Assembly (NCBI GenBank): GCA_036172245.1
Contig: JAYWIR010000054.1
Coordinates: forward strand, 1 to 64,000
Direction: 5' to 3'
Origin: Raillietiella orientalis
Lineage: Eukaryota
Length of the DNA stretch: 64,000 nucleotides
The translations under genes were made by a program, and so were the position numbers. Under the pieces are notes generated by a model. That model had not been told where the DNA came from. It did not search any database and saw nothing but the letters and a program-made list of their open reading frames with translations. Shown here piece by piece: positions 1 to 64,000 of the stretch. Every line of letters starts with the position of its first letter. Positions within the stretch are counted from its first letter, which is position 1.

Positions 1-1605
1 CGACTTCCTGGGGGGTGCCTCCGAGGAGGAGGATCCGCTTCCAGCCCCCAGATCGCACTAACCTGCGGGGGCCTTCTTCGTCGGAGCCGACCTGCGTACG
101 CCCTTGCGCGACAGGGTTTCGCGCTCGGCGAGCGTTGCTGCGAGCTCCTCCGCCGCTTTCTCGAAGGCCGCGTCTTCGCCAGCGGCGACCGTTGCCGCGG
201 GCTGCTCCGCGACCTTATCGAGCGCGGAGTCATCGTTGACGGCGAACGTTGCCGCGGGCTCCTCCGCGACTTTATCGAGGGCGGCGTCCTGGCTATCGGC
301 GCGCGTGTCTCGCGTCTCACCCTCTAAACGTAGAATGGGCTCGTCCCCGCGAGTATTTATCGCGTCCGCATCAGCTGTTCCGCGAACATTGCCGCCGGCG
401 GGCTCGGCAGGAACGGCTAAGCGTTCGAGTGCCACCGAGCATTCGCGGAGCTGCTTTTTTTTTGAAAGCGGCGCCGCTTTTTTCTTGTTGCCGGCAGTTT
501 TCTTCTCCGACTTTTCTTCTGGCATTAATTTCTTTTTTTTTTCCTTTTTGGCCTGAACCAGCTGCCAACCCTCCTCCATTTCCGCGTACACGGGAGCTCT
601 TTTCTCCAACGTCTGTACGGGAGGAAGGGAGGCTGGCAGTTATGAACGGCCGTTTTCGCGAGCTGGTCTTTCTACCAGCTTTCCACGTTTTCCCTGCGCC
701 TTTTTTGCGGCAGGGGGCACCGGGGTGGGGCGCTTGGGGCACACGCGCCGAAAGTGACCCTTTTCGCCGCATAGGTGGCACACAATGTTCGGGCACCTTT
801 TTCGTAGATGCCCTACTGCATTGCAGTAGCCACAAAATTGGCGTTTCCCCACGTACCAGAGGTCAACCGCTTCTTGGCAGACCTCCAGCTTGTGAAGAAG
901 CGCACCACACTCTTTTACTGTGATACGCGCCGCAGCTTGACCTTCGAAAAGGCTATTGTAGCCTTGGAAAATCGTGGACTTCGGCCACAACGCGTGCACT
1001 TCTCCGTGCTTTTGTAGCTGTTCTCGAAATGATGACCTAGTCATTCGACTGGAGATCCCAGTGAGATGGACCACCACCGAGCGGTCCATCGTTATCGGCA
1101 AGATCTTCCAACCATCAACGATCAGCGGGTCGGTGATCAGGTGTCGGGCCAAGGTGATATCCTTGCATACCACCTAGACCCGCTGCCCGCCGCTGAGGAC
1201 GCAGAGGCTGTCCAGATCTTTGTCGAAAATATTGGCGTTCTGCAGCGCCTTCGTAAAGGCGCGTGCAGTTCGCCCATCGAAAAGGTTGCCTACCTTGTAG
1301 ACTAGCAAGGGTTTATATTCCGCTCTCTTGTAGGCTTCCATCTCGGCCATGGCTTCCACGCTAGGCGCGGCCACCATGGCGCTCCATGACCTCGACGTCG
1401 CCGGGGACGATTCCGGGGCGGAAGCCCCTGATCCAGTAGGCTGTGGGGACGAAGAAGCCTCCATCACGCCTACTTCCATCGCGGTGTCCTCTGGCAACGC
1501 TGCCATCGAACTCCGACGATGTGGACGCACAAATCACTCAAGAATCAAAAACACTCGCTTTGCCACGCAGGCGGAGCGAAGGAAAAACACGTTTGCTCTC
1601 CACAG
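1..1605 (-). mobile_element. L1-clade LINE family B2, copy 1 (5' UTR plus disrupted ORF1; runs off the window)
   Basis: Minus-strand ORF pieces 1174-1530, 640-1173 and 58-609 encode CCHC knuckles (CGYCNAVGHLRKRC, CHLCGEKGHFRRVC). Closely matches 26089-27700 in inverted orientation. 5' motif at ~1575-1600. Confidence 0.9.
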
Positions 1606-2447
1606 CGGGGATTCGGCCAAGGGGCTCGCTACGAACGCGCGTATTTGCACGCGCGTCGTCACGAGAGGAACCCCAATGTTTGTCGCCTGGCCGAATACCG
1701 CGCCGGAGCCGAGCGACAAGCCTGGCAATCCGGGTCAGCCAGCATGCTGGATGACATGGGCCGGGAACGTTCGACCCCGTCTGCGGTACGGAATCTCGTG
1801 CGGTGTTTTTATTCCTCCCTTTACGCCAAAACAACACCCGAACATGACGCCTCGCGGCGATTGCTCATGAGTGGTTCCGTGGCGATAGGGGAGGAGGAGA
1901 GAGAAAGCCTCGATGAGCCTTTCACGACCGGTGAAATTCTCGCCGGTATCAAAATGCTCAAGAAACGTGAGGCGTTAGGGGAGGACGCCTTGCCCGCGAA
2001 GTTCTTTCAGAGTTTCGCGAAAGAGCTGGCCCCCCTGGTGCTCCAGTTGACAAGGCGAATCTGAGACGAAGGCGATGTTCCCGCCTCGTTTCGGTCAGCC
2101 AGAGTGAGGCTCCTTCCGAAAGGAGGAGACCTCAGGAAACTTTGCAACTGGCGTTTGATCACGATTATGAACACGGACGGCATGTTGATCGCCGGGCTGT
2201 GGGCGTCGCCATTGAGGCGAGTGTCCAATTGCATAATTAGCCCGGAGAAGACTTACGCTGTTCCCGGATGAAGTATGGAGGACAACCTTTTCTTCGCGAG
2301 CACATGGATTCACGCGCAGCGAAGTAAGAAAGAAGAGAAAGCAAAAATTTGCAACCCTACTTTGAGTCCGCCAGTGGGACAGGGTGGAAACCCGCATGCG
2401 GGAAAGGGGGCCTTAGCGATCGCAGTCGACCTAAATAAGGCATTCGA
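1606..2447 (+). pseudogene. LINE ORF2 fragment (linker to RT KAFD), B/B2-type; host of two insertions
   Basis: Runs from GFGQGAR through EPFTTGEI and EDALPA to AIAVDLNKAFD, with stops. Homologous to 34835-35670. Confidence 0.88.
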
Positions 2448-4798
2448 TTTTCACTTGGATTTCCCCGGGGCGTTTATTGTAAAATAAACATTCATAAAGA
2501 CGCGCAGTGACTGGACCAGTGCTCCAGCCACGCATGAAGAAACACGGAGCCTTCCCGGTCACCGGTTCGCAGACCGGTACGGTCCATCTCGGCAGCAGGG
2601 GGATAAAGGACATATAAAAAAACTAAACAAAAAGAAAAGAAGAGGTGGGAGGGTAGGGGAAGGGATCACTTTTGCTGCTGGGGCCGCATCATCCTTCTCA
2701 GGATGCCGGCAAGCTCTCTCTGCATTTGCGGAACCAAGTGGGGCCATCGCGACGCCCTCCTCAGTAATTGGGAGGCGCACTGGATGGCACCCTTATCGCG
2801 GGGTCCTCCCGTAACCGTGCTCCAAGCGACGACGATCCGCGAAGGCAGCACAGGGTTGCTAACGAGGCCGCAGGCCGAAGGGCGTCGGCAACAAAGAGGG
2901 CTTTTAAGGCGTCCCTGGGGTTGCCGCAGGGGATTCCGATGGACGCGGCAAAGCGTAACCAAAGGAGCCGAAGGGCAACACAATACACAAGGAGGTGGGA
3001 TAGGGAGTCCTGTTCCCCACACCTGACGCAATTGGGGTCTACCGCTCCCCAGATCCAGTGGTGTCGGCGGGCGTTGCAGGGGAGTCCTCAGTGCTGCAAC
3101 AAGAGAGCTGACTCCTCCCATTCTAAGGGGAGGGTGATGGTTTTCATTAGTACCGGGGGCCACTTCAAACGTTCCATGGGAACGTCGAGCAGCGCGCCTC
3201 AGCGAACATGTCCATGGGGAGGCGTACACGGGGTGGAAGCGTTAGTTAGTTGACCCGTCTTCCACTCTCCTATCTTCTTCTCCTTCTCGGAGATTGTAAC
3301 TGTAACCTCCCACTTCGCCTCAACATCGCTGTCCAGATCTTCTATAAGGTAAAGCAGCGCAGCAGCGAGGGGGGTTCTTCCTGCCCACGCTCTCTTCTTT
3401 GGATCCTCCAGGATCTCGCGGTGCGTGCAACTTCTGTAATCCTTAAACAGGAACCTTCGTTCCTGTTGGGAGCGTTGCATGCCGAACAGTCCCCTCGTTC
3501 GAACGGTTTCCTGCAACCAGGCACTACCGTTCAAAGGGCGACAGGTGATCAATCCTGGGTTCTTCCGGTACAGCGCAGCCACCCTCCGTAGCTGGAGTCC
3601 GCATCGGTTGATGCGGCGACGGAGTGCAAGAAACGACGTCAGTCTCGTCTTTCCGGTGGCTTGCTGAAAAAGGAGACGTGCAGGGACGCACCAATAGGTG
3701 CACCACAACTCTGCAACAAGTGCCGACATTCGGAACTTGAGCTGAAGCTCCAGCAGCTCCAGCGTCAGGAGGCCCAGACCACCGTCCCGACAAGGAGCGC
3801 ACAAGTCGTTTAAGCAGACATGGGCTCTCTCGTTGCCACAAAGGGCGATACGGAGGAAGTCCTTTGTCCGCTTTTTAATCCTCTCTGTGGGGAGGGGAAA
3901 AACAACCAGGGGGCGGAAAAAAGGAGCCGCGAACGTGTTCCAAACCGCGGCCCGTTCAGGCAGGAAAAACCTGCCGCCTCGGAACGGTCCGATCGCCGTC
4001 TCTACTTTTTGGAGGCAGCAGGACCACGCTTCCGCAGGGGAGTAGTCCCCCAACGGCACACCAAGGTACTTGAAGTACCTTACCGTGGGATCCCCAAACG
4101 GACCTAGTCCTGCTGCCCTGCCCACGCCGCACCAACTGGCATCACGGACGACTTCGCCCTGTTCACCGTAAGTCCGGTTCCCCGATGCAGCAGGTCGAAG
4201 AACTCCTCGACCGCCGCAGCCGGGGTGGACATAGGAAGCAGCAGCAGAAGGTCCTCCGCGTACGCTGAAACGGCCGGCGTACCTGCACAGTCGTGCTGCA
4301 GGTGCGCCAGAGTTCCCCTGTACGCTCTCAGTACTAACTCAAAGTAGATACTGAAGAGCAAGGGGCTCAGGCTGTCTCCCTGCCGCATCCCACGCCGCAA
4401 CGGCACGCCGTGCACGGTCTGCCCCCTAAAAGAAACGTTGATGAGCGCGTCCCGCCAGCTGGACCGCAGATAGGCCACTAATGAGGCCGGAAAACCCAAG
4501 CGTTCCAGAAGCTCTAGAAGGAGATTCTGGTCGCCGCAATCGAATGCTTTCCGCAAGTCGATTGCGACCGCAAGGGCTCTCTCCCCCACCCGACCATCCG
4601 TCCCTATGCCGGCGCACGCACCGGAATTCTGGCCGCGCACCAAGCTCCTTTTTTGTTGGAGCTTTAGCCAGGTGGAAGCGTGGAACAGGTTCGCCTCCAT
4701 GCTTCGACCGGGAACAGCATATGTCTATTCCGGGCTGATGAAGATGTTGGCAACCCGTCCCAGACGCTCTGCCCAAACCTTAGCGAGCAACGTGGCGT
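2448..4798 (-). mobile_element. LINE family A, copy 2 (RT to 3' end, disrupted)
   Basis: DLRKAFD, GMRQGDSLSPLLF, YAED and YLGVP motifs. 3' UTR and terminal hairpin at 2448-2480. Inverted near-copy of 12390-14743. Confidence 0.92.
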
Positions 4799-4960
4799 GC
4801 GGACGTGTTTTTTCCGCGCTCCTCTGCGCCTGTTGTAAAGCGTTCTTTTTCGTTAGTGTTTGTGTGTGGAGCATTTGCGGTGTCCAATGGCAGAAATGCC
4901 TGAGGACACCGCGATGGAAGTCGCGGGGAAGAGGATTGTTTTTCTCCCCAACCTTTTGAG

Positions 4961-6895
4961 GTGAGGGCAACCGCCCATACGGAGGAGAGGGCAACCGCCC
5001 CCTTGAAAAAGGGGGCAACCGCCTCTTCGGAAACGAAGGCTACCGCCACCTTGAAAAAGGGAGCAACCGTGCTCGTGCAAAAGGCCGCAACCGCCCCCTT
5101 GAAAAAGGGGACAACCACCGCCTTGGAAAAGGGCGCAACCGCATCCTTAAAAAAGGAGGCAACCGCGTCTTTGGATCCTTTTTCGGCAACGACGAAGACC
5201 TATAGCTCCGTGGCTGCAGCGCCATCTCCTGCTGCCTTAGCAGAACAACGGGCCTACCTGAAACAAGGATACAAGCCGTCCTTGATTTACAAGGTAGGAA
5301 ACCTGTTTGTGGGGAACACCGCTCGTAAGTTTGAAAGAGAGTTACAGCGGTTGGATGTCAAAAAGGAAGACCTGGAAGGTCTCTCCGTGATGAGTGCGGG
5401 CCAGCGGGTTGAGCTGACTTGCAAAACTGCAAGTCTGGCACAACGCCTGCTGAACACTCCCATCACTCTGGAAGGCCGAAAGGTCTTCCCTGTAACGGAG
5501 GACCGCTCCATTGTTGCCCACCTTACCGGTGTTACTCTTCGCATGACCAAAGCTGGCGTGCAAGAAGAGTTGCAAAAACATGGTACGGTGCACGCGCTCT
5601 GGACCAAGCCCAACGTCTTCCAGACATACGGAAGACTGTTCAGTGGCATGGCTGCAGCGCGTGTGACCGTCCACGAAAACCGTGGGCTGCCCCACAAACT
5701 CGACGTCGGCAACGAGGTCGTCGACGTCTGGTACGTGGGCAAGCCCAAGTACTGTGGACACTGTGATGCAACAGGGCACCTGAAAACACGGTGCCCTCAC
5801 ATCCAGTGTTTTCACTGCGAAGAGAAGGGCCACCTCCGAAAAGTGTGCCCAAAGCGGGAACCTCCAGCGCCCTCTGCCTTGAAAAAAGGTAAGGGGAAAC
5901 GCTCGGAGAAAACAAGCAAGACCACTGAAGCAAAGGAAAGGCCAAGCAAAAAGCCAGAGTCCGAAAGCTCCCAGCAAACGGCGGTCGAGAAAACTCCCGA
6001 CGACGCTGGTGACAACGAGGACTGGCGGACAGCGAAGCCGAAAAGTAAAAAAAGCCGAAAAACCGAAGAATTCACAGCGGAACGCGCGACAACTTCTCTA
6101 AATAGAAGGCAACGCCGCGCTTTGCTCCGCGAATGTTCGGTTGCTTTGGAGCGAGTGCAGATCCCCGAGACCTCCACCGGGGGAGATATCTGCCGCCTCG
6201 TTGACGCCGGAGCCGCGATCGAGGAAGGCAAACCCTCTGTGCAAACAGAGGGGGAGCCGAGCGACGCGCTCGCCGTGAACGAGGACGCCGCCTTCCAGCA
6301 GGCGGCGGAAGAGCTCGCGGCAGAACTCGCGGAGAGCGAAAACGGCGCGCGAAAGGCCTTGCGAAGGCCGGCCTCGAGCAACGCACCTTTGACAGGTGAC
6401 TATGAACAGGATGCCGGAAGTGCGTCCTCCTCCACGGAGGCGCCTCCGAAGAAGACTGGACGGAAGTCCAAAAATCCAAAGAGGCGCATCCCGACAAAGA
6501 AGGAGGGGGACGCACCGGCAACCGAGGGGGAAGCCAGCAGCGTGGGAACGGAGGGAGGGATTTTCCCACCCTCCGCTACCGAGCAGCTGGCGACCCCCAT
6601 GGAGGAGGGGGATGAGGTGAGTGATTGCCGCCCCCTCCCAACGGTGGAGATAGCCATGGAGGAGGGGGAGCAGACAGCTGACCACCGCTCCCCCCTGCCG
6701 TCCAGCGCAGCCGAAGAATCGGCCCCCATGGAAGAGGGGGAGCAGGTGCGTGAAACCCGCCCCCTTCAACCGTTGCGGTCCGCCGAGGAATCGGCCCCCA
6801 TGGAGGAGGGACAACCGGTGCGCGGTGATCCCGTTCCTCCATCCGTCCCGCCCGACCAGGTGGCGGGAGCCCCATTGCCACTTTCCCAGGAGTAA
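4961..6895 (+). CDS. LINE ORF1 gag-like protein with two CCHC zinc knuckles (family B)
   Basis: 644-aa open frame with CGHCDATGHLKTRC and CFHCEEKGHLRKVC. The probable original ATG (MPEDTAME) at 4896 is out of frame with this ORF. Confidence 0.85.
   Translation: MRATAHTEERATAPLKKGATASSETKATATLKKGATVLVQKAATAPLKKGTTTALEKGATASLKKEATASLDPFSATTKTYSSVAAAPSPAALAEQRAYLKQGYKPSLIYKVGNLFVGNTARKFERELQRLDVKKEDLEGLSVMSAGQRVELTCKTASLAQRLLNTPITLEGRKVFPVTEDRSIVAHLTGVTLRMTKAGVQEELQKHGTVHALWTKPNVFQTYGRLFSGMAAARVTVHENRGLPHKLDVGNEVVDVWYVGKPKYCGHCDATGHLKTRCPHIQCFHCEEKGHLRKVCPKREPPAPSALKKGKGKRSEKTSKTTEAKERPSKKPESESSQQTAVEKTPDDAGDNEDWRTAKPKSKKSRKTEEFTAERATTSLNRRQRRALLRECSVALERVQIPETSTGGDICRLVDAGAAIEEGKPSVQTEGEPSDALAVNEDAAFQQAAEELAAELAESENGARKALRRPASSNAPLTGDYEQDAGSASSSTEAPPKKTGRKSKNPKRRIPTKKEGDAPATEGEASSVGTEGGIFPPSATEQLATPMEEGDEVSDCRPLPTVEIAMEEGEQTADHRSPLPSSAAEESAPMEEGEQVRETRPLQPLRSAEESAPMEEGQPVRGDPVPPSVPPDQVAGAPLPLSQE
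4967..5180 (+). repeat. 24-bp coding minisatellite (ATAPLKKG-like, ~9 units)
   Basis: gcaaccgcccccttgaaaaagggg-type units; peptide ATAHTEER ATAPLKKG ATASSETK ATATLKKG... Confidence 0.85.
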
Positions 6896-7083
6896 CACCT
6901 GGGCTCGCCTGTCGCCGTCGATTACGCGTGGCCTGCTGGAACGTGAACGGGCTGCGCGACGACGGCAACAGACGGGACACGGCCGCCACCCTGCGTGACT
7001 TCGACCTGGCACTCCTGCAGGAGATCCACGTGATCACCGCGGAGAACGCCCAGGAGATCGAAAGGATCGCAGGGGGACGATTG

Positions 7084-9175
7084 ATTGTCACCCGGGTGCG
7101 CCGGGGCGTTTATTATAAACTATCCGGGAACAGGGTTCCCGGACAAAGGGGAAAACAAGAGACGAAGGGGGTAGGATCCCCGACACGCAGGTCGGTGTGC
7201 CAAAAGTCCGGAACGGGAGGGAAGGGACCACAAACACACTACTATATAAAAAAATAAAAGAAAAATATGGAGGGCAGGGGACAGGGGTCTTTGGTAAATC
7301 CGTTCCTTCCTTTCAAAACCGGCGATGGATGCCGGCGATCTCTCTCCTTACGCCCTGTGTCAGATGGGCCCACTGGGCAGCCGACGACATGTTTGCGCTG
7401 GCTAATCCGGTGGGCTGACGAAGGATGGCCAGCTTCTCCAACTCTCGGTGGGCCTTGTCGATGGCGCGGGTGCAACACACGGTTGCAACGACAGCACCCA
7501 ATGACAGGCCGCCTGGCGTGAAGAAGCGGCGCATCAACTCCCTCGCGGTGTCCCCCTGATGCAGGAGAGCTGAGGCCAGCCTCCGCCAGAATCCTAGAAG
7601 GGCACCGCAGTCCAGGAGCAGGTGCGGGAGCGTTTCCACTTCCCCGCACCGCTTACAGTTTGGGGAGACGACTCCCCCGGAAACAAGGTTCGTGCGCTGG
7701 CTGGAGTGAAAACCCCAATGCACCAGCATCATCACATCCTGCTTCCACGAAAGGGGGAACACAGAAGTGTTCAGACACAAGGGAGGAACCACAAGTTCTT
7801 CAAGGGGCACACTCAAGTGTTCGCTCCACCGAAGGAGTCCCTTCGGAACGTGGCGAGGTGTGGCGGCGTCCGCCAGCTCGCAAGTCTTCCAGCCGCCAAT
7901 AGGTCGCGTTGTTCCTGCGATGGTGCAGGCGACCTCCCATCTCGCCGGTTCGCAACTGTCATCTCTTGCCCTGAGGGCTGACAGTGCGTCTTCGAGGGGG
8001 GTGACGGCCAGGCGGGTCCACTTCTCCTGGCTGTTGCACTCCTCATCCAACGTGCAGTACGGGGAGAGGTGAGCGCAACGGAGTTCCAGGAGGGAAACAT
8101 CCTGGTGCTTTGCCCAGCCATGCAACGGTTCCTGCCGCCAGGCTTGAAAGTTCGTTGGGCGGCAGGAGATCCATTCCTGGGCGTCCAGGAGCCGATACAG
8201 CGGTTTCAAGGGGAAACCGAAGCTTCTCGTGGCGCGCTCCGTGTGCGGCCGCAGCGACAGAAGTCCATCGCTGCCTGTGCAGCGCCGCAGAAGCAGGCGC
8301 GCGGGAGCGCACCACGGAGTGGACCAAAGGTTGGCGCACAGGGCCAACATCCGAAGCTGCACCTGCAGCTCGATTCTCTCCAGCGTCAGGATGCCTAAGC
8401 CAGCATCCCGACGCGGAGCCGCTAAGTCTTTGAGGCGGATCCTGGACCTCGCAGGTCCCCACAGAGCGTTCCTCAACAGGCTGTGCGCCTGGAGCTTGGC
8501 CGAGTAGGGGGGCGGGCAAACAAAAACCAGGGGGCGCAAGAGAGGGGCAACGAAGGTGTTCCAAATCGTGGCCCGCTCCGGCAGGACGAGCCTGCCATGG
8601 TGGAACGGGCTCAGGGCATTCAAAGCCTTCCGAAGGCAGTCCGACCACACTTCCATTGGGCTGATGTTCCCCAGCGGAACGCCCAGATATTGCACGGAGG
8701 AAGCGGTCGGGATCTCCAGGCGGATCCAGTCGGACTGCCCCTCCCACGCTGCACCAATAGGTAGCACCACGCTCTTGCTCCGGTTTAAGCTCATGCCCGC
8801 TCCCCGGCGAATCAGCTCGAAGAAGACCTCGAGAATGGACGCAGGGGTTGTCGTGGGTAAAAGGAGAAGGAGGTCGTCAGCATAGGCCGCCACGGACGGC
8901 GTTCCTGGACAAGAGCTCGGCAGGTTCGCCGGCGTCAGCCTGAAAGCCCTCAGCACCAACTCAAAGAAGATCCTGAAGAGCAACGGGCTTAAACTGTTGC
9001 CCTGCCTGATGCCCCGCCGCACCGGCACGCCGTACAAGTGGCATCCGCTTAAAGAAATGGGAATGCGCGCGTTGCGCCAGCAAGCGCGCAAATAGGACAC
9101 GAGGTGCATCGGGAGACCGAGGCGTTCCAGTAGCTCCAGCAGGAGATTCTGATTTACGCAGTCGAACGCCATGTG
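7084..9175 (-). mobile_element. LINE family D, 3' part (RT from AFD to 3' end)
   Basis: ORF 7313-9172 (619 aa) with GIRQGNSLSPLLF, YADD and CKRCGEVETLPHLLLDC. Terminal hairpin at 7084-7114. Confidence 0.93.
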
Positions 9176-9269
9176 CGCTCCAGGGCGGACGTGTTTTCTC
9201 GGTGCTCCTCGTGCCAGGAAGTCTCCCCCAGTGCAAGCGTCGTGTGGTTCGGTGGTCGATCAGGTAGCG

Positions 9270-10945
9270 ATGCCTGACGCGACCACCAGGGATAACCAGG
9301 GGGCAGCGGCAACGCCGCCCCCAGAGGCGATGGAGAGCCAGGGGGCGGCGGCAACGTCACCCCCAGAGGCGATGGAGGTGGGGGCGTCCGCCCCCACAGA
9401 ATCCGTCCCCGCTGCAGCGCGGGCGTGGAGCGCCGTTGTGTCGGCGCCATCGCCTGCAGCCGTGGCGGAATTGTCGGCCTATGTGGAAGAGGGGTACAAC
9501 CCCTCATTGTTCTACAAGGTAGGCAATTTATATCCTTTAGAGAGCGCGCGCGCCTTCTCGAAGGGCATGCGCGCTCTCGATGTGAAAGAGGAGGAGCTTA
9601 GTGCTATGACCATCCGCAGCGGGAGTCAGTACGTTGAGGTCATCTGCAAACATGCAGAGCTGGCCCAACGACGGCTTAAAACCCCCGTTGTGATGGGGAC
9701 GCGAAGGCTCCTCCCCACTACGGCGGACCGCAGCATGGTGGTCCACCTGTTAGGCGTGACCGCGCGAATGCGCAAAGAACAGGTTCGCGCCGCTTTGGAA
9801 CAGTTTGGAACGGTCCACGCGCAGTGGGCGAAAGTTAGTTCTTTCGAGGACTACACGGGGCTGCAACACGGCCTCACTGCTGCGCGCGCGACCGTTCGGG
9901 AGGGCTGCATTCTTCCCCACAAACTGGTGGTCGAAGGCGAAACCGTCGACCTCTGGTATGTGGGGAAGCCGAAATACTGTGGCTTCTGCAATACGTCGGG
10001 CCACCTCAAAAAGAGGTGTCCCAATGTGCAGTGCCAAGTATGCGGCACAATGGGCCACACGAGGGAGGTGTGCTCAAAAGCAGCAGTGCGGGTGGTTTCC
10101 AAGAGAAACCTTAAAAAACGCGCCCGGCTTCTGCAGAAAAGGCTGGCGGCGAAAGCTGCCGCGAAGGCTGTGCCACCCGCGCCCAAGAACCAGGCCGCAC
10201 CCGAGGCCCCGGCGACCAACGTCGAAAAAGTTGAGGGAGCCGGCCAGGAGACTGGGTGGCAAGTGGCAACGGCCAAAAAACCAAAGAAGGAGAGGAGGAT
10301 GGAGAAGAAAATCGCCTACCAACAGAAGAAGAAAGAGCAGGGTAGCGCGATAATTAAAGAGTGCAGCGTCGTTGTCGAACGCGTTCTCGATGTTGCCGAA
10401 CGCTGCCGGAAAAACTCGCCGCTACCGACGACCTCCCCTCTGTTGAAACAGTCAACAGCGAGGGGAGCGAGCCGGCGGCGGCGTCCGTCATCGACACCAC
10501 CATCGATGACGTAGCCTTCGCGCGAGCCGCGGAGGAGCTGGCAGCTTCGTTGCAGCCAGAACCCTCCAAGGCTGGCAAGAAGGCCGTAAGGCGTCCGGCC
10601 TCCCCTCAGGAGTCCCCCACTTCCGACACCGGGGTGGAGGCTGGAAGCGCAGCCTCCGTTTCCACGGCACTGCGCAAGAAGGCTGGACGTAAGTCCACAA
10701 AGCCAAGGAAGCTCGTCTCCCCCGTTGAAGGGGAAGAGATGGCTTCCGCAAGCGAGGGTGCCATCAGCGTGGGAAACTCTCGGGACCCGTCGCCCGAGAG
10801 ACTCCCACGCGCGGACACGGAGGGGATGGAGGGGGTGGAGGCCGAACAGGTGCCTTAGGTGCCTGAGAAGGCCGAAACCCCCATGGACATCCCGCCCGCC
10901 TTGCAAGAGGAGGGCTTTCCCACACCTTAATCTTCCCAGCAGTAA
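9270..10945 (+). pseudogene. ORF1 of A-1 (frameshift near 10400, premature stop)
   Basis: CGFCNTSGHLKKRC and CQVCGTMGHTREVC. Continues in ORF 10361-10858 and ends in a TAATG overlap with ORF2. Confidence 0.85.
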
Positions 10946-13900
10946 TGCCGGGAATCCCCTCCCGCCGTCGTCTGCGCATCGCCGTTTGGAACGTGAACGG
11001 CATGACAGACGCCGGCAGGAGACGAGACATGGCCGCCCTTCTGGAGTCCTACGACCTTGCGCTGCTGCAGGAGATCCACGTGATCTCTGCAGAACAAGCG
11101 CAAGAGATCGAACGGATCTCCGGAGGGCGGCTATGGTACAGGTGTGGTAGAGCAAAAAATTGCGGTGTCGCCTACTTGCTTCGGCCAGCCATCGAGGCCG
11201 CGGCACGGGGCGTCCGGTTCGACGATCACGGTCGTGTCGGCCAGCTGACTCTTAGGTGGTCCGACTTGATCGATCTGATCGTCACGAACGTGTACGCACC
11301 GAGCGGCAAGGACCTGATGAACAGGAGGGCGATGAAAGAGTTTTTCCTTGCCCTCCGGCGAGACTGGCTGACCGAAGCAGGCGTGCGGAATGCCCATCTA
11401 ATTGCAGGAGATTTCAACGTCCGCATGAAACCAGATGATCAGAATCGCGAGCGTGACCTGGTCAACGAGGTGTGCATGGCGGTGCACACCTGTAATCTGC
11501 TGGCCAGTGCACCGGGGATGGAAGACAGCATTGACCACGTGTTTCTTGACGAGCACCTGTGCCCTCGCGTGGGCAGGCGCGGCAAGTTACCGTGCGAGCT
11601 GTCCGACCATCGCCCGCTAGTCCTCGAGATCCATCCGCGCGACAGGCGCCCCTTCTCGTCAGCGTGGCGTCTCCCAGGGGACTGGCTGAAGCTCCTTGAC
11701 GCGGCGGAACATCTCCGCACGTTCATAGGGAGTTTCAGGCTGCGGACACTCCAGGATTGGGACCGCTTCAAGCGGTCGGTCCAGGAGTTCTGCGACCAGT
11801 TCCCTTTGCACCGCCTACCTACGGGTTTTGGGACCGGGGTCCGTAACGAACGAGCCTACCTGCTGGCCCGTCGTTACGCCAGGACCCCCGACATCCGCAG
11901 GCTGGCAGAATACAAAGCGGGAGCCGAGAGGCAAGTCTGGCAGTCCGGATCGTCCAGCTTACTGTACGATCAGGGCCAGGAGCACTCGGCACCTCCCCAA
12001 ATCCACGGCCTGCTGCGAAGTTACTACTCCTCCCTGTATGCCAGGGCACCTCCGGAGAGGAACGTCTCACGACTCCTGCTTCCGGAAGGCGCTCCAGCGA
12101 TCGAGGAGGAGCAGAGAAAGACCCTCGACGAGCCTTTCACGACGGACGAGATCCTTTCGGCCATCGGAAAGCTCAAGAGGCGAAAGGCTCCAGGGGAGGA
12201 TGGCCTGTTTGCGGAGTTTTATCAAACTTTCGCGGCTAAGCTTACACCCCTGGTACAGCAACTTACCTTGCTGATACGCGAAACAGGTGACGTTCCCGCC
12301 TCGTTTCGTTCGGCAAAGGTGCGGCTCCTCGCTAAGGGAGGAAATCTGAGAAGCATAAACAACTAGCGTCCCGTCACAATAGTGAATGCGGACGCCAAGT
12401 TGCTGGCTAAGGTTTGGGCAGAGCGTCTGGGACGGGTTGCCAACATCTTTATCAGCCCGGAACAGACATATGCTGTTACCGGGCGAAGCATGGAGGCGAA
12501 TCTGTTCCACGCTTCCACCTGGCTAGAGCTCCAACATGAAAGGAGCTTGGTGCGCAGCCGGAATTTCGGGGCGTGCGCCGGCAAGGGGCTGGATGGTCAG
12601 GTGGGTCAGGGAGCCCTTGCGGTCGCAATCGACTCGCGGAAAGCATTCGATTGCGTCGACCAGAATCTCCTTCTGGAGCTTCTGGAACGCTTGGGCTTCC
12701 CGGCCTCATTAGTGGCCTATCTGCGCTCCTGCTGGCGCGACGCGCTCATCAATGTTACTTTCAGCGGGCAGACCGTGCACAAAGTGCCGGTGCGGCGTGG
12801 GATCCGGCAGGGAGACAGCCTGAGCCCCTTGCACTTCAGTACCTATTTTGAGTTGGTACTGAGAGCGTACAGGGGAACTCTGGCGCACCTGCCGCACGAC
12901 TGTGCCGGTACGCCGGCCGTTCAAGCATACGCGGACGACCTTCTGCTGCTGCTCCCTATGTCCACCCCGGCTGCGGCGGTCGAGGAGTTCTTCAACCTGC
13001 TGCATCGGGGAACCGGACTTACGGTGAACAGGGCGAAGTCGTCCGTGATGCCAGTTGGTGCGGCGTGGGCAGGGCAGCAGGACTGGGTGCGTTTGCGGAT
13101 CCCCACGGTGAGGTACTTCAAGTACCTTGGTGTGCCGTTGGGGGACTACTCCCCTGCGAAAGCGTGGTCCGGCTGCCTTCAAAAAGTAGAGACGGCGATC
13201 GGCCCGTTCCGAGGCGGCAGGTTTTTCCTGCCTGAACGGGCCGCGGTTTGGAACACGTTCGCAGCTCCTCTCTTCCGCCCCCGGCTTTTTGTTTGCCCCC
13301 CCACAGAGAGGATTAAAAAGCGGACAAAGGACCTCCTCCGTATCGCCCTTTGGGGCAACGGGAGGGCCCGAGTCCGCTTAAAGGACTTGTGCGCTCCTCG
13401 TCGGGATGGTGGTCTGGGCCTCCTGACACTGGAGCGGCTGGAGCTTCAGCTCCAGTTCCGCTTGTCGGCACTCGTTCCAGAGTTGTGGTGCACCTGTTGC
13501 TGCGTCCCTGCACGTCTCCTTCTCCAGCAAGCCACCGGCAAGACGGTACTGACGTCGTTTCTTGCACTCCGTCGCCGCGTCAACTGATGCGGACTCCAGC
13601 TACGGATGGTGACTGCGCTTTATCGGAAAAACCCAGGATTGCTCACCTTTCGCCCGTTTAACGGTAGTGCCTGGTTGCAGGAAACCGTTCGAACGTGGGG
13701 ACAGTTCGGCATGCAACGCTCCCAACAGGAACGAAGGTTCCTGTTTGGGGGTTACAGAAGTTGCACGCTCCGCGAGATCCTGGAGGATCCAAAGAAGAGA
13801 GCGTGGGCAGGAAGAACCCCCCTCGCTGCTGCGCTGCCCTCCCTGATGGAAGATCTGGACAGCGATGTTGCGGCGAAGTGGGTGGTTAAAGTAACAATCT

Positions 13901-14526
13901 CAGGAAAGGAGAAGAAGATAGGAGATCGGAAGACGGGCCAGTTAACAGACGCTGCGACCCCGAGTACGCCTCCTAATGGACTTCTGCGCTGGGGCGCGCT
14001 GCTCGATGTTCCCATTGAACATCTGAAGTGGCCCCCGGTGCTCATGAACACTTCCGCCCTCCCCTTAAAATGGCAGGAGTCGGCTCTCCTGTTGCAGCAC
14101 TGGGGACTCCCCTGCAACGCCCGCCGACACCACTGGACCTGGGGAGCGGTGGACCCCAATTGCGTCAGGTGTGGGGAACGGGAGATCCTCCCCCACCTGC
14201 TAGTGGATTGTGTTGCCCTTCGGCCCCTTTGGTTTCGCTTTGCCGCGGCCATCGGAATCCCCTGCGGCAACCCCAGTGGCGCACTGAAAGCCCTCTTCGT
14301 TGCCGACGCCCTTCGGCCAGCGGCCTCGTTAGCAGCTTTGTGCTGCCTACGCGGGATCGTCACCGCTTGGAGCAAGGCTACGGGAGGACAACGCGACCAG
14401 AGTGCCATCCAGCCAGCCTCCCAGTTCCTGAGGAGGGCGTCCCGATGGCCCCACCTGGATCCAGGAATACAGAAGGAGCTTGCCGGCATCCTGCAAAGGA
14501 TGCAACAGCCCCACCAGCGACTGTGA
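10945..14526 (+). pseudogene. ORF2 (APE endonuclease-RT-CCHC) of A-1 with two in-frame stops
   Basis: ORFs 10945-12366, 12382-13587 and 13606-14526 share one frame. Motifs WNVNG, NVYAP, GDFN, SDH, PGEDG, KAFD, YADD and CVRCGEREILPHLLVDC. Confidence 0.93.
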
Positions 14527-14743
14527 TCCCTTCCCTTACCCTCCCAACTTTTCTTTTCTTTTTTGTTTTGTTTTTTTGTTTTTCCCCCTTCCCCCTGCTG
14601 CCGTGGTGGACCGCACCGGTCTGCGAACCGGTGACCCGGCAGGCTCTGTTTCTTCGTGCGTGGCTGGAGCAATGGTCCAGCCACCGCACGTCTTTGTAAA
14701 AGTTTATTTTACAATAAACGCCCCGGCGAAATCCGGGTGAAAA

Positions 14744-15655
14744 TCGAACGCCCTGCGGGGATCGACCGCGACCGCCAAGGCACCCGGCGCTTCCTCAGGC
14801 CGAATACAGCGACGCCTAGCCCTGGCAGCCGCAGATGCGGTTGCCTGGCTGTTGTGCGTCACGCGACGTTGCAGCTCGAGCCACGTGCACGCGAAGAACA
14901 GGTTCGCCTCCATGGACAGCCCGGGAACAGCGTAAGTCTGCTCCGGACTTACCACGGATCCAGCGTTCCTGCCTAGGCGCGCGACCCACAGCCTGGAGAA
15001 CAACTTGACGTCCGCCTTCACCAAGGTGATGGGACGCCAGTTGCTTAAATGGCGCATGCCTCCGCCTTTCGACATGATACGCACCCTTGCTGAGCGAAAC
15101 GAGGCCGGGACATTGCCCGTCTCTCGCATCAGCGCATTAAGCCTCAGCACCAGGGGGATGAGTTCCGCCGTGGAGCACTGGAAGAACTCCGCAGGCAGAC
15201 CATCCTTAACTGGCGCCTTGCGCTTCTTGAGGCTCGCTATGGCGGAAGACACTTCTTCCGCCGTGAAGGGCAAGTCAAGAGTGGCGCGTTCCTCCTCGTC
15301 GACCGCAGGGGAATCCGCCGGCAGAAGCAGCTCCGAGAGACTGCGTTCTGTCGGCTCCCTAGCATACAACGAGGAGTAGTAGCGCTTTAGGAGGCGGCGA
15401 ACTTCGGCCGCGCCCGAGCACTCCAGGCCCTGGTCGTCGAGCAGACAAGCCGCTCCTGACTGCCAGACCTTGCCCTCGGCCTTGGCCTTGTACTCCGCAA
15501 GGTACCGGACGTTCGGGCATCGGGAGAATTGGCGGGCCTGCAGAAACTCTCTGCTGTTCGCCACGCTTTCCCCGAAGCCACGGGGAAGCTGCCGCAAAAG
15601 GAACCGGCTGCAGAACTCGCAGACCGATCTTTTCAGATCGTCCCAGTCCACGAGC
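14744..15655 (-). mobile_element. LINE family D, middle part (linker to RT AFD)
   Basis: DWDDLKRSV...WRPITLV...AVAVDPRRAFD. Joins 9175 across the A-1 TSD. Confidence 0.9.
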
Positions 15656-18600
15656 GAGAGCGGACGTGTTTTTGTTTCGCTCTTGAGCGTTTGTTGTTTT
15701 CTTTTTTTTCTTTTTTTTCTTGTTGTGCCAGTGGATTCGGTGGTGGCTAGGCAGCAATGCCTGGGACCACCATTAATGTTAAGGAGGGGGCGACGTCTAT
15801 GTCGCCTCCTGAATCAATGGATGTGGGGGCAACCGCCCCCACAGAAGCGACTTACTTGCTAGGGAGAAGCTGGAGTTCCGTGGCTGCGGCGCCAACGCAA
15901 GCGGCTGCGGCTGAGTTAAAAGCCTACATGGAGGAGGGGTACAATCCCCCTCTACTCTACAAGGTAGGCAACCTTTACTCCTTTGAGAGTGCACGCGCTT
16001 TCTCGAAAGCGATGCACTCCCTCAAAGTACCCCAGGAGGAGCTCTTGGCGATGACCATCAGGAGTGGTGGACAGTACGTTGAGGTGATTTGCAAAGAAGC
16101 ATGTCTTGCCCAGCGTCTGCTCCGCACACCTGTTCCTTTAGGGAATCGCGGCTCCTCCCCATCACGGAGGATAGATCTATTGTGATCCATCTCCTCGGAA
16201 TCACCTTCCGGATGGCCGAAGAGGCTGTTCGAAAGGAACTAGTTAAATTTAGGACTGTCCACGCGTTGTGGAAAAGGCCGACTCCGTTTTGGGAGTACGA
16301 TCTCCTGAATTGCGGTATGGCTTCCGCGCGCATGACGGTCGGCGAGGGTTGCTTCCTACCAAACAAGCTGGAGGTCAACGGCGAACCCGTTGACATCTGG
16401 TATGATGGTAAGCTGCATTTCTGCGGGCATTGCAGCACTTCAGGTTACCTGAAAAAAAGGTGCCCCCACTTTCCGTGCAAGCAATGCAAGCAACCCGGGC
16501 ACACTCTTCCAGTGTGCCCGCAAAATGAAGTCCGCGTTGCGTCCGCACGGAATGCGAAGAAGCGCGCGGCGAGAAAAAGACGTGTTCAGGCAGCCCGAAA
16601 GAGAGCCGCCGCTGGAAAAACAACTGTCGTTCCCCAGGTGAAGGTCAGCTCTGAGATCTTATGAAACTCGGACAAGGTCGAGGAAAACGGCCAGGAATCT
16701 GGATGGCAGGTAGTAAAATCCAAGAGGCAGAAAAGCCTCAAGTAACCAAAAAAAAATGTCGCGAAACGCAGCGAGAATTTGCCGCTTCGCGAAAATATCA
16801 AACGCTTCTCTGTCGTCATCAAGCGCATTCCTGCGGTCGAACAGAGCGGCAAAATTGCACTTGTCGCTGCCGACTTTCAGCCCTTTAGCAAATTAATGCC
16901 GGAGGCTATCGACCCGGCGGTGGCATCCGTCGTCGAACGCATGATCGACGACATCGCCTTTGAGCGAGCGGCGGAGGATATCGCTGCGTCCTTGCAGCGT
17001 CCCCTTAAATCCGCGAAAAAGGCCTTGAGGCGTCCGAACTCGATCAAGAAGTCCGAGATTCCGAACTCTTACGCAGAGGCGGAAAACAGCCTGTCGCATC
17101 GCGGCCTCCCACGCGAAGGCCAATCGCACGAAGAAGGCTACCCGCAAAATTATCCCGTCCGTGGAAAAGGGAGAGATAATTGAGGGAAGCGTGCGTGCGA
17201 ATAAAGTGGGGAACTCCGGGGACTCTCTACGAGAGGTAACCCTAAGCTGCGACGCCGGAGGGAGGGAAAGGGTAGAGTCTGTGCCCAAGGTGCTTCAAGT
17301 GCCTGAGATGGCCGCGGTCCCCTTACTCGTCCCTCCCACCTGTCCGTTGACAGGTGCTGAAACGCCACGTTCCTAGCCTTAATGCCTGGAATCGCCTCTT
17401 GCCGCCGTCTGCGAATTGTCTGTTGGAACGTCAACGGGCTAAGCGACGACGGCAAGAGACGAAACGTGGCCTCCGCTCTGGCATCGTTGTACCTGGTGCT
17501 CCTGCAAGAGATCCACGTTATCTCCGCAGATCAAGCAACGGAGATCGAGCGTACCTCGGGTGGACGGCTGCTGTGGCGTTGCGGCACCGTTAAATCTTGC
17601 GGTGTCGCGTTCCTGCTTCGTCCAGCTATCGAGGCTGCGGCAAAGGGCGTACGGTTCGATAGTGCCGGTCGCGTCGGGCAGTTGACCATCAGGTGGTCCG
17701 ACTCCATCGATCTGGTCATTACCAACGTGTACGCCCCAAGCGGCAGCGACGCGCTAAGGGCAAAGGCAAGGAGAGATTTCTTCCTTACCCTGAGGCGCGA
17801 ATATCTGGACGAAGCGGGAGTGCGCAAAGCGCACCTAATCGCTGGTGACTTTAACCTGCGCCTGCTGTCAGGTGCGTCCGACACACTTCGGGAGCGCGTG
17901 AACGAGCTGTGCGCAGAGATGCACACGCGCAACTTGTTCGCGGGAGATCCAGAAATGGCCGACAGCATAGATCACGTGTTTCTTGACCAACATCTATGCT
18001 CACGCGTGGGCAGGCGCGGCAAGTTACCGTCGGAACTGTCGGACCATGACCGGATCGTACTCGGGGCGCGTCCACGCGATAGGGGTCCGCCGTCATCTGC
18101 GTGGCGCTTACGGGGGAACTGACTGAAACTTCCGGAAGCCGCGGAGCATCTCCGAGGATCCATACGAGCTTTCAGCTTGCAGACGCTTCAGGACTGGGAC
18201 CGCTTCAAGCGCTCGGTCCGGAATTTTTGCGACGAGTTCCCTATGAACCTCCTGCCTGCCGGGCTTGGTAAAAGCGTACGTAACGAGAGATGGTATTTAC
18301 AATCTCGTTGTTACGCGCGAACACCAGACGTACGCAGGATAGCCGAATATCATGCGGGAGCCGAGAGGCAGGCGTGGCAATCCGGGTCGGCCAGCTTACT
18401 GGACGACTAGGGTTTGGAGAACTCGGCCCCCGCCCAGGTAAAAGGCTTATTAAAAAAATTCTTCTCCTCCCTGTACGCGCGCGCTTTACCGAAACGGGAT
18501 GTCTCGCGACTTCTTCTTCCGGAAGGCGCTCCGGCGATCAAGGAGGAAGATAGAAAGACCCTCGACGAGCCTTTCACGATGGGCGAGATCATCTCGGCCA

Positions 18601-21191
18601 TCGGAAAGCTCAAGAAACGGAAGGCTCCAGGGGAGGACCGCCTGCCAGCGGAATTTTTTCAATGTTTCGCGGCAGAGCTCACTCCTCTGGTGAAGAAACT
18701 CACCTTGTTGATCCGCGAAACGGGCGACGTCCTCGCCTGGTTTCGTTCGGCAAAGGTGCGTCTCCTCCCTAAGGGAGGAGACCTTCGGAGCATGAGCAAC
18801 TGGCGGCCGATTACCGTGATAAACGCGGACGCTAAGTTGCTGGCGAAATTGTGGGCTGAGCGCCTGGGGCGGTTAGGAGAAAGCTTCATTAGCCCGGAGC
18901 AGACATATGCTGTTCCCGGGCGGAGCATGGATGCCAACCTGTTCCTCGCCAGCACCTTTTTCGCGCTTTAACAGGAAAGGGTCATTATAAGCAACCGGAC
19001 TTCCGGGATGTCCGCCGCTAGGAAACAGGATGGTTGGGGGGGAAGGAAGCCCTCGGAGTTGCAGTCGATTTGCATAAAGCATTCGACTGTGTCGACCAGA
19101 GGCTCCTCCTGGAGCTCCTGGAACGCTTGGGCTTTTCGGTCTCTTTGCTGACCTATCTGCGATCCTGCTATCGCGACGCGCTCATCCAGATCTTTTTCAG
19201 TGGACACACCGTGCACGGCGTACCGGTGCGACGCGGCATACGGCAGGGAGACAGCCTGAGTCCCCTGCTCTTTAGTACTACTTCGAGTTGGTACTGAGAA
19301 CGTACAGGGAAACTCTAGCGCACCTGCCGCGCGAATGTACCGGTACTCCTGCGGTGTCAGCATATGCAAACGACCTTCTGCTGCAGCTCCCTATATCCAT
19401 CCCGGCATCAGCGCTCGACGAGTTCTTCGACCTGCTAAGTCGGGGAAGCTGGCTTGAGGTGAACAGGGCGAAGTCGTCCTTCATGCCAATCGGTGCGGCG
19501 TGGGCAGGGCAGCCGGACTGGTCCGTTTGGGGATCCCAACGGTACGGTACTTCAAGTACCTCGGTGTACCGATGGGTGATTATGTTTCTTCGGATGCGTG
19601 GTCCAGCTGCCTTCAAAAGGTAGAGACGGCGACCGGCCCGTTCCAAGGCCGCAGGTTTTTCCTGCCGGAACGGACCGCGGTGTGGAACGCATTCGCGGCG
19701 CCCCTATTCCGTTTCCTGCTTTTTGTTTGTCCCCCCACCACAGAGACTAAAAAGTGGACGAAGCACCTCCTAAGGATTGCCCTGTGGGATAATGGGAGGG
19801 TCCGAGTCCGGCTTGAGGACTTGAGCGCTCAGCGTCGGGACGGCGGTCTCGGCCTCCTGACGCTAGAGCGGCTGGAGCTCCAGCTCCAGTTTCGGTTATT
19901 TGCCCTAGTGGCGAAATATTGGAATAGCAGTTGGTGAGAGCCCGCACGTCTCCTCGTCCAGCAGGCTACAGGCAAGGTGGGACTGTCATCCTTCCATGCG
20001 CTCCGTCGGCGCCGCCTTGTCGGTCACTGCGGGTTGCAGCTACGGAGAGTGGCTGACCTGATGAGGAAGAACGCAGAATGGCTCTGCTGTCGCCCCGTTA
20101 ACGGACCTGCATGGCTGCAGGAAACGGTTCAAACGTGGGCAAGGAGCAACCAGAAACGCACCCAAGAAGGGCAGAGAGAATTCTTCGCCCGTTATGACCG
20201 CCTGACGCTCCAAGAGGTCCTGGAGAACCCCCAAAAACGAGCGTGGGCAAGAAAAACTCCCCTCGCTGCAATGCTGTTTTCGCTCGCGGAACATTTAAAC
20301 AGCAACACTGCTGCGAAATGGGATGTTTACGTCACAATCTCCGGTACGGAGAAAAAGATCGGGGAATGGAAAACGGGAATTCTCTGCGATACCGCGGCCC
20401 AGACTACCACCCCTATTGGACTTTTGCGCTAGGGCGAGCTGCTTAATGTTCCGCGGGAACAATTAAAGTGGCCCCCGGTGCTGATGAACACCTCCATCCT
20501 CCCCTTAAAATGGCAGGATTCGGTGCTATTGTAGCTGCATTGGGGACTCACCTGCAACGTTTGCCGACATTATTGGACCTGGCGAGCGGTGAGCCCTAAT
20601 TGTGCGAGTGGTCGAGAACGGGAGTCAGTCACTCACCTCCTTTTGGATTGTGTGGCTCTTCGGCCTCTTTGGAACCGTTTTGCCGCGGCAATCGGTAACC
20701 GCTGTGGCAACCCCAGAGACGCAATTAGATCTTCCATCGTTTGCGACGCCCTTCGGCCCTCGGCCTCGTTAGCAGGTCTGTGCTGCTTTCGCGGATCGTC
20801 GCTGCATAGAGCAAAGCAACGGGAGGACCTCGCGATAAGGGTGTCGTCCAGTACGCAGCCGAAGTTATGCGGACGGCGACAGGATGGTCCCATCTGGATT
20901 CAAACATCCAAAAACAGCTTGCCAGCATCCTGGAAAGGATGTAACGGCCCCACAGCAGACTGTGATCCCTTCCCGTGGCCCCCAGATCTTGATTTTATAT
21001 ATTTCTTTTTTTTTGTTTTATTTTTTGTTTTGTCCTTGGCCCCTCTGCTGTCGTAGTCGACCGTGACCGAATACGAACCGGTGACCCGGCAGGCTTAATT
21101 TTGTATGCCAGTGCGTAGCCGGACAACCTCGTCAGCCACCAACGTTTGTTTTATTCCAAAGAATAAACGCCCCGGCGCAACCGGATGAATA
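15656..21191 (+). mobile_element. Full-length degenerate LINE family E
   Basis: 5' motif at 15660. ORF1 ~15757-17376 (CGHCSTSGYLKKRC). ORF2 ~17382-20965 with several stops and frameshifts. 3' hairpin at 21162-21191. Confidence 0.92.
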
Positions 21192-23148
21192 ACGATCTCT
21201 CGAACGGCCAAGGTCCGGAGATGCTAACGGAGGTGCTCCGCACCCAATGGATTTCTCAACCAATCGGCCGGCAGCTTCCAGACGTGCGTCGTAGGGCCCA
21301 TGCCATGCGGGAGTAGCTCAAACTCCATCCTGTAGTGGTCGGAAAGCTCGGAAGGCACGGGACCTTTTCGACCCACCTGAGAATGCAGGTGATCGTCGAG
21401 GAACACATGGTCCAACAAAGCACGCTTTTCGGGATTGTCGGCCAGCAAATTCAAGGCGTGCACCGACGCGCACACGTCGTTCACGAACCGTTTCTCCCGG
21501 CGACGGTGAGACTTCTCCGATAGCGCGTGGACGTTGAATTCCCCGGCTACGAGGTGAGCCACGTCTGGACTGGAGTTATTGAGCTTGCGGTAGCGCAGTC
21601 TCTTGAGAAACTCCAGTTTCTAGGTGCGACGCGCGGAGCCCCTCGGCGCGTACGCGTTCGTGACGACAAGGTTGATCGATTCGGACCACTTGAGAACAAG
21701 TTGGCCCACACGACCTTCCTCGTCGAAACAGACGTTCCAACAGGCCACTCGGACGCGGCAAGAAGAAGCGAGACCGCGCATTGCTGCTACCGACATGGAG
21801 GTGCGTTCCTCGCCTCGTCCGGCAAGCCATGAGCCGGGTGCACGGCGGATGAGGTAGCGCAAGCGCTTCCTATCCCCACCGCGCCGCTCGCGGCTTGCTC
21901 GGTGGAGTCGAGTATCATTGCCTCGGGCTCCGAGAAGCATCGGGAACCGTTATCGGCTTCAGGCTCTTGCCTGGGAAGTTTTCGCTTGCGCGGAACCCTG
22001 GCTTTGACCGGGGCTTGGCTAGGCTTAGCGCCGACCTCGGACTCCACCTCGGCGTCCGAATTCCGCACGCACAACGGGCGTTTCGCCTGCTTTTTTTTTT
22101 GCTGGCATCCCGGAGCTGGTCCAGCACACTTGGAGGGTGCCTTCGTCGCCAATCCACCTTTCGGGGTCACGGCTTCGGCGGCTCCCCTCTCGCCGCGGGT
22201 GTTTGCGGCAGCGCGCGCGGCGGCAGCAGAGGCTTTTTCTTGCGCTTTCCTTGCCTCGCGGGGCTGCCTCTTCACCCCGCCTACCTTTTCGATCGGGAAG
22301 TGGGAAGGATCGCGCGGTTTGCGCTCCTTCTTTCTTCCCACAACAAAGGTCCTGCCATCCTCGCCGCCTTCCGGTTTGCCTTGGTCTGGCGCGAGGGCTT
22401 CCAGGGTCCTTCGCATCCTTTCCAAGGCCTCAGTTTCGGCGATAGAGGCCAGTGTCTCCTTCGCCACGTCTGCCTTTTGCACGTCCTTACCGGAAGGTGT
22501 GGGCAGAGTGGCGGCATTCTCGGGGGTGGTGCGGGGCTTTTTAGCGTTTGCTGGCGTTCGGCCCGCCGTGTCCGGCTTGCCTGTCGCGGGCAAAGGGGCG
22601 CGCGACCCCTTTTTCGACGCTCCGGTGGACTTCCCGGGTGTGCCACCGCTATTTCTCTCCGGAGCGAGAGCGGACGGAAGCGGTGGTCTTGCAGCCTGCC
22701 CGATGTTATCGGCAGGCTAGGTCGTTCGAAGCTTTACGGAAGCAGCTTTCTGAAGCTTCTTGTCCTTTCGCGCGGAGTTTTGTGGAGCATTGCTCCGAGA
22801 TTCGCCCGCGCAAGCGGACCTTTTACTTCTCCGTTGCGAATCCTCGTTCGCGCCGGATTTCTTCCTCGACGACGGTGCGGATGGAGTCGGCGCGTACGAC
22901 GCTGTTGCGAGGAGGTTTCTCGCCCTCATCTTTCGTTTTAGCTCGGCGCACTCGCTAATCGAGTGGCCGAGCAGCTTACAGTATCGGCAACTGCGTGTTG
23001 GGCACTTCCGCGGACGGTGACCCTCCTTGACGCAGTTGCCGCAAGCGGGCGTTTGCCCGGCAAACCGGAGATAGACGACGACGTCACCGAGGAGGATCTG
23101 CGAAGGCATCAGCCTCTGGTCGTCCATGGTGACGCACGCCGTCGCGAT
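21192..23148 (-). mobile_element. LINE family D: ORF1 3' part and endonuclease (internal deletion)
   Basis: CGNCVKEGHRPRKC and CRYCKLLGHSISEC. ORF2 start MRGLASSCRVRVACWNV at 21781. HLVAGEFN and SDH present. Reading frame continues into 15655. Confidence 0.88.
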
Positions 23149-26088
23149 TCACACCCGGATGTGCCGGGGCATTTATTTCTTTGAAATAAAAATACATGAA
23201 ATGTCGCGTGGCGAACTCGAAGGTTCACCACTCCAAAACAGCTTGCTGGTTACCGGCTCCATGCCGAAGAGGTCCTTCCGATGCGCAGGTATGGGAAATA
23301 AAAAAAAACGAAAAGAAAGAAACAAAAAGCTCAAATGTGGGGGGGGAACAGATGTTGTAGGGGTGGGAGGGCGGGGAAGGGATCACGGTGCGCGTGGACA
23401 GGTCCTCTAGATCCTGTTCAGGATCCGCACAAGCTGAGTCCTTTCAGCGCCTAAGTGGCGCCACTTGCAGACACTGCGCGCGAAAAGGCGAGTCCAGTGT
23501 AAGGCGTTGACGGTTGGCTGACGCCTTCTTCTGGTGGCGTTCAAACCCGCCACTATTCCTCCGATGCAGCAGAGGACTGCTACACTAGCGGGCGGGGACA
23601 AGGCGTCACTACAGAAGAGGCGTCTTAAAAAGTCCTTTGGGCCGCATCCGCGCAAGTCCAGGATCGCCGCAAGGCGATCACATAAAGGGCGGATGGCAAC
23701 TGCACTCAAGGAGAAGGTGGGGGAATGTTTCTTTTGCGTCACACGGGTCACAATCAGGATCCACAGCCCCCCGGGTAATGTGATGCAGGCGTGCTTTGAA
23801 TGGTAATCCCCAGAGTACCACAAGCAACGCCACATTTTGCCAATTCAGGGGGAGAGATGCACTGTTCCAGGACGTCTGCTCTGGTCTGCTCCAGAGATAG
23901 TCCGAGTAGCTCACCCCAGCGTCGAATACCGTTGCGCGGGACACTCGGCGTCGCAGCGTCCGCTAGCTGCCGAGATGTCCACGCCTTTATCGAATGTGTC
24001 CTCCCGCCTTTAGTGCAGGACACGGTCCATTTCCCCTGCTCGCTACTGTCCCTGGCATTCACAAGGAAGGACAGCACTGGGGCGAGGGGGGTTATCAAGG
24101 CCCACAGAAGCTTGTCGTGGGACTGCACGATCTCCTGCAGCGTCCAACGGGCGTGCCTTTTCAGGCAAGTGTTCCCTGTGCCCGCCGGAACGTGGATCTT
24201 TTCCCAGGTGGAGACTGACTCGTGCAACCAGGCAGAGTAGTTCCCTGGGAGGCAGGAGATCCAGGCGTTCTCCGGAACCGCAACAAAGATGCGTCGCAGC
24301 ATAGAGCAACACTGTGCTCTTCTACAGACGCGCGCAGACGAAAACGACAAAAGTCCGCCGGATCCGCAGGCTCGTTGGGCCAGGAGGCGTGCTAGAACGC
24401 ACCAAGGCGTGTCCCACAATTCGGTTGCGAGGGCGAGAGTCATGAATTGGAGTTGCAGTCCCATGCGCTCCAGCGTAAGTACGCCAAGTCCACCGTCCTC
24501 ACGTGGAGCGCACAAGTCTTTGAGCCTCACACGGGACCTCCCTTTGCCCCAAAAAACTGTCCTCAGGAGGCCCGCTGCTCGTTTTCGCATGAAATAAGGG
24601 GCGAAGCAAACAAAAAGTAGAAGGCGAAGGAGGGAACCTCAAACGCGTTCCACCATGCGGCCCGTTCCTGCAAGTGGAACTTGCTTTCTTGGAACGGACC
24701 GTCGCCAACGCTGACTTTTGGAGACGGTCGGACCAGGCTTCTGCTGCGCAGAAGTCCCCTAATGGAACGCCAAGGTACTTCAAGCACATGCCCGTGGGGA
24801 TCCCCAAGCGCATCCAGTCCGACCGTCCAGCCCACGCCGAACCGACGAAGACCATGGACGACTTCGCCCTGTTTACCTCCAGGCCCGTCCCGCGGCGCAG
24901 AAACCCGAAGAAATCCTCGAGCGCAATCGCCTGGGTGGACCCGGGAAGCAGCAGCAGAAGATCGTCTGCATAGGCCGACACGGCAGGCGAGCCGGCACAC
25001 GAGCTCGGCAGGGTTGCCAGAGTTACCCTGTATGCCCTCAGCACCAACTCGAAGTAGATGCTGAAGAGCAGGGGGCTCAGGCTGTCACCCTGCCGGATGC
25101 AGCGGCGTACGGGCACGCCGTACACGTGCAGGCCGCTGAAACCAATATTGATTGACGCGATGCGCCAGCAGGAGCGCAGGTAGGACTGGAGCACGGCCGG
25201 GAAACCCATGCGTTCCAAGAGCTCCAAAGGGAGATCCGGGTCGACGCAGTCGAATGCTTTGTGCAAATCGACCGCGACGGCAAAGGCTCCCGCCGAGTCC
25301 ATCCCAACCTCTATCCGATCTTCTTGGTCAGAGGGGAGCGCGAGGCTTCCTTGACCATCCTGAGCAACGCGTTGTTGCAACTGCCACCATGAGCTGGCGA
25401 GGAGCACGTTGGCCTCCATCGTTCGTCCGGGAACAGCGTAGGTCTGCTCGCAAATAACCACGGAAGCGGCCACCAGCCCAAAACGCTCAGCCCACAACTT
25501 GGCTTACAACTTTGGGTCCGCATTCACTACTGTGATGGGACGCCAGTTGCCAATGTTACGTAAGTCTCCTGACTTCGGCAGGAGACGTACTTTTGCTGAC
25601 CGGAACGAGGAGGGAACTTCGCCGTGTTCGCGGATCAGCGCACTTAACCTAAGCACCAGGGGGGCCAGCTCTGGCGCGAAGCGATGGTAAAACTCCGCGG
25701 GCAGGCCGTCCTCCCCTGGTGCCTTCCTTTTCTTAAGCCTGTTGATGGCGGAGATGATCACCGCCATCGTGAACGGTTCCGCCAATCTGGAACGGTCCTC
25801 CTCCTTGAGCGCGAGAGCACCATCCGGCAGCAGGCGCTGCGCGAAATGAAGCTCAGTTGTTAGTGGCTCGTATAAGGAGGAATAAAACTCTTGCACTATG
25901 CGGCTTACCTGGGCTGGGCAGGAGCGTTCTTGGCCCTGATTGTCCAGCAAGCAGGCCGAGCCTGACTGCCAGGCCTGCCTCTCCGCCTCAGCCTTGAATT
26001 CAGCCAGGCGACGGACGTCGGGACGCCTGGAATAACGGCGGGCCTGAAGGTACGCCCGCTCGTTCCTGACACCCTCGCCGAATCCCCG
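23149..26088 (-). mobile_element. LINE family C, copy 2 (linker to 3' end, frameshifted)
   Basis: PGEDG, WRPITVVN, DLHKAFD and YADD. Inverted homolog of 37750-40690. Hairpin at 23149-23177. Confidence 0.92.
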
Positions 26089-28515
26089 TTGTGGAGAGCG
26101 GACGTGCTTTTCCTGCGCTCCGCCTGCGTGGCAAAGCGAGTGTTTTTTCTTCTTAATGATTTGTGCGTGCACATCGTCGGTGTCCGATGGCAGCCTTGCC
26201 AGAGTACACCGCGATGGAAGTAGGCGTGATGGAGGCTTGTTCGTCCCCACAGCCTACTGGATCAGGGGCATCCGCCCCGGAATCGTCCCCGGCGACGCCA
26301 AGGTCCTGGAGCGCCATGGTGGCCGCGCCTAGCGTGGAAGCCATGGCCGAGATGGAAGCCTACAAGAAAGCGTGGTATAAACCCTCGCTAGTCTACAAGG
26401 TAGGCAACCTTTTCGATGGGTGAACTGCACGCGCCTTTACGAAGGCGCTGCAGGACGCCAATATTTTTGAAAAAGATCTCGACGGCCTCTGCGTCCTCAG
26501 CGGCGGGCAGCGGGTCGAGGTGGTATGCAAGGATATCACCTTGGCCCGACACCTGATCACCGACCCGGTGATCGTTGATGGTCGGAAGTTCTTGCCGATA
26601 ACGATGGACCGCTCGGTGGTGGTCCATCTCACTGGGATCTCAAGTCGCATGACGAGGTCAGCGGTTCGAGAACAGCTTCAAAAGCACGGAGAAGTGCACG
26701 CGTTGTGGCCGAAGTCCACGATTTTCCAAGGCTACAATAGCCTTTTCGGAGGTCAAGCAGCGGCGCGTATCACGGTAAAAGAGAGTGGTGCGCTTCCCCA
26801 TAAGCTGGAGGTCTGCCAAGAAGCGGTGGACCTCTGGTACGTGGGAAAACGCCAATTTTGTGGCTAATGCAATGCAGTAGGGCATCTACGAAAGAGGTGC
26901 CCGAACATTGTGTGCCACCTATGCGGCCAAAAGGGTCACGTTCGGCGCGTGTGCCCCAGGCGCCCCACCCCGGTGCCCCCTGCCGCCAAAAAGGCGCAGG
27001 GAAAACGTGGAAAGCTGGTAGAAAGACCAGCTCGCGAAAATGGCCGTTCCCAATAGCCAGCCTCTCTTCCTCCCGTACAGACGTCGGAGCAAATAGCTCC
27101 CGTGGACGCGGGAATGGAGAAGGGTTGGCAGCTCGTTCAGGCCAGAAAAGAGAAAAAAAAGAAAGTGATGATAGAAGAAAATTCGGAGAAGAAAACTGCC
27201 GGCAACAAGAAAAAAGCCGCGCCGCTTTCGAAAAAAAAACTCCGCGAATGCTCGGTGGCACTGGAACGCTTAGCCGTTCCTGCCGAGTCCGCCCGCGGCA
27301 ATGTTCGCGGAACAGCTGAAGCGGACGCGATGAATACTCGCGCGGACGAGCCCATTCTACGTGTAGAGGGTGAGACGCGAGACTCGCGCGCCGACAGCCA
27401 GGACGCCGCCCTCGATAAAATCGCGGAGGAGCCCGCGGCAACGTTCGCCGTCAACGATGACGCCGCGCTCGATGAGGTCGCGGAGCAGCCCGCGGCAACG
27501 GTCGCCGCTGGCGAAGACGCGGCCTTCGAGAAAGCGGCGGAGGAGCTCGCAGCAACGCTCGCCGAGCGCGAAACCCCGTCGCGCAAGGGCGTACGCAGGT
27601 CGGCTCCGACGAAGAAGGCCTCCACAGGTGAGTGCGACCTAAGGGCCGGAAGCGGATCCTCCTCCTCGGAGGCACCCCCCAGGAAGTCGGGACGCAAGTC
27701 CCAGAAACCCAGGAGGCGCCTCCCCTCCACCAGCGAGGAGTAGAAACCGGAAGGAAGCGGCAGCGTGGGAATACCCACGCCCGGAAGCCGACGAGTCGGC
27801 CACCCCCATGGAGGAGGGAGAGCAGGGGGGTGAAGTCCTCCCTGCAGTCGCGAAACCTGAGCAGCCCGAACCCATGGAGCAAGGCGAACAGGTAGGCGCG
27901 ACTCCACCTGCGGGTGATCCGGCCGACGCGCCGGCAACGATGGAGGAGGAGGAAAAGGTGTCTTCAGTACCTGTCCCCCCTCCCCCTCCACCTAGCGTCC
28001 CGCCCCAGCAGGTGGCGGACGCCGCATCGCCGTTTTCCCTGGACTAACACCTGGGCTCGCCAGTCGCCGTCGGATTCGCGCGGCCTGTTGGAACGTGAAC
28101 GGGCTGCGCGTCGACGGCAACAGGCGAGATACAGCCGACACCCTGCGTGAGCTCGACCTGGCGCTGCTGCAAGAGATCCACGTGATCACCGCGACAGACG
28201 CCCAGGAAATCGAGACGATCGCGGGGGGTCGGCTGTATTGGCGATGCGGCCTCCGCAACACTTGCGGGGTCGCGTTCTTCGTGAAGCCGGCCATCGACGC
28301 TGCCGTAAAGGGCGTGCGGTTTGATGACGACGGTCGGATCGGTCAGCTGATTCTCAGCTGGTCCGACTCGATCGACCTATTCGTCACAAACGTGTATGGC
28401 CCCAGCGGCAAACAGGGGAACCGCGACCGCACCAGGCTGCTGGAAACCCTGAAGCGCGACTGGCTGGCGGAGACCAATGTGTGAAAGGCTCACCTGATAG
28501 CGGGAGATTTCAATC
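26089..28515 (+). mobile_element. LINE family B2, copy 2 (5' end, ORF1, endonuclease up to GDFN)
   Basis: 5' motif at 26098. ORF1 pieces 26163-28047. WNVNGL..NVYGP..HLIAGDFN. Resumes at 34422 after the H-1 insertion. Confidence 0.92.
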
Positions 28516-28689
28516 GAGTGCGGACGTGTTTTTCTTCGCTCTCGTCTCCGTGCTTTCATCCGCTTCATCTTGGCGTCGTACATTTTGACGACGATGTCGA
28601 CCCAACTTGAAGCTACTGAAGTTTGAGGAACAGCATCCGGATCTGCAATCGCGGAACCGACGGCCGCCTCCACTTCGTCTTTCTCGCCA

Positions 28690-30516
28690 ATGGAGAGGAG
28701 TTTTGCTGACGTTGCTGCCACAGCAGCCGTCAAAGGGAAACCACTCGACGAGTCGGAGTTGCGGGCATACGTAGCCCAAGGCTATAGACCTGCTCTCCGA
28801 TATGAGGTGAGTGGTTTTCTTTCTGCGCGCGACGGGAATCAGTTCAACGATGAACTGACCCGTGTTGGCGTGCGGGAGGAGGACCTTCTCGCCATTATGC
28901 CCGTAAAAGACATGGGCTATTTCAAGGTGCGTTGCAAAGACGCTGCACTTGTGCAACGCTTGCTGCGCACCCCGTTGTCGATCCGTGGCCAGAAGGTCTT
29001 CCCGGCCGCCATGGACGACTCATTTGTGGTGAAGATTTTCGACATCGAGTCGGAAATCTCCGATACTGATATTCGGAACGCGTTGGCGGAATTCGCCACG
29101 GTCCATGCGCTGTGGAGGGTGCGTAGCAACCTCAAGGACTTCCCGTCCATACACAGCGGAGTCGCTGGAGTCCGGCTTACAATGCCGGACCGCCGTCTGC
29201 TGCCCACCAAACTACAGGTAAAAGACACGGTCGTTCACCTGTGGTTCGTGAGCAAAGTAAAAACGTGCGAGCAATGCGGGAAGGAGGGGCATTGTTTGGA
29301 TAAATGCCCCTCTGGAAAATGCCGTTATTGCAAACTATCCGGGCACCAATTGAAAAATTGCCCGGATCTTTTGCGAAAAAAGGCAGCCGCGGAGCTCCAT
29401 CCTAGAAAACAGAGCGCGGATAAAAAGAAAAAATCTGCGAAAAACCTGGAGACCCCACGGCAGAAATTCGGTAAAAACGCGAGGCGGAATGTCGCCCCAA
29501 AGCAGCAGGAAACCTCGCACGCGAAGCCCTGCGCGCCCCCTCTCGCGGCAGGGGAGCTGCAAAAGAAAGGGTGCGGGGAATCCGGGGCAATGGTGAATCC
29601 CCCTAGGCGCAATACCTGTCCTAACCTAGCACGCCCGGCTCTCTCGGAGTTCGAGCAGCCGGCGGGGACGCCAATGGACAACGGCGGTAAGGACACTTCC
29701 AGTACCGTCAAATCCATTCCTTCACCTCCTGCAGTGGCTGAGAAGCCCAAATCGGGTAAGAAGGGTTGTGCCGTGTCGACTTCGAAAGTCGGCAAAAAAA
29801 AATCCACGTCGCGATCCAACACCGCGAAAGCGGAGAAAAATCTCACGCCGTCGCAGTCGGAGAGCAAGCTCTCGACTGGCGCGGATGCCATGCCAACGAA
29901 GGGATTAAAAGCCCTTCCGAAAGCAGCGTCCATGACGAGCGTGTCGGAGCCATCGAAAGTGGTCCCGTCCAAAGACGCGGATGGCTTCAAAGATGGCAAT
30001 GGAGCACAATCTCTATTTACGGCGCCACGCGAAGTGAGGAACCGTAATGAAGTAAAGAAGACTTCAGCAAAGGTCCCTCGTGCAGCTGCGCGTGAGCACG
30101 CTGAAAACGCGCGCGCCGGGAAAGCAGCCGTCACCAAAAGCGATGCTCTGGTGACGGAAAACGAAAACAGGACAGCTGTGAATCCAGCAGAACCTGTCAC
30201 TGCTTTGCGGAAGGCCGAAACCCGATCGAACATGCGCCGGTCGGACTCCGAAATGGATGCCGTTCCGATCACCGAGACGAGGACAACTCGTTCGAAAGCG
30301 TGGGCGCGCCGATCAAAAGTAGGCAGCCAGGCAACGCTCGCCGCGAAGCAACGCGAAGTCTCCACGAAACCCGACGGGGTTCAGCCTGGCGTGGAGGCAT
30401 TACATGCATGCAGCACGACAGAGGACGGTGGCGACCGTCCCCTCCAGCCAGTCGTGCTGCTCGCCGTCTGCTCGCCGGATAAAGCGAGCAAAAAGCTGCC
30501 ACCTTCCCAGCAGTAA
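28690..30516 (+). CDS. LINE ORF1 gag-like protein (family H)
   Basis: 608-aa ORF with CEQCGKEGHCLDKC and CRYCKLSGHQLKNC. Ends in a TAATG overlap with ORF2. The true start may lie slightly upstream. Confidence 0.87.
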   Translation: MERSFADVAATAAVKGKPLDESELRAYVAQGYRPALRYEVSGFLSARDGNQFNDELTRVGVREEDLLAIMPVKDMGYFKVRCKDAALVQRLLRTPLSIRGQKVFPAAMDDSFVVKIFDIESEISDTDIRNALAEFATVHALWRVRSNLKDFPSIHSGVAGVRLTMPDRRLLPTKLQVKDTVVHLWFVSKVKTCEQCGKEGHCLDKCPSGKCRYCKLSGHQLKNCPDLLRKKAAAELHPRKQSADKKKKSAKNLETPRQKFGKNARRNVAPKQQETSHAKPCAPPLAAGELQKKGCGESGAMVNPPRRNTCPNLARPALSEFEQPAGTPMDNGGKDTSSTVKSIPSPPAVAEKPKSGKKGCAVSTSKVGKKKSTSRSNTAKAEKNLTPSQSESKLSTGADAMPTKGLKALPKAASMTSVSEPSKVVPSKDADGFKDGNGAQSLFTAPREVRNRNEVKKTSAKVPRAAAREHAENARAGKAAVTKSDALVTENENRTAVNPAEPVTALRKAETRSNMRRSDSEMDAVPITETRTTRSKAWARRSKVGSQATLAAKQREVSTKPDGVQPGVEALHACSTTEDGGDRPLQPVVLLAVCSPDKASKKLPPSQQ

Positions 30517-33500
30517 TGCGGGGAATCGCGTCTTCTCGTCGTCTGTCCGTAACGTGTTGGAACGTGAACGGACTGCAGAACGATGAGAAGAGGCGATTAG
30601 TAGCCAACGCCCTGCGCCCCTTCGACCTCGCGCTGCTGCAGGAGATTCACGTAATCTCCGACGAGCAGGCAGCCGAAATCGAGGATCGCGCAGGCGGAAC
30701 GCTACATTGGCGGTGCAGCGGCGCACACACGTGCGGCGTCGCGTTCCTCGTAAGAGGAAAAATGGCGGAAGCGGTGCGTAGTGTTCGTTTCGATGACAAC
30801 GGACGGATAGGCCAGCTTGTCATCAAGTGGTCCGAGTCCATCGATCTCGTCGTTACGAACGTCTACGCGCCGAGTGGCTCTCGCTACCTCGAAGAAAGAG
30901 TAGCTTTCTTTGGTGAGGTGCAGAGCCAGTGGCTCAACAACTCCGGCTTCCAAGTGGCGCACCTCGTCGCTGGGGACTTCAACGTCCGCCTGCTCTCCGA
31001 CGATTGGAGCCGCCCGAGGTTGCGCGCGCTGCCCATCGAGATGTGCGCGTCCGTGCACGCCGCCAACTTGATGGTCAGCGAACCTGGAATGGAAAGATCG
31101 CTCGATCACGTTTTCCTCGATGAAAACCTGCATTCGCGAGTGGGTAGGAGAGGAAGATTGTTGACTGAGCTTTCTGACCACCACAGGTTAGAGTTTGAGA
31201 TCCTTCCGCCAGGCAGGGGGCCTCCGTTGCAAAGCTGGAGGATGCAGGCGGATTGGCTTAGCCAACCGGAGGCTGCGGAGCATCTACGTGGATACCTCCG
31301 GGGCTTTGCCATTCAAGAACTTGCGGACTGGGACGATCTCAAAAGATCTGTCCGCGAGTTCTGCTGCCAATTCCCCTTGCACCGGCTTCCACGCGGTTTC
31401 GGAGAGGGCGTGGCCAACAGTAGAGACTTTCTGCAGGCCCGCACGTTTTCGAGACGCGCGGATGTCTAGCGTCTCGGAGAGTACAAGGCGAGGGCCGAGC
31501 GCCAGGTCTGGCAGTCCGGAGCAGCATGCCTGTTGGACGACAAGGGCCAGGAATGTTCGGCCCCAGCCGAAGTACGCCGCATTGTGAGACGCTACTACTC
31601 CTCGCTGTACTCGGAATCCCCGACGGAGGATATTCATTCTGAGATACTCCTGTCTCAGGATGCTCGTGTTGTCGGCGAGGAGGAACGCGAACGTCTCGAC
31701 GAGCCCTTCACGGCGGATGAATTTTCGTCCGCCATCGCTGGGCTGAAGAGACGAAAGGCGCCAGGCGAGGATGGGCTGCCTGCAGAGTTTTATCAGTGCT
31801 TTGCAGTGGAGCTCATTCCCTTGATGCTTAAACTCGCGACGCTGATGAGTGAATCCGGGAATGTCCCTGATTCCTTCCGCTCAGCGAAGGTGCGTCTCCT
31901 GCCGAAAGGCGGAGACTTGCGACAACTTAACAACTGGCGTCCGATCACCTTGGTGAACTCGGACGTCAAGTTGTTTTCCAAGCTGTGGGTCGCGCGGTTA
32001 GGAAGAATCGCGGAATCTGTGGTGAGCCCGCAACAAACCTACGCGGTTCCGGGACGATCCATGGAGGCGAACACCCTTTTCGCGCGTACATGGATGCAGC
32101 TGCAGGAAGTTGTGGCGCAGCAAAGCCAGGCTGCTGCGAAAGTCACTGCCGCAGGCAAAAAGAACAGGCGCCGACGGCAGGAGGGAACGCCAGGTGCCTT
32201 GGCGGTCGCGGTCGATCTCCACAAGGCGTTCGACTGCGTAAACCAGAAGCTCCTTTTGGAGCTTATGGAACGCCTTGGGTTCCCGGCGCAACTCCTGCTG
32301 TATTTGCGCGCGTGCTGGCGCCACGCGCTAACCTGCATCACTTTTAGCGGCTGCCGCGTGTATGGTATTCCCGTTCGTAGGGGCATCCGACAGGGCGACA
32401 GCTTAAGCCCGTTGCTCTTCAGCATCTTCTTTGAGTTGGTGCTAAGAGCATACAGGCTGACGCTGTCTCACTTGCCAAGCTCCTGCCCGGGAACGCCTGC
32501 CGTGGCCGCCTACGCTGATGACCTGCTTCTTCTGCTCCTCATGTCCACCCCGGCGTCCAGTGTCGAGGATTTCTTCGACCTGATTCGTCGGGGAGCGGGC
32601 GTGAGCGTGAACAGAGAGAAGAGCGTGGTCGTTCCTGTGGGTATGTCGTGGGAGGGGCAGTCCGACTGGATCCGCCTGGGGATCCCCACGGGCGGGTACT
32701 TTAAGTACCTTGGCGTTCCGTTGGGCGCTTTCGGCGCAGCCGAAGCGTGGGCGGACTGTCTTCAGAAAGCAGAGTTGGCCATCAGCCCGTTCTTTAACGG
32801 CAAGTTTACCTTGCAGGAACGGGCGACTATTTGGAACACCTTTGTGGCCCCCTCCTCCGTCCCCTGTTTTTTGTTTTGGACCCCCCCTATGCGGCAAAAC
32901 AGCGGGCTAAGCGCCTGCTCAGGAACGCTCTCTGGGGTCCGGCGAGATCCAGGATCCGCCTTAAAGATTTGTCAGCTCCGCGTCGGGATGCTGGTTTGGG
33001 TATCCTGACAATGGAGCGAATCGGACTGCAGGTGCAGTTCCGACTGCTGGCACTGTGTGCCCAGCTATGGACATCCCCCCTGTGTGTGCCAGCTCGCATT
33101 ATCCTGCGGAGATGCGCCGGCAGCGGAGGATTTCTCTCGCTTTTGCCGGGCACTCAATACAGGAAGCGGGGTTTCGGGTTTCCATTGCGGCAGTTGACCG
33201 CACTTCTGGAAGCACACTCTGGGATCTCCTGCCGCCCAATGAACTTTGAAGCTTGGCGGCAGGAGTCTGTTGAATCCTGGGCGGCGTTCCAAGGAATACG
33301 CCCTGAAGATCTTCGCCCCCTGCGCCAATTTTTTCCACGATCCTTGGAAGAAGTACTGCAGGACGAGGTGAAGTTTTCTACCATGGTTGCCACGCCTCTT
33401 GCCGCAGCGCTGTCTGCCCTCAGGGCAAGAAAGGACAGTTACCAACCGGCGAGGTGGGAGGTTTCCTGCACGATAGCGGGAAGAACCAAACTCCTTGGCA

Positions 33501-34108
33501 CCTGGAAGACTAGTGAGTTGGCGGACGCCGCCACTCCTCGTGTTACTGCAAAGGGACTCCTCCGGTGGGCAGAAGAACTTGCTGTCATCCCCGAAGAACT
33601 TGTAGTCCCTCCACAGTGTATGGACAGTTCGCTGCTCCCCCTTGCTTGGAAACAAGCCGTGCTGCTTTTCGTTCACTGGGGTTTTCAGTGCAACGAGCGT
33701 TGGCATCGTGACTCCGGGGGACTTGCGTCTGCGAACTGCGTTCGGTGCGGATCGACGGAGTCGATTCCGCACCTACTTCTGGACTGCGGTGTCCTACAAG
33801 GACTGTGGCGTAGGCTGGCAACAGCACTAATGCTTCCCGTGGACACCGCAAGAGACTTGCTGCGGCGATTCTTCGCGCCAAGCGGGCTATCTACAAGCGC
33901 AAGGATTGCAACCATCGGTTGCATACGCGCGATAGCTTCCGTCCGCCAGGCGTTGGTAATCAACAAACAGCACCAAGAGGTAATCAGCAAAGCATCCTTC
34001 TACATGGGAGCATCCGCTAGATGGCCTCATTTGACAGAGGAGACAAAGAGGAATCTCGCCGCAATACACCGCCGGTTTACACACCCTCATCAGCGGCCAA
34101 CCCGGTGA
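30516..34108 (+). pseudogene. ORF2 of H-1 (stop at 31467-31469, frameshift near 32855)
   Basis: WNVNG, GDFN, SDH, PGEDG, DLHKAFD, YADD and CVRCGSTESIPHLLLDC. Confidence 0.92.
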
Positions 34109-34421
34109 TCATTGCCCTACCCTCCATAAACTAAAATTGTATTTTCTTTTTACACCCGCGTCCCCATAGGCTCCGGAACATTTTAGGTGCTCATCGTATA
34201 AATCCCCGTGAGTACGGAGCCTAACCAAAAACCCGTTACCCTTCCCTCCAGTTTTTGATTTTTGTTTGTTTCCCCTCATTCCCCCCACGCTGCGAGCGGT
34301 TTGTTTACCAGGCCTGCGTGCCGGTAATTTTTCTGTGTTCTCTGTCGTTCTATTGGTTGGGGACATTGTCCCTGACCAGTTTATTATTATTAATAAACGC
34401 CCCGGCGTGACCGGGTGATAA

Positions 34422-36480
34422 ATTTCAATCTCCGCCTGCTAACAGGTGAGCCGGAAACACAAGTGAACGCGATGAACGAGTTGTGCGCCGCCATGCGTGC
34501 GCGAAACTTGTTCGCGGGTGAGAAAGGAATGGTCCGCAGCATCGACCACGTCTTCCTGGACGCTGACCTGTGTTCACGCATCTGCAAACGGGGGAGGGTT
34601 GTGTCGACGTTGTGGGACCATTCCCCGCTAATTATCGAGATGCGGCCTCGCGACAAAGGACCGCCATCCAGGGATTGGCGTCTGCCGGGGGACTGGACGC
34701 GACTCTCAAGTGCGAAGGAACACCTACGCGAATACCTGAGAGGCGTCACGCTCCCGAATCTCCAGGACTGGGACCTTTTTAAAGAATCGGTCCGCGAGTT
34801 CTGTGAGCAGTTCCCCCTGGATCGCCTGCCCCCCGGATTCGGCGAGGGTGCTCGCAACCATCGGGCCTATTTACAGGCTCGTAGGTACGAGAGAACCCCT
34901 AATGTCCGTCGCCTGGCCAAGTACCGCGCCGGGGCCGAACGCTTAGCCTGGCAATCCGGGTCGGCCAGCTTGCTGGACGACCAGGGCCGGGAATGTTCGT
35001 CCCCGGCGTCGGTACGGCATCTCGTGCGGAGTTTTTATTCCTCCCTTTACGCCAGGGAGCCCCCGGATCGAAACGCCTCTCGACGCTTGCTTCCGGATGG
35101 CACCCCGGCAATAGGGGAGGAGGAGATGGAAACCCTCGACGAGCCTTTTACCACCGGCGAAATTCTCGCCGGTATCAAAAGGCTCAAGAGGCGTAAAGCT
35201 CCAGGGGAAGACGGCTTGCCTGCGGAGTTCTTTCAGAGCTTCGCGGAAGAGCTGGCACCCCTGCTGCTTAAGTTGATCTGGCTGATCCGAGACGAAGGCG
35301 ATGTTCCCGCCTCGTTTCGGTCAGCCAGAGTGAGGCTCCTTCCGAAAGGGGGAGACCTCAGGAATTTAAAGAACTGGTGTCCGATCACAATCGTGAATAC
35401 GGACGCCAAGTCGATAGCAGGGCTATGGGCTTCGCGTCTGGGGCAGGTGGCAGAATCCGTAATTAGCCCGGAGGAGACGTATGCTGTTCCCGGGCGAAGT
35501 ATGGATGCCAACCTCTTCTTCGCAAGCACATGGGTGCACCTGCAGAGAAGAGAGAAGAAAGGGATAGGGAAAGTCGGCAACCCCACATTGGGGCCGCCAG
35601 CCAGGCTGAGAAGGGACCCCGGGCAGGAAAGGGGGCCCTAGCGCTCGCAGTCGATCTCCACAAGGCGTTCGACTGTGTAGACCAGGAACTCCTCTTGGAG
35701 CTCCTGGGTCGCATGGGCTTCCCACCCTCCCTGATTTCCTACCTGCGCTCTTGCTGGCGGAATGCGATGATTACCGTCTGTTTCAGTGGACAGAAGGTGT
35801 ATGGCGTGCCGGTGCGGCGGGGCAAAAGGCAGGGCGATAGCCTCAGCCCCCTGCTCTTTAGCACCTACTTTGAGTTGGTGCTGAGAGCGTACAGGGTTAC
35901 TTTGGCCCCATTGCAGAGCTCGTGCCCCGGCACGCCCGCCGTAGCAGCGTACGCCGACGATCTTCTGCTCTTGTTGCCAATGTCCACCCCGGCAAAGGCG
36001 GTCGCAGACTTCTTCGATCTGCTCAGCCGCGGGACCGGACTGCAGGTTAACAGGGCGAAGTCGTCGGTTGTGCCAAGAGGTGCGGCGTGGGCAGGGCAGC
36101 AGGACTGGGTCCGTCTGGGGATCCCCACGGCGAGGTGCTCCAAGTACCTTGGTGTGCCGTTGGGGGACTACTCCCCTGCGGAAGCGTGGTCCAGCTGCCT
36201 CCAAAAGTCGAGACGGCGATCGGCCCGTTCCTGGAAGGCAAGTTTCACTTGCCGGAACGGGCCGCGGTTTGGAACGCCTTCGCGGCCCCCATCCTCCGCC
36301 CTTTGCTTTTTGTTTGCCCTCCCACTGTGGAATCCAAGAAGAGGACGAAGGACCTCCTCCGTATCGCCCTTTGGGGCAAGGGGAGGCCCCGAGTCCCACT
36401 GAAGGACTTGTGCGCTCCGCGTCGGGACAGCGGTCTTGGCCTCCTGACGCTGGAGCGCGTGGAGAAGCAGCTGCGGTGGC
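34422..36480 (+). mobile_element. Continuation of B2-2 ORF2 (from FN to post-RT)
   Basis: Resumes at FNLRLL immediately after the TSD. RT motifs in ORFs 34415-35641 and 35530-36402. Confidence 0.88.
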
Positions 36481-36484
36481 GAAC

Positions 36485-39400
36485 CCACGCCATGTTACGG
36501 CAGCCTGCCAAGGCCGAGAAGAAGGCCTTGAGACGACCGGCAACGGTGAAGGGCCCGGAAAATTCCGAGTCCGAAACCGAAGCCGGTTGTTCTACTTCCG
36601 CAGCCGTGCCGAAGAGGAAGGCTGGCAAGAAGACCTGTTGCCCGAGACGGGTCGCCCCTCCGCAGGTGGAGGAGGCCATGTCCTCGGGCACGGAGGAGGA
36701 GGCAATGTGCGTCGCGCCACGCGACCCCTCTCCGATCCGTGTCTCGGAAGCCGGCCCCATGGAAGTCGCTGTGGACGACGTGCTCCCGTGTGAGCAGCCG
36801 ACCGTCGTCACGGCCGCCAACAAGCCGCCTCCCGAAAGGGAGGAGGCCGCCTCCACCCCAGCATAAGTACACCAATGCGTGGGCTCGCCTCCTGCCGCCG
36901 CTTGCGCATCACCTGTTGGAATGTCAACGGGTTGCGCGACGACGGAAAGAGGCGAGATGTAGCCGCCATACTGCGAGACTTCGACCTGGTGCTCCTGCAA
37001 GAGACGCACGTTCTCCGACCGGGAGATGTACAGGAAATCGAAAGAATCGCGGGAGGGCGGCTACTGTGGAGGAACGGAACGGACAACTCCTGCGGAGTGG
37101 CCTTTCTGCTAAAGCCAACCGTCGACAACTCACTGCGCAGTGCACGGGTCGACGGGGATGGTCGAGTTGGGCAGCTTGTGTTCAAGTGGTCCGACTCGAT
37201 CGTCCTCGTAGTCACGAACCTGTACGCTCCGGTGAGCAGCCACAGGGCCGAGGAACGCACTGCGTTCTTCGAAACCTTGCGGCGAGACTGGTTGGCCGAA
37301 GCAGGCGTGCGAAGGGCGCACCTCATTGCGGGCGATTTCAATCTCCGCCTGCTGGCAGGTGCGCCCAGCGGACGAGCACAGCTGGTCAACGAGTTGTGCG
37401 CAGCCATGCATGCGCGCAACTTGTTGGCCGGCGATGCCGGGAGAGATCGGAACATCGACCACATTTTCCTCGACAACCACCTGTGCACGCGGGTGGGAAC
37501 TCGAGGAACGCTCCCGGCAGAGCTGTCCGACCATCCACGGCTCGTGCTCGAGTTACATCCTCGCAATAAGGGCCCTCCCCTGAAAACATGGCGCCTGCCA
37601 GGGGATTGGTTGCGCCTCGCAGGAGCGGCGGAACATCTACGCTGTTTCCTGCGAGGATTCCAGCTTCACACGCTTGCGGACTGGGACGAAATGAAGTGCT
37701 CAGTCCGTGAGTTTTGCGACCAGTTTCCCCTGGAACGTTTTCCGCCGGGCTTCGGTGAGGGTGTCCGGAACGAGCGGGCGTACCTACAGGCGCGCCGTTA
37801 TTCCCGGCGTCCCGACGTCCGTCGCCTGGCTGAATTCAAGGCTGAGGCGGAGAGGCAGGCCTGGCAGTCAGGCTCGGCCTGCCTGCTGGATCATCAGGGC
37901 CAAGAACGCTCCAGCCCAGCCCAGGTAAGCCGCATCGTGCGGGAGTTTTATTCCTCCTTGTACGCGCCACTGACACCTGAGCGCCCTTTCGCGCAGCGCC
38001 TGCTGCCGGATGGCGCTCCCGCGCTCAAGGAGGAGGACCGTTCCAGATTGGCGGAACCGTTCACGATGGCGGAGATCATCTCCGCCATCAACAGGCTCAA
38101 GAGAAGGAAGGCACCAGGGGAGGACGGCCTGCCCGCGGAGTTTTACCATCGCTTCGCGCCAGAGCTGGCCCCCCTGGTGCTCAGGTTAAGTACTCTGATC
38201 CGCGAACACGGCGAAGTTCCCGCCTCGTTCTGGTCAGCAAAAGTACGTCTCCTGCCGAAATCAGGAGACTTACGCAACATCGGCAACTGGCGTCCCATCA
38301 CAGTAGTGAATGCGGACGCAAAGTTGTATGCCAAGTTGTGGGCTGAGCGTTTGGGGCGGGTGGCCGCTTCCGTGGTGAGTCCCGAGCAGACCTATGCTGT
38401 TCCCGGACGAACCATGGAGGCCAACCTGCTCCTCGGCAGCTCATGGTGGCAGTTGCGACAACGCGTTGCACAGGACGGTCAAGGGAGCCTCGCGCCCCCC
38501 TCTGACCAAGAAGATCGGGCAGAGGGTGGGATGGACTCGGCGGGAGCCTTTGCCGTCGCGGTCGATTTGCACAAAGCATTCGACTGCGTCGACCAGGATC
38601 TGCTTCTGGAGCTCCTGGAACGCATGGGTTTCCCTGCCGTGCTTCAATCTTACCTTGGCTCCTGCTGGCGCAACGCGTCAATCAATATTCGTTTCAGCGG
38701 TCGGCACGTGTACGGCGTGCCCATACGCCGCGGCATCCGGCAGGGTGACAGCCTGAGCCCCTTGCTCTTCAGCATCTACTTCGAGTTGGTGCTGAGGGCA
38801 TACAGGGTAACTCTGGCAACCCTGCCGAGCTCGTATGCCGGCACGCCTGCCGTGTCGGCCTATGCAGACGATCTTCTGCTGCTGCTTCCCGGGTCCACCC
38901 CGGCGAGTGCGCTCGAGGATTTCTTCGAGTTGCTGCGCCGCGGGACGGGCCTCGAGGTGAACAGGGCGAAGTCGTCCATGGTCTTCGTCGGTTCGGCGTG
39001 GGCTGGACGATCGGATTGGATACGCTTGGGGATCCCCACGGACAGGTGCTTGAAGTACCTAGGCGTTCCGATGGGGGACTTCTGCGCAGCAGAAGCCTGG
39101 TCCGACCGTCTCCAAAAGGCAACGTTGGCGACCGGTCCGTTCCAAGAAAGCAAGCTCTACTTGCAGGAACGGGCCGCGGTGTGGAACGCGTTTGCGGCCC
39201 CCCTTCTTCGCCCCCTACTTTTTGTGTGCTCCGCCCCTTACTTCATTTGTAAACGAGCAGCGGGCCTCCTGAGGACAGTCCTTTGGGGCAAAGGGAGGTC
39301 CCGTGTGAGGCTCAAAGGCTTGTGCGCTCCACGTAAGGACGGAGGACTTGGCGTTCTTACGCTGGAGCGCATTGAACTACAACTCAGGTTCAGGACTCTC

Positions 39401-40693
39401 GCCCTTGCGGCGGAATTGTGGGACACGCCTTGGTGCGTTCCAGCACGCCTCCTGGCCCAACGAGCCTGCGGATTCGACGGACTTTTGTCGTTTCTGCTGG
39501 CACGCGACCGCAGAGAAGCACACGGCTGCTTAATCCTGCGTCGCATGGAAGTTGCGGTACGGGAGAACGCCTGGATCTCCTGCAGCCCAGGGAACTACTC
39601 TGCATGGCTGCACGAGTCAGTGTCCACCTGGGTAAAGATCCACGTTTCGGCGGGCACAAGAAACACTTGCCTGCAAAGGCACGCCCGCTGGAAACTGCAG
39701 GAGATCGTGCAGTCCCACGAAAAGCGCATGTGGGCTTTGATAACCCCCCTTGCCCCAGTCCTGCCCCTCCTCATCGACGCCAGGGACAGTAGGGAGCTTG
39801 GGAAATGGAACGTGTCCTGCACTATTGGAGGCAGGACACAAACGATTATGGCGTGGACATCTCGGCAGCTTGCGGACGCTGCGACGCCGAGAGTCCCGCC
39901 CAACGGAATTCGACGCTGGGGCGAGCTAGTCGGACTATCTCCGGAGGAGATGAAGTGGCCCCCGGCTTCCTGGAACAGTGGATCCCTCCCCCTGAAATGG
40001 CAGGATGTGGCGTTGCTTGTGGTCCTCTGGGGACTTCCATTCAAAGCACGCCTTCATCACACAACCCGGGGGGCTGTGGATCCTTATTGTGACCGGTGCG
40101 GGGAAAAAGAGACCTTCCCCCACCTTCTCATCGAGTGCAGTGCCATCCGCCCTTTATGGGATCGCCTTACGGCGATCCTGGACATGCGCGGATGCGGCCC
40201 AAAGGACGTTTTTAGGCTCCTCTTCCGTAGTGACGCCTTGTCCCCCCCCTCTTCTGTAGCAGTCCTCTGCTGCATTCGAGGGATCGTGGCGGCTTGGAAC
40301 GCCACCAGAAGAAGACGTCAGCCAACCGGCAACGCCTTACGGTTCACTCGCCTATTCGTCCGAGACGTCTGCAAGTGGCGCCACTTGGGCGCAGAGAGGA
40401 CTCAGCTTGTACGGATCCTAAATAGGATCTAGAGGACCTATCCGCGCGCACGGTGATCCCCTCCCTGCCCTCCCATTCCCGAAACGTTTGCTCCCTCCCA
40501 TACTTCAACTATTTGTTTGTTTTTTGTTTTTTTTGTTTTTTCTTTCCCAACCCCCGCGGATCGGATGGACCTCTCCGGCATAGCGCCGGTAAATACCAAG
40601 CTGTTTTGTAGTGGTGGACCTTTGGGTTCACCACGCGACAATCCATTGTAATTTTATTCTTTTGAATAAATGCCCCGGCATATCTGGGTGAAA
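36485..40693 (+). mobile_element. LINE family C, copy 1 (ORF1 tail, intact ORF2, 3' UTR)
   Basis: ORF1 C-terminus (KKALRRPA...) to 36866, then ORF2. 3' hairpin at 40665-40693. Confidence 0.93.
36875..40432 (+). CDS. Intact LINE ORF2 polyprotein: APE endonuclease + reverse transcriptase + CCHC finger
   Basis: 1185 aa with WNVNG, LLQET, NLYAP, GDFN, IDH, SDH, PGEDG, WRPI, DLHKAFD, GIRQGDSLSPLLF, YADD, YLG and CDRCGEKETFPHLLIEC. Confidence 0.96.
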   Translation: MRGLASCRRLRITCWNVNGLRDDGKRRDVAAILRDFDLVLLQETHVLRPGDVQEIERIAGGRLLWRNGTDNSCGVAFLLKPTVDNSLRSARVDGDGRVGQLVFKWSDSIVLVVTNLYAPVSSHRAEERTAFFETLRRDWLAEAGVRRAHLIAGDFNLRLLAGAPSGRAQLVNELCAAMHARNLLAGDAGRDRNIDHIFLDNHLCTRVGTRGTLPAELSDHPRLVLELHPRNKGPPLKTWRLPGDWLRLAGAAEHLRCFLRGFQLHTLADWDEMKCSVREFCDQFPLERFPPGFGEGVRNERAYLQARRYSRRPDVRRLAEFKAEAERQAWQSGSACLLDHQGQERSSPAQVSRIVREFYSSLYAPLTPERPFAQRLLPDGAPALKEEDRSRLAEPFTMAEIISAINRLKRRKAPGEDGLPAEFYHRFAPELAPLVLRLSTLIREHGEVPASFWSAKVRLLPKSGDLRNIGNWRPITVVNADAKLYAKLWAERLGRVAASVVSPEQTYAVPGRTMEANLLLGSSWWQLRQRVAQDGQGSLAPPSDQEDRAEGGMDSAGAFAVAVDLHKAFDCVDQDLLLELLERMGFPAVLQSYLGSCWRNASINIRFSGRHVYGVPIRRGIRQGDSLSPLLFSIYFELVLRAYRVTLATLPSSYAGTPAVSAYADDLLLLLPGSTPASALEDFFELLRRGTGLEVNRAKSSMVFVGSAWAGRSDWIRLGIPTDRCLKYLGVPMGDFCAAEAWSDRLQKATLATGPFQESKLYLQERAAVWNAFAAPLLRPLLFVCSAPYFICKRAAGLLRTVLWGKGRSRVRLKGLCAPRKDGGLGVLTLERIELQLRFRTLALAAELWDTPWCVPARLLAQRACGFDGLLSFLLARDRREAHGCLILRRMEVAVRENAWISCSPGNYSAWLHESVSTWVKIHVSAGTRNTCLQRHARWKLQEIVQSHEKRMWALITPLAPVLPLLIDARDSRELGKWNVSCTIGGRTQTIMAWTSRQLADAATPRVPPNGIRRWGELVGLSPEEMKWPPASWNSGSLPLKWQDVALLVVLWGLPFKARLHHTTRGAVDPYCDRCGEKETFPHLLIECSAIRPLWDRLTAILDMRGCGPKDVFRLLFRSDALSPPSSVAVLCCIRGIVAAWNATRRRRQPTGNALRFTRLFVRDVCKWRHLGAERTQLVRILNRI

Positions 40694-40699
40694 ACGTGG

Positions 40700-41177
40700 C
40701 CGTAGTGACGCCTTGTCCCCCCCCTCTTCTGTAGCAGTCCTCTGCTGCATTCGAGGGATCGTGGCGGCTTGGAACGCCACCAGAAGAAGACGTCAGCCAA
40801 CCGGCAACGCCTTACGGTTCACTCGCCTATTCGTCCGAGACATCTGCAAGTGGCGCCACTTGGGCGCAGAGAGGACTCAGCTTGTACGGATCCTGAATAG
40901 GATCTAGAAAACCTATCCGCGCGCACGGTGATCCCCTCCCTGCCCTCCCATTCCCGAAATATTTGTTCCCTCCCATACTTCAACTATTTGTTTGTTTTTT
41001 GTTTTTTGTTTTTTGTTTTTTTTCTCTTTCCCATCCCCCGCGCATCGGATGGACCTCTCCGGCATACCGCCGGTAAATAACAAGCTGTTTTGTAGTGGTG
41101 GACCTTTGGGTTCAACACGCGACAATCAATTGTAATTTTATTCTTTTGAATAAATGCCCTGGCATATCCGGGTGAAA
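40700..41177 (+). mobile_element. Tandem 5'-truncated family C copy (~480 bp 3' end)
   Basis: Near-identical repeat of 40225-40693, including the terminal hairpin. Confidence 0.9.
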
Positions 41178-41179
41178 AC

Positions 41180-42897
41180 GTGGCCGCTTCCGTGGTGAGT
41201 CCCGACCAGACCTACGCTGTTCCCGGACGAACCATGGAGGCCAACCTGCTCCACGCCAGCTCATGGTGGCAGTTGGGACAACGCGTTGCTCAGGACGGTC
41301 AAGGGAGCCTTGCGCCCCCCTCTGACCAAACAGATCGGGCAGAGGGTGGGATGGACTCGGCGGGAGCCTTTGCCGTCGCGGTCGATTTGCACAAAGCATT
41401 CGACTGCGTCGACCAGGATCCCCTTCTGGAGCTCCTGGAACGCATGGGTTCCCCTGCCGTGCTTCAATCTTACCTGCGCTCCTGCTGGCGCATCGCGTCA
41501 ATCAATATTGGTTTCAGCGGCCGGCACGTGTACGGCGTGCCAGTGCGTCGCGGCATACGGCAGGGTGACAGCCTGAGCCCCTTGCTCTTCATCATCTACT
41601 TCGAGTTGGTGCTGAAGGCATACAGGGTAACTCTGGCAACCCTGCCGAGCTCGCGTGCCGGCACGTCTGCCGTGTCGGCCTATGCAGACGATCTTCTGCT
41701 GCTGCTTCCCGGGTCCACCTCGGCGAGTGAGCTCGAGGATTTCTTCGGGTTGCTGCACCGCGGGACGGGCCTGGAGGTGAACAGGGCGAAGTCGTCGATG
41801 GCTTGTGTTGGCTCGGCGTGGGCTGGACCGTCGGACTGGATCCGCTTGGGGATCCCCACGGGCAGGTGCTTCAAGTACCTTGGCTTTCCGTTGGGGGACT
41901 TCTGTGCAGCAGAATCTTGGTCCGAACGTCTCCAAAAGGCAGCGTTGGCGATCAGTCCGTTCCAAGAAAGCAAGTTCTACTTTCAGGAACGGGCCGCGAT
42001 GTGGAACGCCTTTGCGGCCCCCCATCTTCGCCCCCTACTTTTTGTGTGCCCCGCCCCTTATTTTGTCCGAAAAAGAGCAGCGGGCCTCCTGAGGACAGTC
42101 CTTTGGGGCAAAGGGAGGTCCCGTGTGAGGCTCAAAGACTTGTGCGCCCCACGTAAGGACGGAGGACTTGCGTGAACTACAACTCAGATTCAGAACGCTC
42201 GCCCTTGCAGCGGAACTGTGGGACACGCCCTGGTGCGTTCCAGCACGCCTTCTGGCCCAACGTGCCTCTGGACATGGCGGACTCTCTTCGTTTCTCTGGG
42301 CTCGCGACCGCAGACAGGCGCATTGCGGCTTTCACCTGCGTCGCATGGCCGTTGTGGCTCGGAAGAACGCACGGATCTCCTGCCTTCCTGGGAACCACTC
42401 GGCATGGCTGCACGAGTCAGTCTCCTCTTGGGAAAAGATCCACGTACCGGCGGGTACAAAGAACACTTGCCTGAAAAGGCACGCCCGCTGGACGCTGCCG
42501 GAAATCGTGCAATCCCACTATCAGTTTCTGTGGGTCTTTATAACCCCCCTTGCTCCAGTGCTGCCCTTTTTAGTAAACGCCAGGAAGAGCAGAGAGCAGG
42601 GAAAATGGACAGTGTCCTGCACCATAGATGGTAGGACACGAAAGATCGAGGCATGGACATCTCGGCAGCTAGCGGACGCTGCGACGCCGAGTGTCCCGCC
42701 TAACGGAATTCGACGCTGGGGCGAGCTACTCGAACTATCTCCGGAGGAGATGAAGTGGCCCCCGGCGTCCTGGAACAGTGTATCCCTTTCCTTGAAATGG
42801 CAGGAGGTGGCGTTGCTGGTTTTACGCTGGGGTCTACCCTACAAAGCATGCCTCTCTCACTGCACACGGGGGGCTGTGGATCCTTATTGTGACCGGT
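41180..42897 (+). mobile_element. Third tandem family C copy (RT fragment, truncated at both ends)
   Basis: Homologous to 38360-40097 but more diverged. KAFD and YADD present. Ends at DPYCDR. Confidence 0.9.
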
Positions 42898-43551
42898 CCG
42901 CAGGAGAGGCGCGCGACTTTATCGATCGGATTCGCGCGCCTCCACATCGCGTGCACTGTGGCGAGCACCTCGAGCGCAACAATGATGTCGCGGTCCGTTA
43001 TTCTCGGCCGAATGCCCGAGAGCTGGACTACGAACGATTGGTCCAGGGACGTGGGGACGACCTCCTTACCCCTGATTTTAAGGGGCGTTCGCAGTAGGCG
43101 TTGTACGAGGGCTGCATCTTTGCAGTGCACCTCCCAATGGCCTACCGCGCTTACTGGCATAATTGCCAGGAGATCGTCCTTTCGGACGCATACGCTTTCC
43201 AGCTCGCTCCAGAGCTAATTGCCCGTCCCATCCCGGTACGCGGCACTGACCTTGTAGGCCAGAGGGGGGTTGTAGCCGCTCGCGGCGTACGCCCGCAGCT
43301 CTGCCTCGTCGGTTGAGGCTCCGTGGGCCGCCTCTGCCTTAGCAGCAACGGCGAAACTTCTCGCTGGAGACGAGGTACGATCGGTGGAGGCTTCCACTCG
43401 TCACGAAGGTCCTGCGACGCAGGGGGATTCCTCCACCTCCCTTTTGGGAGCACTGGCTTCATTTTTAAATGAAAAATCACACCACACCCAAAAGGAACAG
43501 CCGCAAAAAGAACACCAAAGACGGAGCGTAAGAATGCACGTCCGAACAATA
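42898..43551 (-). mobile_element. LINE family D 5' end and ORF1 N-terminus
   Basis: 5' motif ttcggacgtgcattcttacgctc at ~43545-43523. Encodes ELRAYAASGYNP, WEVHCKDAALVQRLLRTPL...RLSCG. Confidence 0.85.
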
Positions 43552-43810
43552 GGGAGGCCGGCTATGGTACAGGTGTGGGAGACCGAAAACTTTGCGGTGT
43601 GGCCTACCTGCTTCGGCCAGCGGTCGAGGCCGCTGCTCGGGGCGTGCGGTTCGAGATGACGGTCGTGTCGGCCAGCTGACTCTCAGGTGGTCCGACTCGA
43701 TCGATCTGATCGTCACGAACGTGTATGCACCGAGCGGCGCGGACCTGATGGGCAGGAGGGCGAGGAAAAAGTTTCTTCTTGCCCTCCGGCGCGACTGGCT
43801 GACCGAAGCA
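43552..43810 (+). pseudogene. A-type endonuclease fragment starting at GGRL
   Basis: GGRLWYRCG...CGVAYLLRP...NVYAPSG...RRDWLTEA. Confidence 0.85.
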
Positions 43811-43814
43811 TGGG

Positions 43815-45321
43815 AGGCTCCTCCTGCCGGAGCAGGCCGCGATATGTAACACCTTCGTTGCCCTCCTCTAGCGCCCCCTGTTTTTTGATTGCCCGCCCCC
43901 CTACTCGGCGAATCTCTAGGCGCACATCCTGTGCAGGAACACTCTATGGGGTCCTGCGAGCTCCAGGATACCCCTCAAAGACTTGGCGGCTCCGCGTCGG
44001 GATGCTGGCTTAGGCATCCTAACGCTGGAGAGAATCGAGCTGCAGGTGCAGTTTCGGATGTTGGCCCTGTGTGCCAACCTTTGGTCAACTCCGTGGTGCG
44101 CTCCTGCGCGCCTGCTTTTGCGGCGTTGCACCGGCAACGACGGACTTCTGTCGCTGCGTCCGCACACGGAGAACTAAACAACAAGTTTGGGTTTCCCTTT
44201 GAAACCTCTCTACCGGCTACTGGCAGCCCAAGAATGCATCTCCTGCCGCCCAACTAACTTTCAAGCCTAGCGGCAGGAAACGTTGCATGACTGGGCAAAG
44301 CACCAGGATGTTTCACTCCTGGAACTCCGTTGCGCTCACCTCTCCCCGTATTGCACTGTGGATGACGCCTGCAACAGCCAGGAGAACTGGACCGGCCTGG
44401 CCCTCACCCCCCTCGCCGACGCACTGTCAGCCCTCAGGGCAAGAGATGACAGCTGCGAACCGGCGAGATGGGAGGTCTCCGGCACCATTCCAGGAACAAC
44501 ACGACCTATTGGCGGCTGGAGGACTTGCGAGCTGCAGACGCCGCCACGCCTCGCCACATCTCGAAGGGACTCCTTCGGTGGAGTGAACACTTGAGTGTGC
44601 CTCCCGAAGAACTCGTGGTCCCTCCCTCCTGTTTGAACACTTCTGTGTTCCCCCTTTCGTAGAAGCAGGACGTCATCATGCTGGTGCATCGGGGTTTTCA
44701 CTCCAACCTGCGGACGAACCGTGTTTCCGGGGGAGTTGACACCCCAAACTGTATGCGGTGCGGGGAAGTTGAAACGCTTCCGCACCTGCTTTTGGACTGC
44801 GGTGCCCTCCAAGGACTTTGGCGGAGGCTGGCCTCAGCTCTCCTGCACCAGGGGGACACCGCAAGAGACTTGATGCGCCGCTTTTTTACGCCAGGCGGCC
44901 TGTCTTTGGGTGCTCTCGTTGCAACCGTGTGTTGCACCCGCGCCATCGACAAAGCCCACCGAGAGTTGGAGATGCTGGCCATCGTTCGTCAGCCCATCGG
45001 ATTAGCCAGCGCAAGCATGTCGTCGGCAGCCGAGTGGGCCCATCTGCCACAGGACGCAAGGAGAGAGATCGCGGGAATCCATCGCCGGTTTTCAAAGGAA
45101 GGAACGGACTCACCAAATACCCCTGTCCCCTGCCCTCCATGTTTTTATTTTGATTTTTTATAGTAGTGTATTTGTGGTCCCCTCCCTCCCGTTCCGGACT
45201 TTCGCCATACCGACCTGCGTGTGGGGGATCCCACCCCCTTCGTCTGTTGTTTTCCAATTTGTCCGGAAACTCTGTTCCTGGATAGTTCTTAATAAACGTC
45301 CCGGCGCACCCGGGTGACAAA
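43815..45321 (+). mobile_element. LINE family D 3' part (second copy), followed by target remnant and a D 5' stub (45336-45363)
   Basis: Inverted homolog of 7084-8590. CMRCGEVETLPHLLLDC. Hairpin at 45292-45321. Confidence 0.9.
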
Positions 45322-45363
45322 AAGCCGCCCTCCTCCATTGTTCGGACGTGCATACTTACGCTC

Positions 45364-47400
45364 AAAAGAGGGGAAGGCGGCCAGGCCCATGCGCCTCTCG
45401 CGTGGATCAACGTTTATTTCTGGCGCTCACCAAAGTAGCGTTCTGTCATGGAATTCTGTGGAGGCGCTGAAAGAGCGTGGCCGCCAACATGAACGATGTC
45501 CTGCGTTCTCTCCATGCTTTTATTGACTGCGCGTATTCACCTGGAGCTCCTTGTTTCCCGCCTTTTTGCATTTCCGTGGTTTTCAATGCTTTCTGAAGCA
45601 ATATTATCTTCCGAAAGACGGTGACCGGAAAACCGTCAAGCGCCAAAGCCGTGTTTGCGTGGAAGAAGAGGATTCACGAGTTGGGGAAGGAAGGGAGTTG
45701 ATTTCTCTTCCTGTGTTGGTGCACGGGATCGGAAACAGCTGAGATTACCTTCTCTTTGTCATGGAATGGGCAGCTCCTCTTTGTTCCATGTACACCCAGG
45801 AGAAAACGGCGGCATTTATGACGCTCTGTCTTCTAATTTTGGGGTTCTTTCGACATGGAATTATAAGTAGGCGCTGCAAGGGCGTAGGCAATCGAGAGCC
45901 TTCTTTCGTGAACGCTCTTCTGGCGCCTCCCACATAGTGCAAGAGCTCACTATGGCGCTGGCGTTGTCTGCAGAATGGCGCATTCCGTAATGACTTTTTT
46001 GTCTCCCGCTGTCGTTGTGCAGATTCTTTCCGTGCAACGACGCTCTGCATTGCACGCAGGAAGGCGCCGGCATTTGTGGCGCGTGCCGATGGTACGAAGC
46101 AGAGGTGTTTTCATTTGGATTCTATTGCGGCTGCGTAATTTAGGTCTGTCGCCCGGGTGTCTTCTATTCTTTGTGATGCGTAATCGTAAGATTGGTTTCC
46201 TTGACCCAGGCTTCGACCCGCAGTGATGATCTCGTCTCCTCGCGCCTCTTAACTCTATAGGGAAGGAGAACGCTTCTACTTCTTGTCGCCTGCGGTTTTC
46301 TTTCGCCCTTGCTCTATGGTGTTACCACCGTTCCGGTGAGGTGGCATGGTTTGGAAGTGCTTTTGTGGTGACGCTGCTCTTAGGCAGTCGGTGCTTCCGA
46401 ACACACGGTCGTGGTTGATGCACCTTTTCAGAGTGCAGCTGAAGTTCTTGCTGCAATGCAAAGTCATCTTGGATGGTACGGAGCAAAAAACTGTCCCGAG
46501 TTTCGCGGCATAAATCCCTTCTTTTGTGAACTCAGAAGAAACGTTTACCACTACAGTCATCAGTGTGCAGTATTTCTAAAGAATTTCCTAATTTGTGGTT
46601 CTCCATTTGAGTGGTCACCTTACTCAACATGCGGTTGCTGCCTCCACGGTAGTAGATGGGTGGAAAGCGACGAAAGGTTCGTTCCTTTTGGCTGCACACC
46701 AACACGTACAACTCGTTTCCACGTCTTCTAGAACAGGTAGTGAACTGCCTGTGGTCTGCAGTGCTTCATGGGTCACGTTGACGTTCTGGAAGACGTCGAT
46801 CAGCAGACGGTGAAGCGCGAGAGACTCCTTTTCGTGTGATTGGAAGATTCACGCGTTGACGATGAAAAGTAAGCCGTTTTTGCTGCTTTTTGGCGTGTCA
46901 AATCGCATGCAGCTGAGGACACTCACTTTTCGTCGCATCGAGAGCTGCCTTTCGTTCGTTGCAGAATCGGCATTAACCGGCGCCATGTCCTTTGATTTAG
47001 GTCCATCCAATCGCTGATTCGACGTCTGCACGCAAGAGATGGTACACCCTCAAAATGCAATTAATTTGAAGGAAGTTTCTTGACTGCGTTGGCTGGTGGT
47101 CACCGCATTGCTGCGCGCGTTGGCCCGTACTTGAGCTATCATTGTGAACGCGAGTTACTCGTCATCGCCTCCGTACTGCTGAAAGCTGAGTGCGCGTTTT
47201 GCCAACTAGGAGAGCTAAATTCCATGCATACATCAGTCGCATGTCTCTTTGTACATGTGACGTCACTCGATTGGGCGACTTTGAGCTTCTAGTATCCCTT
47301 ATATGATGCGGAAAACCGCCTGGGGGTACAGTGTGGCTCCGAAGAGAGTGGTGCCTCTGTAAAGAGAGGAACTGTCCCCTCTTCCGCCGACGCCGCAAAT
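45364..47400 (-). other. Lower-GC degenerate segment, possibly an old unrelated L1 ORF2 remnant
   Basis: Minus-strand peptides ALDGFPVTVFRK (cf. PGxDGxPxEF), TVVVNVSS and HDRVF occur in EN-to-RT order. No long ORF. Confidence 0.35.
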
Positions 47401-47439
47401 GCTAATGGACGGAGGCAGCTGTATGAGTGACATCACCAA

Positions 47440-48000
47440 ATCGTAGAGCACCACTTGGTGCGTTCACGCCCGCTTTCTTGCCAGGCGTGTCTCCAGGACG
47501 CAAGGACAAGCATCTTATCTTCTGTGCTCCGTCCAAAAGATGGGAAGATGCGGTCTGCTCCTTCGACGCATCTCCACCTTGGCTAAGGAGATTGGCTGGA
47601 TGGTATGCAGCCCCGCCAACTCCTCCACATGGCTGGCGGAGACTGCTGGCACGTGGGCGAAGATACATGAGAGGAGCCACGAAAGGTAGAACCGTTTGCG
47701 AATCGGGTTCTACGCCCGCCGCACTCTGCGTGAAATTCTTGAACTTCCACCGAGTTGCACGTGGACGGAACGGACACCTCTTGCAACGGCGATGCCCTTT
47801 CTCCAAAGGGCGCTTCACGAAAGCCGGCAGCCAAGGTGGCAAGTCTGCTGCCCTATCGCAGGCAGAGAGAAGATATTGAGCGGCTGGACCATGGGAGAAC
47901 TGACAGATGATACGAAGCCTAGTGTCCAGCCGCGTGGTTCAATAAGATGGGACGAGCTGCTCGGCATTCGATTGGATGACCTGAAGTGACCCCCGGCAAA
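47440..48000 (+). pseudogene. Degenerate post-RT ORF2 fragment
   Basis: YARRTLREILE...RTPLA...GWTMGELTD...RWDELL...LK*PP resembles the C-termini of the other ORF2s. Confidence 0.7.
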
Positions 48001-48004
48001 CTTG

Positions 48005-50630
48005 CGGCAAACCTGCGCCGGTGCCGCACGCGTTTTTGGTTAGCGCCCGTGAGCGAATCCAAGAACAGTTGTTGGAAGTGTGGAAGTGCGGCCGTTGGAA
48101 GGCAGAAATGCCTGAAGACGCCGCAGTACCTGCGACGGGAGACGTGAGGCCCACGTCTCCCCAACCTATGGAGGTGGGGTCATGCCCCACCACAAAATCA
48201 GCCCCCGCCACCCCGGCGAGGGCGTGGAACAAGGTGGCCGCGGCGGCTCCGCCGGACGTGGCTGCTGAATTGCAAGCCTACATAAAGGAGGGCTGCAACC
48301 CAGCCCTCCTTTATAAGGTGGGAAACTTATATTCTCCGCTTACAACGCGGAAATTTGGTGATGCCATCCGTAAGATGGGAATTTCTGACGAGGAGATTCT
48401 ATGCTTCTCGATTCGAAGCGGCGAGCAGTTCGCGGAGCTGATCTGCAGAGATGCAGCGCTCACGCACAAACTGCTCTGCACGCCCGTTCCGTTCGATGGG
48501 CGGAATCTCCTCCCACACACGGTGGATCACTCCATGGTGATCCACCTAACCGGTACAACGATGCGGATGAGCGACGAAGCCATCCGCACTGAAATCAACA
48601 AGTTCGCGGAGATATACGCGATGTGGTCGAAGCCCAACGCCTTTACTTATCGAGGCGCATTCAGTGGGCGAGTTGCCGCACGCGTAACTCTCCGCGAAAA
48701 CAAAAACTTCCCCACAAGCTGGAGGTCAACGACGAGCTCGTCGACCTCTGGTACGTGGGGAAAAAAAAATACTGTGGGCTGTGCAACACATTCGAGCATC
48801 TTAAAAAGAGATGCCCGGATGCCATATGCCCAACCTGCGGCGCGAAGGGCCACACTAGTGCTGTGTGCCCGAAAAACGCCGCGACAACGCCTTCAGCCCC
48901 TTCGACAAATGAGGAGAAGAAGGCATAAAACCAAAAAACAAGCAACCAACAGCCGACCTCAGAAGAAGTCGTGCACAAGGAGCAGGAGACTTCTGAGCCA
49001 ACTGCCGACGAGGAAAACTAGAAAGTCGTTTTAAACAAAAAAGCAAAAGAAACACAAAAAAAAAAAAAAAAATATCTACAAAAAATAACAAAAATCAGAA
49101 CGCGAGCGTTCCCAAAAAACCCGCGGTCGGCAAACCAAAAATTTCGCCGCGCGAGTCCATAAAGGAATGCCGCGTTACAATCGAGCGCGTTCCGTCGATC
49201 GAGTGTCGATCGGCGAACGCGACTCCCGCAACCGTCGCGAACGCCGCGGAACCGCCGCAGGAATCCTGCGACAAACACGCGCGCAGCAGCGACGAGAAAA
49301 ACTTCGCGAAGCCGGCGGAGGAACTCGCGGCCACCTTAATGCAGCCGCCTAAGGCTGCAAAGAAGGCCGTCAGACGTCCGGCGGAGATAAGGGCCCGGAA
49401 GTTTCCGGGTCCGAGGCGGAAGCCGGAAACCCTCCCACCGTCGCACTTCCGAAGAGGAAGGCGGGCCGGAAGTCGCGCAACCCTATGCGCGTCGCTCCCC
49501 CTCAGGCTGAGGAGGAGGAGATGCGCTCGGATAGCGCAGAGGCGATGTCCGCGAGGTAGCGGGATCCCTTCATGGATAGCATCCGGTCGGACCTTCCTAT
49601 CGACCTCAGTCCGACTGCCGACGTTCCGGTCGTTGGGGGAACGCCACCAGCGCAGATGAACAACGACCAGCCGCCTCCCGAACAGGAGGCGGCAATACAC
49701 ACGCCACCACCATCACTAGTATGATGCGTGGAATCGCCTCTTGCCGGCAGCTGCGTATAGCCTGTTGGAATGTCAACGGGCTGCGTAGCGAAAGCAAGAG
49801 GCGTAGCGTGGCCGACACCCTGCGACCTTTCGATCTGGCACTTCTTCAAGAGGTGCATGCCCTCAGAGCAGAGGACGTCCAGGAAATCGAGAGGCTCACA
49901 GGGGGGAGGCTACTTTGGCGTGGTGGAGGAGACCACTGCCGCGGAGTGGCTTTCCTGCTGAAGCCGGCCGTCGCCAATGCGGTGCGCAGTTCACAGTTCG
50001 ACGAGGAAGGTCGAGTCGGACAACTTGTCCTTAAGTGGTCCGAATCGATCGACCTCGTAGTCACGAACCTGTACGCGCCCTGCACCAGCCACAGGCGCAC
50101 AGAACGCACTGCGTTCTTCGAAGCCCTGCGGCGAGACTGGCTGGCCGAAGCAGGCGTGCGGCGGGCGCATCTGATAGCGGGAGACTTCAACGTCCGCCTG
50201 CTGTCGGAAGCCCCCGACATACGAGCACAATTGGTCAACGAGTTGTGTGCGGCTATGCACACAACTCGTTGACCGATGGCCACCGATGCAACTTGTTTGC
50301 CGATGAAGCCGGGGCGAGAAGCAGAATCGACCACGTGTTCCTCGATAACCACATGTGTACGCGGGTGGGGACTCGAGGAGCAATTGCGTCGGAGCTGTCC
50401 GATCACCCTCGGCTAGTGATCAACATTCATTCGCGCGACAGAGCTTCACCCTCCGAAGCGTGGCGCCTGCCGGGGGACTGGTTGCGACTCGCAGGAGCGC
50501 GCAAACATCTGCGCGCATTCCTGCGTAGTTGCGAACTGCAGACTCTCGCTGAATGGGACAAAATAAAACGCTCAGTCCGAGAGTTCTGTGACCAGTTTCC
50601 CCTCCATCAACTTCCTCCAGGTTTCGGCGA
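48005..50630 (+). mobile_element. LINE family G, copy 1 (ORF1 and endonuclease, disrupted)
   Basis: ORF1 from ATG 48108 (CGLCNTFEHLKKRC, CPTCGAKGHTSAVC). ORF2 from 49721 with WNVNG, GDFN and SDH. Ends at LPPGFG. Confidence 0.9.
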
Positions 50631-51095
50631 TGCCACCCGGATACGCCGGGACGTTTATTAAAAAACATTTCAACGGTCAATACAGAACGTGGTACAAGGC
50701 TCCACTGACGGCCACGGAATGCCGGAACTGCCGGGACACCGGGACGCAGCCCGGTGTGGCTCTCCTCGGCAGTGGAGGGGAATGGGGGAAAGAACAAAAA
50801 TAAAATAAAAGAGAAAAACAAACCACAAAAAAAAAAAGTTTGGAGGGCCGGGAAGGGATCACAGAAAACTGCTAGGAGCGCCCATCCTTTGCAGGATGCC
50901 TTCTAGTTCCATTTTCAGTATTCCTAGATGGGGCCATCGGGTAGCTCTCTGCAGGAAGCGAGAAGCATACTCGATGACATCCCTCACGATGCAGTCTTCA
51001 TTTTCGGCATCACTCCAGGCCGCCACGATACCACGAATGCAGCAAAGTGCTGCCAGGGCTGCGGCTGGACTGAGGGCGTCCCGCACGACCAGCAC
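50631..51095 (-). mobile_element. LINE 3' end (probably family B2)
   Basis: DALSPAAALAALCCIRGIV...RWPHL, a T-rich UTR and hairpin at 50631-50659. Family assignment is inferred from the target site. Confidence 0.8.
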
Positions 51096-51359
51096 GTGCA
51101 GCCATAACGACGGCCAAGCAATCACTGACGTCACAGATCCCCTTCCCCCGTATACTCCAACTCTGGCGGGTGCGCCCGCACCCATCCGACTTACTAAGCC
51201 TTCCACGACGTCGGATCATGCCACAACCTGCACACGTGGACAAGTGCACCTTGTTCCGCATTCCTAAGTCTTCCACGACTGCGGACAAAAACCAGACTCT
51301 ATAATAAAAAAAAACTTCCAACATCGACACAATTTCCAAGGTTTTGCCGAATAAGGTAT

Positions 51360-51394
51360 ATGCAATCTGGGTAATACTGATAACCAGATTGCAT
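51360..51394 (-). promoter_or_regulatory. CRESS-DNA virus rolling-circle origin stem-loop with nonanucleotide CAGTATTAC
   Basis: 11-bp perfect stem atgcaatctgg/ccagattgcat. The loop gtaatactgataa reads CAGTATTAC on the minus strand. Lies ~90 bp upstream of Rep. Confidence 0.9.
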
Positions 51395-51481
51395 CTACTG
51401 CGCAGTTACGAAGTATTTATACCACTACACCGTGAGGCACAAATCAGTCTCACCTCGACTGAATTACCTTGACTAAGCAAC

Positions 51482-52288
51482 ATGCCATACGGACATTTTT
51501 TATACTGATGCTTCACCCTCTGCAACTACTTGGAAAACGAACTACAACTGATAAAAGACTGGTGCAGACGACACTGCACATTCGCAGTAATCGGAAAAGA
51601 GACGGCAAGCACCGGAACACCACACCTCCAGGGATATTTCCAACTCCGCAATCCGCGGACCTTACCAAGCTTAAAAAGACCACCGTTTGAAAAAGCACAC
51701 CTCGAACGCGCAAAATGTACACCACAGAGCAGCTTACGGTACTGCACGAAAGAGGACCGCGAAGCTTGGACATACGGACTCATTCAACAACAAAAAGAAA
51801 CCAACGATTATCAAGACATGGTAAATATGCTTTTCAAACTTAACCAAACTAATACAGATGACTTTCAGATACTACAACTTATAAAAAATGGAGCAACAGA
51901 ACTGGACATACTAGAGCAACACACAAAATTTTACTCCAAGAACTTCAACTTTGTTAAAGAGTGCTTCAGATTAACAAGAAGCAGACTTCACCCTAACCCA
52001 ATGGCTAACCTACAACTGAGAAACTGGCAGATGGACATCCTTAAAATAATAAGGAGCACACCAGACCCCAGAAAAACACACTGGTTCTACGATCCCGTCG
52101 GAGGAATAGGAAAAACCACCTTCACAAAATTCTTGTACCTCAAAAAATCTGCGATATACATGCACAGCTGCAAGAAGGCCGATGCAGCCCACATTTACCA
52201 TGGAGAGAGGATAATAGTGGTTGATCTCACCTGAGACAACCAAGAAATAGTTCAATACGGATTCATCGAGACTTTGAAAAACGGAAGC
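51482..52288 (+). pseudogene. rep: Endogenous CRESS-DNA virus Rep (HUH endonuclease + SF3 helicase), copy 1
   Basis: Motif I CFTLCNY, motif II TPHLQGY, motif III YCTKE, Walker A GGIGKT, Walker B IVVDL, then ETLKNG. In-frame TGA at 51506 and 52232. 3'-truncated and AT-rich. Confidence 0.92.
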
Positions 52289-52852
52289 CTGAGGAGAACG
52301 AAACCCTAATGGTCATCTCACCCGCCTCGGAAGAGGCGGCTTCCCCCACACCGTCATCTTCCCGGCAGTAATGCCGGGAATCTCCTCCCGTCGTCGTCTG
52401 CGCATCGCCGTATGGAACGTAAACGGCATGACAGACGCCGGCAAGAGAGGAGACATGGCCGCCATTCTAGGATCGTTCGACCTTGCGCTGCTGCAGGAGA
52501 TCCATGTGATTTCTGCAGAACAAGCGCGGGAGATCGAACGCATCTTCGGAGGGCGGCTGTGGTATCAGAGTGGAAAATCGAGAAGTTGTGGTGTCGACTA
52601 CCTGCTTCAGCCCGCACTCGAGGTTGCGGCCCGTGGCGAGCGGTTCGACGATCACGGTCGTGTCGGCCAGCTGACTCTCAGTTGTTCCGACTCGATCGAC
52701 CTGATCGTCACGAACGTTTACGCCCCGAGCGGAGCGGACCTGACGAAGAGGAGGGCCAGGAAAGTATTTTTCCTTGCCGTCCGTCACGACTGGTTGACCG
52801 AGGCAGGCGTGCGGAATGCCCATCTGGTTGCAGGGGATTTCAACGTTCGCCT
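52289..52852 (+). mobile_element. LINE family A, copy 3 (ORF1 tail and endonuclease up to GDFN)
   Basis: TAATG junction at 52369-52373. MPGISSRRRLRIAVWNVNG...HLVAGDFNVRL. Resumes at 58577. Confidence 0.9.
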
Positions 52853-55800
52853 TCATACGAGTCGGACGTGATTTCGTGTCGCTCCGTGGTTCCGCTGTTT
52901 GGTTGTGTTTGTGCATCCCACTGCATATCCGTAAGGATGAGCAGTGAACAACGCAAAGTGGAAGACCTCGGGCCTTTGGTTCAGGAACTTCACGCAGCTG
53001 GAGTGATGGCGACAACGTGTGCGAGCCTCGCGCCACCGGACAGGAGCTTTGCGGACGTGGCTGCTTCTGCAGCCGTACAAGGATGCCTCCCCGACCAGGC
53101 GGAGATGCAAGCCTATGTAGCCCAGGGATACAAGCCTGATCTCCGCTATAACGTAAGTGGGGTAGGTAAGGCTGGGGAGGAGTTCGCGGACGAACTCTAC
53201 CGTGTGGGAGTGCGAGAAGAGGACCTCATAGCACTCATGCCTGTTCCAGCATTGGGCTATGTAAAGGTGCGATGCAAGCAGGCTGCGCTTGTGCAGCGGC
53301 TCCTCCGCACTCCTTTGCCCATCCGCGGAAAGAAAGTTTTTCCTTCCGCGATGGACGAGTCTTTTGTCGTTGTTCTCTCGGACGTAGAGCCGGAGATCAA
53401 CGACAAACAGTTGATGGACGCGTTGGCGAAATTCGCAACCGTTCATGCGGTGTGGAGGAAGGAGAGTTCCTACAGAAAATTTCCTTCCGTACACACAGGA
53501 TTTGCTGCGGTTAGGGTAACCGTTGCTAACCACCGCACGCTGCCTGCCACGCTACAGGTCAACGGCACGGTCGTTCACCTGTGGTTCGTTGGCAAATCTC
53601 GCGCGTGCGAGCAATGCGGCAAAGAAGGGCATCGGGGTAAAGAATGCCCTTCCCCGAAGTGCCGCTACTGTAAGGAGTCCGGGCACCAAATTAGAAAGTG
53701 CCCGGACATAAAGAAAAAAAAGGAGGCTGCTAACCTCCGACGTGCCAAAGAGTGCGCAGAGGAGAAAACAGCATCCTCAAAGAAAAAAAAACAGGCTCGC
53801 GAAAGGCCTAAGATAAAGAAGGCCCGAGCGCGGTCTCAAAGTTGGCTCCCTCAGCATCCAAGCCCCAAAAGGGCAATAGCGCGGCAGGGAAGCCATTTAA
53901 AAAAGGGCGAGAGGGCTCCGCGCGTACCGTTACTGTCCCAATAGCTGATCGCGGAAACGCTACTCGCGAAATGGGATCAGTAAAACCAGTGGCTCCGTGC
54001 GACAAGGCAAAAGGAGGACACGCGAAAGAAAATTGCGTGGTAACCGTCTCCTTGAGCGCTCTGTCCATTTCGGAGGCTTCAGTCGGAAACCTCACGAATG
54101 CGTCCGCAGGTGCGTCGGAAAAAGCCAACGAAAGCAGCGTTGCGTTGCCTCAAAACGCGCAGCAACCAGCTGCATCCTCCCCAACAAGACAGTCGCGGAG
54201 CAATCTCCCGACTGCCGCGGAGGCCGCGCTTTCGCCGCCTTTTGAGGGTGCAGCGAAAGCTGAGCCCCAGGCGGTTGCGGAGGTACGTTCGGAGGCGTCC
54301 CTCACGAAAGTCGAGGAGCGCTCCGCACGAACGGACGGTGGGTGGACGGTTGCAGTGAAAGGGAGAAAAATAAAATCTCCCAAACATTCTCCGCAACCTA
54401 GTTCTAAGAGCCTCTCCAAGGCAAAGAACAGTCGCTCGATGCAGAAGACTCGGGCGAAGGTTCCCTCTGCCGCTGCAAAGGCTACCGCCGCGGTCGCGAA
54501 TGGCGCGACAGTTGCGATCACCAGGGACGATGTCCCGGTGATCGCGAAAAAGGAAGTGTCCGCGGTCCCATTCGCGAGCACCTCCAAACCGACAGAGCAG
54601 GTGAGTCGCGAAGCGCCTGCGCTTCAATCAGACTCCCAAACGGAGTCTAAGATCACCGACGCACTTCGGATCACACGCGCGGAAGCCGTAGCGCGACGGG
54701 CTAAGGCCCTGAGGCGCGCAGCGCAGGCCGCGAAGGAGCGACAGCTCACCCCGGACCGTCAAACGACCCTACCCGGAGACGAGCACTCGAATTCGTGCAG
54801 CACCAGGGAAGACGGTGGCGACCGTGATCTCTAGCCAGCAGTGCTGCTTACCGTCCGCTCGCCGGTGAAAGCGGGCAAAAAGCCGCCAACTTCCCAGCAT
54901 TCATGCGGGGAATCGCTTCTTCTCGTCGCCTGTCCGTCGCGTGTTGTAACGTGAACGGACTGCAGAACGACGAAAAGAGGCCATTGGTAGTTAACGCCCT
55001 GCACTCCTTTGACCTCGCGCTCCTGCAGGAGATTCACGTAATCTCCGACGAGCAGGCTGCGAAATCGAAGAGCGCGCAGGCGGAACGCTACTTTGGCGGT
55101 GCGGCGACCCACACACGTGCAACTTCGCGATCCTCGTAGGAGGAAAAATGGCGGAAGCGGTACGTGGCGTTCGCTTTGATGACTGCGGACGGGTGGGCCA
55201 GCTTGTTGTCAAGCGGTCCGAGTCCTTCGATCTCGTCGTTAAGAACATCTACGCGCCTACTGGCTCACATCTTCCTCGATGAAAACCTGCACCCTCGTGT
55301 GGGAAGAAGAGGAAGATTGTCGTCCGCTCTCTCTGACCATCACAGGTTGGAGTTCGAGCTCCTTTCGTCAGGCAAGGGGCCTCCGTTAAAGAACTGGAGA
55401 ATGCCAGCGGATTGGCTTAGCCATCCGGAGGCGGTGGATCATCTCCGTTAGCACCTCCGGACCTTTGTCATCCGCGAACTCGCGGACTGGGATCATTTAA
55501 AGAGTTCAGTCCGCAAGTTCTGTGAACGGTTTCCCTTGCACCGGCTTCCGCGAGGCTTTGGACAAGGGGTCGCCAACAGCAGGACTTTCCTGCAGGCGCG
55601 CACCTTTTCGAGACGCGCGGATGTCAGCCGGCTTGCGGAATACAGAGCGAGAGCCGAGCGCCAGGTCTGGCAGGCAGAAGCATCTTCCCTGCTCGATGAA
55701 AAAGGCCTGGAATGCTCGGCACCAGCCGGTATTCGCCGCATAATAAAAAGTTATTACTCCTCGCTATACGCGGAAGCACCAACGGAAATTATCCTTTTGG

Positions 55801-58576
55801 AGATACTGCTTTCCCAGGTTGCTGCCGTAGTTAGCGAAGAGGAACGCTCACGTCTCGACGAGTCCTTCACGGAGGAGGAAATTTCCTCCGCAACAGCGAA
55901 GCTCCAGAGACGAAAAGCGCCAGGCGAGGATGGGCTGCCTGCGGAGTTTTATCAGTGCTTCGCGGGGGAGCTCGTCCCCCTGGTGCATCGCCTCTAGTCG
56001 CTGATGAGGGTTTCGAGGGATGTCCCCAACTCCTTCCGCTCAGCGAGGGTGCGTCTCCTTCCGAAAGGTGGAGACGCACGCCATTTAAACAACTGTCGTC
56101 CGGTCACTTTGGTGAACTCGGACGTCAAGTTGTCCTCCAAGATGTGGGTTGCGCGCCTAGGGAGAATCGCGCCATCCTTGGTGAGCCCGGAGCAGACTCG
56201 CTGTTCCCGGGTGATCCATGGACGCGAACCTCCTGTTTGCACGCATCCGGATGCAGCTGCAGGAGCGCGTAGCGCAGCAAAGTCGATCCGTGACAAATGC
56301 CACTGCTAAACGCACACGGTATCGACAGAAGCGGCAAGAGAGTACGCCGGGTGCCTTGGCGGTTGCAGTCGACCTCCACAAGGCGTTCGATTGCGTAAAC
56401 CAAGCACTCCTATTGGAGCTCTTGGAACGCCTAGGTCTCGCTGCTCAACTCCTCAAGTACTTGCGCGCATGCTGGCGCCACGCACTAACTTCCATTTGTT
56501 TAAGCGGCTGCCACGTGTACGGTATTCCCGTGCGCAGGGGCATCAGGCAGGGTGACAGTTTAAGCCCGTTGCTCTTCCGCATCTTCTTCTAGTTGGTGCT
56601 AAGGGCGTACAGGCTGACGCTGGAGTACCTGCCTTGCTCTTGCCCGGGAACGCCTGCCGTGGCTGCCCATGCAGATGACCTGCTTCTTCTGCTCCCCATG
56701 TCCATCTGGGCGTCCAGTGTGGAAGACGTCTTAGACCTGGTTCGTCCTGAGCGGGCGTGAGCGTGAACAGAGAGAAGAGCGTGGTCGTTCATGTGGGTGC
56801 GTCGTGGGAGGGGCAGTCCGACTGGATCCGCCTGGGAATCCCCACAGCGGGGTACTTCAAGTACCTTGGCGTTCCGTTGGGCGACCTCGGCGCTGCCGAG
56901 GCGTGGTCGGACTGCCTTCATAAGGCCGAATTGGCCGCCAGCCCGTTCATTAACGGCAAGTTCACCTTGCCGGAACAAGCGGCTATTTGGAACACCTTCG
57001 TGGCCCCCCTCCTCCGACCCCTCTTTTTTGTCTTGGACCCCCCCTATGCGGCCAAAGAGCGGGCAAAACGCCTGCTAAGGAACGCTCTCTGGGGTCCGGC
57101 GCGATCCAGGATCCGCCTAAAAGACCTCACTGCTCCACGTCGGGATGCTGGGCTTGGCATCCTTACGATGGAGAGAATCGGACTGCAAGTGCAGTTCCGG
57201 ATGCTCGCACTTTGTGCCGCGCTATGGACTTCCCCCTGTGTGCGCCTGCGCGCATCCTCCTGAGGAGGTGTGCAGGCAGTGAAGGATTACTTTCTTTGGT
57301 GCCTGGCTTGCGCCACAGGAAACAGGGATTTGGCTATCCTTTGAGGAAAATCGCCACCCTATTGGAAGCCAGTACGTGGATTACCTGCCGCCCAATGAAC
57401 TATAATGCTTGGAAGCAGGAAACCATTGATTCGTGGGCTGCATTCTTAGGGATGAGCCGTGAAGATCTTCGCCCCCTGCGTCAATTCCAGCCTTGGTCAC
57501 TCCAACATGTCATGCAGGACGAGGTGAAGCTTTCCTCCTTGGCCGCCACCCCCCTTGCCGAAGCACTGTCTGCCCTCGAGGCTCGAGATGACAGTAGCCA
57601 GCCGGCAAGGTGGGAGTTCTCCTGCACCATTGCAGGAAGAACAAAACCAGTTGGCAAATGGACCACGAGCGAGCTTGCGGATGCCGACACTCCTCGTGCT
57701 ACACCAAAGGGATTTCTTCGGTGGGGAGAAGCTCTTGGTGTTGCCCCCGAAGAACTTATAGTCCCTCCCTGGTGTTTGGACGGTTCGGTGTTTCCCCTTG
57801 CATAGAAGCAAGACGTTTTGCTTTTCTTGCACTGGGGATTGCGCTACAACGAACGGCGCCACCGAGTTTCCGGTGGGGTGGCTTCTAACCTACTGTGCCC
57901 GGTGCGGAGCTACAGAGTCGTTCCCGCACCTTGTTATGGACTGCGGTGCCCTCCAGGAACTCTGGAGGAGGCTAGGAGCAGCTCTCCCGTCACCAGGAGA
58001 CACCGCTCGAGAAGTGCTGCGACGGTTCTTCCAGACACAAGGACTTTCGATGGCTGCGACGATTTCCACTGTTGGTTGCATCCGGGCCATCGTCACGGTC
58101 CGAGACGTGCTGGAGAATACTGGACAGCAATGTTGTGTCACCAGGAAGGCAGCTGACTTCATCAGGTCGGCAGCTGGGTGGCGACACATATATGAAGACA
58201 CAACGGAGGAGTTGACCGGTATCCATCGCTGGATCAGCAACGGCTTAGAACGACGAAATCGGTGATCCGCCCTCATTTTATTTTTGATTGGTTTTTTTGT
58301 TCTCGCGTCCTTTTCCCTTTACGTTCCGCAGTCCTTTTGGTGGTAGAACTTTTGAGTTTCCCGGTGAGTGCGGAGCAATACTAAAGTTCCCTGCCCACTC
58401 CTCCCATTTACAATTTTTTTTTTTTTTGGACTCCCCTCAGTCGTCCATGTTCTTCCGTTTTCCTGGCCTGCGTGCCAGGGGTGAATCTCCGCTGCATGTT
58501 TTCAGAGTCGAGAGCTAGAAACAATTGTTTCCAGCTCGTTTATGTCAATAAACGTCCCGGCGTGACCGGGTGAAAA
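52853..58576 (+). mobile_element. Full-length degenerate LINE family H, copy 2, with 16-bp TSD
   Basis: atttcaacgttcgcct at 52837-52852 and 58577-58592. ORF1 from ATG 52937 (CEQCGKEGHRGKEC). ORF2 ~54903-58265. Hairpin at 58547-58576. Confidence 0.94.
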
Positions 58577-60700
58577 ATTTCAACGTTCGCCTGAAACCGA
58601 TTGGGCCGAATCACGAGCGGCACCTGGTCAACGAGGTGTGCATGGCGATGCAAACCTGTAATTTGTTGGCCAGTGCACCGGGGATGGAAGACAGCATCGA
58701 CCACGTGTTTCTAGAAGAGCACCTGTGCCCTCTCGTGGGCAGCAGCAGCAAGTTACCGTGCGAGCTGACCGACCATCGCCTGATAGTTCTCGAGATCCAT
58801 CCGCCCGACAGGGGCCCCCCCTCGTCAACGTGTCGTCTCCCAGGGGACTGGCTGAAGCTCCCAGACGCGGCGGAACATCTCCGCACGTTCATACGGAGCT
58901 TCAGGACGCAGACACTCCAGGATTGGGACCGCTTCAAACGGTCGGTCCAGTAGTTCTGCGACCAGTTCCCTCTGCACCACCTACCTACGGGTTTTGGGAC
59001 CGGGGTCCGTAACGAACGAGCCTACCTGCTGGCTCGCCGTTACGCCAGGAGCCCCGACATCTGCAGGCCGGCGGATTACATAGCGGGAGACGAGAGGCAA
59101 GCCTGACAGTCATGATCGGCCAGCTTGTTGGACGATCAGGGCCAGCAGCATTCGTCACCCGCTCAGATCCGCGGTCTGCTGCGGCGTTTTTACTTCTCCC
59201 TGTAAGCAAGAATGCCTCTTGAGCGGGATTTTTCACGACTCCTGCTTCCCGAAGGCGCTCCTGCGATCGGGGAGGAGAGAAAGACTCTCGACGAGCCTTA
59301 AACGATGGGCGAGATCATCTCGGCCATCGGAAAGCTCAAGAGGCGCAAGGCTCCAGGGGAGGACGGCCTGTCCGCAGAGTTTTATCAAACTTTCGATGCT
59401 GAGCTTATCCCCCTGGTACATCAACTCACCTTGCTGACACGCGACACAGGTGACGTTCCCGTTCCCGAAGAGTTCTCCCAATGCGTTAAGGTCCTTGTGC
59501 TCAGCAACGTCGTTAGAACAGAAACGTTGAGTTCATTAGTTCATAGTACCCCAGCTTGGCTTTTTCGGGCTCCAAGGTCTATGAAAAAGACAATCCACGC
59601 AAATGTTGATACCCGTTCCATAACCGTAGTATTCCCACCCTGACTTTGCATCAATAGACGCATTTCTTTGCGCTATGATGGTAAATCAACATCCTGGGAC
59701 TCTGTTTAGCAGCAGGATTTAATGCGAATCCAATACGCTAATTGAAATGATTAGTATGTGCACTCGGTTTGTAATAAATGCTTGATCAGACCAAAACAAA
59801 GTGAATGAAATAGTGATTCCAGACGGCATGTTGCCAGCAAAGTTATGGACAGCGCGGCTGGGACCGGTTTGCTAACGCCTTCATCAGCTTGGAGCAAACA
59901 TATGCTGTTTCCGGGAAAAGCATGGAGGCCAACCCATGCCACGCTTCCAGCTGGCTAGAGCTCCAACAAGGAATTTGATGCGCAGCCAGGATTCCGGTAC
60001 TTCCGTAGTAACGGGTCGTATGGTCGGGTGGGGGGGACCCCTTGTAGTCGCAGTCGACTTGCACAAAGCATTCGACTGTGTCGACCTGAATCTACTGCTG
60101 AAACTTCTGGAACGCTTGGGATTCCTGTCCACATTAGTGCCCTATCTGCGCTCCAGCTGGCGCGAAGCGCTCATCAACATTTCTTTCAGCGGGCAGACCG
60201 TGCACGGCGTGCCGGTGCGGCGTGGGATACGGCAGGGAGACGGCCTGAGCCCCTTGCTCTTCAGCGCCTATTTCGAACTGGTGCTGAGAGCGTACAGTGA
60301 GACTCGGCCGCACCTTCCGCGCGATTGTCCAGGTTCTCCTATGGTGTCAGCATACGCGGACGACTTTCTGCTGCTCCCCATGTCCACCTCGGTTTCGCCG
60401 CTCGAGTTCTTCGACCTGCTTAGTCGGGGAACCGGGCTTACGGTTAACATGGCGAAGTCGTCCGTGATGCCAGTCAGAGCGGCGTGAGCCGGGCAGCAAG
60501 ACTGGGTCTGTTTGGGGATCCCTTCGGTGAGGTACTTCAAGTACCTTGGTGTGCCGTTGGGGGATTATCTTCCTGCGGAAGCGTGGTTCGGCTGCCTCCA
60601 GAAGTCACAGACGGCGACCAACCCGTTCCAAGACGACAGGTTTTTCCGGCAGGAACGTGCCACGGTGTGGAACGCGTATTAGGCCCCCTCCTTCGCCCCT
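58577..60700 (+). mobile_element. Continuation of A-3 ORF2, interrupted by a foreign insert at ~59461-59830
   Basis: FNVRLKP...IDHVFL, PGEDG, DLHKAFD, YADD. Ends at APLLRPL. Confidence 0.88.
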
Positions 60701-60704
60701 TGTA

Positions 60705-61915
60705 GTGCTCGCCGCGCGGTGCACGCCGGACGCAACTGCATAGGGAGTTTTTTCTGGTGTTTCCTGTGTGGTTCGCGGCCGTTTACGGGCAGGAATGCCT
60801 GTGAACGCCGCAGTTTCAGGTGAGGGAGGCGGGAAGACCGCGTCTCCCAAGCCAAAGGAGTTGGGATCACGCCCTTCTCAACCTTCCCCCGCCACTACGG
60901 CGAGGGCCTGGAGCGCGGTGGCAGCGGCGGAAACGCCCGATGTCGCCGCCGAAATCAAGTCCTACATCCAGGAGGGCCACAACCCTGCCCTACAGGAGGG
61001 CAGGGTTGTGGCCCTCCTGTACAAGGTAGGGAACTTATACTCCCCATTACGGGCGCGAAAGTCCGACAATGCCTTAAAAAAAAATGGGCATTGCCGACAA
61101 CAAAATTCTGTGCCTCTCAATACGGAGCGGAGGGTAGTTGGCGGACCTCATCTGCAAGGATGCAGCTCTTACCCACCAGATGCTCTGTACGCCCGTAAAA
61201 TTTGAGGGCAGGAATTTACTCCCCCACACAGTAGACCACTCTATTGTGGTTCACCTTACCGGGACAACAGTGCGGATGGATGAAAATGCCATCCGCACTG
61301 AGCTTGAAAAATTCGAGAGCGTTTTCGCGATGTGGCGAAAGCCCAACGCCTTCGATGTAAATGGGGCGTTTAGTGGGCGAGTAGGCGCTCGTGTGACGCT
61401 GCGAGAAAGCGTGCAGCTTCCCCACAAGCTGCAAATCGGCGACGAGTTCGTCGACATTTGATTCGTGGGGAAACCTAAATTTTGTGGCAATTGTAATACG
61501 TTCGGGCACCTGAAAAAGCGGTGCCCGGACGCAGTTTGCCCAACGTGCGGCGCGAAAGGCCACACCAAAGTGATGTGCCCGATGAACGTCCCTCCAACGC
61601 CGTAAATTCCGGAAAAAAAGGAAGGGAAGGTGAAAATTATAAATAATCCCCAAAAGGGTGAACAGCCGTCGGCTTCGAAAAAAGTCAAGCAGCAAGAAAG
61701 GGACTCGGTACAGGAGCTTCCGGAAAAGACTGCCGACGAGGAAGGCTGGCAGCTGGTCACCAGAAAAATAAAAATAATTAAAAAAACCGCGCCCGCACAG
61801 GCGAAAGTGGTGAACGGCAAGGCAAAGGCAGCGCCACGCCCGAAAACGAAAACGTGCAGCGTGTCCATAAAACGCGTCCCGTCGATCGATACTCGAATGG
61901 CTACTGGATCGATAT
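60705..61915 (+). mobile_element. LINE family G-like copy 2 (5' end and ORF1 part)
   Basis: ORF1 from ATG 60795, homologous to 48108 onward. CGNCNTFGHLKKRC and CPTCGAKGHTKVMC. Confidence 0.85.
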
Positions 61916-61939
61916 GTGATGACGTCACGGGTTTGAAGC

Positions 61940-62515
61940 GATGTCACCGCAGTGAGTGGACATGTTTTTGTGGAGCTCCCAAAAACCGTCGTTTTCACGG
62001 GTGTTTGCGGTGTTTTTTGAGCGGTTGTTCCTGGGCAGAAATGCCCGAGGACGCCGCCAAGACGGCGGAGGGGGGCGAGCGAGCCTCGTCCCCCCAACCC
62101 ATGGATGTGGGGGCCATCTCCCCCACAGATTCGTCCCCCGCCCCGGCGAGGGCTTGGAGCGCGGTGGTGGCGGCGCCTGCGCCGCCCCCCGCAGAGGAAC
62201 AGCGGGCGTACATGGCCGACGGGTACAACCCGGCCCTGCTCTACAAGGTAGGTGGCCTCTACTCCCCCGCGGTCTTGTGGTCTTTCGCCGCAGAATTTAA
62301 GAAGTTAAAAGTCCCGGAGGACGAAGTCCTCGGGCTTTTGGTGCGAAGTGGCGGGCAGCTGGTTGAGCTGAATTGCAAGTCTGCAGGGATGGCTCAACAG
62401 CTGCTGCGCCTGCCGGTGAGCGTGAACGGGAGAAGAATCTTCCCGTTCACGGCGGACAATTCGATCGTTGTCCACCTCTCCGGAATAACAATGGCAAAGA
62501 ACGCTGTCCGAGAAA
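61940..62515 (+). mobile_element. LINE family I 5' end and ORF1 N-terminus
   Basis: Motif gtggacatgtttttgtggagctc at 61957. ATG 62041 MPEDAAK...RAWSAVVAAP...GYNPALLYKVG. Confidence 0.82.
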
Positions 62516-62662
62516 GTTGGGAGGTGAATTGGGAGGTGCACTGCAAGGATACAGGCCTAGTCCAGAACCTGCTCCGAACACCCCTGAAAATCAGGGTAAG
62601 GAGTTCGTACCCTCGGCCCTGGACCATGGTCTTACTCCAGTGAATTACCAAAAGCAAACAAG

Positions 62663-63497
62663 ATGCCATATGCACTTTTCTTTGCCTCACTCTGCAATTA
62701 CAGCTAAGAATTCAAAGCTATCAAACAATGGTGTCGCTGTAACTGCTTCTTTGCCTGCATTGGCAAAGAATCAGCTGAAACAGGAACACCTCACCTTGAA
62801 GGACATCTTCAACTAAAAGAACCTCGCACACTACCAGGACTACATAGAAAACCTTTTCACAAATGTCAACTGGAAAAAGCCAAACGTTCCGCACAGAACA
62901 TACGGAACCGCAACAAGCAGGACCAAGATGCCTGGGTATACGGAGCCCTCCGAGAAAGCAGAAGCCAAAAGTTACAAAGAACAAGTAAGTTTGCTAGGCA
63001 ATTCCAATAACCTCAAGATGACCACCTTTCAGATACTTATCGAAAACCGGGCAGATGAACTATATATTCTCAAAAACCATACCCTTTTTACGCCAAAACC
63101 ATCAACTTCATCAAAGAATGCTTCCGCATCTCCCGAGCAAGAACCCATCCCAACCCTTTGGGCAACCTACAACCACGCGGATGGCAACTTCGCATTATGC
63201 ACCTCATCCGCCACCAACCAAATCAGCGAAAAATACATTGGTTCTACGACACCGTTGCCAACACCGGAAAAACAACCATGGCAAAATTCCTATTCCGCAA
63301 AAAATCAGCCATTTACATGCACAGCTCCAAAAAAGCCGACGCAGCCCACATATACAACGGAAAGAATCATCGTTCTAGACTTCAACAAAGACAACCAAGA
63401 ACACGTCCAATACGGCTTTACGGAAAGCTTGAAAAACGGAGTTATCTTCGACAATAAATATCATGGGAGCATTAAATACTTCGGTCCAACTTTCAGC
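62663..63497 (+). pseudogene. rep: Endogenous CRESS-DNA virus Rep, copy 2 (more degenerate, frameshifted)
   Basis: MPYALF..LCNY..WCR..IGKESAETGTPHLEGH, IHWFYDTVANTGKTT, IIVLDF and ESLKNGVIFDNKY. Colinear with copy 1. Confidence 0.88.
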
Positions 63498-63499
63498 CT

Positions 63500-64000
63500 T
63501 TGGCCGGAAATAGCCGACCCCGACTAAATTGTTGCATTGGAGGCGTTCGCCATCATGCACGCATTGTGGAGGCGCGTGAACCCCTTAAGAAGGTTCCGCG
63601 CCTCTTGCGGACTCGCCACCGCGCGCGTCACCATGGACAACAGGAGTCTGCTGCCTTCGCAGATCCTCCTTGGTGACGACGTCGTGTTTCTCCGGTTTGC
63701 CCGACAAACCCCGGTTTGCGCCAACTGCGTCAAGGAGGGCCACCGTCCGCGGAAGTGCCCCACACGCAGTTGCCGATACTGCAAACTGCTCCGCCACTCG
63801 ATCAACGAGTGCGTCGAGCTGAAGCGTAAAAGGCGGGCGAGAAACCTCCAGGCAACATCGCCGTCCGCGCCGACTCCATCCGCCCCATCCTCGGGCAAGA
63901 AATCCGGCGCGAACGGGGATCTGCAGCGCAGACGCAAAAAGTCCGATTGCACGAGCGTATCTGGGAGCAATGCTCCACAAAAGCCGGCGCAAAAGCACAA
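63500..64000 (+). mobile_element. Family D ORF1 (upstream part at ~62517-62630), split by Rep copy 2
   Basis: WEVHCKD...PSALDHG before Rep. PEIAD...SCGLATARVTMD...CANCVKEGHRPRKC after it. Confidence 0.85.

Follow-up and report, generated by a model that had tools for sequence, protein, structure and literature searches.

Among LINEs of the Tx1 group, Tx1L inserts in Tx1D, Tx1-Mar in Mariner-N4_AMi and Tx1-9_AMi in Harbinger, and Tx1-8_Crp and Tx1-4_AMi target LTR elements (PMC4494074). R1, R2, TRAS/SART and Utopia are LINEs with rRNA genes, telomeric repeats and snRNA genes as their specific targets (PMC1919474, PMC5035012, PMC4640811, PMC7265360). Zepp of Chlorella and Coccomyxa and ZeppL of Chlamydomonas are L1 elements (PMC8226300; bioRxiv 10.1101/2025.03.28.645958).

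The window analysed here is the whole stretch from positions 1 to 64,000 on the forward strand of contig JAYWIR010000054.1 of Raillietiella orientalis (GCA_036172245.1). Nearly all of it is LINE DNA, and the ORF2 profile map resolves it into deeply nested L1-like LINEs of a single clade, with at least six levels of nesting within 1-36497. The elements carry an ORF1 with CCHC knuckles and an ORF2 composed of an APE endonuclease, a reverse transcriptase (RT) and a zinc finger. In the 1185 amino acid ORF2 of element F1 (P0001) Pfam detects RVT_1 (1.3e-22) and Exo_endo_phos (1.4e-16), the zf-RVT score being 23.8 bits, under the 27.5 cut-off; the closest PDB match is human L1 ORF2p (2.1e-46), with R2 at about 1e-14. 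The 12 ORF2 pieces of the window form a single clade (100/100) against the best 5 of 120 listed outside matches, and identity to outside proteins is at most 28% among the matches listed. The N-terminal APE endonuclease, the RT and the C-terminal Cys-His region are those of an APE-type LINE of the L1 superfamily, and target-site duplications (TSDs) and several 5'-truncated copies are those of target-primed reverse transcription. A metagenome scan returned unrelated loci only.

The families share both termini. The common 5' start is GCGGACGTG, and the common 3' end is AATAAAYGYCCCGG-loop-CCGGGTG followed by a short A-rich tail. The motif AATAAAYGYCCCGG occurs 11 times in the window (at most 2 mismatches) against 1.06 expected from shuffles, the CCCGG/CCGGG hairpin is present in 11/11 copies, and 0-6 A-rich nucleotides follow CCGGGTG across the 11 3' termini. 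Zepp and ZeppL have a poly(A) 3' tail, a feature absent from the 11 3' termini of the window. The parts are listed below; junctions were established from the ORF2 profile map and an exact read-out of the junction letters, and a slash within a motif marks the junction.

1..1608, minus strand: B2 copy 1 (ORF1, 5' UTR), 5' end CCGCTGTGGAGAGCAAACGTG adjoining host K1 at /GGATTCGGC
1609..2447, plus strand: host K1, ORF2 codons 291-570, interrupted by B2 copy 1 at GFG and by A copy 1 at KAFD
2448..4798, minus strand: A copy 1, 3' end ...CCAAGTGAAAA, interrupted by the 5' end of G at about codon 480
4799..7083, plus strand: G, 5' start GCGGACGTG, ORF1 and ORF2 codons 2-65, cut past GGRL (..GGGGGACGATTG/) by a D 3' end
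7084..9170, minus strand: D copy 1 (Dc1), 3' part (3' end to KAFD), resuming at 14744-15659 and 21194-23148
9171..14743, plus strand: A copy 2 (Ac2), full length, antisense in KAFD of D copy 1, with 14 additional nt ahead of GCGGACGTG; 9-bp TSD TCGAACGCC at 9162-9170 and 14744-14752
15660..21193, plus strand: E, full length, antisense in D copy 1 at about codon 262, the sole E event in the window, with a 2-nt TSD
23149..26085, minus strand: F7 (F family, ORF2 codons 291-1185), 3' end adjoining ORF1 of D copy 1, sense; cut at GFG by B2 copy 2
26086..28515, plus strand: B2 copy 2, 5' part (5' end, ORF1, ORF2 to GDFN), resuming at 34423-36497 (codons 146-845)
28516..34422, plus strand: H copy 1 (Hc1), full length, sense in GDFN of B2 copy 2; 8-bp TSD TTTCAATC at 28508-28515 and 34423-34430
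36498..40700, plus strand: F1, 5'-truncated in ORF1, with the intact ORF2 at 36875-40432
40701-41186: repeat of the 3' part of F1, 475 bp, directly after F1
41177-42897: F1'' (codons 495-1076), after the F1 3' repeat
42898..43550, minus strand: D 5' part (5' start ATTGTTCGGACGTGC, ORF1 N-terminus), 5' end adjoining an A-family fragment at GGRL
43551..43810, plus strand: fragment of an A-family ORF2 (codons 60-143) which hosts the D 5' junction
43809..45323, plus strand: D copy 2, codon 757 to 3' end ..GGGTGACAAAAA
45324..45336, minus strand: 13-bp host remnant GCCGCCCTCCTCC (antisense GGGR), between the 3' end of D copy 2 and a second D 5' start (45337-45365)
48010..50633, plus strand: J, with ORF1 and codons 1-296 of ORF2, interrupted by B at GGTTTCGGCGATGC/; 5' boundary approximate
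50634..51116, minus strand: B, 3' end without A tail, ORF2 codons 1108-1185
52287..52852, plus strand: A copy 3 (Ac3), 5'-truncated, to GDFN, resuming at 58578 to about 60720
52853..58577, plus strand: H copy 2 (Hc2), full length, sense in GDFN of A copy 3; 15-bp TSD TTTCAACGTTCGCCT at 52838-52852 and 58578-58592

A preliminary description of this DNA had proposed that element termini repeatedly adjoin the same ORF2 codons in a fixed orientation for each invader. This is confirmed, and related families insert with nucleotide precision at family-specific sites in each other's ORF2: four sites with exact junctions, KAFD, GDFN, GGRL and GFGE, adjoin 7/11 3' termini and 7/9 well-defined 5' termini, each site receiving a single family in a single orientation at a single nucleotide. 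The two sense insertions of H at GDFN which it described are both full length at GA/TTTCAA, Hc1 in a B2-family and Hc2 in an A-family host. The two antisense insertions of A at KAFD have their 3' junctions at the identical nucleotide, TTCGA/, at 2447/2448 in K1 and at 14743/14744 in Dc1. Four antisense junctions of D at GGRL, likewise as described, lie in three different host sequences (GGGGGACGATTG, GGGAGGCCGGCTA and GGAGGAGGGCGGC): 3' junctions at 7083/7084 and 45323/45324, and 5' junctions at 43550/43551 and 45336/45337. Three antisense B2 junctions had been claimed for GFGE; two are B2 5' junctions (1608/1609 and 26085/26086), and the third is a 3' junction of element B (50633/50634), whose membership of the same family is an assumption, since B and B2 have no overlapping sequence in the window. 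The single site assigned to E is also found, and the 5' end of G marks a further single site in an A copy. Junctions are ambiguous by 1-4 nt (for example ATTG/ATTG for D).

The first-strand nick of each family lies at one fixed nucleotide. It falls on the host coding strand at TTCGA^ for A, past CGNYTN for D and at GGWTTCGGCGA.GC^ for B/B2, and on the opposite strand for H, at TTGAAA^TC read on the nicked strand; the second-strand cut is variable, 8-15 bp away, and so yields the TSDs. The nicked DNA would then prime reverse transcription of an RNA ending just past the conserved AATAAA, 5-bp hairpin and CCGGGTG, which may together act as a stringent 3' recognition signal, with few A residues copied. 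By analogy with Tx1L, R1 and TRAS, the endonuclease domain probably sets the site. Targets are renewable, as had been proposed: every full-length insertion carries all four sites anew and the duplication restores the site, so that insertions pile up into LINE-only nests. The D pair around the 13-bp remnant matches re-use of a duplicated site, a tandem pattern also reported for SINEU-3/Tx1-Mar (PMC4494074).

The core motifs were taken from occupied sites, so that their counts are informative only in how few matches are unoccupied: GATTTCAA occurs four times in the window (4/4 at GDFN, 2/4 occupied) and GGWTTCGGCSA four times (4/4 at GFGE, 3/4 occupied). GFGE sites with other codons are occupied in 0/7 cases. 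The 5-mer TTCGA occurs 133 times, yet 2/2 A insertions are at KAFD, and the 9-mer GGCRTTCGA has one copy outside KAFD (47963), which is unoccupied. The own copy of H has GAC and its two targets GAT; that of A has AAA..GAT and its targets AAG/AGG..GA(C). The endonucleases of the sister families are 45-70% identical. Among 15-nt windows KAFD ranks in the 97-99th percentile and GDFN in the 84-97th, in line with the earlier suggestion that the targets are the most conserved DNA, which fails for GGRL (56-73rd) and GFGE (13-47th).

Not all termini follow this pattern. The F family has its three 3' junctions at separate positions, in D ORF1, at codon 1118 and at codon 495, and insertions of F, E, G and J and two further 5' ends near 60720 and 61956 are at other sites. 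Four 5'-truncated copies, namely Ac3, D copy 2, B and, at 63492, a D-like piece of ORF1, adjoin Rep-like or other DNA outside their expected target. Independent events number only 2-3 per family, all within one 64-kb nest, with a single event apiece for E and for G. One seemingly continuous D element has different hosts beside its two halves, and B2 copy 2 lacks its 3' part and F7 its 5' part, hence the nest has been rearranged or is partly misassembled.

By our own arithmetic, a second insertion would strike an identical base and strand of a roughly 6-kb element with a likelihood of some 1 in 10^4 for each family, and chance is excluded. The repeated junctions might instead each descend from one ancestral insertion, multiplied by segmental duplication, gene conversion or retrotransposition of a composite element, and two BLAST alignments do run unbroken across junctions (1-2307 versus 27689-25387, and 1957-4801 versus 15231-12389). 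In both, however, identity falls from 89-96% in the invader to 64-70% in the host exactly at the junction, which already contradicts this explanation; the host motifs of D are unlike and the H TSDs are of unequal length, and we regard it as hardly credible. Overall, invader copies are about 85-96% identical and hosts 64-73%: B2 copies 89.5-96% with hosts at 64-70%, A copies 81.5-95.5% with hosts at 65-66%, and D copies 89%. The UTRs of the H copies are merely 69-73% identical and the site is unchanged. Because the invaders are far more alike than their hosts and the H TSDs measure 8 and 15 bp, the evidence supports independent events rather than descent from one ancestral junction; segmental duplicates with the same host family and the same TSD, which the preliminary description had named as refuting evidence, were looked for, and hosts and H TSDs differ.

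Family-specific, nucleotide-level targeting of the coding DNA of sibling LINEs is very likely, and we think it probable that one clade of L1-type, APE-endonuclease LINEs contains at least four families specific for about 9-15 bp within the ORF2 of related LINEs. The families could also be sequence-specific and not dedicated to LINEs, inserting at words of about 10 bp anywhere, of which LINE ORF2 would be the commonest carrier, with the apparent guild mirroring a LINE-rich window and no selected partition. Only LINE hosts are visible in a window almost wholly of LINE DNA, GGRL and GFGE are not notably conserved, susceptibility tracks exact codons rather than the protein motif, and some 5'-truncated A and D-like copies border Rep-like DNA. 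This reading is nevertheless unlikely, given that the 3' junctions which are informative for A, H, D and B lie in ORF2 motifs in 7/7 cases, that the GGCRTTCGA copy outside KAFD is empty, and that four sister families on four sites of one gene would be an odd coincidence without a link to LINE targets.

Distinctly less probable is that the site is set not by the endonuclease but by base pairing between target DNA and the invader RNA, in its terminal or read-through sequence. F1 and its 3' repeat both end in ..GAAAACGTGG(CC), and at codon 495 this tail overlaps host GTGGCCGCTTCC, as would be seen if letters of the target had been carried along; the ambiguity of the junctions would also fit. The tails of A, H and D, however, are 4-7 nt long and A-rich only, with no complementarity to the nicked strand, H copies with diverged UTRs share their site, and specificity determined by the endonuclease is the rule for APE-type site-specific LINEs (PMC4494074). 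Generic nesting, with LINE-rich chromatin or existing copies preferred and coincident breakpoints being fragile or structural hot spots for any family, would account for a LINE-only nest as in Zepp/ZeppL clusters (PMC8226300) and for the insertions at other sites, but open hot spots would mix families and the four sites do not; we consider it very improbable.

Beyond site-specific targeting itself, a more tentative and somewhat doubtful reading is that of a co-evolving guild of sister LINE families, whose endonucleases would have diverged for different 10-15-bp words in each other's ORF2, hosts escaping by synonymous codon changes and invaders sparing their own copies likewise, with mutual targeting building chromosomal islands of LINEs only, like those of Zepp or of centromeres. 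The sites may also be exclusive genome-wide, and a partition shaped by selection and the inactivation of competitors are conceivable; partitioning and inactivation had been suggested in the preliminary description. Such targeting of parasite by parasite could explain the build-up of LINE-only islands. If the pattern holds genome-wide, it would give a concrete sequence-level mechanism by which LINE-only nests, such as the Zepp/ZeppL clusters (centromeric in some cases), arise and are renewed; selfish elements would find a safe harbour in the most constrained coding DNA of one another, with an arms race at synonymous sites implied. The families would then also form a natural series of closely related APE endonucleases with different 10-15-bp specificities, useful for studies of DNA reading and for the design of targeted insertion tools.

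The closest known systems, compared here by insertion behaviour, are the transposon-targeting Tx1 LINEs and self-nesting Zepp. As in the Tx1 clade, insertion is sequence-specific into a repeated target, for four families, nucleotide-exact and in independent events. Tx1-group elements are reported as APE and RT LINEs of the L1 superfamily, with fixed position and orientation inside another repeat, tandem insertions around a TSD and related families preferring different positions in the same target (PMC4494074), all as in the window. Unlike theirs, the target sites of the window fall in protein-coding DNA of sibling LINEs from the clade to which the invaders themselves belong, among them codons of catalytic motifs (GDFN in the endonuclease, KAFD in the RT), with at least four sister families on four sites of one gene. 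A precise first-strand nick, fixed orientation and a multicopy safe target restored by duplication are also described for R1, R2, TRAS/SART and Utopia, whose targets are host genes or simple repeats, whereas the multicopy target of the window is other selfish elements. Like Zepp and ZeppL, L1-type LINEs which insert into existing copies and form LINE-only clusters (PMC8226300; bioRxiv 10.1101/2025.03.28.645958), the elements of the window lie clustered in LINE copies. As far as the consulted parts of these sources describe it, one Zepp family nests in itself with tandem 3'-end arrays and no defined nucleotide site; in the window several families insert into one another at defined sites and lack a long poly(A).

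Seven of the eleven 3' termini and seven of the nine well-defined 5' termini of the nested LINEs lie at four sites within ORF2, which bears out the claim of the preliminary description that junction sites are shared within a family and specific to it. The elements belong to families of one clade (A, B, B2, D, E, F, G, H, J and K1), and the sites are named after the ORF2 motifs KAFD (the target of A), GDFN (H), GGRL (D) and GFGE (B2 and B). From left to right the nest is composed of:

to 1608, minus strand: B2 copy 1
1609-2447, plus strand: K1
2448-4798, minus strand: A copy 1
4799-7083, plus strand: G
7084-9170, then 14744-15659 and 21194-23148, minus strand: D copy 1
9171-14743, plus strand: A copy 2
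15660-21193, plus strand: E
23149-26085, minus strand: F7
26086-28515, resuming at 34423-36497, plus strand: B2 copy 2
28516-34422, plus strand: H copy 1
to 42897: F1, then its 475-bp 3' repeat, then F1''
42898-43550, minus strand: D 5' part
43551-43810, plus strand: A fragment
43809-45323, plus strand: D copy 2
45337-45365: D 5' start, preceded by a 13-bp host remnant and followed by about 2 kb without recognisable content
47447-47986: ORF2 fragment
to 50633, plus strand: J
50634-51116, minus strand: B
between B and A copy 3: Rep-like segment
52287-52852, resuming after H copy 2 to about 60720, plus strand: A copy 3
52853-58577, plus strand: H copy 2
beyond about 60720: further ORF1-bearing pieces

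At the 3' side, both A termini follow ..GC(A/G)TTCGA of KAFD in antisense, both H termini fall between GA and TTTCAA of GDFN in sense, both D termini lie just past the Leu codon of GGRL in antisense, and the single B terminus follows GGTTTCGGCGATGC of GFGD in antisense. The 5' termini at the four sites are those of A copy 2, H copies 1 and 2, two D starts and B2 copies 1 and 2, the latter two both immediately before GGATTCGGC. At each of the four sites only one family is found, always in the same orientation. Off the four sites are both ends of E (about codon 262), the 5' end of G (about codon 480 of A copy 1), the 3' end of F7 (inside D ORF1), the 3' ends of F1 and of its repeat (codons 1118 and 495) and the less well-defined 5' starts near 48010 (J), 60720 and 61956. 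The F family has no single site.

The window is almost wholly LINE, with some 75 ORF2 segments distributed over the two strands, found with a profile built from ORF2 pieces, and with ORF1 pieces interspersed among them; its G+C content is 56-63% across most of its length, and tRNA and Rfam scans of the window gave no matches. The sole intact ORF2, of the F family (36875-40432, plus strand), encodes a 1185 amino acid protein (P0001) with Pfam matches to Exo_endo_phos (1.4e-16) and RVT_1 (1.3e-22) and a sub-threshold match to zf-RVT (23.8 bits, cut-off 27.5). Its closest solved relative is the human L1 ORF2p (2.1e-46), R2 proteins being found at about 1e-14. Two CCHC knuckles are visible in ORF1 translations; no Pfam match was obtained for the three ORF1s searched. 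Relatives outside the window are distant, with 28% the highest identity among 168 homologue matches, and an ESM Atlas search returned generic RT/APE clusters only. In a tree of twelve ORF2 pieces of the window (codons 291-1000) and the five best outside matches, with four rows less than half filled, the window pieces form a single clade (100/100) against the outside matches; D and H are sisters there, as are E and A; F, B2 and K1 are separate. Between families the endonuclease domains are 41-71% identical.

Repeated junctions could also arise as copies of one ancestral insertion, an outcome named in the preliminary description as refuting its claim, and BLAST alignments do continue across two junction pairs. 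In the comparison headed INDEPENDENCE, identity drops exactly at the junction, which contradicts this explanation: for B2 the bins give 89.5-96% in the invader and 64-69.7% in the host, and for A 81.5-95.5% and 65-66%, with 74% in the bin spanning the junction. Over 300 nt the D copies are 89% and the B2 copies 93% identical, as compared to 66% for the B2 hosts. The H copies are divergent subfamilies (UTRs 69-73%, protein 77-78%), so that identity alone cannot part them from their hosts; they lie in different hosts, one of the B2 and one of the A family, with target-site duplications (TSDs) of 8 and 15 bp. The three D host sequences are GGGGGACGATTG, GGGAGGCCGGCTA and GGAGGAGGGCGGC. A copy 2, H copy 1 and H copy 2 are flanked by TSDs, which marks them as true DNA insertions and not RNA-level chimeras.

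Judging from codon usage at the sites, these appear to be recognised as nucleotides and not as protein motifs. GATTTCAA occurs four times in the window, always at GDFN and twice occupied, and none of the four differently encoded GDFN sites, H's own GACTTCAA among them, is occupied; GGWTTCGGCSA likewise occurs four times, always at GFGE, with three occupied and the fourth being B2's own copy, and no insertion is seen at the seven GFGE sites that are encoded differently. As these core motifs were derived from the occupied sites, the weight lies only in the rarity of empty matches. The TTCGA 5-mer has 133 occurrences in the window, and both A events are at KAFD. Overall occupancy in the nest is 3/11 for GGRL, 2/8 for GDFN, 3/11 for GFGE and 2/12 for KAFD. 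Synonymous differences adjoin the own nick sites of H and A. Self-immunity was considered and rejected, since B2's own copy is a perfect B2 target and the counts are too small (2/4 vs 0/4; 2/5 vs 0/7).

The targets had also been proposed to lie in the most conserved DNA of the clade. In 15-nt windows of a codon alignment of eight family representatives (3460 windows, mean pairwise identity 0.62) this holds for KAFD (97-99th percentile) and GDFN (84-97th), and fails for GGRL (56-73rd) and GFGE (13-47th).

All families have a common 3' end, composed of AATAAAYGYCCCGG, a family-specific loop of 5-6 nt, CCGGGTG and 0-6 A-rich nt, of which eleven copies are present against 1.06 expected; long poly(A) is absent from element 3' ends. 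The 5-bp hairpin is invariant and thus gives no covariation evidence for or against. A metagenome scan for the 3' motif gave eight loci, none LINE-like; seven represent one hairpin-plus-T-run locus and one is unrelated, and they were discarded as chance matches. Most elements start with GCGGACGTGYTTTT, D with ATTGTTCGGACGTGC. The conserved GCGGACGTG start is separated from the target by extra nucleotides in A copy 2 (14 nt, 9171-9184), H copy 1 (4 nt, 28516-28519) and H copy 2 (9 nt, 52853-52861). Both B2 copies carry an identical 12 nt (CCGYTGTGGAGA) before the conserved start (1597-1608 and 26086-26097), which may be the true 5' end of B2. The termini of D copy 1 form a 5-nt inverted repeat, 5' ATTGT... 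and ...ACAAT 3' (7084-7088, 43546-43550); the 3' end of D copy 2 instead reads ...ACAAAAA.

At the junctions the position of the first nick and the orientation are fixed, and the second cut is variable, 8-15 bp off. The insertion site would be set by the APE domain, the AATAAA-hairpin-CCGGGTG end would serve as recognition signal for the RT, and reverse transcription would begin within the first few A residues of the poly(A). Each new full-length copy would supply new sites to other families, so that nests would feed themselves. The 13-bp site remnant between two D elements is the outcome expected of re-insertion into a duplicated target.

Not all ends fit. The 5'-truncated ends (A copy 3, D copy 2, B and the D-like ORF1 piece from 63492) adjoin DNA other than the expected target half, B2 copy 2 is without its 3' part and F7 without its 5' part, and F1'' lies in opposite orientation, adjoining the D 5' part. 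In ORF1, D copy 1 (from 23148) and the D 5' part (to 42898) fit together with neither gap nor overlap (..LSCG to IATACVTM), the two halves lying 19.7 kb of nested elements apart. The host at the D 3' end is G; that at the D 5' end is an A-family fragment, with GGRL codons that are different at 5/12 nt. Such a mismatch of host families suggests that D copies have recombined or that the assembly is at fault. Any one of three causes (recombination among copies, deletions accompanying insertion, assembly errors) would account for part of these misfits. Neither twin priming nor a simple inversion accounts for F7 and F1'' around the D ORF1 split, since the ORF2 coordinates of the two pieces overlap.

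Several further rearrangements were observed. The ORF2 of D copy 1, followed by ORF1 (21194-23148 part), lacks codons 18-90, codon 17 being joined to about codon 91 (MRGLASSCRVRVACWNV followed directly by CFDEEGRVGQ; 21740-22000, minus strand); this internal deletion has removed GGRL, the site of the D elements' own targeting. At 45337-47446 (plus strand) a 27-nt D-type 5' start, ATTGTTCGGACGTGCATACTTACGCTC, precedes about 2 kb that resembles neither ORF1 nor ORF2 and lacks a clear reading frame, which may be a non-autonomous element with D termini or the result of a deletion. The 3' 475 bp of F1 have a second, 95% identical copy in tandem (40225-41186), and together with the intact ORF2 this suggests recent activity of F, despite its lack of a single target. 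Two fragments of a circovirus-like Rep gene (51530-52286 and 62928-63527, plus strand) lie in lower-G+C DNA inside the nest; the former matches Pfam Viral_Rep (2.7e-10), the latter has no Pfam match, and both contain a ..VQYGF.E.LKNG.. stretch. Directly downstream of each, in the same orientation, comes a 5'-truncated LINE (A copy 3 at 52287; the D-like ORF1 piece at about 63492); these joins could be LINE insertions into an endogenous viral element or RT template-switch chimeras.

Of the sampled words of the window, a fraction of 0.45 was present in DNA sequencing run X1 and next to none in X2 and X3; the runs listed as containing such words included no RNA run. Comparison of 7001-27000 with the X1 contigs at 82% likeness gave 627 contigs, mostly of 300-450 bp, of which 324 were less than 90% alike. 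The joints listed connect homologous positions in the ORF2 of different families and, being cross-family alignment, were rejected as invader-to-site junctions. Two contigs break off at the D terminus (7088), which in them is preceded by different sequence; their consensus agreement is only 0.72 and not readable as GGRL.

Family-specific, nucleotide-precise targeting of sibling ORF2 is thus very likely, and the wider reading as a guild which has partitioned the most conserved DNA and kills competitors is plausible and unproven. Sister families each at a distinct coding site of their siblings were not found in the literature searched, outside which most subscription papers fall. Transposon-specific LINEs are known: PMC4494074 describes Tx1L in Tx1D, others in Harbinger and LTR elements, and Tx1-Mar at two positions of Mariner-N4_AMi in fixed orientations. 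The same paper describes tandem insertions of SINEU-3 and Tx1-Mar around a target remnant, like the D-13 bp-D arrangement. 'Transposons' are among the LINE targets in PMC5035012, and nesting in own copies is described for Zepp/ZeppL elements in PMC8226300. The use by several families of their own coding sites in siblings is a variant of this known targeting of transposons by LINEs.

Follow-up and report, generated by a model that had tools for sequence, protein, structure and literature searches.

LINE family B2 probably integrates site-specifically into the PGFGE codons of other LINEs in a nested LINE cluster of Raillietiella orientalis

Introduction

Why should different LINEs be broken at the same few codons by the ends of another LINE? 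The targets of known site-specific LINEs include rRNA genes, telomeres, small RNA genes, microsatellites and one DNA transposon, and Zepp-type elements are known to accumulate in their own copies. The question is raised here by a 64-kb stretch of Raillietiella orientalis DNA (the window), in which LINEs lie nested within LINEs. A sequence-only reading had placed two 5' ends of one family, B2, and one minus-strand 3' end at the same codons of three host elements. The results presented below make it likely that B2, an L1-group LINE, integrates by site-specific target-primed reverse transcription into the PGFGE codons, in antisense, of LINE ORF2s. The evidence for the B2 site consists of three junctions, and these, like all the evidence for cross-targeting, come from this one 64-kb window.

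Results

LINE families and their shared termini

L1-group LINEs with an endonuclease and a reverse transcriptase (RT) are nested within one another in the window. A 1212-aa ORF2 has an N-terminal apurinic-type endonuclease domain (PF03372, residues 42-247, E 1.4e-16) and a reverse transcriptase (PF00078, E 1.3e-22), with the second Pfam domain at residues 488-759. L1-EN structures align to its endonuclease (E about 5e-6), and the best PDB match of ORF2 is human L1 ORF2p (E 2.5e-46), R2 reaching only about 1e-14. GDFN and KAFD of the window ORF2s align with the L1 motifs GDFN and EKAFD; the former belongs to the endonuclease active site, the latter is RT motif A, and PGFG lies in the linker. 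The C-terminal PF13966 score (23.7 bits) is under the 27.5 cut-off, and a CX2CX7HX4C string is visible in the translation. B2 is taken to be an L1-group LINE with an APE-type endonuclease, an RT and a putative C-terminal CCHC motif. The unoccupied reference target, the PPGFGEG codons at 37742-37762 (plus strand), is located between the endonuclease and RT domains of an intact 1212-aa C-family ORF2 (36794-40432).

All LINE families in the window share the 5' terminus ..GCGGACGTGyTTTT and a 3' terminus composed of AATAAA, a 5-bp hairpin, GTG and 0-5 A. AATAAA, the 5-bp stem and GTG are common to the 11 LINE 3' ends found, with the stem kept in 10 of the 11, and poly(A) tails are absent; each of the 11 ends closes with hairpin-GTG and 0-5 A, or with GCA. 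Because these terminal motifs are common across families, the junctions of B2 and of the element at 50631 can be recognized as true element termini. DNA likeness among families B, B2 and J is 70-75%.

B2 junctions at the PGFG codons

Direct reading of the sequence bore out the claim that the B2 5' ends at 1605 and 26089 adjoin the GFG codons of two different hosts and that the minus-strand 3' end at 50631 adjoins the same codons in a third, host G; the positions first given were accurate to within 1 base. At the first junction (1588-1630, ..CGTTTGCTCTCCACAG/CGGGGATTCGGCCAAGG, the slash marking the breakpoint), the reverse-complemented B2 5' end stops at 1605 and the host GFG codons occupy 1609-1617. 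B2 copy 1 (1-1605, minus strand; 5' UTR and ORF1 region) leaves the window at its left edge, and its true 5' terminus at 1605, ..CTGTGGAGAGCAAACGTGTTTTT, fits the family-wide motif. The host, F1 (1606-2447, plus strand), is a B2-like ORF2 fragment of residues 318-597 (319-597 by tblastn), which starts with the codons R-G-F-G (CGGGGATTCGGC, 1606-1617), stops at the KAFD codons holding a family-B copy, and is 79% identical to 34835-35672.

At the second junction (26060-26110, ..CCCTCGCCGAATCCCCG/TTGTGGAGAGCGGACGTG), the last host base is 26088 and the first B2 base 26089. Here the host, C3 (23152-26088, minus strand; ORF2 residues 319-1212 and the 3' end), is a C-family LINE cut at its PGFG codons, with the 14 nt TCGCCGAATCCCCG (26075-26088) adjoining B2; it is 88.9% identical to 37747-40690, and near the junction its identity to the full-length LINE at 36794-40432 is 93.7%. 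The first part of B2 copy 2 (26089-28514, plus strand) comprises the 5' terminus, ORF1 and ORF2 residues 16-183, and is interrupted by element D at the GDFN codons. The second part (34423-36494, plus strand) holds ORF2 residues 181-871, and no B2 sequence past residue 871 was found within the window; there, copy 2 stops against a 5'-truncated C element. The B2 sides of the two junctions (1-1604 and the reverse complement of 26089-27689) are alike at 93.6% over 1604 nt, whereas the host sides (1605-2307 and the reverse complement of 25387-26088) are alike at 66.5%, and therefore two separate insertion events took place.

The third junction (50600-50665, ..CCTCCAGGTTTCGGCGA/TGCCACCCGGATACGCCGGGACGTTTATT) has its last host base at 50630. 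Host G (47985-50630, plus strand; ORF1 and ORF2 residues 1-322 by tblastn; 70.6% to 36489-37758 of family C) terminates in CCAGGTTTCGGCGA (50617-50630), and the canonical 3' terminus, AATAAACGTCCCGGCGTATCCGGGTG plus GCA, follows in reverse complement from 50631 on. The geometry is complementary to that of the other two: the upstream host part ends in ..GGCGA, the downstream host parts start with CGGGGATTCGGC, and the break in host G falls 14 nt further on, as expected from a staggered cut. Taken together, the three junctions imply a target-site duplication of about 14 bp, TCGCCGAAwCCnnG, pieced together from different insertions. In the 1212-aa reference ORF2, the three breakpoints map to residues 318-322 (PGFGE). 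Of the B2 5' ends in the window, both (2/2) lie at the same nucleotide of these codons, in antisense, in hosts of different families.

Several observations weigh against such targeting. Neither a B2 copy with both ends nor a continuation of any of the three hosts beyond the insert was found within the 64-kb window. Only three of its 11 PGFG sites are occupied; the site of B2 itself (34832-34846) matches the target core TCGCCGAATCC, yet is intact and empty. The 12 nt adjoining the two B2 5' ends are identical (0/12 mismatches, against 34/88 beyond), and in C3, 3 of the 12 deviate from family C, compared with 4 of the next 88 (P = 0.036). These 12 nt may have travelled with B2 and so need not reflect the sequence of the host itself.

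The element at 50631 (50631-51130, minus strand) is the 3' end of a 5'-truncated B-group LINE, with ORF2 residues ~1136-1212, the 3' UTR, the canonical terminus and the tail GCA. It is distinct from B and J and about 72% identical to B; the identity of B2 to B is 72.9%, and B is the nearest family for both. It shares no overlap with the B2 sequence in the window and is a candidate for the B2 3' end. Past this fragment, AT-rich DNA and a Rep-like ORF are found, not the remainder of host G.

Site reuse by families D and B

The proposal of site targeting by B2 was supported but proved too narrow, as families D and B behave in the same way at other conserved codons. Element D (28515-34422, plus strand) is a full-length LINE inserted in sense in the GDFN codons of B2, with a 7-bp duplication, TTTCAAT, at 28508-28514 and 34423-34429. 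Element D' (52853-58577, plus strand), a full-length LINE of the same family, lies in sense in the GDFN codons of a B-like host, where its target-site duplication, TTTCAACGTTCGCCT, measures 15 bp. D and D' occupy the same nucleotide; both ends are seen and both duplications are perfect. Element B (9171-14743, plus strand; exact 5' start somewhere in 9171-9178) is a full-length LINE in antisense in the KAFD codons of host E, between copies of TCGAACGCC at 9162-9170 and 14744-14752. F2 (2448-4801, minus strand), a 5'-truncated B copy 89.6% identical to B, is in antisense at the same KAFD nucleotide of host F1. The self-match between 1957-4801 and the reverse complement of 12389-15231 was considered as a duplicated composite and rejected, the inserts being 89.6% and the hosts 68% identical. 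Each family with at least two observed insertions keeps one site (KAFD for B, GDFN for D and PGFG for B2). A duplication flanking one insert is present for D, D' and B; for B2 it is deduced from junctions of different copies.

Two random insertions in a 3636-nt ORF2 would share site (+-2 nt) and orientation with a probability of about 7e-4. Among 12 random events, at least four coincident pairs within 15 nt arose in about 5e-4 of 200,000 simulations, and the window holds at least five (three in the B2 trio, B/F2 and D/D'). Chance coincidence is excluded at about 1e-4 or below.

Other junctions in the window

A shared site for the H 5' end (4799) and 59462-59809 was dropped, since at 59462-59809 some 77 nt of host are replaced and the nucleotide is a different one. 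Another, putative shared site lies in the GGRL codons, with the 3' end of E (7085) and the 5' end of K' (43552); K and K' have just about 40 nt in common, and they are linked to family E only putatively. The junctions that stand alone or are irregular, and fit no shared site, are those of J (15660-21189) and H, the E' 5' truncation at 43810, the join of B2 with C at 36489-36494, the point at 42920 where a C-like host stops, and the 3' flank of C3 at 23147. At 40695-40702 the arrangement C-CGTGGCCG-C2 has the form of a tandem double insertion at one site.

Searches beyond the window

The conserved 3' terminus gave 0 matches in metagenome_contigs and 0 in genome_contigs, and the ORF2 protein search returned 7 distant matches, none of them close. 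A peptide query spanning the B2/host junction (P0009, residues 1-75) retrieved no other junctions, and the Atlas protein search gave generic LINE clusters alone, without taxa. Sequencing run X1 (share 0.05) was compared with 24001-44000 at 80% likeness, yielding 561 records, 49 of them at least 99% alike. No junction at 26088 or 37747, and hence no additional B2 flank, was present among the 6 of 377 loose ends and the 8 of 609 pieces listed. Contigs of the independent run match the stretch at 98-99%; one spans 33401-34440, across the D/B2 junction, and another (28486-32240) reaches no more than about 29 letters into B2 at the other D junction. Positions 28506 and 34422 are joined in one X1 contig, as in a B2-like copy without D; the support is weak because the shorter side has only 21 letters. 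An X1 loose end, consisting of the 3' terminus and 28 nt, has a match of only 14 nt to B at 11079-11092, in antisense near ORF2 residues 72-81. It represents another antisense LINE-in-LINE junction, at a site not otherwise seen in the window.

Discussion

At this site, two independent 5' junctions of full-length B2 5' ends were observed directly, together with a complementary 3' junction of a B-group element; all three have canonical termini. Observed as well was the same behaviour of D (GDFN) and B (KAFD), with both ends and exact duplications. Under site-specific integration, B2 would target the P-G-F-G-E codons, on their antisense strand, that lie between endonuclease and RT in the ORF2s of other LINEs, including those of its own lineage. 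The endonuclease of the element would nick immediately 5' of TCGCCGAA (in B2 orientation), reverse transcription would be primed at the conserved 3' hairpin terminus rather than at a poly(A) tail, and a second-strand cut about 14 bp off would generate the TCGCCGAAwCCnnG duplication. The site is presumably read by the endonuclease rather than by another domain or by RNA pairing. Conserved codons may be used since selection on the host LINE protein would keep the target across diverging families.

The PGFG codons could instead be a hot spot common to several B-group families that nick similar short motifs, the 3' end at 50631 then belonging to a non-B2 family, for instance one of F1 or H type. 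There is no overlap between the 50631 element and B2 sequence, relatives close to B2 that might own this 3' end exist (F1, 79%; H, 85% in the ORF2 start), and the flank starts with TCG or TCA right after the tail in 6/11 3' junctions, including B, F2, E, 50631 and, if TGAA is the tail, C3. However, each multiply observed family has one site, no B or D end in the window is at PGFG codons, and the 14-nt offset between 5' and 3' junctions suits a single insertion geometry, so that such a hot spot is rather unlikely. Somewhat less probable still is a 5' junction set by homology, in which the B2 RNA carries a 12-14-nt target copy and the cDNA end pairs with whichever PGFG site is close to a loosely chosen nick. 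The identity of CGGGGATTCGGC at both junctions between hosts that differ at 34 of the next 88 nt, and the departure of C3 from its family there, are as this would have it, and a similar target remnant, GCCGCCCTCC (45324-45333), precedes another 5' end. Against it, the 3' junction at 50631, whose position is set by the nick, is at the same site, and D and B reuse exact 3' junctions without a shared leader; homology-assisted joining would supplement the endonuclease specificity, not substitute for it.

It is very improbable that the junctions arose without insertion, through recombination, inversion (twin priming) or segmental duplication, or through mis-assembly of similar repeats. The region is rearranged, as no host resumes past its insert and B2 copy 2 stops at residue 871, and repeat nests are difficult to assemble. 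However, twin priming links pieces of one element, not different families, and homologous recombination or mis-assembly would be expected to link similar sequences in matching orientation, not antisense codons to a canonical 5' or 3' terminus. The perfect duplications at D, D' and B and the agreement of independent-run contigs at 98-99% identity also speak against rearrangement, and segmental duplication of one junction was rejected by the 66.5% versus 93.6% identity.

More tentatively, and with the balance tilted slightly against it, site-specific integration might extend to a self-assembling LINE island, in which families parasitise one another, each with an endonuclease specific for a different conserved ORF2 codon block (GDFN, KAFD, PGFG) in a fixed orientation. 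The mutually parasitic families would number at least three and probably seven or more. If so, purifying selection on the protein of each family would preserve the landing sites of the others. The result would be a safe-harbour and mutual-knock-out network of a kind not found for LINEs in the open-access literature, a clear case of transposon competition by disruption of each other's catalytic motifs. It could build centromere-like repeat-only domains, a route by which such chromosome domains assemble themselves with host genes unharmed. The related endonucleases of B, B2 and J, with different specificities, would then form a natural series useful for studying how APE-type enzymes read DNA.

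For LINE families targeting codons of other LINEs, the open-access literature gave Zepp, Tx1 and rDNA-type cases only, Repbase reports being outside its scope. Zepp and ZeppL of the green algae Coccomyxa and Chlamydomonas are likewise L1-group LINEs that insert into LINE copies and form nested clusters with little else between, and the nesting map shows insertion of this type in the window. The available Zepp/ZeppL text describes one or two families per genome hitting their own copies and names no defined codon target. In contrast, the window appears to have at least seven cross-targeting families, each with its own nucleotide and fixed orientation, and several full-length inserts; its elements terminate in a hairpin and 0-5 A. 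Tx1L and Tx2L of Xenopus and the Tx1 clade are also APE-type L1-group LINEs with strict sequence specificity, to which the same-nucleotide reuse by B2, B and D corresponds. Tx1 is said to target another transposon, Tx1d (PMC6719617), and transposons are among the known targets of specific non-LTR elements (PMC4640811). However, Tx1-type elements have as targets a DNA transposon, an RNA gene or an RNA repeat, whereas the sites hit in the window are protein-coding motifs of fellow LINEs. R1/R2 and other rDNA or telomere LINEs resemble the window elements in the precise 3' junction, fixed orientation, short duplication and conserved multicopy target, and tandem double insertions at one site (compare PMC5932611) resemble the C/C2 tandem. 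In the window, however, another mobile element is the target and not a host gene, and the restriction-like endonuclease of R2 is absent from the window elements. Human L1 ORF2p shares alignable EN and RT motifs, but human L1 is only loosely selective for TTTT/AA and carries a poly(A) tail, whereas the elements of the window end in a structured 3' terminus and join their targets site-specifically. On the best reading of these comparisons, the targeting would be akin to that of Tx1-like or Zepp-like elements, with the use of conserved codons of other LINEs as its apparently new feature.

Results

The window (G+C ~58%) consists almost entirely of non-LTR retrotransposons, and apurinic-type endonuclease and/or reverse transcriptase (RT) domains were detected with Pfam in 11 of the 32 long frames scanned. 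The reference C-family ORF2, P0001, is an intact frame of 1212 aa (36794-40432), in which the endonuclease spans residues 42-247 and the RT residues 488-759, with an additional weak zf-RVT match. Its best relative of solved structure is human L1 ORF2p (E 2.5e-46), with R2 far behind (~1e-14), and the GDFN and KAFD blocks align with the motifs GDFN and EKAFD of the human protein. No close relatives were found in the protein or contig collections searched. Further rearrangements are present in the region.

All 11 LINE 3' ends have the same anatomy, i.e., AATAAA, a spacer of 1-3 nt, a hairpin of a 5-bp stem (CCCGG/CCGGG) and a 6-7-nt loop, GTG, and finally 0-5 A or GCA (e.g., 14713-14743 and 50631-50659). 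The stem was kept in 10 of the 11 copies, and compensatory changes were absent among them. In six of the 11 junctions the flank directly after the tail opens with TCG or TCA. At full-length 5' ends, GCGGACGTGyTTTT recurs within a few bases of the junction. With both terminal signatures known, true element ends could be separated from truncations.

The sequence-only reading had placed two 5' ends of the LINE family B2, at 1605 and 26089, at the codons of the PGFG block, and this was borne out. At 1605/1606 the reverse complement of the B2 5' terminus is followed by CGGGGATTCGGC, and at 26088/26089 GCCGAATCCCCG is followed by the B2 5' terminus. Identity between the two B2 copies is 93.6% over 1604 nt but only 66.5% between the hosts beside them, so the events were separate and no segment was duplicated. 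Of these hosts, one belongs to family C (93.7% identical to the reference) and the other is B2-like (79% to 34835-35672). The minus-strand 3' end that the same reading had reported beside these codons in a third host was confirmed by the junction sequence: at 50630/50631, CCAGGTTTCGGCGA is followed by the reverse complement of the canonical 3' terminus, and this host is 70.6% identical to C. Three hosts thus share one site, as had been proposed, with all three breaks falling within PPGFGEG (residues 317-323 of the reference ORF2), between the endonuclease and RT domains. On the host sense strand, the upstream host ends in ..GGCGA before the insert's 3' end at the 3' junction, while at the 5' junctions the insert's 5' end is followed by host sequence from CGG GGA TTC GGC. 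With this complementary geometry, the 3' junction and the B2 5' junctions match as two halves of one type of event. Judged from the junction sequences, a single antisense insertion whose cut is staggered by 14 bp (TCGCCGAAwCCnnG in the B2 orientation) would leave this arrangement. Within the window, none of the B2 inserts has both ends and none of the hosts at PGFG junctions resumes past its insert; downstream of the 50631 fragment lies AT-rich DNA with a Rep-like ORF.

The recurrence at the PGFG codons is genuine and well outside what chance would give. The probability that two random insertions share a site (within 2 nt) and an orientation is ~7e-4. Across the families of the window, at least five same-orientation pairs within 15 nt were observed, and four or more such pairs arose in ~5e-4 of 200,000 simulations with 12 random events each.

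The family identity of the 50631 element is less direct. It is a 5'-truncated fragment of ~500 bp with ORF2 residues ~1136-1212 and the 3' UTR, and it shares no overlap with B2, because one B2 copy stops at residue 871 and the other leaves the window. The 3' ends of the B2-like relatives F1 and H are likewise not visible in the window. In bit score, family B ranks first for the fragment (~72% identity, 333 nt), ahead of C and J. For B2, B likewise ranks first (72.9%), followed by J and C. This ranking is compatible with the 50631 element being B2, without amounting to proof, and we lean slightly towards that assignment.

The 12 nt beside the two B2 5' ends (1606-1617 and 26077-26088) have no mismatches (0/12), vs. 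34/88 in the adjoining positions, where the hosts are 61% alike. Compared with family C, the C-family host differs at 3 of these 12 nt vs. 4 of the 88 that follow (P = 0.036). The 12 nt may be a short leader taken from the source copy by the B2 RNA, aiding 5' joining by homology. At both junctions an open frame runs uninterrupted out of the antisense strand of the B2 5' UTR into the host ORF2 (1432-2064, plus strand; 25504-26253, minus strand), and the shared part reads ..KHSLCHAGGA.EKHV.SPQRGFG... Though common to both copies, this frame probably arises incidentally from the G+C richness of the sequence.

Other families also recur at single codon blocks. The full-length element D (28515-34422) lies sense in the second B2 copy, within the endonuclease motif GDFN (codons GAT TTC AAT), and is flanked by an exact 7-bp duplication, TTTCAAT (span 28508-34429). 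A second full-length D-family insert (52853-58577), 78.7% identical to D in its 3' half, lies sense at the same GDFN nucleotide of a B-like host, with a perfect 15-bp duplication (span 52838-58592). Element B (~9171-14743) lies antisense in the KAFD codons (RT motif A) of host E, flanked by a duplication of TCGAACGCC (span 9162-14752). The 5'-truncated B copy F2 (2448-4801; 2439-4801 with the site), 89.6% identical to B and also antisense, meets host F1 at the same KAFD nucleotide with its 3' end; the two KAFD hosts are 68% alike. Counted as intact-or-occupied sites within the window, occupancy is 3/11 for PGFG, 2 of about 8 for GDFN and 2/12 for KAFD.

Two further cases are less secure. Two C-family 3' ends in tandem (40665-41186) are each followed by the 8-bp CGTGGCCG (40695-40702 and 41179-41186), which can be read as repeated insertion at one site, sense, at residue ~522 of a C-like host ORF2. 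The E 3' end (7085) is located at GGRL codons, as is the K' 5' end (43552); the minus-strand K' terminus (43524-43562) adjoins those of a B-like fragment. An E-family 3' end within 45291-45350 is followed by the 10 nt GCCGCCCTCC, antisense of GGR codons, and then by the K 5' terminus. K (45334-47450) lacks a long ORF, matches nothing else in the window and has only ~40 nt in common with K'.

A separate sequencing run, X1, contains this organism or one very close to it: of its 561 records that aligned to part of the window, 49 were at least 99% alike. X1 contigs span 28486-32240 and 33401-34440; the latter bridges a D/B2 junction, and the former reaches only ~29 letters into the B2 side. None of the X1 pieces listed lies at the B2 junctions. 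Two X1 contigs aligned at 34392-34423 carry a LINE 3' terminus and then 28 nt, the last 14 of which correspond to the antisense strand of B ORF2 around residues 72-81; this contig end is one more antisense LINE-in-LINE junction, located elsewhere in that genome.

The Rep ORF (51509-52234, plus strand) encodes a Rep domain of the circovirus type (PF02407, E 2.9e-11) together with a faint helicase start (PF00910, E 0.067), and is broken off where a 5'-truncated B-like LINE ORF2 starts (52287). A weaker second copy, 65% alike, lies at 62780-63440. The ORF looks like an endogenous CRESS-DNA-virus Rep fragment within the LINE nest. At 59462-59809, ~340 nt of AT-rich sequence stand in place of ~77 nt of a B-like host ORF2 and end in a degenerate AATAAA-like 3' terminus.

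Discussion

The junctions, all drawn from one 64-kb window, support B2 as a putative antisense targeter of the PGFG codons as far as the window allows. Target-primed reverse transcription is proposed on account of the precise 3' junctions, the short duplications of variable length, the 5'-truncated copies and the structured form of the 3' terminus. Going by this anatomy, a sequence-specific endonuclease would set the nick. Recognition of the 3' hairpin by the RT is proposed because the elements lack a poly(A) tail that could anneal. The terminus of AATAAA, hairpin, GTG and short A run, which replaces such a tail, probably serves as the RT recognition element.

Insertion into existing copies, with nested clusters, is described for the Zepp/ZeppL LINEs of green algae (PMC8226300, PMC3446292, PMC9940879), and the Tx1 target is given as the Tx1d DNA transposon (PMC6719617). 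Transposons are listed among the targets of specific non-LTR elements, which are placed mostly in the early-branched, Tx1 and R1 groups (PMC4640811). We found no description of codon-block cross-targeting among LINE families in the open-access literature searched. Unlike in Zepp/ZeppL and Tx1, several related families cross-target one another in the window, each with its own conserved codon block and a fixed orientation. The B2 case is best viewed as one instance of a wider, probably new, variant of site-specific LINE integration.

Follow-up and report, generated by a model that had tools for sequence, protein, structure and literature searches.

A LINE family in Raillietiella orientalis recurs at one position of the reverse transcriptase motif of other LINEs

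Results

Two copies of one LINE family, here called family A, end at one identical base, both in antisense, within the conserved A-F-D codons of the reverse transcriptase (RT) genes of two different LINEs. I consider it probable that family A is an autonomous L1-clade LINE that integrates at one defined LINE RT sequence, and that it belongs to a set of at least four related families with ORF2 sites of their own. The sample of family A comprises two insertions, both from a single window, the 64-kb stretch of Raillietiella orientalis DNA analysed here (contig JAYWIR010000054.1, positions 1 to 64,000).

Architecture of the window

In a tblastn map LINE ORFs covered most of the 64 kb, leaving ~45363-47450 and 51113-52286 with no ORF match; examination of 45363-47450, the interior of element P2, for coding content gave no meaningful ORF. 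The elements form a localised nested cluster, each being broken by the next, and the cluster contains at least seven families, of which four have a base-exact site of their own. A head-to-tail array is formed by elements I, I' and J, and a tandem duplication was seen nearby (e.g. 40695 and 41179). Only one ORF2 in the window is uninterrupted:

36875-40432, plus strand: ORF2 of element I of family F, 1185 aa, with APE, RT and zf-RVT (the last below cut-off)

Family A at the KAFD codons of two host LINEs

The features on which the junction analysis of family A was based are as follows.

9171-14743, plus strand: A-1, a full-length family-A LINE with APE and RT
9171-10514, plus strand: A-1 ORF1, with two CCHC knuckles
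10945-14526, plus strand: A-1 ORF2, with APE, RT and a Cys-rich C-terminus
12643-12650, plus strand: the target GCATTCGA as carried by A-1 itself, in its RT
14713-14743, plus strand: A-1 3' terminus, AATAAACG followed by a 5-bp hairpin (CCCGG/CCGGG, loop CGAAAT) and lastly TGAAAA
9162-9170, no strand: left copy of the target-site duplication, TCGAACGCC, antisense to the host D codons (R/M)AFD
14744-14752, no strand: right copy, TCGAACGCC, immediately 3' of the A-1 tail GTGAAAA
7085-9170, minus strand: 3' part of host D (ORF2 from aa 567 onwards, then 3' UTR and hairpin), whose 3' end at 7085 adjoins antisense GGRL of LINE E
14744-15655, minus strand: middle part of host D (ORF2 aa ~268-569), resuming at 21190-21754 past the B insertion
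1604-2447, plus strand: host X, a LINE fragment with RT (ORF2 aa ~294-569), from the tblastn map and junction reading
2439-2447, plus strand: GGCATTCGA, the target of A-2, consisting of (K)AFD codons in host X that stop right at the A-2 tail
2448-4798, minus strand: A-2, the second family-A copy, matching A-1 positions 3222-5573 with 89.7% identity

The first-pass annotation had proposed that full-length A-1 splits a minus-strand D element at AFD, and the D frame could indeed be read on both sides of A-1: the minus strand of the host reads ...AVAVDPRRAFD as far as 14744 and then MAFDCVNQNLLLELLERLG starting at 9172. Since the frame resumes across A-1 with 9 bp repeated, a single RT reading frame was split and 9 bp were duplicated. 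The 3' junction of A-1 reads ...AATAAACGCCCCGGCGAAATCCGGGTGAAAA|TCGAACGCC, and direct reading of the junctions placed the exact 9-bp duplication at the coordinates originally given for it (9162-9170 and 14744-14752), with two copies and no others within the 64-kb window. The same annotation had stretched the duplication to ~14 bp; the 9 bp are certain while the extension is weak, as 9171-9175 (ATGTG) and 14753-14757 (CTGCG) match at 3 of 5 positions. The ORF2 of A-1 contains two in-frame stops, TAG at 12364-12366 and TGA at 13585-13587.

The second family-A copy was expected to have its 3' end at 2448, next to the AFD codons of a plus-strand host, and direct reading of GGCATTCGA at 2439-2447 bore this out. 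A-2 ends on the minus strand at 2448 with the tail GTGAAAA followed by TCGAATGCC, i.e. antisense in the same codons of LINE X, whose plus-strand RT reads ...AIAVDLNKAFD up to A-2. Host X is cut on both sides, its left edge meeting the element R 5' end at TGFG and its right edge meeting A-2 at KAFD, and its closest element by blastn is H (79.4% over 843 nt). A-2 is interrupted at ~4795-4800 by the 5' end of the full-length LINE E, and is therefore not simply 5'-truncated. The claim that A-1 and A-2 share nucleotide position and relative orientation thus held at the level of single bases, both lying antisense at the AFD codons of RT motif A. Of the family-A 3' ends in the window, 2 of 2 lie antisense at the same base of RT KAFD, as does the single A 5' junction, and both 3' ends read GTGAAAA followed by TCGAAYGCC.

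Independence of the two insertions and statistics of the site

A-1 and A-2 are 83.8% identical over their last 300 nt and 89.7% identical over 2356 nt, whereas the flanks of hosts D and X are 64.4% identical over 300 nt downstream, which agrees with the earlier view that the host families differ. As the host flanks are far more diverged than the A inserts, the two junctions represent two separate insertion events. The chance that a second insertion would repeat both base and orientation is ~1e-4 (~5.5 kb, two orientations). Independent copies of family A therefore stand at one base and in one orientation, and the family is target-specific within the 64-kb window (n = 2).

The target 8-mer occurs 21 times in the window, 13 times in RT-motif context (equal to 12 pre-insertion sites) and 8 times outside RT. 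Family A occupies 2 of the 12 RT pre-insertion sites and 0 of the 8 non-RT sites; the other 10 RT sites are empty, young-looking copies among them. The 8-mer is also present in A-2 (4540) and A-3 (60068), and because the RTs of the A family carry the target, family A can target itself. If TCGAA alone were recognised, both matches would fall in RT context with p ~ (13/133)^2 = 0.01, so that the two A 3' ends (n = 2) exclude random insertion as well as a recognition site of five bases or fewer. They do not separate a 7-8-base nick site (before TCGAAYG(C), commonest here in RT genes) from true motif homing, and fit both.

Sister families and their own ORF2 sites

Recurrent junctions were also found for other families, involving the following elements.

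28516-34422, plus strand: G, a full-length LINE that interrupts H in sense at the GDFN codons of the APE
52852-58576, plus strand: K, related to G (coding part 79-86% identical), which interrupts the A-like element A-3 in sense at GDFN
43791-45336, plus strand: N, a D-family copy 89.6% identical to D, ending at a GGGRL flank
42840-43550, minus strand: P, whose 5' end ATTGTTCGGACGTG at 43550 adjoins the GGRL codons of the A-like A-4, antisense
43551-43810: A-4, an A-like fragment adjoining the P 5' end
26091-28507, plus strand: 5' part of H, whose 5' end GTGGAGAGCGGACGTG adjoins GCCGAATCCCCGTT, antisense TGFG codons of F
1-1603, minus strand: R, an H-family copy (93.7%), whose 5' end adjoins GCCGAATCCCCGCT, antisense TGFG of X, the same junction as for H
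50634-51113, minus strand: L, a LINE 3' end without family label, with the flank GCATCGCCGAAACC, corresponding in antisense to the TGFG region of M (whose ORF2 is present up to aa 296)

G is flanked by an 8-bp duplication, TTTCAATC (28508-28515 and 34423-34430), and K by a 15-bp duplication, ATTTCAACGTTCGCC (52837-52851 and 58577-58591). The coding parts of G and K are 79-86% identical as against 61-63% for their host flanks, and their independence rests on this coding identity, since the G and K termini resemble each other no more than the flanks do. For H and R, element identity is 91% and flank identity 65%. The GGRL site, in antisense, holds the 3' ends of D and N and the 5' ends of P and P2: N is followed by 15 nt, AAGCCGCCCTCCTCC (45322-45336, antisense of GGGRL), and then by the P2 5' end at 45337. 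The 5' side of N adjoins A-4 at aa 145 instead of the expected GGRL partner, which indicates that some junctions have been rearranged.

Together the four sites (KAFD, GDFN, GGRL and TGFG) take 7 of the 11 hairpin-bearing 3' ends and 7 of the 10 full-length 5' ends. With three more families showing base-exact recurrent junctions, site-specific LINE-in-LINE insertion is supported as a general rule in the window. Families B and E have a single insertion each here, and family F has one insertion in an ORF1 and another that forms a tandem array at CGTGGCCG; lacking a recurrent coding-motif site, these three imply that not every relative is demonstrably site-specific.

Classification, relatives and terminal structures

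Pfam searches of A-1 gave Exo_endo_phos (PF03372) at 3.3e-13 and RVT_1 at 4.8e-17; PF03372 reached 1.4e-16 in element I, and L1 endonuclease structures matched at ~1e-4. The zf-RVT domain (PF13966) scored 20.4 bits in A-1 and 23.8 bits in element I, both under the 27.5-bit cut-off. For the 1185-aa ORF2 of element I the best solved relative was human L1 ORF2p (2e-46), with R2 proteins at ~2e-14, while the 401-aa RT piece of A-1 taken alone matched R2Bm (5.6e-12) and L1 (1.2e-11) alike. The duplications of 9 bp (A-1), 8 bp (G) and 15 bp (K), without terminal repeats, fit the L1 lineage. Judged by sequence, the elements are thus best classed as APE-type non-LTR retrotransposons of the L1 lineage, the RT resemblance being that measured on the element I ORF2.

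Protein database searches returned no close relative: the best matches were 24-30% identical, the top one being a 1329-aa Danio rerio 'pol-like protein' (27% identity), and a protein cluster comparison gave generic RT clusters only. A pattern scan with the 3' terminus had 0 matches in metagenome, prokaryote genome and viral contigs, and an RT-alignment search of metagenome contigs yielded 13 loci with merely 25-45% identity over short stretches, which were set aside. Contigs over 8944-15043 from one DNA sequencing run, which contained 0.25 of the words, were considered as evidence on the A flanks and rejected, as the joints among the 362 fragments were all artefacts of D-RT/A-1-RT paralogy; none of the 6 loose contig ends listed out of 244 lay at 14743.

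All LINE families in the window have a 3' hairpin and a 5' motif in common. The 3'-terminal hairpin module had 11 matches in the window against 0.74 expected; covariation was found for 0 of 5 pairs, so that the structure is not proven. The tails GTGAAAA, GTGATAAA and GTGACAA carry 2-5 A after the conserved hairpin and are not poly(A) tails, and the four A's in both family-A tails indicate that the A tail is encoded and not free poly(A). A comparison of the A tail and the hairpin loop with the target revealed no convincing complementarity.

Discussion

Proposed mechanism and alternative explanations

Family A encodes, as predicted from its domains, an ORF1 with CCHC knuckles and an ORF2 with an APE endonuclease, a reverse transcriptase and a Cys-rich C-terminal region, and it would integrate by target-primed reverse transcription at one sequence. 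I propose that its endonuclease, the likely source of specificity and possibly aided by the divergent C-terminal domain, nicks the sense strand of the RT gene at 5'-GCRTTCGA^Y-3', a stretch that encodes A-F-D within RT motif A ('AVDxxKAFD'). From the nick, the 3'-OH set free would prime cDNA synthesis on the encoded 3' end of the A RNA (hairpin + GTGAAAA), with the shared hairpin possibly acting as the recognition signal for the RT; priming from a sense-strand nick would always leave A antisense to its host. The opposite strand would be cut 9 bp off, and such a stagger would give rise to the TCGAACGCC duplication. The families would partition their sites, A taking KAFD in antisense, G/K GDFN in sense, D/N/P GGRL in antisense and H/R TGFG in antisense, and since the A RT itself carries the site, elements would pile into their own kind as well as into one another.

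It is unlikely that the specificity of family A amounts to no more than a short, L1-like preference for nicking at ~5-7 bases around TCGAA, in which case the two RT matches would reflect the abundance of that string in RT motif A within a LINE-only region and no homing. Such a preference gains from the longer strings, as 13 of 36 TCGAAYG sites in the window are RT (two RT matches, p ~0.13) and 13 of 59 TCGAAY sites (p ~0.05), and from the flanks of several families, which open with a loosely similar T-C-R-A-W-Y string; however, TCGAA alone fares poorly at the p value given above, and a shared loose preference leaves unexplained why three other families have base-exact recurrent sites with distinct sequences. 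Specificity might instead be borne by RNA and not by the endonuclease, if A transcripts read through into UCGAAYGCC and anneal to the nicked target, so that daughters inherit their parent's site. Read-through annealing has been described for R1Bm and R2, and the short, encoded A tail with four A's in both copies and the keeping of one site per family would suit it; the A tail itself lacks complementarity to the target, hence pairing would need read-through. A correctly placed nick is nevertheless still required, which makes read-through a refinement of target-site nicking by the endonuclease-bearing element and, as a replacement for it, quite improbable.

The region is highly repetitive and has the tandem duplication near 40695 and 41179, and both A junctions could in principle be copies of one ancestral insertion, spread by segmental duplication or gene conversion. 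A duplicated junction should, however, diverge equally on both sides, whereas here the A ends (83.8-89.7%) far outstrip the flanks (64.4% over 300 nt, from different families); this unequal divergence disfavours a single ancestral insertion, which I regard as highly improbable.

Integration of family A at one defined RT sequence accordingly stays the preferred reading. With slightly more doubt than confidence, I would extend it to a guild of sister L1-like families that may live only on LINEs, each with an endonuclease specific to GGRL, GDFN, TGFG or KAFD (sense or antisense), parasitising, inactivating and stacking on each other and on themselves, and so building LINE-only islands of the Zepp/centromere type.

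Significance

If this is true, the use of the most conserved RT codons as a LINE landing site, with other ORF2 motifs serving sister families, would be a new safe-harbour solution. Such a target is multicopy, self-renewed by the elements and harmless to the host. It would give a nucleotide-level account of how LINE-only nested clusters grow, as at green-algal centromeres, it would supply a mechanism, resolved to single bases, for 'nested insertion that targets existing copies', and it would mean that competing retrotransposons partition target sites among themselves. The families would also provide a natural series of closely related APE endonucleases that differ in their 8-15-bp specificities, which could help in understanding how LINEs are targeted and in redesigning that targeting. 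The literature search found no published LINE with an RT motif as its target; the original Zepp papers (Higashiyama 1997 may already describe target sites) and the Repbase notes lay outside that search, and I do not claim that such targeting is unpublished.

Comparison with known systems

The known targets of site-specific LINEs are rDNA, telomeres, small RNA genes, microsatellites and a single DNA transposon; Tx1L inserts into the DNA transposon Tx1D. Human LINE-1 uses a loose TTTT/AA nick consensus almost anywhere and has a long poly(A) end. The window LINEs resemble it in APE-RT order, in short duplications and, as proposed, in target-primed reverse transcription, whereas family A has a specific site and no poly(A). 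R1/R2 (28S rDNA) and TRAS/SART (telomeric repeats) are like family A in using one base of a conserved multicopy target, with fixed orientation and precise encoded 3' ends, and parts of two papers attribute the site of the R1 clade to its APE endonuclease (PMC1919474, PMC7265360). They differ in belonging to other clades (R1, R2) and in having host RNA genes or telomeres, not retrotransposons, as targets, and R2 differs further in its restriction-like endonuclease.

Zepp (Chlorella, Coccomyxa) and ZeppL-1_cRei (Chlamydomonas) are L1-clade elements that occur almost exclusively in nested centromeric clusters, and the window likewise consists of LINEs in LINEs, a likeness in clustering. The consulted portions of the sources give ZeppL in Chlamydomonas as one family per species and state no nucleotide-level target in RT or endonuclease codons, whereas the window holds at least seven families, four with their own site. 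Zepp ends in a poly(A) tail, according to part of PMC3747384; the window LINEs, in contrast, end in a hairpin and 2-5 A. Two papers count 'transposons' among the targets of site-specific non-LTR elements and give the Tx1 clade as one of the three main site-specific groups (PMC4640811, PMC3747384). Tx1L/Tx2L (Xenopus) and the Tx1 group (Keno, Mutsu, Kibi, Koshi; L1 lineage) are, like the window LINEs, APE-type, sequence-specific elements with a CCHC-type ORF1 whose target may be a transposon, a likeness of features. Unlike them, the window LINEs hit protein-coding catalytic-domain motifs of other LINEs and of their own family, and their sister families share out different ORF2 motifs among themselves.

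Family A lies antisense in the RT KAFD codons

The LINE copies A-1 and A-2, both of family A, each interrupt the reverse transcriptase (RT) gene of another LINE, referred to as host D and host X, respectively.

Family-A copies and the intact ORF2 of a relative
9171-14743, plus strand: A-1, in three parts (ORF1, ORF2 and a Cys-rich C-terminal region)
2448-4798, minus strand: A-2, with the tail GTGAAAA, identical to the A-1 tail
36875-40432: ORF2 of element I (1185 aa), which is related to A-1; the sole intact ORF2 in the window

The 3' end of A-1, ...AATAAACGCCCCGGCGAAATCCGGGTGAAAA, runs into TCGAACGCC at 14744-14752, nine bases that also lie 5' of A-1 (9162-9170) and have no third occurrence in the window. 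On the minus strand, host D forms the halves of a single RT gene around A-1; one half reads ...AVAVDPRRAFD, the other (M)AFDCVNQNLLLELLERLG, and the local alignment of D to A-1 ORF2 stops at aa 568 and resumes at aa 567. The first-pass annotation, which had A-1 splitting a minus-strand D element at AFD, is borne out by these two half-frames and the exact 9-bp duplication. It had also extended the duplication to ~14 bp with two mismatches; the nine bases hold at both places, while the five extra bases match at three of five positions and are not counted.

The A-2 tail, read in its own orientation, is followed by TCGAATGCC, the reverse complement of the ...AAGGCATTCGA at which the frame of host X (plus strand, ...AIAVDLNKAFD) ends. 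The A-2 3' end at 2448 does therefore adjoin a plus-strand RT at KAFD, and the annotated observation that A-1 and A-2 sit at the same base and in the same relative orientation, antisense, in differing hosts was confirmed. The KAFD stretch aligns with 'LDFAKAFD' of the Bombyx R2 RT, and I take it to be RT motif A with the first catalytic aspartate.

The downstream host flanks of A-1 and A-2 are just 64.4% identical, with blastn aligning only patches of 70-141 nt, compared with 89.7% identity over 2356 nt between the inserts themselves (83.8% over the last 300 nt). A single junction that was later duplicated should diverge equally on both sides, so the two copies are two separate insertion events.

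Make-up of the LINEs

The window has a G+C content of 51-63%, and a tblastn map showed both strands to be mostly tiled by LINE coding sequence, with no ORF match at ~45363-47450 and 51113-52286. A-1 ORF1 has 447 aa and two CCHC knuckles, and its ORF2 frame (10945-14526) carries an APE endonuclease (PF03372, 3.3e-13) and a reverse transcriptase (PF00078, 4.8e-17), while the zf-RVT match of the Cys-rich region was under the cut-off. The top solved relative of element I ORF2 was human L1 ORF2p (2e-46, against ~2e-14 for R2), and together with the APE and RT domains this makes them L1-lineage, APE-type LINEs. No close relatives were found in the protein collection, where the top matches were 24-30% identical.

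Two stops, TAG (12364-12366) and TGA (13585-13587), interrupt A-1 ORF2. All six contigs that cover base 12365, assembled against the A-1 region from a single DNA sequencing run (X1), have G where A-1 has A, and the first in-frame stop is thus a private TGG-to-TAG decay. The same run shows further A-family copies. Where the X1 contigs differ from the window, transitions predominate (C>T 157, G>A 138, A>G 115, T>C 110), with 40-64 of each transversion type.

Sister families with recurrent sites

Copies were grouped by blastn, and each junction was read in the window. Four families (A, G/K, D, and H) have recurrent, base-exact sites in conserved ORF2 codons, which account for 7 of 11 3' ends and 7 of 10 full-length 5' ends.

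Recurrent landing sites
KAFD, ORF2 aa 566-569, antisense: family A (A-1 5' and 3' ends, A-2 3' end)
GDFN of the APE domain, ORF2 aa 155-158, sense: family G/K, in two different hosts
28508-34430 including duplication, sense at GDFN: G, full-length, 8-bp duplication TTTCAATC
52837-58591 including duplication, sense at GDFN: K, full-length, 15-bp duplication ATTTCAACGTTCGCC
GGRL, ORF2 aa 60-63, antisense: D family (3' ends of D, at 7085, and N; 5' ends of P and P2)
TGFG, ORF2 aa 293-296, antisense: H family (5' ends of H, 26077-26106, and R, 1588-1620)

G/K is a second site-specific family. G and K are only 79-86% alike, with termini no closer than their flanks, and the case for their independence rests on host coding flanks of 61-63% identity, below the G/K coding identity, which suggests separate insertions. 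H and R share identical 5' junctions, GCCGAATCCCCG(T/C)T then GTGGAGAGC, in two unrelated hosts; they are 93.7% alike by blastn grouping and 91% in the junction comparison, with flanks at 65.5%. The 3' end of L (50620-50652), a LINE of unassigned family, lies in the TGFG motif of a third host, a position that implies a duplication of ~17 bp.

Within the D family, D and N are 89.6% alike with flanks at 48%. Between the end of N and the P2 5' end (45300-45350) lie 15 nt of antisense GGRL, and the P 5' end adjoins the GGRL of the A-like copy A-4 (43537-43560). N and P2, head to tail with a 15-nt copy of the target between them, form the arrangement expected if one site had been hit repeatedly. 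The 5' side of N lacks the expected partner flank, hence some junctions are rearranged. The P2 interior (45363-47450) has just its first ~27 nt in common with P (a 41-nt match includes 14 nt of flank) and no coding sequence, of a LINE or otherwise, was recognised in it; a non-autonomous derivative and captured DNA of unrelated origin are both possible.

Junctions off the pattern
B in D, aa 269: single observation
E in A-2, aa ~480: single observation
61954: a 5' end, single observation
F, of family F: sits once within an ORF1
36600-42896: I, I' and J, three family-F copies arrayed head to tail, I' being a 476-bp stub

No coding-motif site is shared among the family-F junctions in the window. 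CGTGGCCG follows each 3' end in the array (40695, 41179), and element I is without ORF1.

Shared termini

Every LINE 3' end in the window consists of AATAAA(C/T)G, a putative 5-bp hairpin CCCGG/CCGGG, and TGA with 0-4 A (11 matches against 0.74 expected; e.g., 14713-14743, 7085-7114, 34392-34422), and the hairpin loop is the sole family-dependent part. No covariation in the hairpin was seen across these 3' ends, and the structure is unproven for that reason. Full-length 5' ends have a common GAG(N)GCGGACGTGTTTTT (7 matches against 0.71 expected, with three more 5' ends seen besides), with GAGCGGACGTGTTTTT ~5-15 nt from the junction; A-1 has 15 additional bases ahead of it. A possible role of GAGCGGACGTGTTTTT is that of an internal promoter or initiator.

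Terminal motifs
Hairpin loops: A, CGAAAT; G/K, CGTGA; D/N, CGCAC; B, CGCAA; L, CGTAT
Hairpin loops of F and I: ACAT and ATAT, with A after CCCGG
GAGCGGACGTGTTTTT 5' motif: 1583-1598, 4797, 9183, 15658, 26096, 28518, 61954

Specificity and proposed mechanism

TCGAAYGC occurs 21 times in the window on both strands, 13 times in RT-motif context; these 13 correspond to 12 pre-insertion sites, as the A-1 duplication counts twice. Family-A copies sit at 2 of the 12 RT sites and at 0 of the 8 sites outside RT context. Under uniform insertion (~5.5 kb, two orientations), a repeat at the same place has p ~1e-4, while recognition of TCGAA only gives p ~ (13/133)^2 = 0.01 and recognition of TCGAAYG p ~0.13. 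The two events exclude random insertion and a very short recognition site; a 7-8-base nick site and recognition of a longer motif would both account for them. Despite the small sample, family A is probably truly site-specific, and this reading is considerably strengthened by three sister families behaving alike. The RT of A-1 itself carries the site (12643-12650), as do A-2 and the A-like element A-3, so family A can target itself. A-3 also has an unoccupied sense-strand TCGAACGC in its EIERI codons (52534-52541), near the GGRL site, and the A 8-mer is hence present outside the RT motif too. The 3'-terminus pattern had no match in metagenome, prokaryote genome, and viral contigs, and a protein-guided (RT) scan of metagenome contigs yielded distant LINEs only.

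As placed by the junctions, the first nick would fall on the sense strand of the host, 5'-GCRTTCGA^Y; the freed 3'-OH would prime reverse transcription at the encoded 3' end of A, and the second strand would be cut 9 bp off. Apart from the sequence specificity of its nick, the process would be the usual target-primed reverse transcription. Going by the R1 and Tx1 groups, it is probably the APE domain that determines the target site. Leaving out within-family rows and partial fragments, identity between families is 50-63% for APE and 33-49% for the C-terminal domain against 56-70% for RT, making both of the former candidates for specificity. Annealing of read-through RNA of A to the target is an alternative or added possibility to a nick set by these domains. 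GCRTTCGA is present in 12 of 12 RT copies of the window, and the landing targets are the stretches of ORF2 with the most conserved nucleotide sequence, which fits a strategy of landing in multicopy, self-renewing, and harmless sequence.

Comparison with known elements

A full-text literature search returned no published LINE target in an RT motif; the primary Zepp papers were outside its scope, and no claim is made that such a target is unpublished. The LINE-in-LINE site specificity is for these reasons not rated as categorically new. As excerpted, one published account places site-specific non-LTR elements mostly in the early-branching, Tx1, and R1 groups (PMC4640811). Accounts of Zepp-type LINE clusters, likewise in excerpt, name no target at base level within RT or endonuclease codons.

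Follow-up and report, generated by a model that had tools for sequence, protein, structure and literature searches.

The 3' ends of the LINE-like elements in the stretch of DNA analyzed here (64 kb in total and called the window below) carry one common tail with the consensus AATAAA-YGY-CCCGG-N5/6-CCGGG-TG plus about four bases, which measures 30–31 nt from AATAAA to the last base. This tail is the true element terminus and is present on every copy that retains its end, 5'-truncated copies included. With moderate confidence we consider it a 3' recognition module of the stringent type that serves target-primed reverse transcription and combines a common stem with lineage-specific loops. It would act in cis, would be common to a guild of L1-like non-LTR retrotransposons and would usually have in front of it an A/U hairpin containing AAUAAA as well as a GC hairpin specific to the lineage. 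The ORF2 protein would bind the terminal stem-loop of its own RNA, with the GC stem as the common grip and the loop of 5–6 nt as the lineage-specific part. This binding would position the reverse transcriptase to begin target-primed synthesis always at the same point, 6 nt past the stem, independently of a poly(A) tail and of pairing with the nicked target. The folding of the terminal stem in RNA, the protein binding and the cDNA start point we infer; a role in reverse transcriptase binding or in 3'-processing would fit the tail anatomy as well as the published stringent-type LINEs (PMC4176376, PMC3747384).

L1-like non-LTR retrotransposons nested in one another make up the window; their ORF1 contains zinc knuckles, and their ORF2 combines an endonuclease and a reverse transcriptase with a zinc motif at the C-terminus. 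In Pfam the ORF2 protein matches Exo_endo_phos (1.4e-16) and RVT_1 (1.3e-22), both passing their cut-offs; zf-RVT reaches 23.7 bits, which is under its cut-off of 27.5, and CDRC-x7-H-x4-C is readable in the ORF2 translation. The closest solved structure in the PDB is human L1 ORF2p (2.5e-46), with R2 at 2.4e-14. Judged by these similarities, the elements are L1-like LINEs with a predicted APE-type endonuclease and reverse transcriptase. Named relatives are only 25–30% identical, and a word-based protein search returned matches at 22–29% identity only. A full protein scan revealed one relative with 64% identity (P0009, on a 2870-bp metagenome contig), the next one having 36%, and the matches in a protein atlas are LINE-like clusters. 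Within the window, the ORF2 proteins of the other lineages are 34–64% identical to that of lineage C.

The initial annotation had claimed a common terminal signal on 11 3' ends, and this claim is confirmed by the motif search of the window: AATAAANNNCCCGG with at most one mismatch occurs 12 times against 0.84 expected, a number reached by none of 100 shuffles, and 11 of these matches are the sites named before, with coordinates that agree within 1 nt. The twelfth match at 37939–37952 (minus strand) is not a tail. The stricter pattern CCCGG-N4-8-CCGGG has nine exact matches in the window (1.12 expected), seven of them tails; those at 49394 and 52361 are not, and the remaining four of the 11 tails have at least one arm substitution each. 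Searched with a covariance model of the tail, the 64 kb yield only the 11 LINE tails, with the next match at 12 bits, and no SINE-like carrier. All 11 copies whose ORF2 extends into the last ~50 residues possess the tail, among them a 479-bp 5'-truncated copy, whereas two copies interrupted earlier by other insertions (ORF2 ends at 42920 and 48001) have none. If synthesis begins at the 3' end, the tail is expected on all end-retaining copies, also on truncated ones. Elsewhere the full motif was detected at nine loci in metagenome contigs, at six in prokaryote genome contigs and at none in viral contigs; all 15 look like chance matches in GC-rich bacterial DNA and show no ORF2 homology at E ≤1, except for one 28-residue match at E 0.31.

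The element end is set by TSDs of 9, 9 and 16 bp around three full-length copies, and the end so defined reads GTGA(A/T)AA, 6 nt past the stem. The full-length lineage A element Xc (9171–14743, plus strand; ORF1 frame 9153–10514, ORF2 10867–14526 with two in-frame stops, both plus strand) is flanked by the 9-bp TSD TCGAACGCC at 9162–9170 and 14744–14752, and its tail (14713–14743, plus) consists of AATAAA, the stem CCCGG/CCGGG, the loop CGAAAT and the end GTGAAAA. X1, a full-length copy of lineage D (28516–34421; tail 34392–34421, plus), lies between the 9-bp TSD ATTTCAATC at 28507–28515 and 34422–34430, and X2, a full-length copy of lineage E (52853–58576; tail 58547–58576, plus), between the 16-bp TSD ATTTCAACGTTCGCCT at 52837–52852 and 58577–58592. 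A further lineage A tail, that of Xa (2448–2478, minus; 38.8 bits), has a decayed stem (GGGGAAATCCAAG). Lineage B is represented by Xb (tail 7085–7114, minus; loop CGCAC, end GTGACAA) and by a second copy, 89.6% identical to it, with its tail at 45291–45320 (plus), where homology ends at 45320. The lineage C element E7 carries an intact ORF2 of 1185 residues (36875–40429) and a tail (40665–40694, plus) whose 3' arm has a single C-to-T change; directly behind it follows the 5'-truncated lineage C copy E8 (40700–41178; tail 41149–41178, plus), flanked by (C)GTGG, and a third tail of this lineage, that of E5 (23148–23177, minus), has the loop CACAT and the end GTGTGAA. Finally, there is one lineage F copy (tail 21162–21192, plus; loop CGCAA, 3' arm CCGGA) and one lineage G copy (tail 50630–50659, minus; loop CGTAT, end GTGGCA). 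The sites are 3' termini of LINE-like elements as had been proposed, and the loops are those listed in the initial annotation, to which CACAT has to be added. The reported lack of poly(A) also holds, since no run of eight or more A or T adjoins any of the 11 tails. No short tandem repeats are present at these 11 ends, which read GTGAAAA, GTGACAA, GTGATAA and similar.

Among the seven lineages compared, tail identity amounts to 0.83, while 30-nt blocks of the upstream UTR reach 0.48–0.58 and random 30-mers 0.45; the tail is indeed common to several diverged lineages, as had been noticed. The parallel statement that the UTRs are poorly alignable was correct at the level of sequence (~50% against 45% for random) but missed two further conserved hairpins. 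Conservation and covariation of the stem had been put forward as the check that could refute the signal, and only the former is found: the terminal stem is paired in 52 of 55 cells (11 tails with five pairs each), but none of the five pairs of CCCGG/CCGGG is changed on both sides, and shuffles do equally well. Because the stem never covaries, its RNA structure is not proven, and a motif of linear sequence or a signal acting at the DNA level would account equally well for its conservation. Breaks and wobbles of the stem are single substitutions in copies with an intact sister copy, which looks like decay that followed insertion. Of the nine copies tested, five fold better over their last ~100 nt than shuffles do (z < -2), and four do not (z -1.7 to +0.5).

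Two features upstream of the terminal stem are new here, namely an A/U hairpin (SL-B) with an AAUAAA arm and a lineage-specific GC hairpin (SL-A) with compensatory changes. In nine of 11 copies AAUAAA forms the 3' arm of SL-B, which comprises 5–8 bp; in the example at 34379–34398 (plus), GTTTATTA-ttat-TAATAAAC, the 3' arm is the AATAAA hexamer and the hairpin has 8 bp, a length reached by six of 2000 local shuffles. The GC-rich SL-A is located upstream of SL-B at 34352–34380 (plus, -18.0 kcal/mol) in lineage D, and its counterpart in lineage E (58512–58537, plus) differs from it at pairs in which both partners have changed. Further SL-A hairpins are found in lineages A (14655–14690, plus, -25.6 kcal/mol), B (7121–7145, minus, -16.7 kcal/mol) and C (40606–40638, plus, -18.8 kcal/mol); lineages F and G have no clear upstream hairpin. 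In four copies, with an alignment fitted to the model, four of ten SL-A pairs are changed on both sides; in the control 36 of 500 shuffles reach four pairs and nine of 500 reach the score. Such double-sided changes occur in SL-A only and not in the terminal stem. A G:C-to-A:U change that had seemed compensatory when the two copies of lineage B were compared was rejected, as it consists of one wobble and one mismatch.

The main rival explanation is 3'-end processing, which can coexist with recognition by the reverse transcriptase. According to it AAUAAA would be a poly(A) signal, the GC hairpin would set or protect a cleavage site ~24 nt downstream and the terminal A's would be the first bases of a poly(A) tail barely entered by reverse transcription, so that conservation reflects the host processing machinery and not the reverse transcriptase of the element. 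We consider this possible but rather unlikely. The canonical poly(A) signal is AAUAAA located 10–30 nt upstream of the RNA end. AATAAA is invariant in all 11 tails and its distance to the element end is 24–25 nt in every lineage, as measured on the DNA ends of copies and for the canonical hexamer, which may not be that of the host; poly(A) signals usually lie at such a distance, which is equally compatible with a role in processing. Moreover, the tail ends are A-rich (AAAA, ACAA, ATAA, TGAA), and one lineage B copy has three more A's than its sister (GACAA/TCAAT versus GACAAAAAG). However, a long A run is found on no copy, and the bases after TG (AAAA, ACAA, ATAA, AATAA, TGAA, GCA) depend on the lineage, which argues that most of them are templated. 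Neither the sequestration of AAUAAA in the SL-B hairpin nor an invariant CCCGG/CCGGG at exact spacing is needed by a generic host signal.

That the tail acts on the transcript as an element of RNA stability, export or translation and is unused by the reverse transcriptase appears improbable. The succession of a short GC stem-loop and a fixed single-stranded end of 6 nt without poly(A) is comparable to the layout of the histone mRNA 3' stem-loop, but such a role leaves unexplained why the cDNA ends precisely here in each of the 11 copies, also in truncated ones, and a comparison with Rfam gave no match for the window. Less credible still is a DNA-level signal, i.e. a near-palindrome that serves as landing pad or host-factor site and explains the clustering: E8 lies directly behind the E7 tail and the tail arms hold two CCGG sites, yet this is the only one of 11 insertions behind a tail, the others, where assigned, residing in ORF1 or ORF2 coding sequence of other copies at sites unrelated to it.

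Conserved 3' stem-loops by which a LINE enzyme chooses its own RNA are mainly a known feature of the L2 type and for the L1 type have only been proposed (PMC3747384). In zebrafish L2 tails (ZfL2), the region between EN and RT is reported to recognise the stem in a general way and the loop in a specific one, and the loop makes recognition cognate-specific (PMC4176376). With the stringent L2-clade tails (eel UnaL2, ZfL2-1, ZfL2-2) the present tails have in common a conserved 3'-terminal stem-loop with common stem and lineage-specific loop (PMC4176376). They differ from the L2 clade in that ORF2 is nearest to L1 ORF2p, AAUAAA is part of the module and binding is putative; furthermore UnaL2 is described to end in TGTAA repeats (PMC3747384), whereas the tails here are without terminal repeats. 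The initial annotation had considered cross-mobilisation, but a common stem combined with lineage-own loops argues for discrimination as much as for sharing.

Closer in the type of element are the L1-clade LINEs of maize and sorghum, for which the literature gives a conserved 3' hairpin and a divergence of 0.144 in the last 45 nt versus 0.570 for the whole element, and Chlamydomonas L1-1_CR, whose tail is common to the SINE SINEX-3_CR (PMC3747384). As in the monocot lineage 1a (with ZmSINE2/3) and L1-1_CR, the elements here are L1-like and most conserved in their last tens of bases (0.83 versus ~0.5 identity). According to the same source (PMC3747384), the monocot stem covaries with flanking or loop bases fixed, those elements end in poly(A), and the monocot and Chlamydomonas tails have partner SINEs, whereas in the present tails it is the loop that varies and the stem that is fixed, poly(A) is lacking and no partner SINE was seen in the 64-kb window.

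The main finding is a signal of an expected kind, so that a good test system is gained rather than a new principle. The window offers a clean natural series with one invariant stem, seven different loops, the intact ORF2 of E7 and exact ends, which suits the study of how such an enzyme chooses between self and non-self RNA and where it starts copying.

SART1 depends on its 3' UTR (PMC3747384), and with R2, R1 and SART1 the elements have in common the precise cDNA start at a structured RNA 3' end without target pairing, here only presumed, and the repeated use of the same target nucleotide. Unlike R2 they have an APE-type endonuclease and L1-like ORFs, and unlike all three they use several targets inside other LINE copies instead of one host gene. 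With regard to nesting, a comparison can be made with Zepp, which carries poly(A). In the published descriptions, Zepp and ZeppL of green algae are GC-rich L1-type LINEs that insert into existing copies and form nested clusters of tens of kb (PMC3446292, PMC8226300); compared by description, the window is similar, being entirely a LINE nest with insertions into existing copies. Zepp clusters are there described as arrays mostly of 3' ends, whereas here several copies are full-length. In some green algae such nests are held to mark centromeres (PMC3446292, PMC8226300).

Hosts were identified at ten of 11 tail junctions, all except that at 45320, and all ten are ORF1 or ORF2 of other copies. Three target sites were each struck at least twice at the same nucleotide, and in these repeated insertions either the inserts resemble each other more closely than their hosts do or the TSDs differ in length. 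Since the same ORF2 codons of other copies were struck repeatedly and independently by several lineages, nesting is probably site-specific, and these repeated strikes suggest how LINE-only nests grow. It is not restricted to a single target, as at least seven different target sites exist among the 11 junctions. Microhomology between tail end and target is not visible at the three TSD-defined junctions, and as to complementarity of loop and target, CGAA is common in lineage A only, which gives no cross-lineage rule.

A joint reading of tails and nesting, which we put forward only tentatively, is that at least seven L1-like lineages of ancient divergence form a guild, home into one another and use one common 3' module. 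Each lineage would nick specific codons of the most conserved ORF2 catalytic motifs of other copies, namely the GDFN-, PGFG- and KAFD-coding sites, and the common module would give precise, poly(A)-independent priming to all of them, with AAUAAA as a structural arm and not as poly(A) signal. With a common stem and private loops, each lineage would be able to recognise its own RNA, and self-targeting would build centromere-like LINE nests. Contigs of three DNA runs from one study show copy variation, loose ends at 34392 and 34423 and one empty-site joint, at which, in one contig of DNA run X1, position 28506 is joined to 34422 with nine letters that fit both sides.

The window has a G+C content of 56-62% and consists almost wholly of related retroelements lying within and beside one another. 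Its longest frame (36794-40432) matches AP-type endonuclease and reverse transcriptase domains over the Pfam cut-offs and gives a weak zf-RVT match (23.7 bits, under the cut-off of 27.5). From the first Met this ORF2 comprises 1185 stop-free residues with, close to its C-terminal end, the motif C-x2-C-x7-H-x4-C. Among proteins of solved structure it most resembles human LINE-1 ORF2p (2.5e-46), with R2 proteins at about 1e-14, and the ORF1 frames contain two CCHC knuckles. Because of these ORF2 domains, the best match with human LINE-1 ORF2p and the ORF1 knuckles, the elements are by sequence L1-like non-LTR retrotransposons. Eleven copies bear a 3' tail and were sorted by blastn identity into seven lineages. 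The copies of lineage A (tail starts 14713 and 2448) are 89.8% identical to each other, those of lineage B (7085 and 45291) 89.6% and those of lineage C (40665, 41149 and 23148) 89-95%. Lineages D (34392) and E (58547) are 73% identical to one another, lineage F (21162) is 74% identical to A, and lineage G (50630) shares 36% protein identity with C over the last 77 residues. The full-length lineage A copy has two in-frame stops (12364-12366 and 13585-13587) but no frameshift in its ORF2, so it became inactive only fairly recently. Apart from one C-to-G in the tail at 2448, the substitutions seen in decayed tails are without exception transitions (C-to-T or G-to-A), most of them at CpG.

The tail follows the consensus AATAAA-YGY-CCCGG-(5 or 6 nt)-CCGGG-TG-A-N-AA. 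Allowing at most one mismatch, AATAAANNNCCCGG occurs 12 times in the 64-kb window against 0.84 expected from shuffles, and 11 of these matches are the 3' ends listed in the initial annotation, all recovered with coordinates within one base. The exact form CCCGG-N4-8-CCGGG is found nine times (1.12 expected): seven matches are tails and two, at 49394 and 52361, are unrelated, and the remaining four tails carry single or double substitutions in one arm. The motif is thus real and far above chance. It is present in all 11 copies that keep the last ~50 ORF2 residues, and two copies truncated earlier by other insertions show no visible tail. No A or T run of at least 8 adjoins any of the 11 tails, in agreement with the claimed lack of long poly(A). 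With one representative per lineage the mean identity of the tail is 0.83 (range 0.77-0.93), whereas it is 0.48-0.58 in the five 30-nt blocks upstream, 0.54 in the region coding for the ORF2 C-terminus and 0.45 among random 30-mers from the window. All tail results come from one window, and since the seven lineages are related, these conservation counts are not fully independent. No other part of the 3' UTR is thus strongly conserved, and at sequence level the description of the upstream UTRs as poorly alignable was correct.

The tails are true element termini, as had been assumed for these sites. Three full-length copies are bracketed by TSDs, namely Xc of lineage A (9171-14743; TCGAACGCC, 9 bp), X1 of lineage D (28516-34421; ATTTCAATC, 9 bp) and X2 of lineage E (52853-58576; ATTTCAACGTTCGCCT, 16 bp). 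Compared with uninterrupted copies, host sequence continues exactly past all three, so that the element end lies at GTGAAAA or GTGATAA, six bases past the stem. An empty site is also available: one contig of a DNA run likewise labelled X1 connects 28506 directly with 34422, 9 letters fitting both sides, and other DNA contigs diverge from the window just past 34423. The mutual homology of the lineage B copies ends at 7085 and 45320.

In the terminal CCCGG/CCGGG stem (SL-C), 52 of 55 cells can pair; 21162 has one mismatch and 2448 has two, and 40665 and 41149 each have one C-to-U wobble. Each departure is private to a single copy, as expected of post-insertion decay. The stem conservation proposed initially was therefore found, but the covariation was not: among the 11 tails no pair is changed on both sides and shuffles score equally. 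Taken as sequences, these data fit a hairpin and a linear motif alike. Two further features are new here. In SL-B, an A/U hairpin with AAUAAA as its 3' arm, the hexamer has a pairing partner, UUUAUU, on its 5' side in 9 of 11 copies and six of seven lineages. Its stems are perfect (5-8 bp, loops of 3-5 nt), and each is matched by 6 to 227 of 2000 local shuffles. The base directly 5' of the hexamer forms G:C, A:T or T:A with its partner; the core is otherwise invariant. SL-A, seen in lineages A-E, is a GC-rich hairpin of 8-14 bp located 7-30 nt 5' of the hexamer, with a sequence that differs by lineage. Four copies, namely two from lineage B and a single one from each of D and E, were compared in a model-fitted alignment, which leans towards the structure; there 4 of 10 pairs differ in both bases, and 85% of cells are paired. 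The covariation score is 0.25 versus 0.17 in shuffles (9/500 shuffles reach the score, 36/500 the pair count), which with few sequences in a structure-leaning alignment lends modest support to SL-A. For the last ~100 nt of 9 of the 11 copies the folding z values are -4.8, -3.1, -2.6, -3.2, -2.3, -0.6, +0.5, -1.7 and -0.9, i.e. clearly better than shuffles in five copies and not in four; the weak folders are mostly visibly decayed copies or belong to lineages F and G.

This anatomy most likely represents a stringent-type 3' recognition module, since the exact element end keeps a constant distance to a conserved stem-loop, every copy keeping its end (truncated ones included) has the tail, and there is no poly(A), no target pairing and a site-preferring insertion. 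The ORF2 protein would grip the terminal stem-loop, presumably folded in vivo, and cDNA synthesis would begin six bases 3' of the stem at the putative RNA end. The lineage-specific loops suggest that lineages may be kept apart, and a shared use of machinery does not have to follow from them. The chief alternative, which is compatible with such a module, regards the tail as a 3'-end processing signal and is supported by the spacing of 24-25 nt between hexamer and end. A plain poly(A) signal fits poorly, as the hexamer is sequestered by a hairpin, the terminal bases are templated and lineage-specific, and A tails are absent. For the recognition module there are precedents. Bipartite recognition of the 3' tail is demonstrated for zebrafish L2 elements (PMC4176376), and the invariant stem with lineage-specific loops of the window mirrors it. 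Within the L1 clade, conserved 3' hairpins were proposed for maize, sorghum and Chlamydomonas (L1-1_CR and a SINE), as was a stringent mode as the ancestral state of L1s in green plants (PMC3747384). As described there, those of maize, sorghum and Chlamydomonas end in poly(A), in contrast with the elements of the window, and in monocot L1s the stem covaries between fixed flanks, whereas here the stem is fixed without covariation. Nested LINE-only clusters are reported in the respective accounts of Zepp and ZeppL of green algae (PMC3446292, PMC8226300, PMC9940879, PMC11005252). Since both the proposed L1-clade hairpins and these clusters precede it, the tail belongs to an already known kind.

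Host sequence could be assigned at every one of the 11 tail junctions but that at 45320, and at these ten it is always ORF1 or ORF2 of another copy. Three ORF2 positions of host copies, coding for GDFN, KAFD and PGFG, were each hit at least twice, and these events are independent because the inserts are far more alike than their hosts or the TSD lengths differ. At the GDFN-coding site in the host endonuclease, lineages D (28507-28515/34422-34430) and E (52837-52852/58577-58592) inserted in sense before ATTTCAA, with TSDs of 9 versus 16 bp and hosts 66-68% identical. The KAFD-coding site received two lineage A copies in antisense before TCGAAYGCC (positions 2448 and 14744-14752; inserts 89.8% versus hosts 65.3% identical). 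At the PGFG-coding site (1537-1620, 26075-26160, 50620-50640) two copies of another lineage occupy the same position (inserts 94.1% versus hosts 65.6% identical), and in yet another host the lineage G tail adjoins this PGFG-coding motif. TC directly follows the tail at 4-5 of 11 junctions (2447, 7084, 14744, 23147, 50629), two of which share one site, the background frequency being 0.066 (binomial 0.004 to 0.0004); the nick on the primed strand would follow YGA. As the same positions were hit repeatedly, the elements apparently nick preferred sequences like site-specific LINEs, and site-preferring nicking would build LINE-in-LINE nests. Directly behind the tail (40665-40694) of the intact lineage C copy E7 lies E8, a 479-bp 5'-truncated lineage C copy flanked by (C)GTGG (40695-41183), which arose either by a second use of the nick site or when synthesis switched template to a second RNA's 3' end. 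Both E7 and E8 are then followed by CGTGG.

A covariance model of the tail detected only the 11 tails in the 64-kb window; a SINE-like carrier, whose search had been recommended, was not found there, and Rfam gave no match in the window. The next-best match (12 bits, E 1.6) is located within an AT-rich insert of ~300 bp (59515-59815), which breaks the ORF2 frame of an otherwise GC-rich copy and contains AATAAATGC without a hairpin. Elsewhere the full motif occurs at 9 metagenome and 6 prokaryote loci, none with ORF2 homology, and on no viral contig. Protein searches gave one 64% relative on a 2.9-kb metagenome contig, the next best being at most 36%. Full-length copies of different lineages have a common 5' end, GYGCGGACGTG(T)TTTT after 0-13 variable bases, on the forward strand (4803-4820, 9184-9200, 15658-15675, 28516-28535, 52859-52875) and on the reverse strand near 1575-1600 and 26100-26125. 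This motif might serve as an internal promoter or mark the start site. Behind a lineage B tail, a stretch of ~2.1 kb (45321-47446) gave no ORF1, ORF2 or Pfam match and shows the 5'-end-like TTCGGACGTG 20 nt past that tail; it may represent a copy in advanced decay or a highly divergent one. Finally, a 241-residue frame on the forward strand (51509-52234) matches Pfam Viral_Rep (PF02407, the replication protein of CRESS-DNA viruses) at E 2.9e-11 and 43.9 bits, over the cut-off of 26, and resembles a piece of viral origin embedded among the LINEs.

Follow-up and report, generated by a model that had tools for sequence, protein, structure and literature searches.

Family D, one of the L1/Tx1-like LINE families nested within the 64,000 nt of DNA analysed here (the window), is probably a site-specific non-LTR retrotransposon of the APE type (L1/Tx1-like) and a sister family to C. 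It would target the 11-nt sequence GGRGGNCGRYT, which encodes the conserved GGRL motif of the endonuclease in sibling LINE families, with integration through target-primed reverse transcription (TPRT) and stacking at regenerated targets.

Junctions of family D with GGRL codons

All four D-type termini in the window lay on the GGRL 11-mer (GGRGGNCGRYT in host sense, ORF2 aa 86-89), always antisense and with an offset of 11-13 nt. The two 3' and two 5' junctions fell on three target copies that differ in sequence (gggggacgatt, ggaggccggct and ggagggcggct), which bears out the original prediction, made from the bare sequence, that D hits GGRL codons in antisense. Host flanks mapped to ORF2 aa 90 at the 3' junction and aa 87 at the 5' junction, both antisense, and the offset between 3' and 5' junctions is the one required by a target-site duplication of 11-13 nt. 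In host-sense register, with slashes delimiting the target, the junction with host B reads ...gca/gggggacgatt/ga followed by the D 3' end, the A-like junction reads D 5' end, ag/ggaggccggct/atgg..., and the tandem junction reads D 5' head, gga/ggagggcggct/tt, D 3' end, while an intact host at this site reads tcc/ggagggcggct/atgg. The site was uninterrupted in 8 of the 11 recognisable copies of this ORF2 region, three of the eight being exact 11-mers. The interrupted flank of host B maps to ORF2 aa 13-90 and translates as ...QEIERIAGGRL.

The ends of D had been predicted to abut the GGRL codons directly, and this held for the site but not to the base. At host B the codons are in frame in a plus strand ORF2, and one base (a, 7084) separates them from the reverse complement of the D 3' end; at the A-like host the filler ag intervenes, and at the tandem junction aa (45321-45322) and tcc (45334-45336) do. 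The supposed A host is indeed A-like, but it is just a 258-nt fragment fused at 43809/43810, with a 2-nt overlap (ca), to a D 3' part.

The D 3' end GCGCACCCGGGTGACAA, whose sequence runs ...CGGCGCACCCGGGTGACAA, occurred twice (7085-7101, minus strand; 45304-45320, plus strand) and closes a 1515-nt match of 89.6% identity. Over 43809-45320 versus 8599-7085 the two D 3' parts were identical at 1357 of 1512 positions (89.7%). As the three target copies differ and the D 3' parts are 89.7% identical, the D insertions are separate events. Site-specific antisense targeting of GGRL codons by D is supported. Against it stand the number of D junctions, four only and all within one window, the absence of an intact D endonuclease domain from the window, and the 5' neighbour of the D 3' part at 43809-45320, which is a sense A-like fragment although a D insertion should have antisense host sequence upstream.

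Table 1. Coordinates of family D pieces, GGRL targets and the F/F' stack in the window
Feature	Position	Strand	Remarks
GGRL codons gggggacgattg, host B ORF2	7072..7083	+	occupied D target; host broken here
D 3' piece: hairpin, AATAAA, 3' UTR, ORF2 aa ~595-1207 with RT	7085..9170	-	ends at left copy of 9-nt duplication TCGAACGCC
Empty target ggagggcggct, host A	11122..11132	+	uninterrupted
D ORF2 aa ~296-597	14744..15650	-	same element across nested A; right boundary approximate
C-terminal part of D ORF1 (putative zinc knuckles), plus ORF2 aa 1-44, 120-295	21191..23147	-	same element across nested X
Empty equivalents of the target	37052-37062, 52548-52558		exact; diverged sites in four further copies
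F 3' end, CGTGGCCG (40694-40701), 5'-truncated F' (to 41178), CGTGGCCG (41179-41186)	40694..41186	+	then host ORF2 aa 521 onward
D-type 5' fragment: head ATTGTTCGGACGTGCATTCTTACGCTC (43524-43550), 5' UTR, ORF1 aa 14-187	42876..43550	-	left boundary ambiguous (42868-42880)
Filler ag between D 5' end and target	43551..43552	.	
A-like ORF2 fragment aa 87-170	43553..43810	+	first bases are target ggaggccggct (43553-43563); 89.6% identical to 11122-11379
D 3' part: ORF2 aa 779-1179, 3' UTR, hairpin	43809..45320	+	89.6-89.7% identical to 7085-8599
Spacer: aa tail, remnant agccgccctcc (45323-45333), filler tcc	45321..45336	-	antisense GGRL codons
D-type 5' head, 27 nt	45337..45363	+	26/27 identical to 43524-43550; only LINE-like part of the "second D"
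2.1 kb beyond the head, unexplained	45364..47446	.	GC 0.507; unique in window

The minus strand D copy is a composite, interrupted by a nested A element (9171-14743, with the 9-nt duplication on both sides) and by a nested element X (about 15651-21190). Its piece at 21191..23147 is the sole D copy covering the endonuclease region and lacks aa ~45-119, and therefore this copy's own GGRL site is missing. The D-type 5' fragment breaks within 0-7 nt of the start of the piece ending at 23147, with 9-13 shared nt at the joint (42868-42880). Family C has the ORF1 most similar to that of the fragment (54% and 49% aa identity, versus 30-40% for most other families), and the D ORF2 was likewise closest to C. 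We infer from this that the D 5' and 3' ends are linked and that the 27-nt head belongs to a D element. A reading of 7085..43550 as one simple insertion was rejected: the target copies at its two ends, gggggacgatt and ggaggccggct, differ at 4 of 11 positions. With different host copies at the ends of the composite, a later rearrangement must be assumed, which is a further point against the account of D given above.

LINE families of the window and their landing sites

The LINEs of the nest encode an ORF1 with putative zinc knuckles and an ORF2 with an APE endonuclease, a reverse transcriptase (RT) and a putative zinc-binding tail, in DNA of 51-63% GC. The ORF at 36794-40432 contained the APE domain (PF03372, Exo_endo_phos, E 1.4e-16) and the RT domain (PF00078, E 1.3e-22), and the latter was also detected in the minus strand D ORF 7313-9259 (E 1.6e-13). 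A zf-RVT match after the RT scored 23.7 bits, under the Pfam cut-off of 27.5, and zf-CCHC in 52310-53944 scored 22.7 (cut-off 20.8); CCHC-like strings were visible in the D ORF1 translation. Seven protein relatives were found at E <= 1e-10 with 22-29% identity, of which only two were named ("ribonuclease HI" and a flatworm "huwe1" protein), and a protein atlas comparison led to L1-like clusters.

A 5' motif and a 3' hairpin are common to all LINE families of the window. The motif, CGGACGTG...CGCTC-like, stood at nine element starts, followed by ORF1 where present, with one variant carrying CAAACGTG and another ending in GTGCTC; by this motif, the 27-nt head is a true LINE 5' end. AATAAA and a conserved 5-bp hairpin stood at 11 element ends. 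None of the 11 had a long A run; they finish with the hairpin and a few mostly-A bases (2-5 A).

Family D is one case of a wider rule in the window, namely that families in the nest have precise landing sites of their own. Family C was found in sense at GDFN codons (aa 182-186, duplications of 7 and 15 nt), family A in antisense at the RT KAFD codons (aa 595/597 in two hosts) and family E in antisense at GFGE codons (aa 318/319 in two hosts, matching a 3' junction at aa 321). The A copies were 85-89% alike and their host flanks 67%; the E elements were 93% alike and their hosts 62%. Sites were identical within 1-4 codons in all four families with at least two junctions of one kind. Stacking on a repeated target does happen in the nest, as the independent F/F' case shows, in which two elements are stacked on an 8-nt repeat in the order F-CGTGGCCG-F'-CGTGGCCG-host. 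Twin priming was rejected as the origin of the Y (minus) and Z (plus) pair: the stretches of ORF2 that they cover overlap (aa 319-1212 for Y, 523-1108 for Z), and over the shared stretch the two are ~91% identical but not the same.

The tandem junction and alternative explanations

At 45304-45363 a D 3' end, a GGRL remnant and a D-type 5' head follow one another, and the footprint that the original prediction had taken for repeated insertion at one regenerated site is thus present. The remnant AGCCGCCCTCC is the exact reverse complement of the GGRL codons in three uninterrupted hosts (11122, 37052 and 52548); it had four exact matches against 0.11 expected, a number reached in 0 of 100 shuffles. 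The 17-mer ATTGTTCGGACGTGCAT occurred twice (43534-43550, minus; 45337-45353, plus), with 0.11 expected and 0 of 100 shuffles reaching two. The spacer did not prove to be an invariant terminus of D, and such a reading is ruled out by its context-dependent flanks: the D 3' end at 7085 adjoins B-host codons in its place, and at 43553 the same "spacer" continues into 258 nt of host. The spacer is therefore host-derived.

Less was found of the second D that had been claimed for this tandem. Its 27-nt 5' head is there, and the two D-type 5' ends have 27 nt of element sequence in common (41 nt with target and filler, 90%), but the similarity stops at +27, right after the conserved CGCTC, and no LINE-like sequence follows for 2.1 kb. 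This stretch showed no LINE protein similarity at E <= 0.01 and no ORF above 123 aa, and its GC is low compared with 0.59-0.61 in the LINE bodies measured alongside it. Pfam returned nothing credible for 16 ORFs of 45446-47938, Rfam and tRNA searches gave 0 matches each, and tandem repeats near the junction were trivial. On the plus strand after 45337 no 3' end (AATAAA and hairpin) was found before 58547. A downstream member made of 27 nt of D-type sequence and unrelated DNA counts against site-specific insertion of D, as does the 41-nt inverted repeat formed by the two head-plus-target copies, which makes an inversion or patch duplication possible. With the F/F' pair as a parallel, stacking of D on a regenerated target is plausible rather than proven.

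It is conceivable, if somewhat doubtful, that the unit from 45337 is a non-autonomous or chimeric retrocopy with a D-type 5' head only, formed by an RT template switch onto the 5' end of D RNA and placed by the D machinery at the same target. The end of the likeness at +27 and the character of the next 2.1 kb (no LINE coding similarity, low GC, no Pfam, Rfam or tRNA match) would fit such an origin, and a precedent for chimeras lies next door in the A-like fragment fused to a D 3' part. However, a complete unit cannot be delimited without a plus strand 3' end before 58547, and these facts are also accounted for by an insertion or deletion that occurred later at +27.

We regard it as unlikely that D is site-specific while the order 3' end, target, 5' head arose by rearrangement, through inversion or gene conversion via the 41-nt inverted repeat (43524-43563 and 45323-45363) or through ectopic recombination between D copies. 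The head-plus-target copies do lie in opposite orientations, with 90% identity over 41 nt, further non-insertional joints lie nearby (43809/43810 and 42868-42880), and the mismatched host flanks of the composite D imply that recombination occurred in the neighbourhood. Yet the likeness between these copies breaks off precisely where the D 3' junction lies (after ggct), as D insertion predicts and a random duplication or inversion breakpoint does not; the fillers differ (ct versus tcc); F/F' is true stacking with an intact repeated 8-mer; and by reasoning, inverting 43551-45336 leaves one tandem and one canonical junction anyway.

That there is no insertion specificity at all, and that chance, assembly error or homologous recombination breakpoints at conserved motifs produced the pattern, is very improbable: diverged copies are most alike in their conserved motifs, where recombination could be favoured, and the window comes from a repeat-rich assembly for which one distant read run gave no junction information, but the junctions carry complete element termini (5' motif, 3' hairpin) in antisense, which homologous recombination does not produce, nested insertions show clean duplications such as TCGAACGCC around A, sites agree across all four families as described above, and three further junctions of a 5.9-kb element within one 13-nt interval in one orientation have an estimated chance of ~1e-9.

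The distant run (X1, share 0.07) yielded 88 short contigs at 85% likeness, 85-99% alike; among the eight pieces listed, which came with 6 of the 54 loose ends, none crosses a D junction, which is no evidence either way, and depth does not equal copy number. A metagenome scan gave 0 matches to the strict 3' motif, and a second one gave three loci (L001-L003) with a relaxed motif, none with LINE protein similarity and hence chance matches.

Proposed mechanism and related systems

Under site-specific insertion of D by TPRT, nicking would be specified by D's own endonuclease, which is predicted to cut the host sense strand just past ...GGCT(A), with a preference for GGAGGGCGGCT/ATGG. The freed 3'-OH would prime reverse transcription of D RNA, whose 3' end would be the conserved hairpin and GTGACAA(A), and priming from a sense-strand nick would leave D antisense to the host. 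The second strand would then be cut 11-13 nt off, before GGAGG, so that the target would be duplicated on both sides of D. Since each insertion would restore the target on either side, another D-type RNA could later enter beside an existing copy, and re-entry would yield 3' end, 11-nt target and 5' end as at 45304-45363. The idea that the RNA 3' end chooses the target by pairing with the strand that is nicked was rejected, with no complementarity visible at D, C and A junctions.

Tx1L and Tx2L of Xenopus, members of the Tx1 group of the L1 clade, are APE-type LINEs with sequence-specific insertion, and the fixed sequence that Tx1L enters belongs to another mobile element, being a repeat of a DNA transposon. 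D would resemble Tx1L as a sequence-specific APE-type element of the L1 clade, but the target there is not a coding motif of a sibling LINE, and we know of no network of mutually targeting families described for the Tx1 group. Homing endonuclease genes, group I introns and inteins are selfish as well and aim at the most conserved codons of a gene, where host escape by mutation is hard; they differ in using DNA double-strand breaks and repair instead of TPRT, and in targeting cellular genes instead of mobile elements.

In R1, TRAS/SART and similar LINEs the APE endonuclease sets site and orientation by nicking a specific sequence, as predicted for D; cleavage of the 28S target by the R1Bm endonuclease is specific on both strands (PMC1919474). 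Targets of target-specific APE LINEs are multicopy conserved sequences (PMC3706591). They comprise rDNA, telomeric repeats, microsatellites and small-RNA genes, whereas here the multicopy conserved target is the catalytic-domain coding sequence of other LINEs. The Zepp/ZeppL L1 clusters of green algae consist of LINEs only and grow as new elements insert into those already there (Craig et al.), and nested Zepp clusters have 61% GC (Blanc et al. 2012, PMC3446292). The window likewise is nested, has 51-63% GC and contains tandem 3'-end stacks (F/F') formed by insertion into existing copies. By published description, on which this comparison is based, Zepp and L1-1_CR end in (A)n tails (PMC3747384, Table 3), unlike the hairpin and 2-5 A found here. 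The window also differs in holding several diverged subfamilies, each of which hits a conserved codon motif with single-base precision, some in antisense; the literature examined, which lies outside the original reports (Higashiyama 1997, Yamamoto 2003), gives no precise target for Zepp.

We tentatively suggest, as a prospect that falls somewhat short of probable, that the window might hold a guild of sister LINE subfamilies, each with an endonuclease directed at a different base-precise target in the siblings' conserved catalytic codons (GGRL and GDFN of the endonuclease, KAFD of RT motif A, and GFGE), that live by mutual insertion and inactivation. Sequence-directed and not chromatin targeting would then build LINE-only islands like the Zepp-type (centromere-like) clusters, and stacking would lead to tandem 3'-end arrays. 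The known sites of target-specific LINEs are in rDNA, telomeres, microsatellites and small-RNA genes. No description of codon-level mutual targeting among LINEs was found in the literature searched, outside which the original Zepp papers lie. If true, targeting LINE coding motifs that are indispensable to the host element would be a different ecological strategy, combining safe-harbour insertion and knock-out of a competitor in one step, and would offer a concrete, testable mechanism for the growth of Zepp-type LINE-only clusters. Several sister endonucleases within one genome, differing in their 11-nt specificity, would furthermore represent a natural series that could show how APE targets change, which is relevant to retrotransposon-based gene insertion.

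Composition of the LINE nest

Almost the whole of the 64 kb consists of non-LTR retrotransposon copies, all of one kind but diverged and lying on both strands, with repeat families (here named A to F, X and Y) that are 60-94% alike and a GC content of 0.51-0.63. The longest ORF2 (36794-40432, 1212 aa) encodes an APE endonuclease domain (Exo_endo_phos, E 1.4e-16) and an RVT_1 domain (E 1.3e-22), with a zf-RVT match under the cut-off. CCHC knuckles are present in one ORF1, and database relatives reached at most 29% identity. A tblastn map of the window with this ORF2 and two ORF1s as queries resolved about 28 fragments.

A 3' terminus consisting of AATAAA-YG-YCCCGGC-loop-CCGGGTGA and a few further bases, mostly A, is common to every family (11 ends). 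Within it lies a conserved 5-bp hairpin (CCCGG/CCGGG) with GTGA behind it; because the hairpin is nearly invariant, it shows no covariation. Nine element starts carry the motif CGGACGTG-(8-11 nt)-CGCTC-like, with small departures in two. The shared 3' terminus and hairpin probably act in cis in 3' processing or reverse transcriptase recognition, and the 5' motif in transcription start.

Family D junctions at the GGRL codons

Family D is defined by two 3' parts (7085-8599 and 43809-45320) with 89.7% identity. Its termini lie next to an 11-mer that encodes the GGRL motif in the endonuclease domain of other LINE copies. In ORF2 coordinates, the host sequence flanking D lies at aa 90 for the 3' junction and at aa 87 for the 5' junction, antisense in both cases, which places the D site at aa 87-90 in three different target copies; the sequence tolerated across the three cases is GGRGGNCGRYT. 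At the junction from 43535, the 11-mer opens 258 nt of A-like host sequence with 89.6% identity to 11122-11379.

According to the original prediction, D targets the GGRL codons antisense and stacks head-to-tail on a target remnant. The three places named for this exist as described, with two corrections: the 5' ends do not directly abut the target but are separated from it by 2-3 nt fillers, and the second D 5' end shares only 27 nt with the first (26 of 27 identical), the two being unrelated after CGCTC. The 11-mer spacer in the tandem at 45304-45363 is host-derived rather than an invariant piece of the D termini: the D 3' end at 7085 adjoins the codon version of host B, and at 43553 the supposed 5' spacer runs on into host sequence. 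Three uninterrupted hosts carry exactly the 11-mer of the spacer, giving 4 exact matches against 0.11 expected, and none of 100 shuffles reached 4. Site-specific, antisense insertion of D on the GGRL codons is well supported within this one window. The site is not saturated: of the 11 copies that this ORF2 region has in the window, 8 are uninterrupted, and 3 of these carry the exact 11-mer.

The junction geometry fits, and most likely reflects, target-primed reverse transcription in which an APE endonuclease recognizes its target by sequence. An initial nick would open the sense strand of the host behind GGCT(A), or 1-2 nt further on in B, cDNA synthesis would start on the D RNA tail, and a second nick ahead of GGAGG would result in an 11-13 nt duplication. 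No complementarity of the D RNA 3' end to the primer strand was seen at the inspected junctions, so the target is presumably recognized by protein, as reported for R1Bm (PMC1919474).

Coordinates and sequences of element termini, target sites and insertion junctions
Feature	Position	Sequence or site	Remarks
D 3' end		AATAAACGYCCCGGCGCACCCGGGTGACAA
D-type 5' head		ATTGTTCGGACGTGCATNCTTACGCTC
GGRL 11-mer flanking D termini		RAGCCGNCCYCC
D target site in context		...ATCTCCGGAGGGCGGCTATGGTAC...
C1-type version of site		GGCGGAACGCT	C1, full-length family C copy
Intact host A		...atctcc / ggagggcggct / atggtac...	host sense; uninterrupted
Host B	from 7072	...atcgca / gggggacgatt / ga + ttgtcacccggg	host sense; ends in D 3' end, reverse complement
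A-like host	from 43535	...ccgaacaat + ag / ggaggccggct / atggtacagg...	host sense; begins with D 5' end, reverse complement
Tandem	45351-45308	...ccgaacaat + gga / ggagggcggct / tt + ttgtcacccggg	reverse complement
A site		ORF2 aa 595/597, KAFD codons of RT motif A, nick after TTCGA	antisense, two hosts
A junctions	9162-9170 and 14744-14752; 2448/2449	TCGAACGCC	copy 9171-14743 bounded by this 9-nt duplication
C site		ORF2 aa 182-186, GDFN codons of endonuclease domain	sense, two different hosts
C junctions	28514/28521 and 34422/34423; 52853/52863 and 58577/58578		two diverged full-length copies
E 5' ends	26088/26099, 1595/1609	ORF2 aa 318/319, GFGE codons	antisense, two hosts
F/F' stack	40694-40701 and 41179-41186	CGTGGCCG	F' 480 nt, 5'-truncated, 95% to F
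B 5' end	4785/4800	ORF2 aa ~513	antisense; single instance
X	15650/15661 and 21190/21191	ORF2 aa 295/296	antisense; single instance
Y 3' end	23147/23148	ORF1 aa ~179	sense; single instance
Element 3' ends, examples	45291-45320, 34392-34422, 14713-14743
Element 5' ends, examples	28521, 9186, 26099

The family D element and its tandem

We infer that the 5' head belongs to family D from junction geometry, from ORF1 and ORF2 kinship to family C and from the continuity of a long minus-strand D element. Within one 11-13 nt stretch the 5' junctions fall on the far side and the 3' junctions on the near side, precisely the offset required of a single element that duplicates its target site. Behind the head at 43550 come a 5' UTR and an ORF1 (aa 14-187) whose nearest kin is family C (54% and 49% aa identity, versus 30-40% for most other families), and D ORF2 is likewise closest to C (58-73%). 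The long D element can be traced in protein leftward from 7085, across a nested A copy with the 9-nt duplication on both sides and across a nested X, to ORF1 at 23147, where the 3' end of Y adjoins. The 5' fragment 42876-43550 ends 0-7 nt from the ORF1 point at which the long element meets 23147, and a related copy (63484-64000) runs uninterrupted through that break point.

Joined together, the D pieces make a full-length unit of ~5.7 kb resembling C1 (28521-34422). Because its flanks come from different host copies (left B, gggggacgatt; right A-like, ggaggccggct), this composite cannot be one simple insertion; one would have to assume either that two D copies recombined ectopically or that two were broken at one ORF1 point. 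At about 21800-21930 (-) the long copy reads ...ACWNV / CFDEEGRVGQLV and lacks ORF2 aa ~45-119, including catalytic endonuclease motifs and its own GGRL site; it is the sole D copy that covers its endonuclease region.

In the tandem, the order is 3' end-aa-11-mer-tcc-5' head, the expected product of a D-type insertion beside an existing D-type 5' junction. Stacking on a regenerated target is plausible, with a parallel in family F, but the tandem itself is incomplete, its downstream unit consisting of a head only (45337-45363). Together with their targets, the two heads constitute a 41-nt inverted repeat, so the tandem may also have arisen by inversion through this repeat; one tandem junction would remain in that case. 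Random duplication is disfavoured relative to insertion, since the likeness of the two head-plus-target copies stops exactly at the D 3' junction position. As for stacking, family F provides a clean tandem independent of D: F 3' end, 8-mer, F', 8-mer and host follow one another, the 8-mer being the host's own sequence at ORF2 aa 521.

The reduction of the downstream unit to a head speaks against a simple account of the tandem, and so does the structure of the upstream D part, which is joined on its 5' side to an A-like fragment in sense orientation (43809/43810; A-like ORF2 aa 170 fused to D aa 779 via a 2-nt overlap). This upstream part may represent a deletion derivative, or a chimera ending in a D-type 3' terminus that was produced by template switching. 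At 42868-42880, plus-strand ORF2 (aa 1108) meets minus-strand D ORF1 with 9-13 nt in common. Neither joint is an insertion junction, and both suggest that the nest has undergone deletion, template switching or recombination. The 2.1 kb beyond the downstream head (45364-47446; a lower GC of 0.507, largest ORF at most 123 aa) are non-coding, unique in the window and, inside this LINE nest, showed no LINE similarity and no Pfam, Rfam or tRNA match.

Site choice among sibling families and known systems

We placed 20 junctions in the window on ORF2/ORF1 coordinates, and every family with at least two junctions of the same kind used one site. The A copies are 85-89% alike versus 67% for their host flanks, and the E elements 93% versus 62% for their hosts. 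A minus-strand E 3' junction (50630/50631) adjoins the GFGE codons at aa 321, and the E sites suggest an 11-12 nt duplication, as in D. The two C insertions are separate events because their duplications differ (TTTCAAT versus TTTCAACGTTCGCCT). With one site for each multi-junction family, D targeting is a single case of a wider behaviour of this LINE clade: judging from these junctions, each subfamily appears to use a base-precise target of its own, located in a conserved block of codons in sibling elements.

By mechanism, D resembles target-specific APE LINEs such as R1, TRAS/SART or the Tx1 group. The target of Tx1L is likewise another transposon. By architecture the closest systems, compared here by description only, are the Zepp/ZeppL clusters, reported as LINE copies nested within earlier ones, with tandem 3'-end arrays and a GC content of 61% (PMC8226300, PMC3446292). 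Zepp and L1-1_CR are listed with poly(A) tails (PMC3747384), whereas the tails in our window are not poly(A). The literature searched did not describe LINE subfamilies whose targets are conserved codons of sibling LINEs, a point on which the original Zepp papers may bear. There is about an even chance that a guild of mutually targeting LINEs builds such LINE-only islands.
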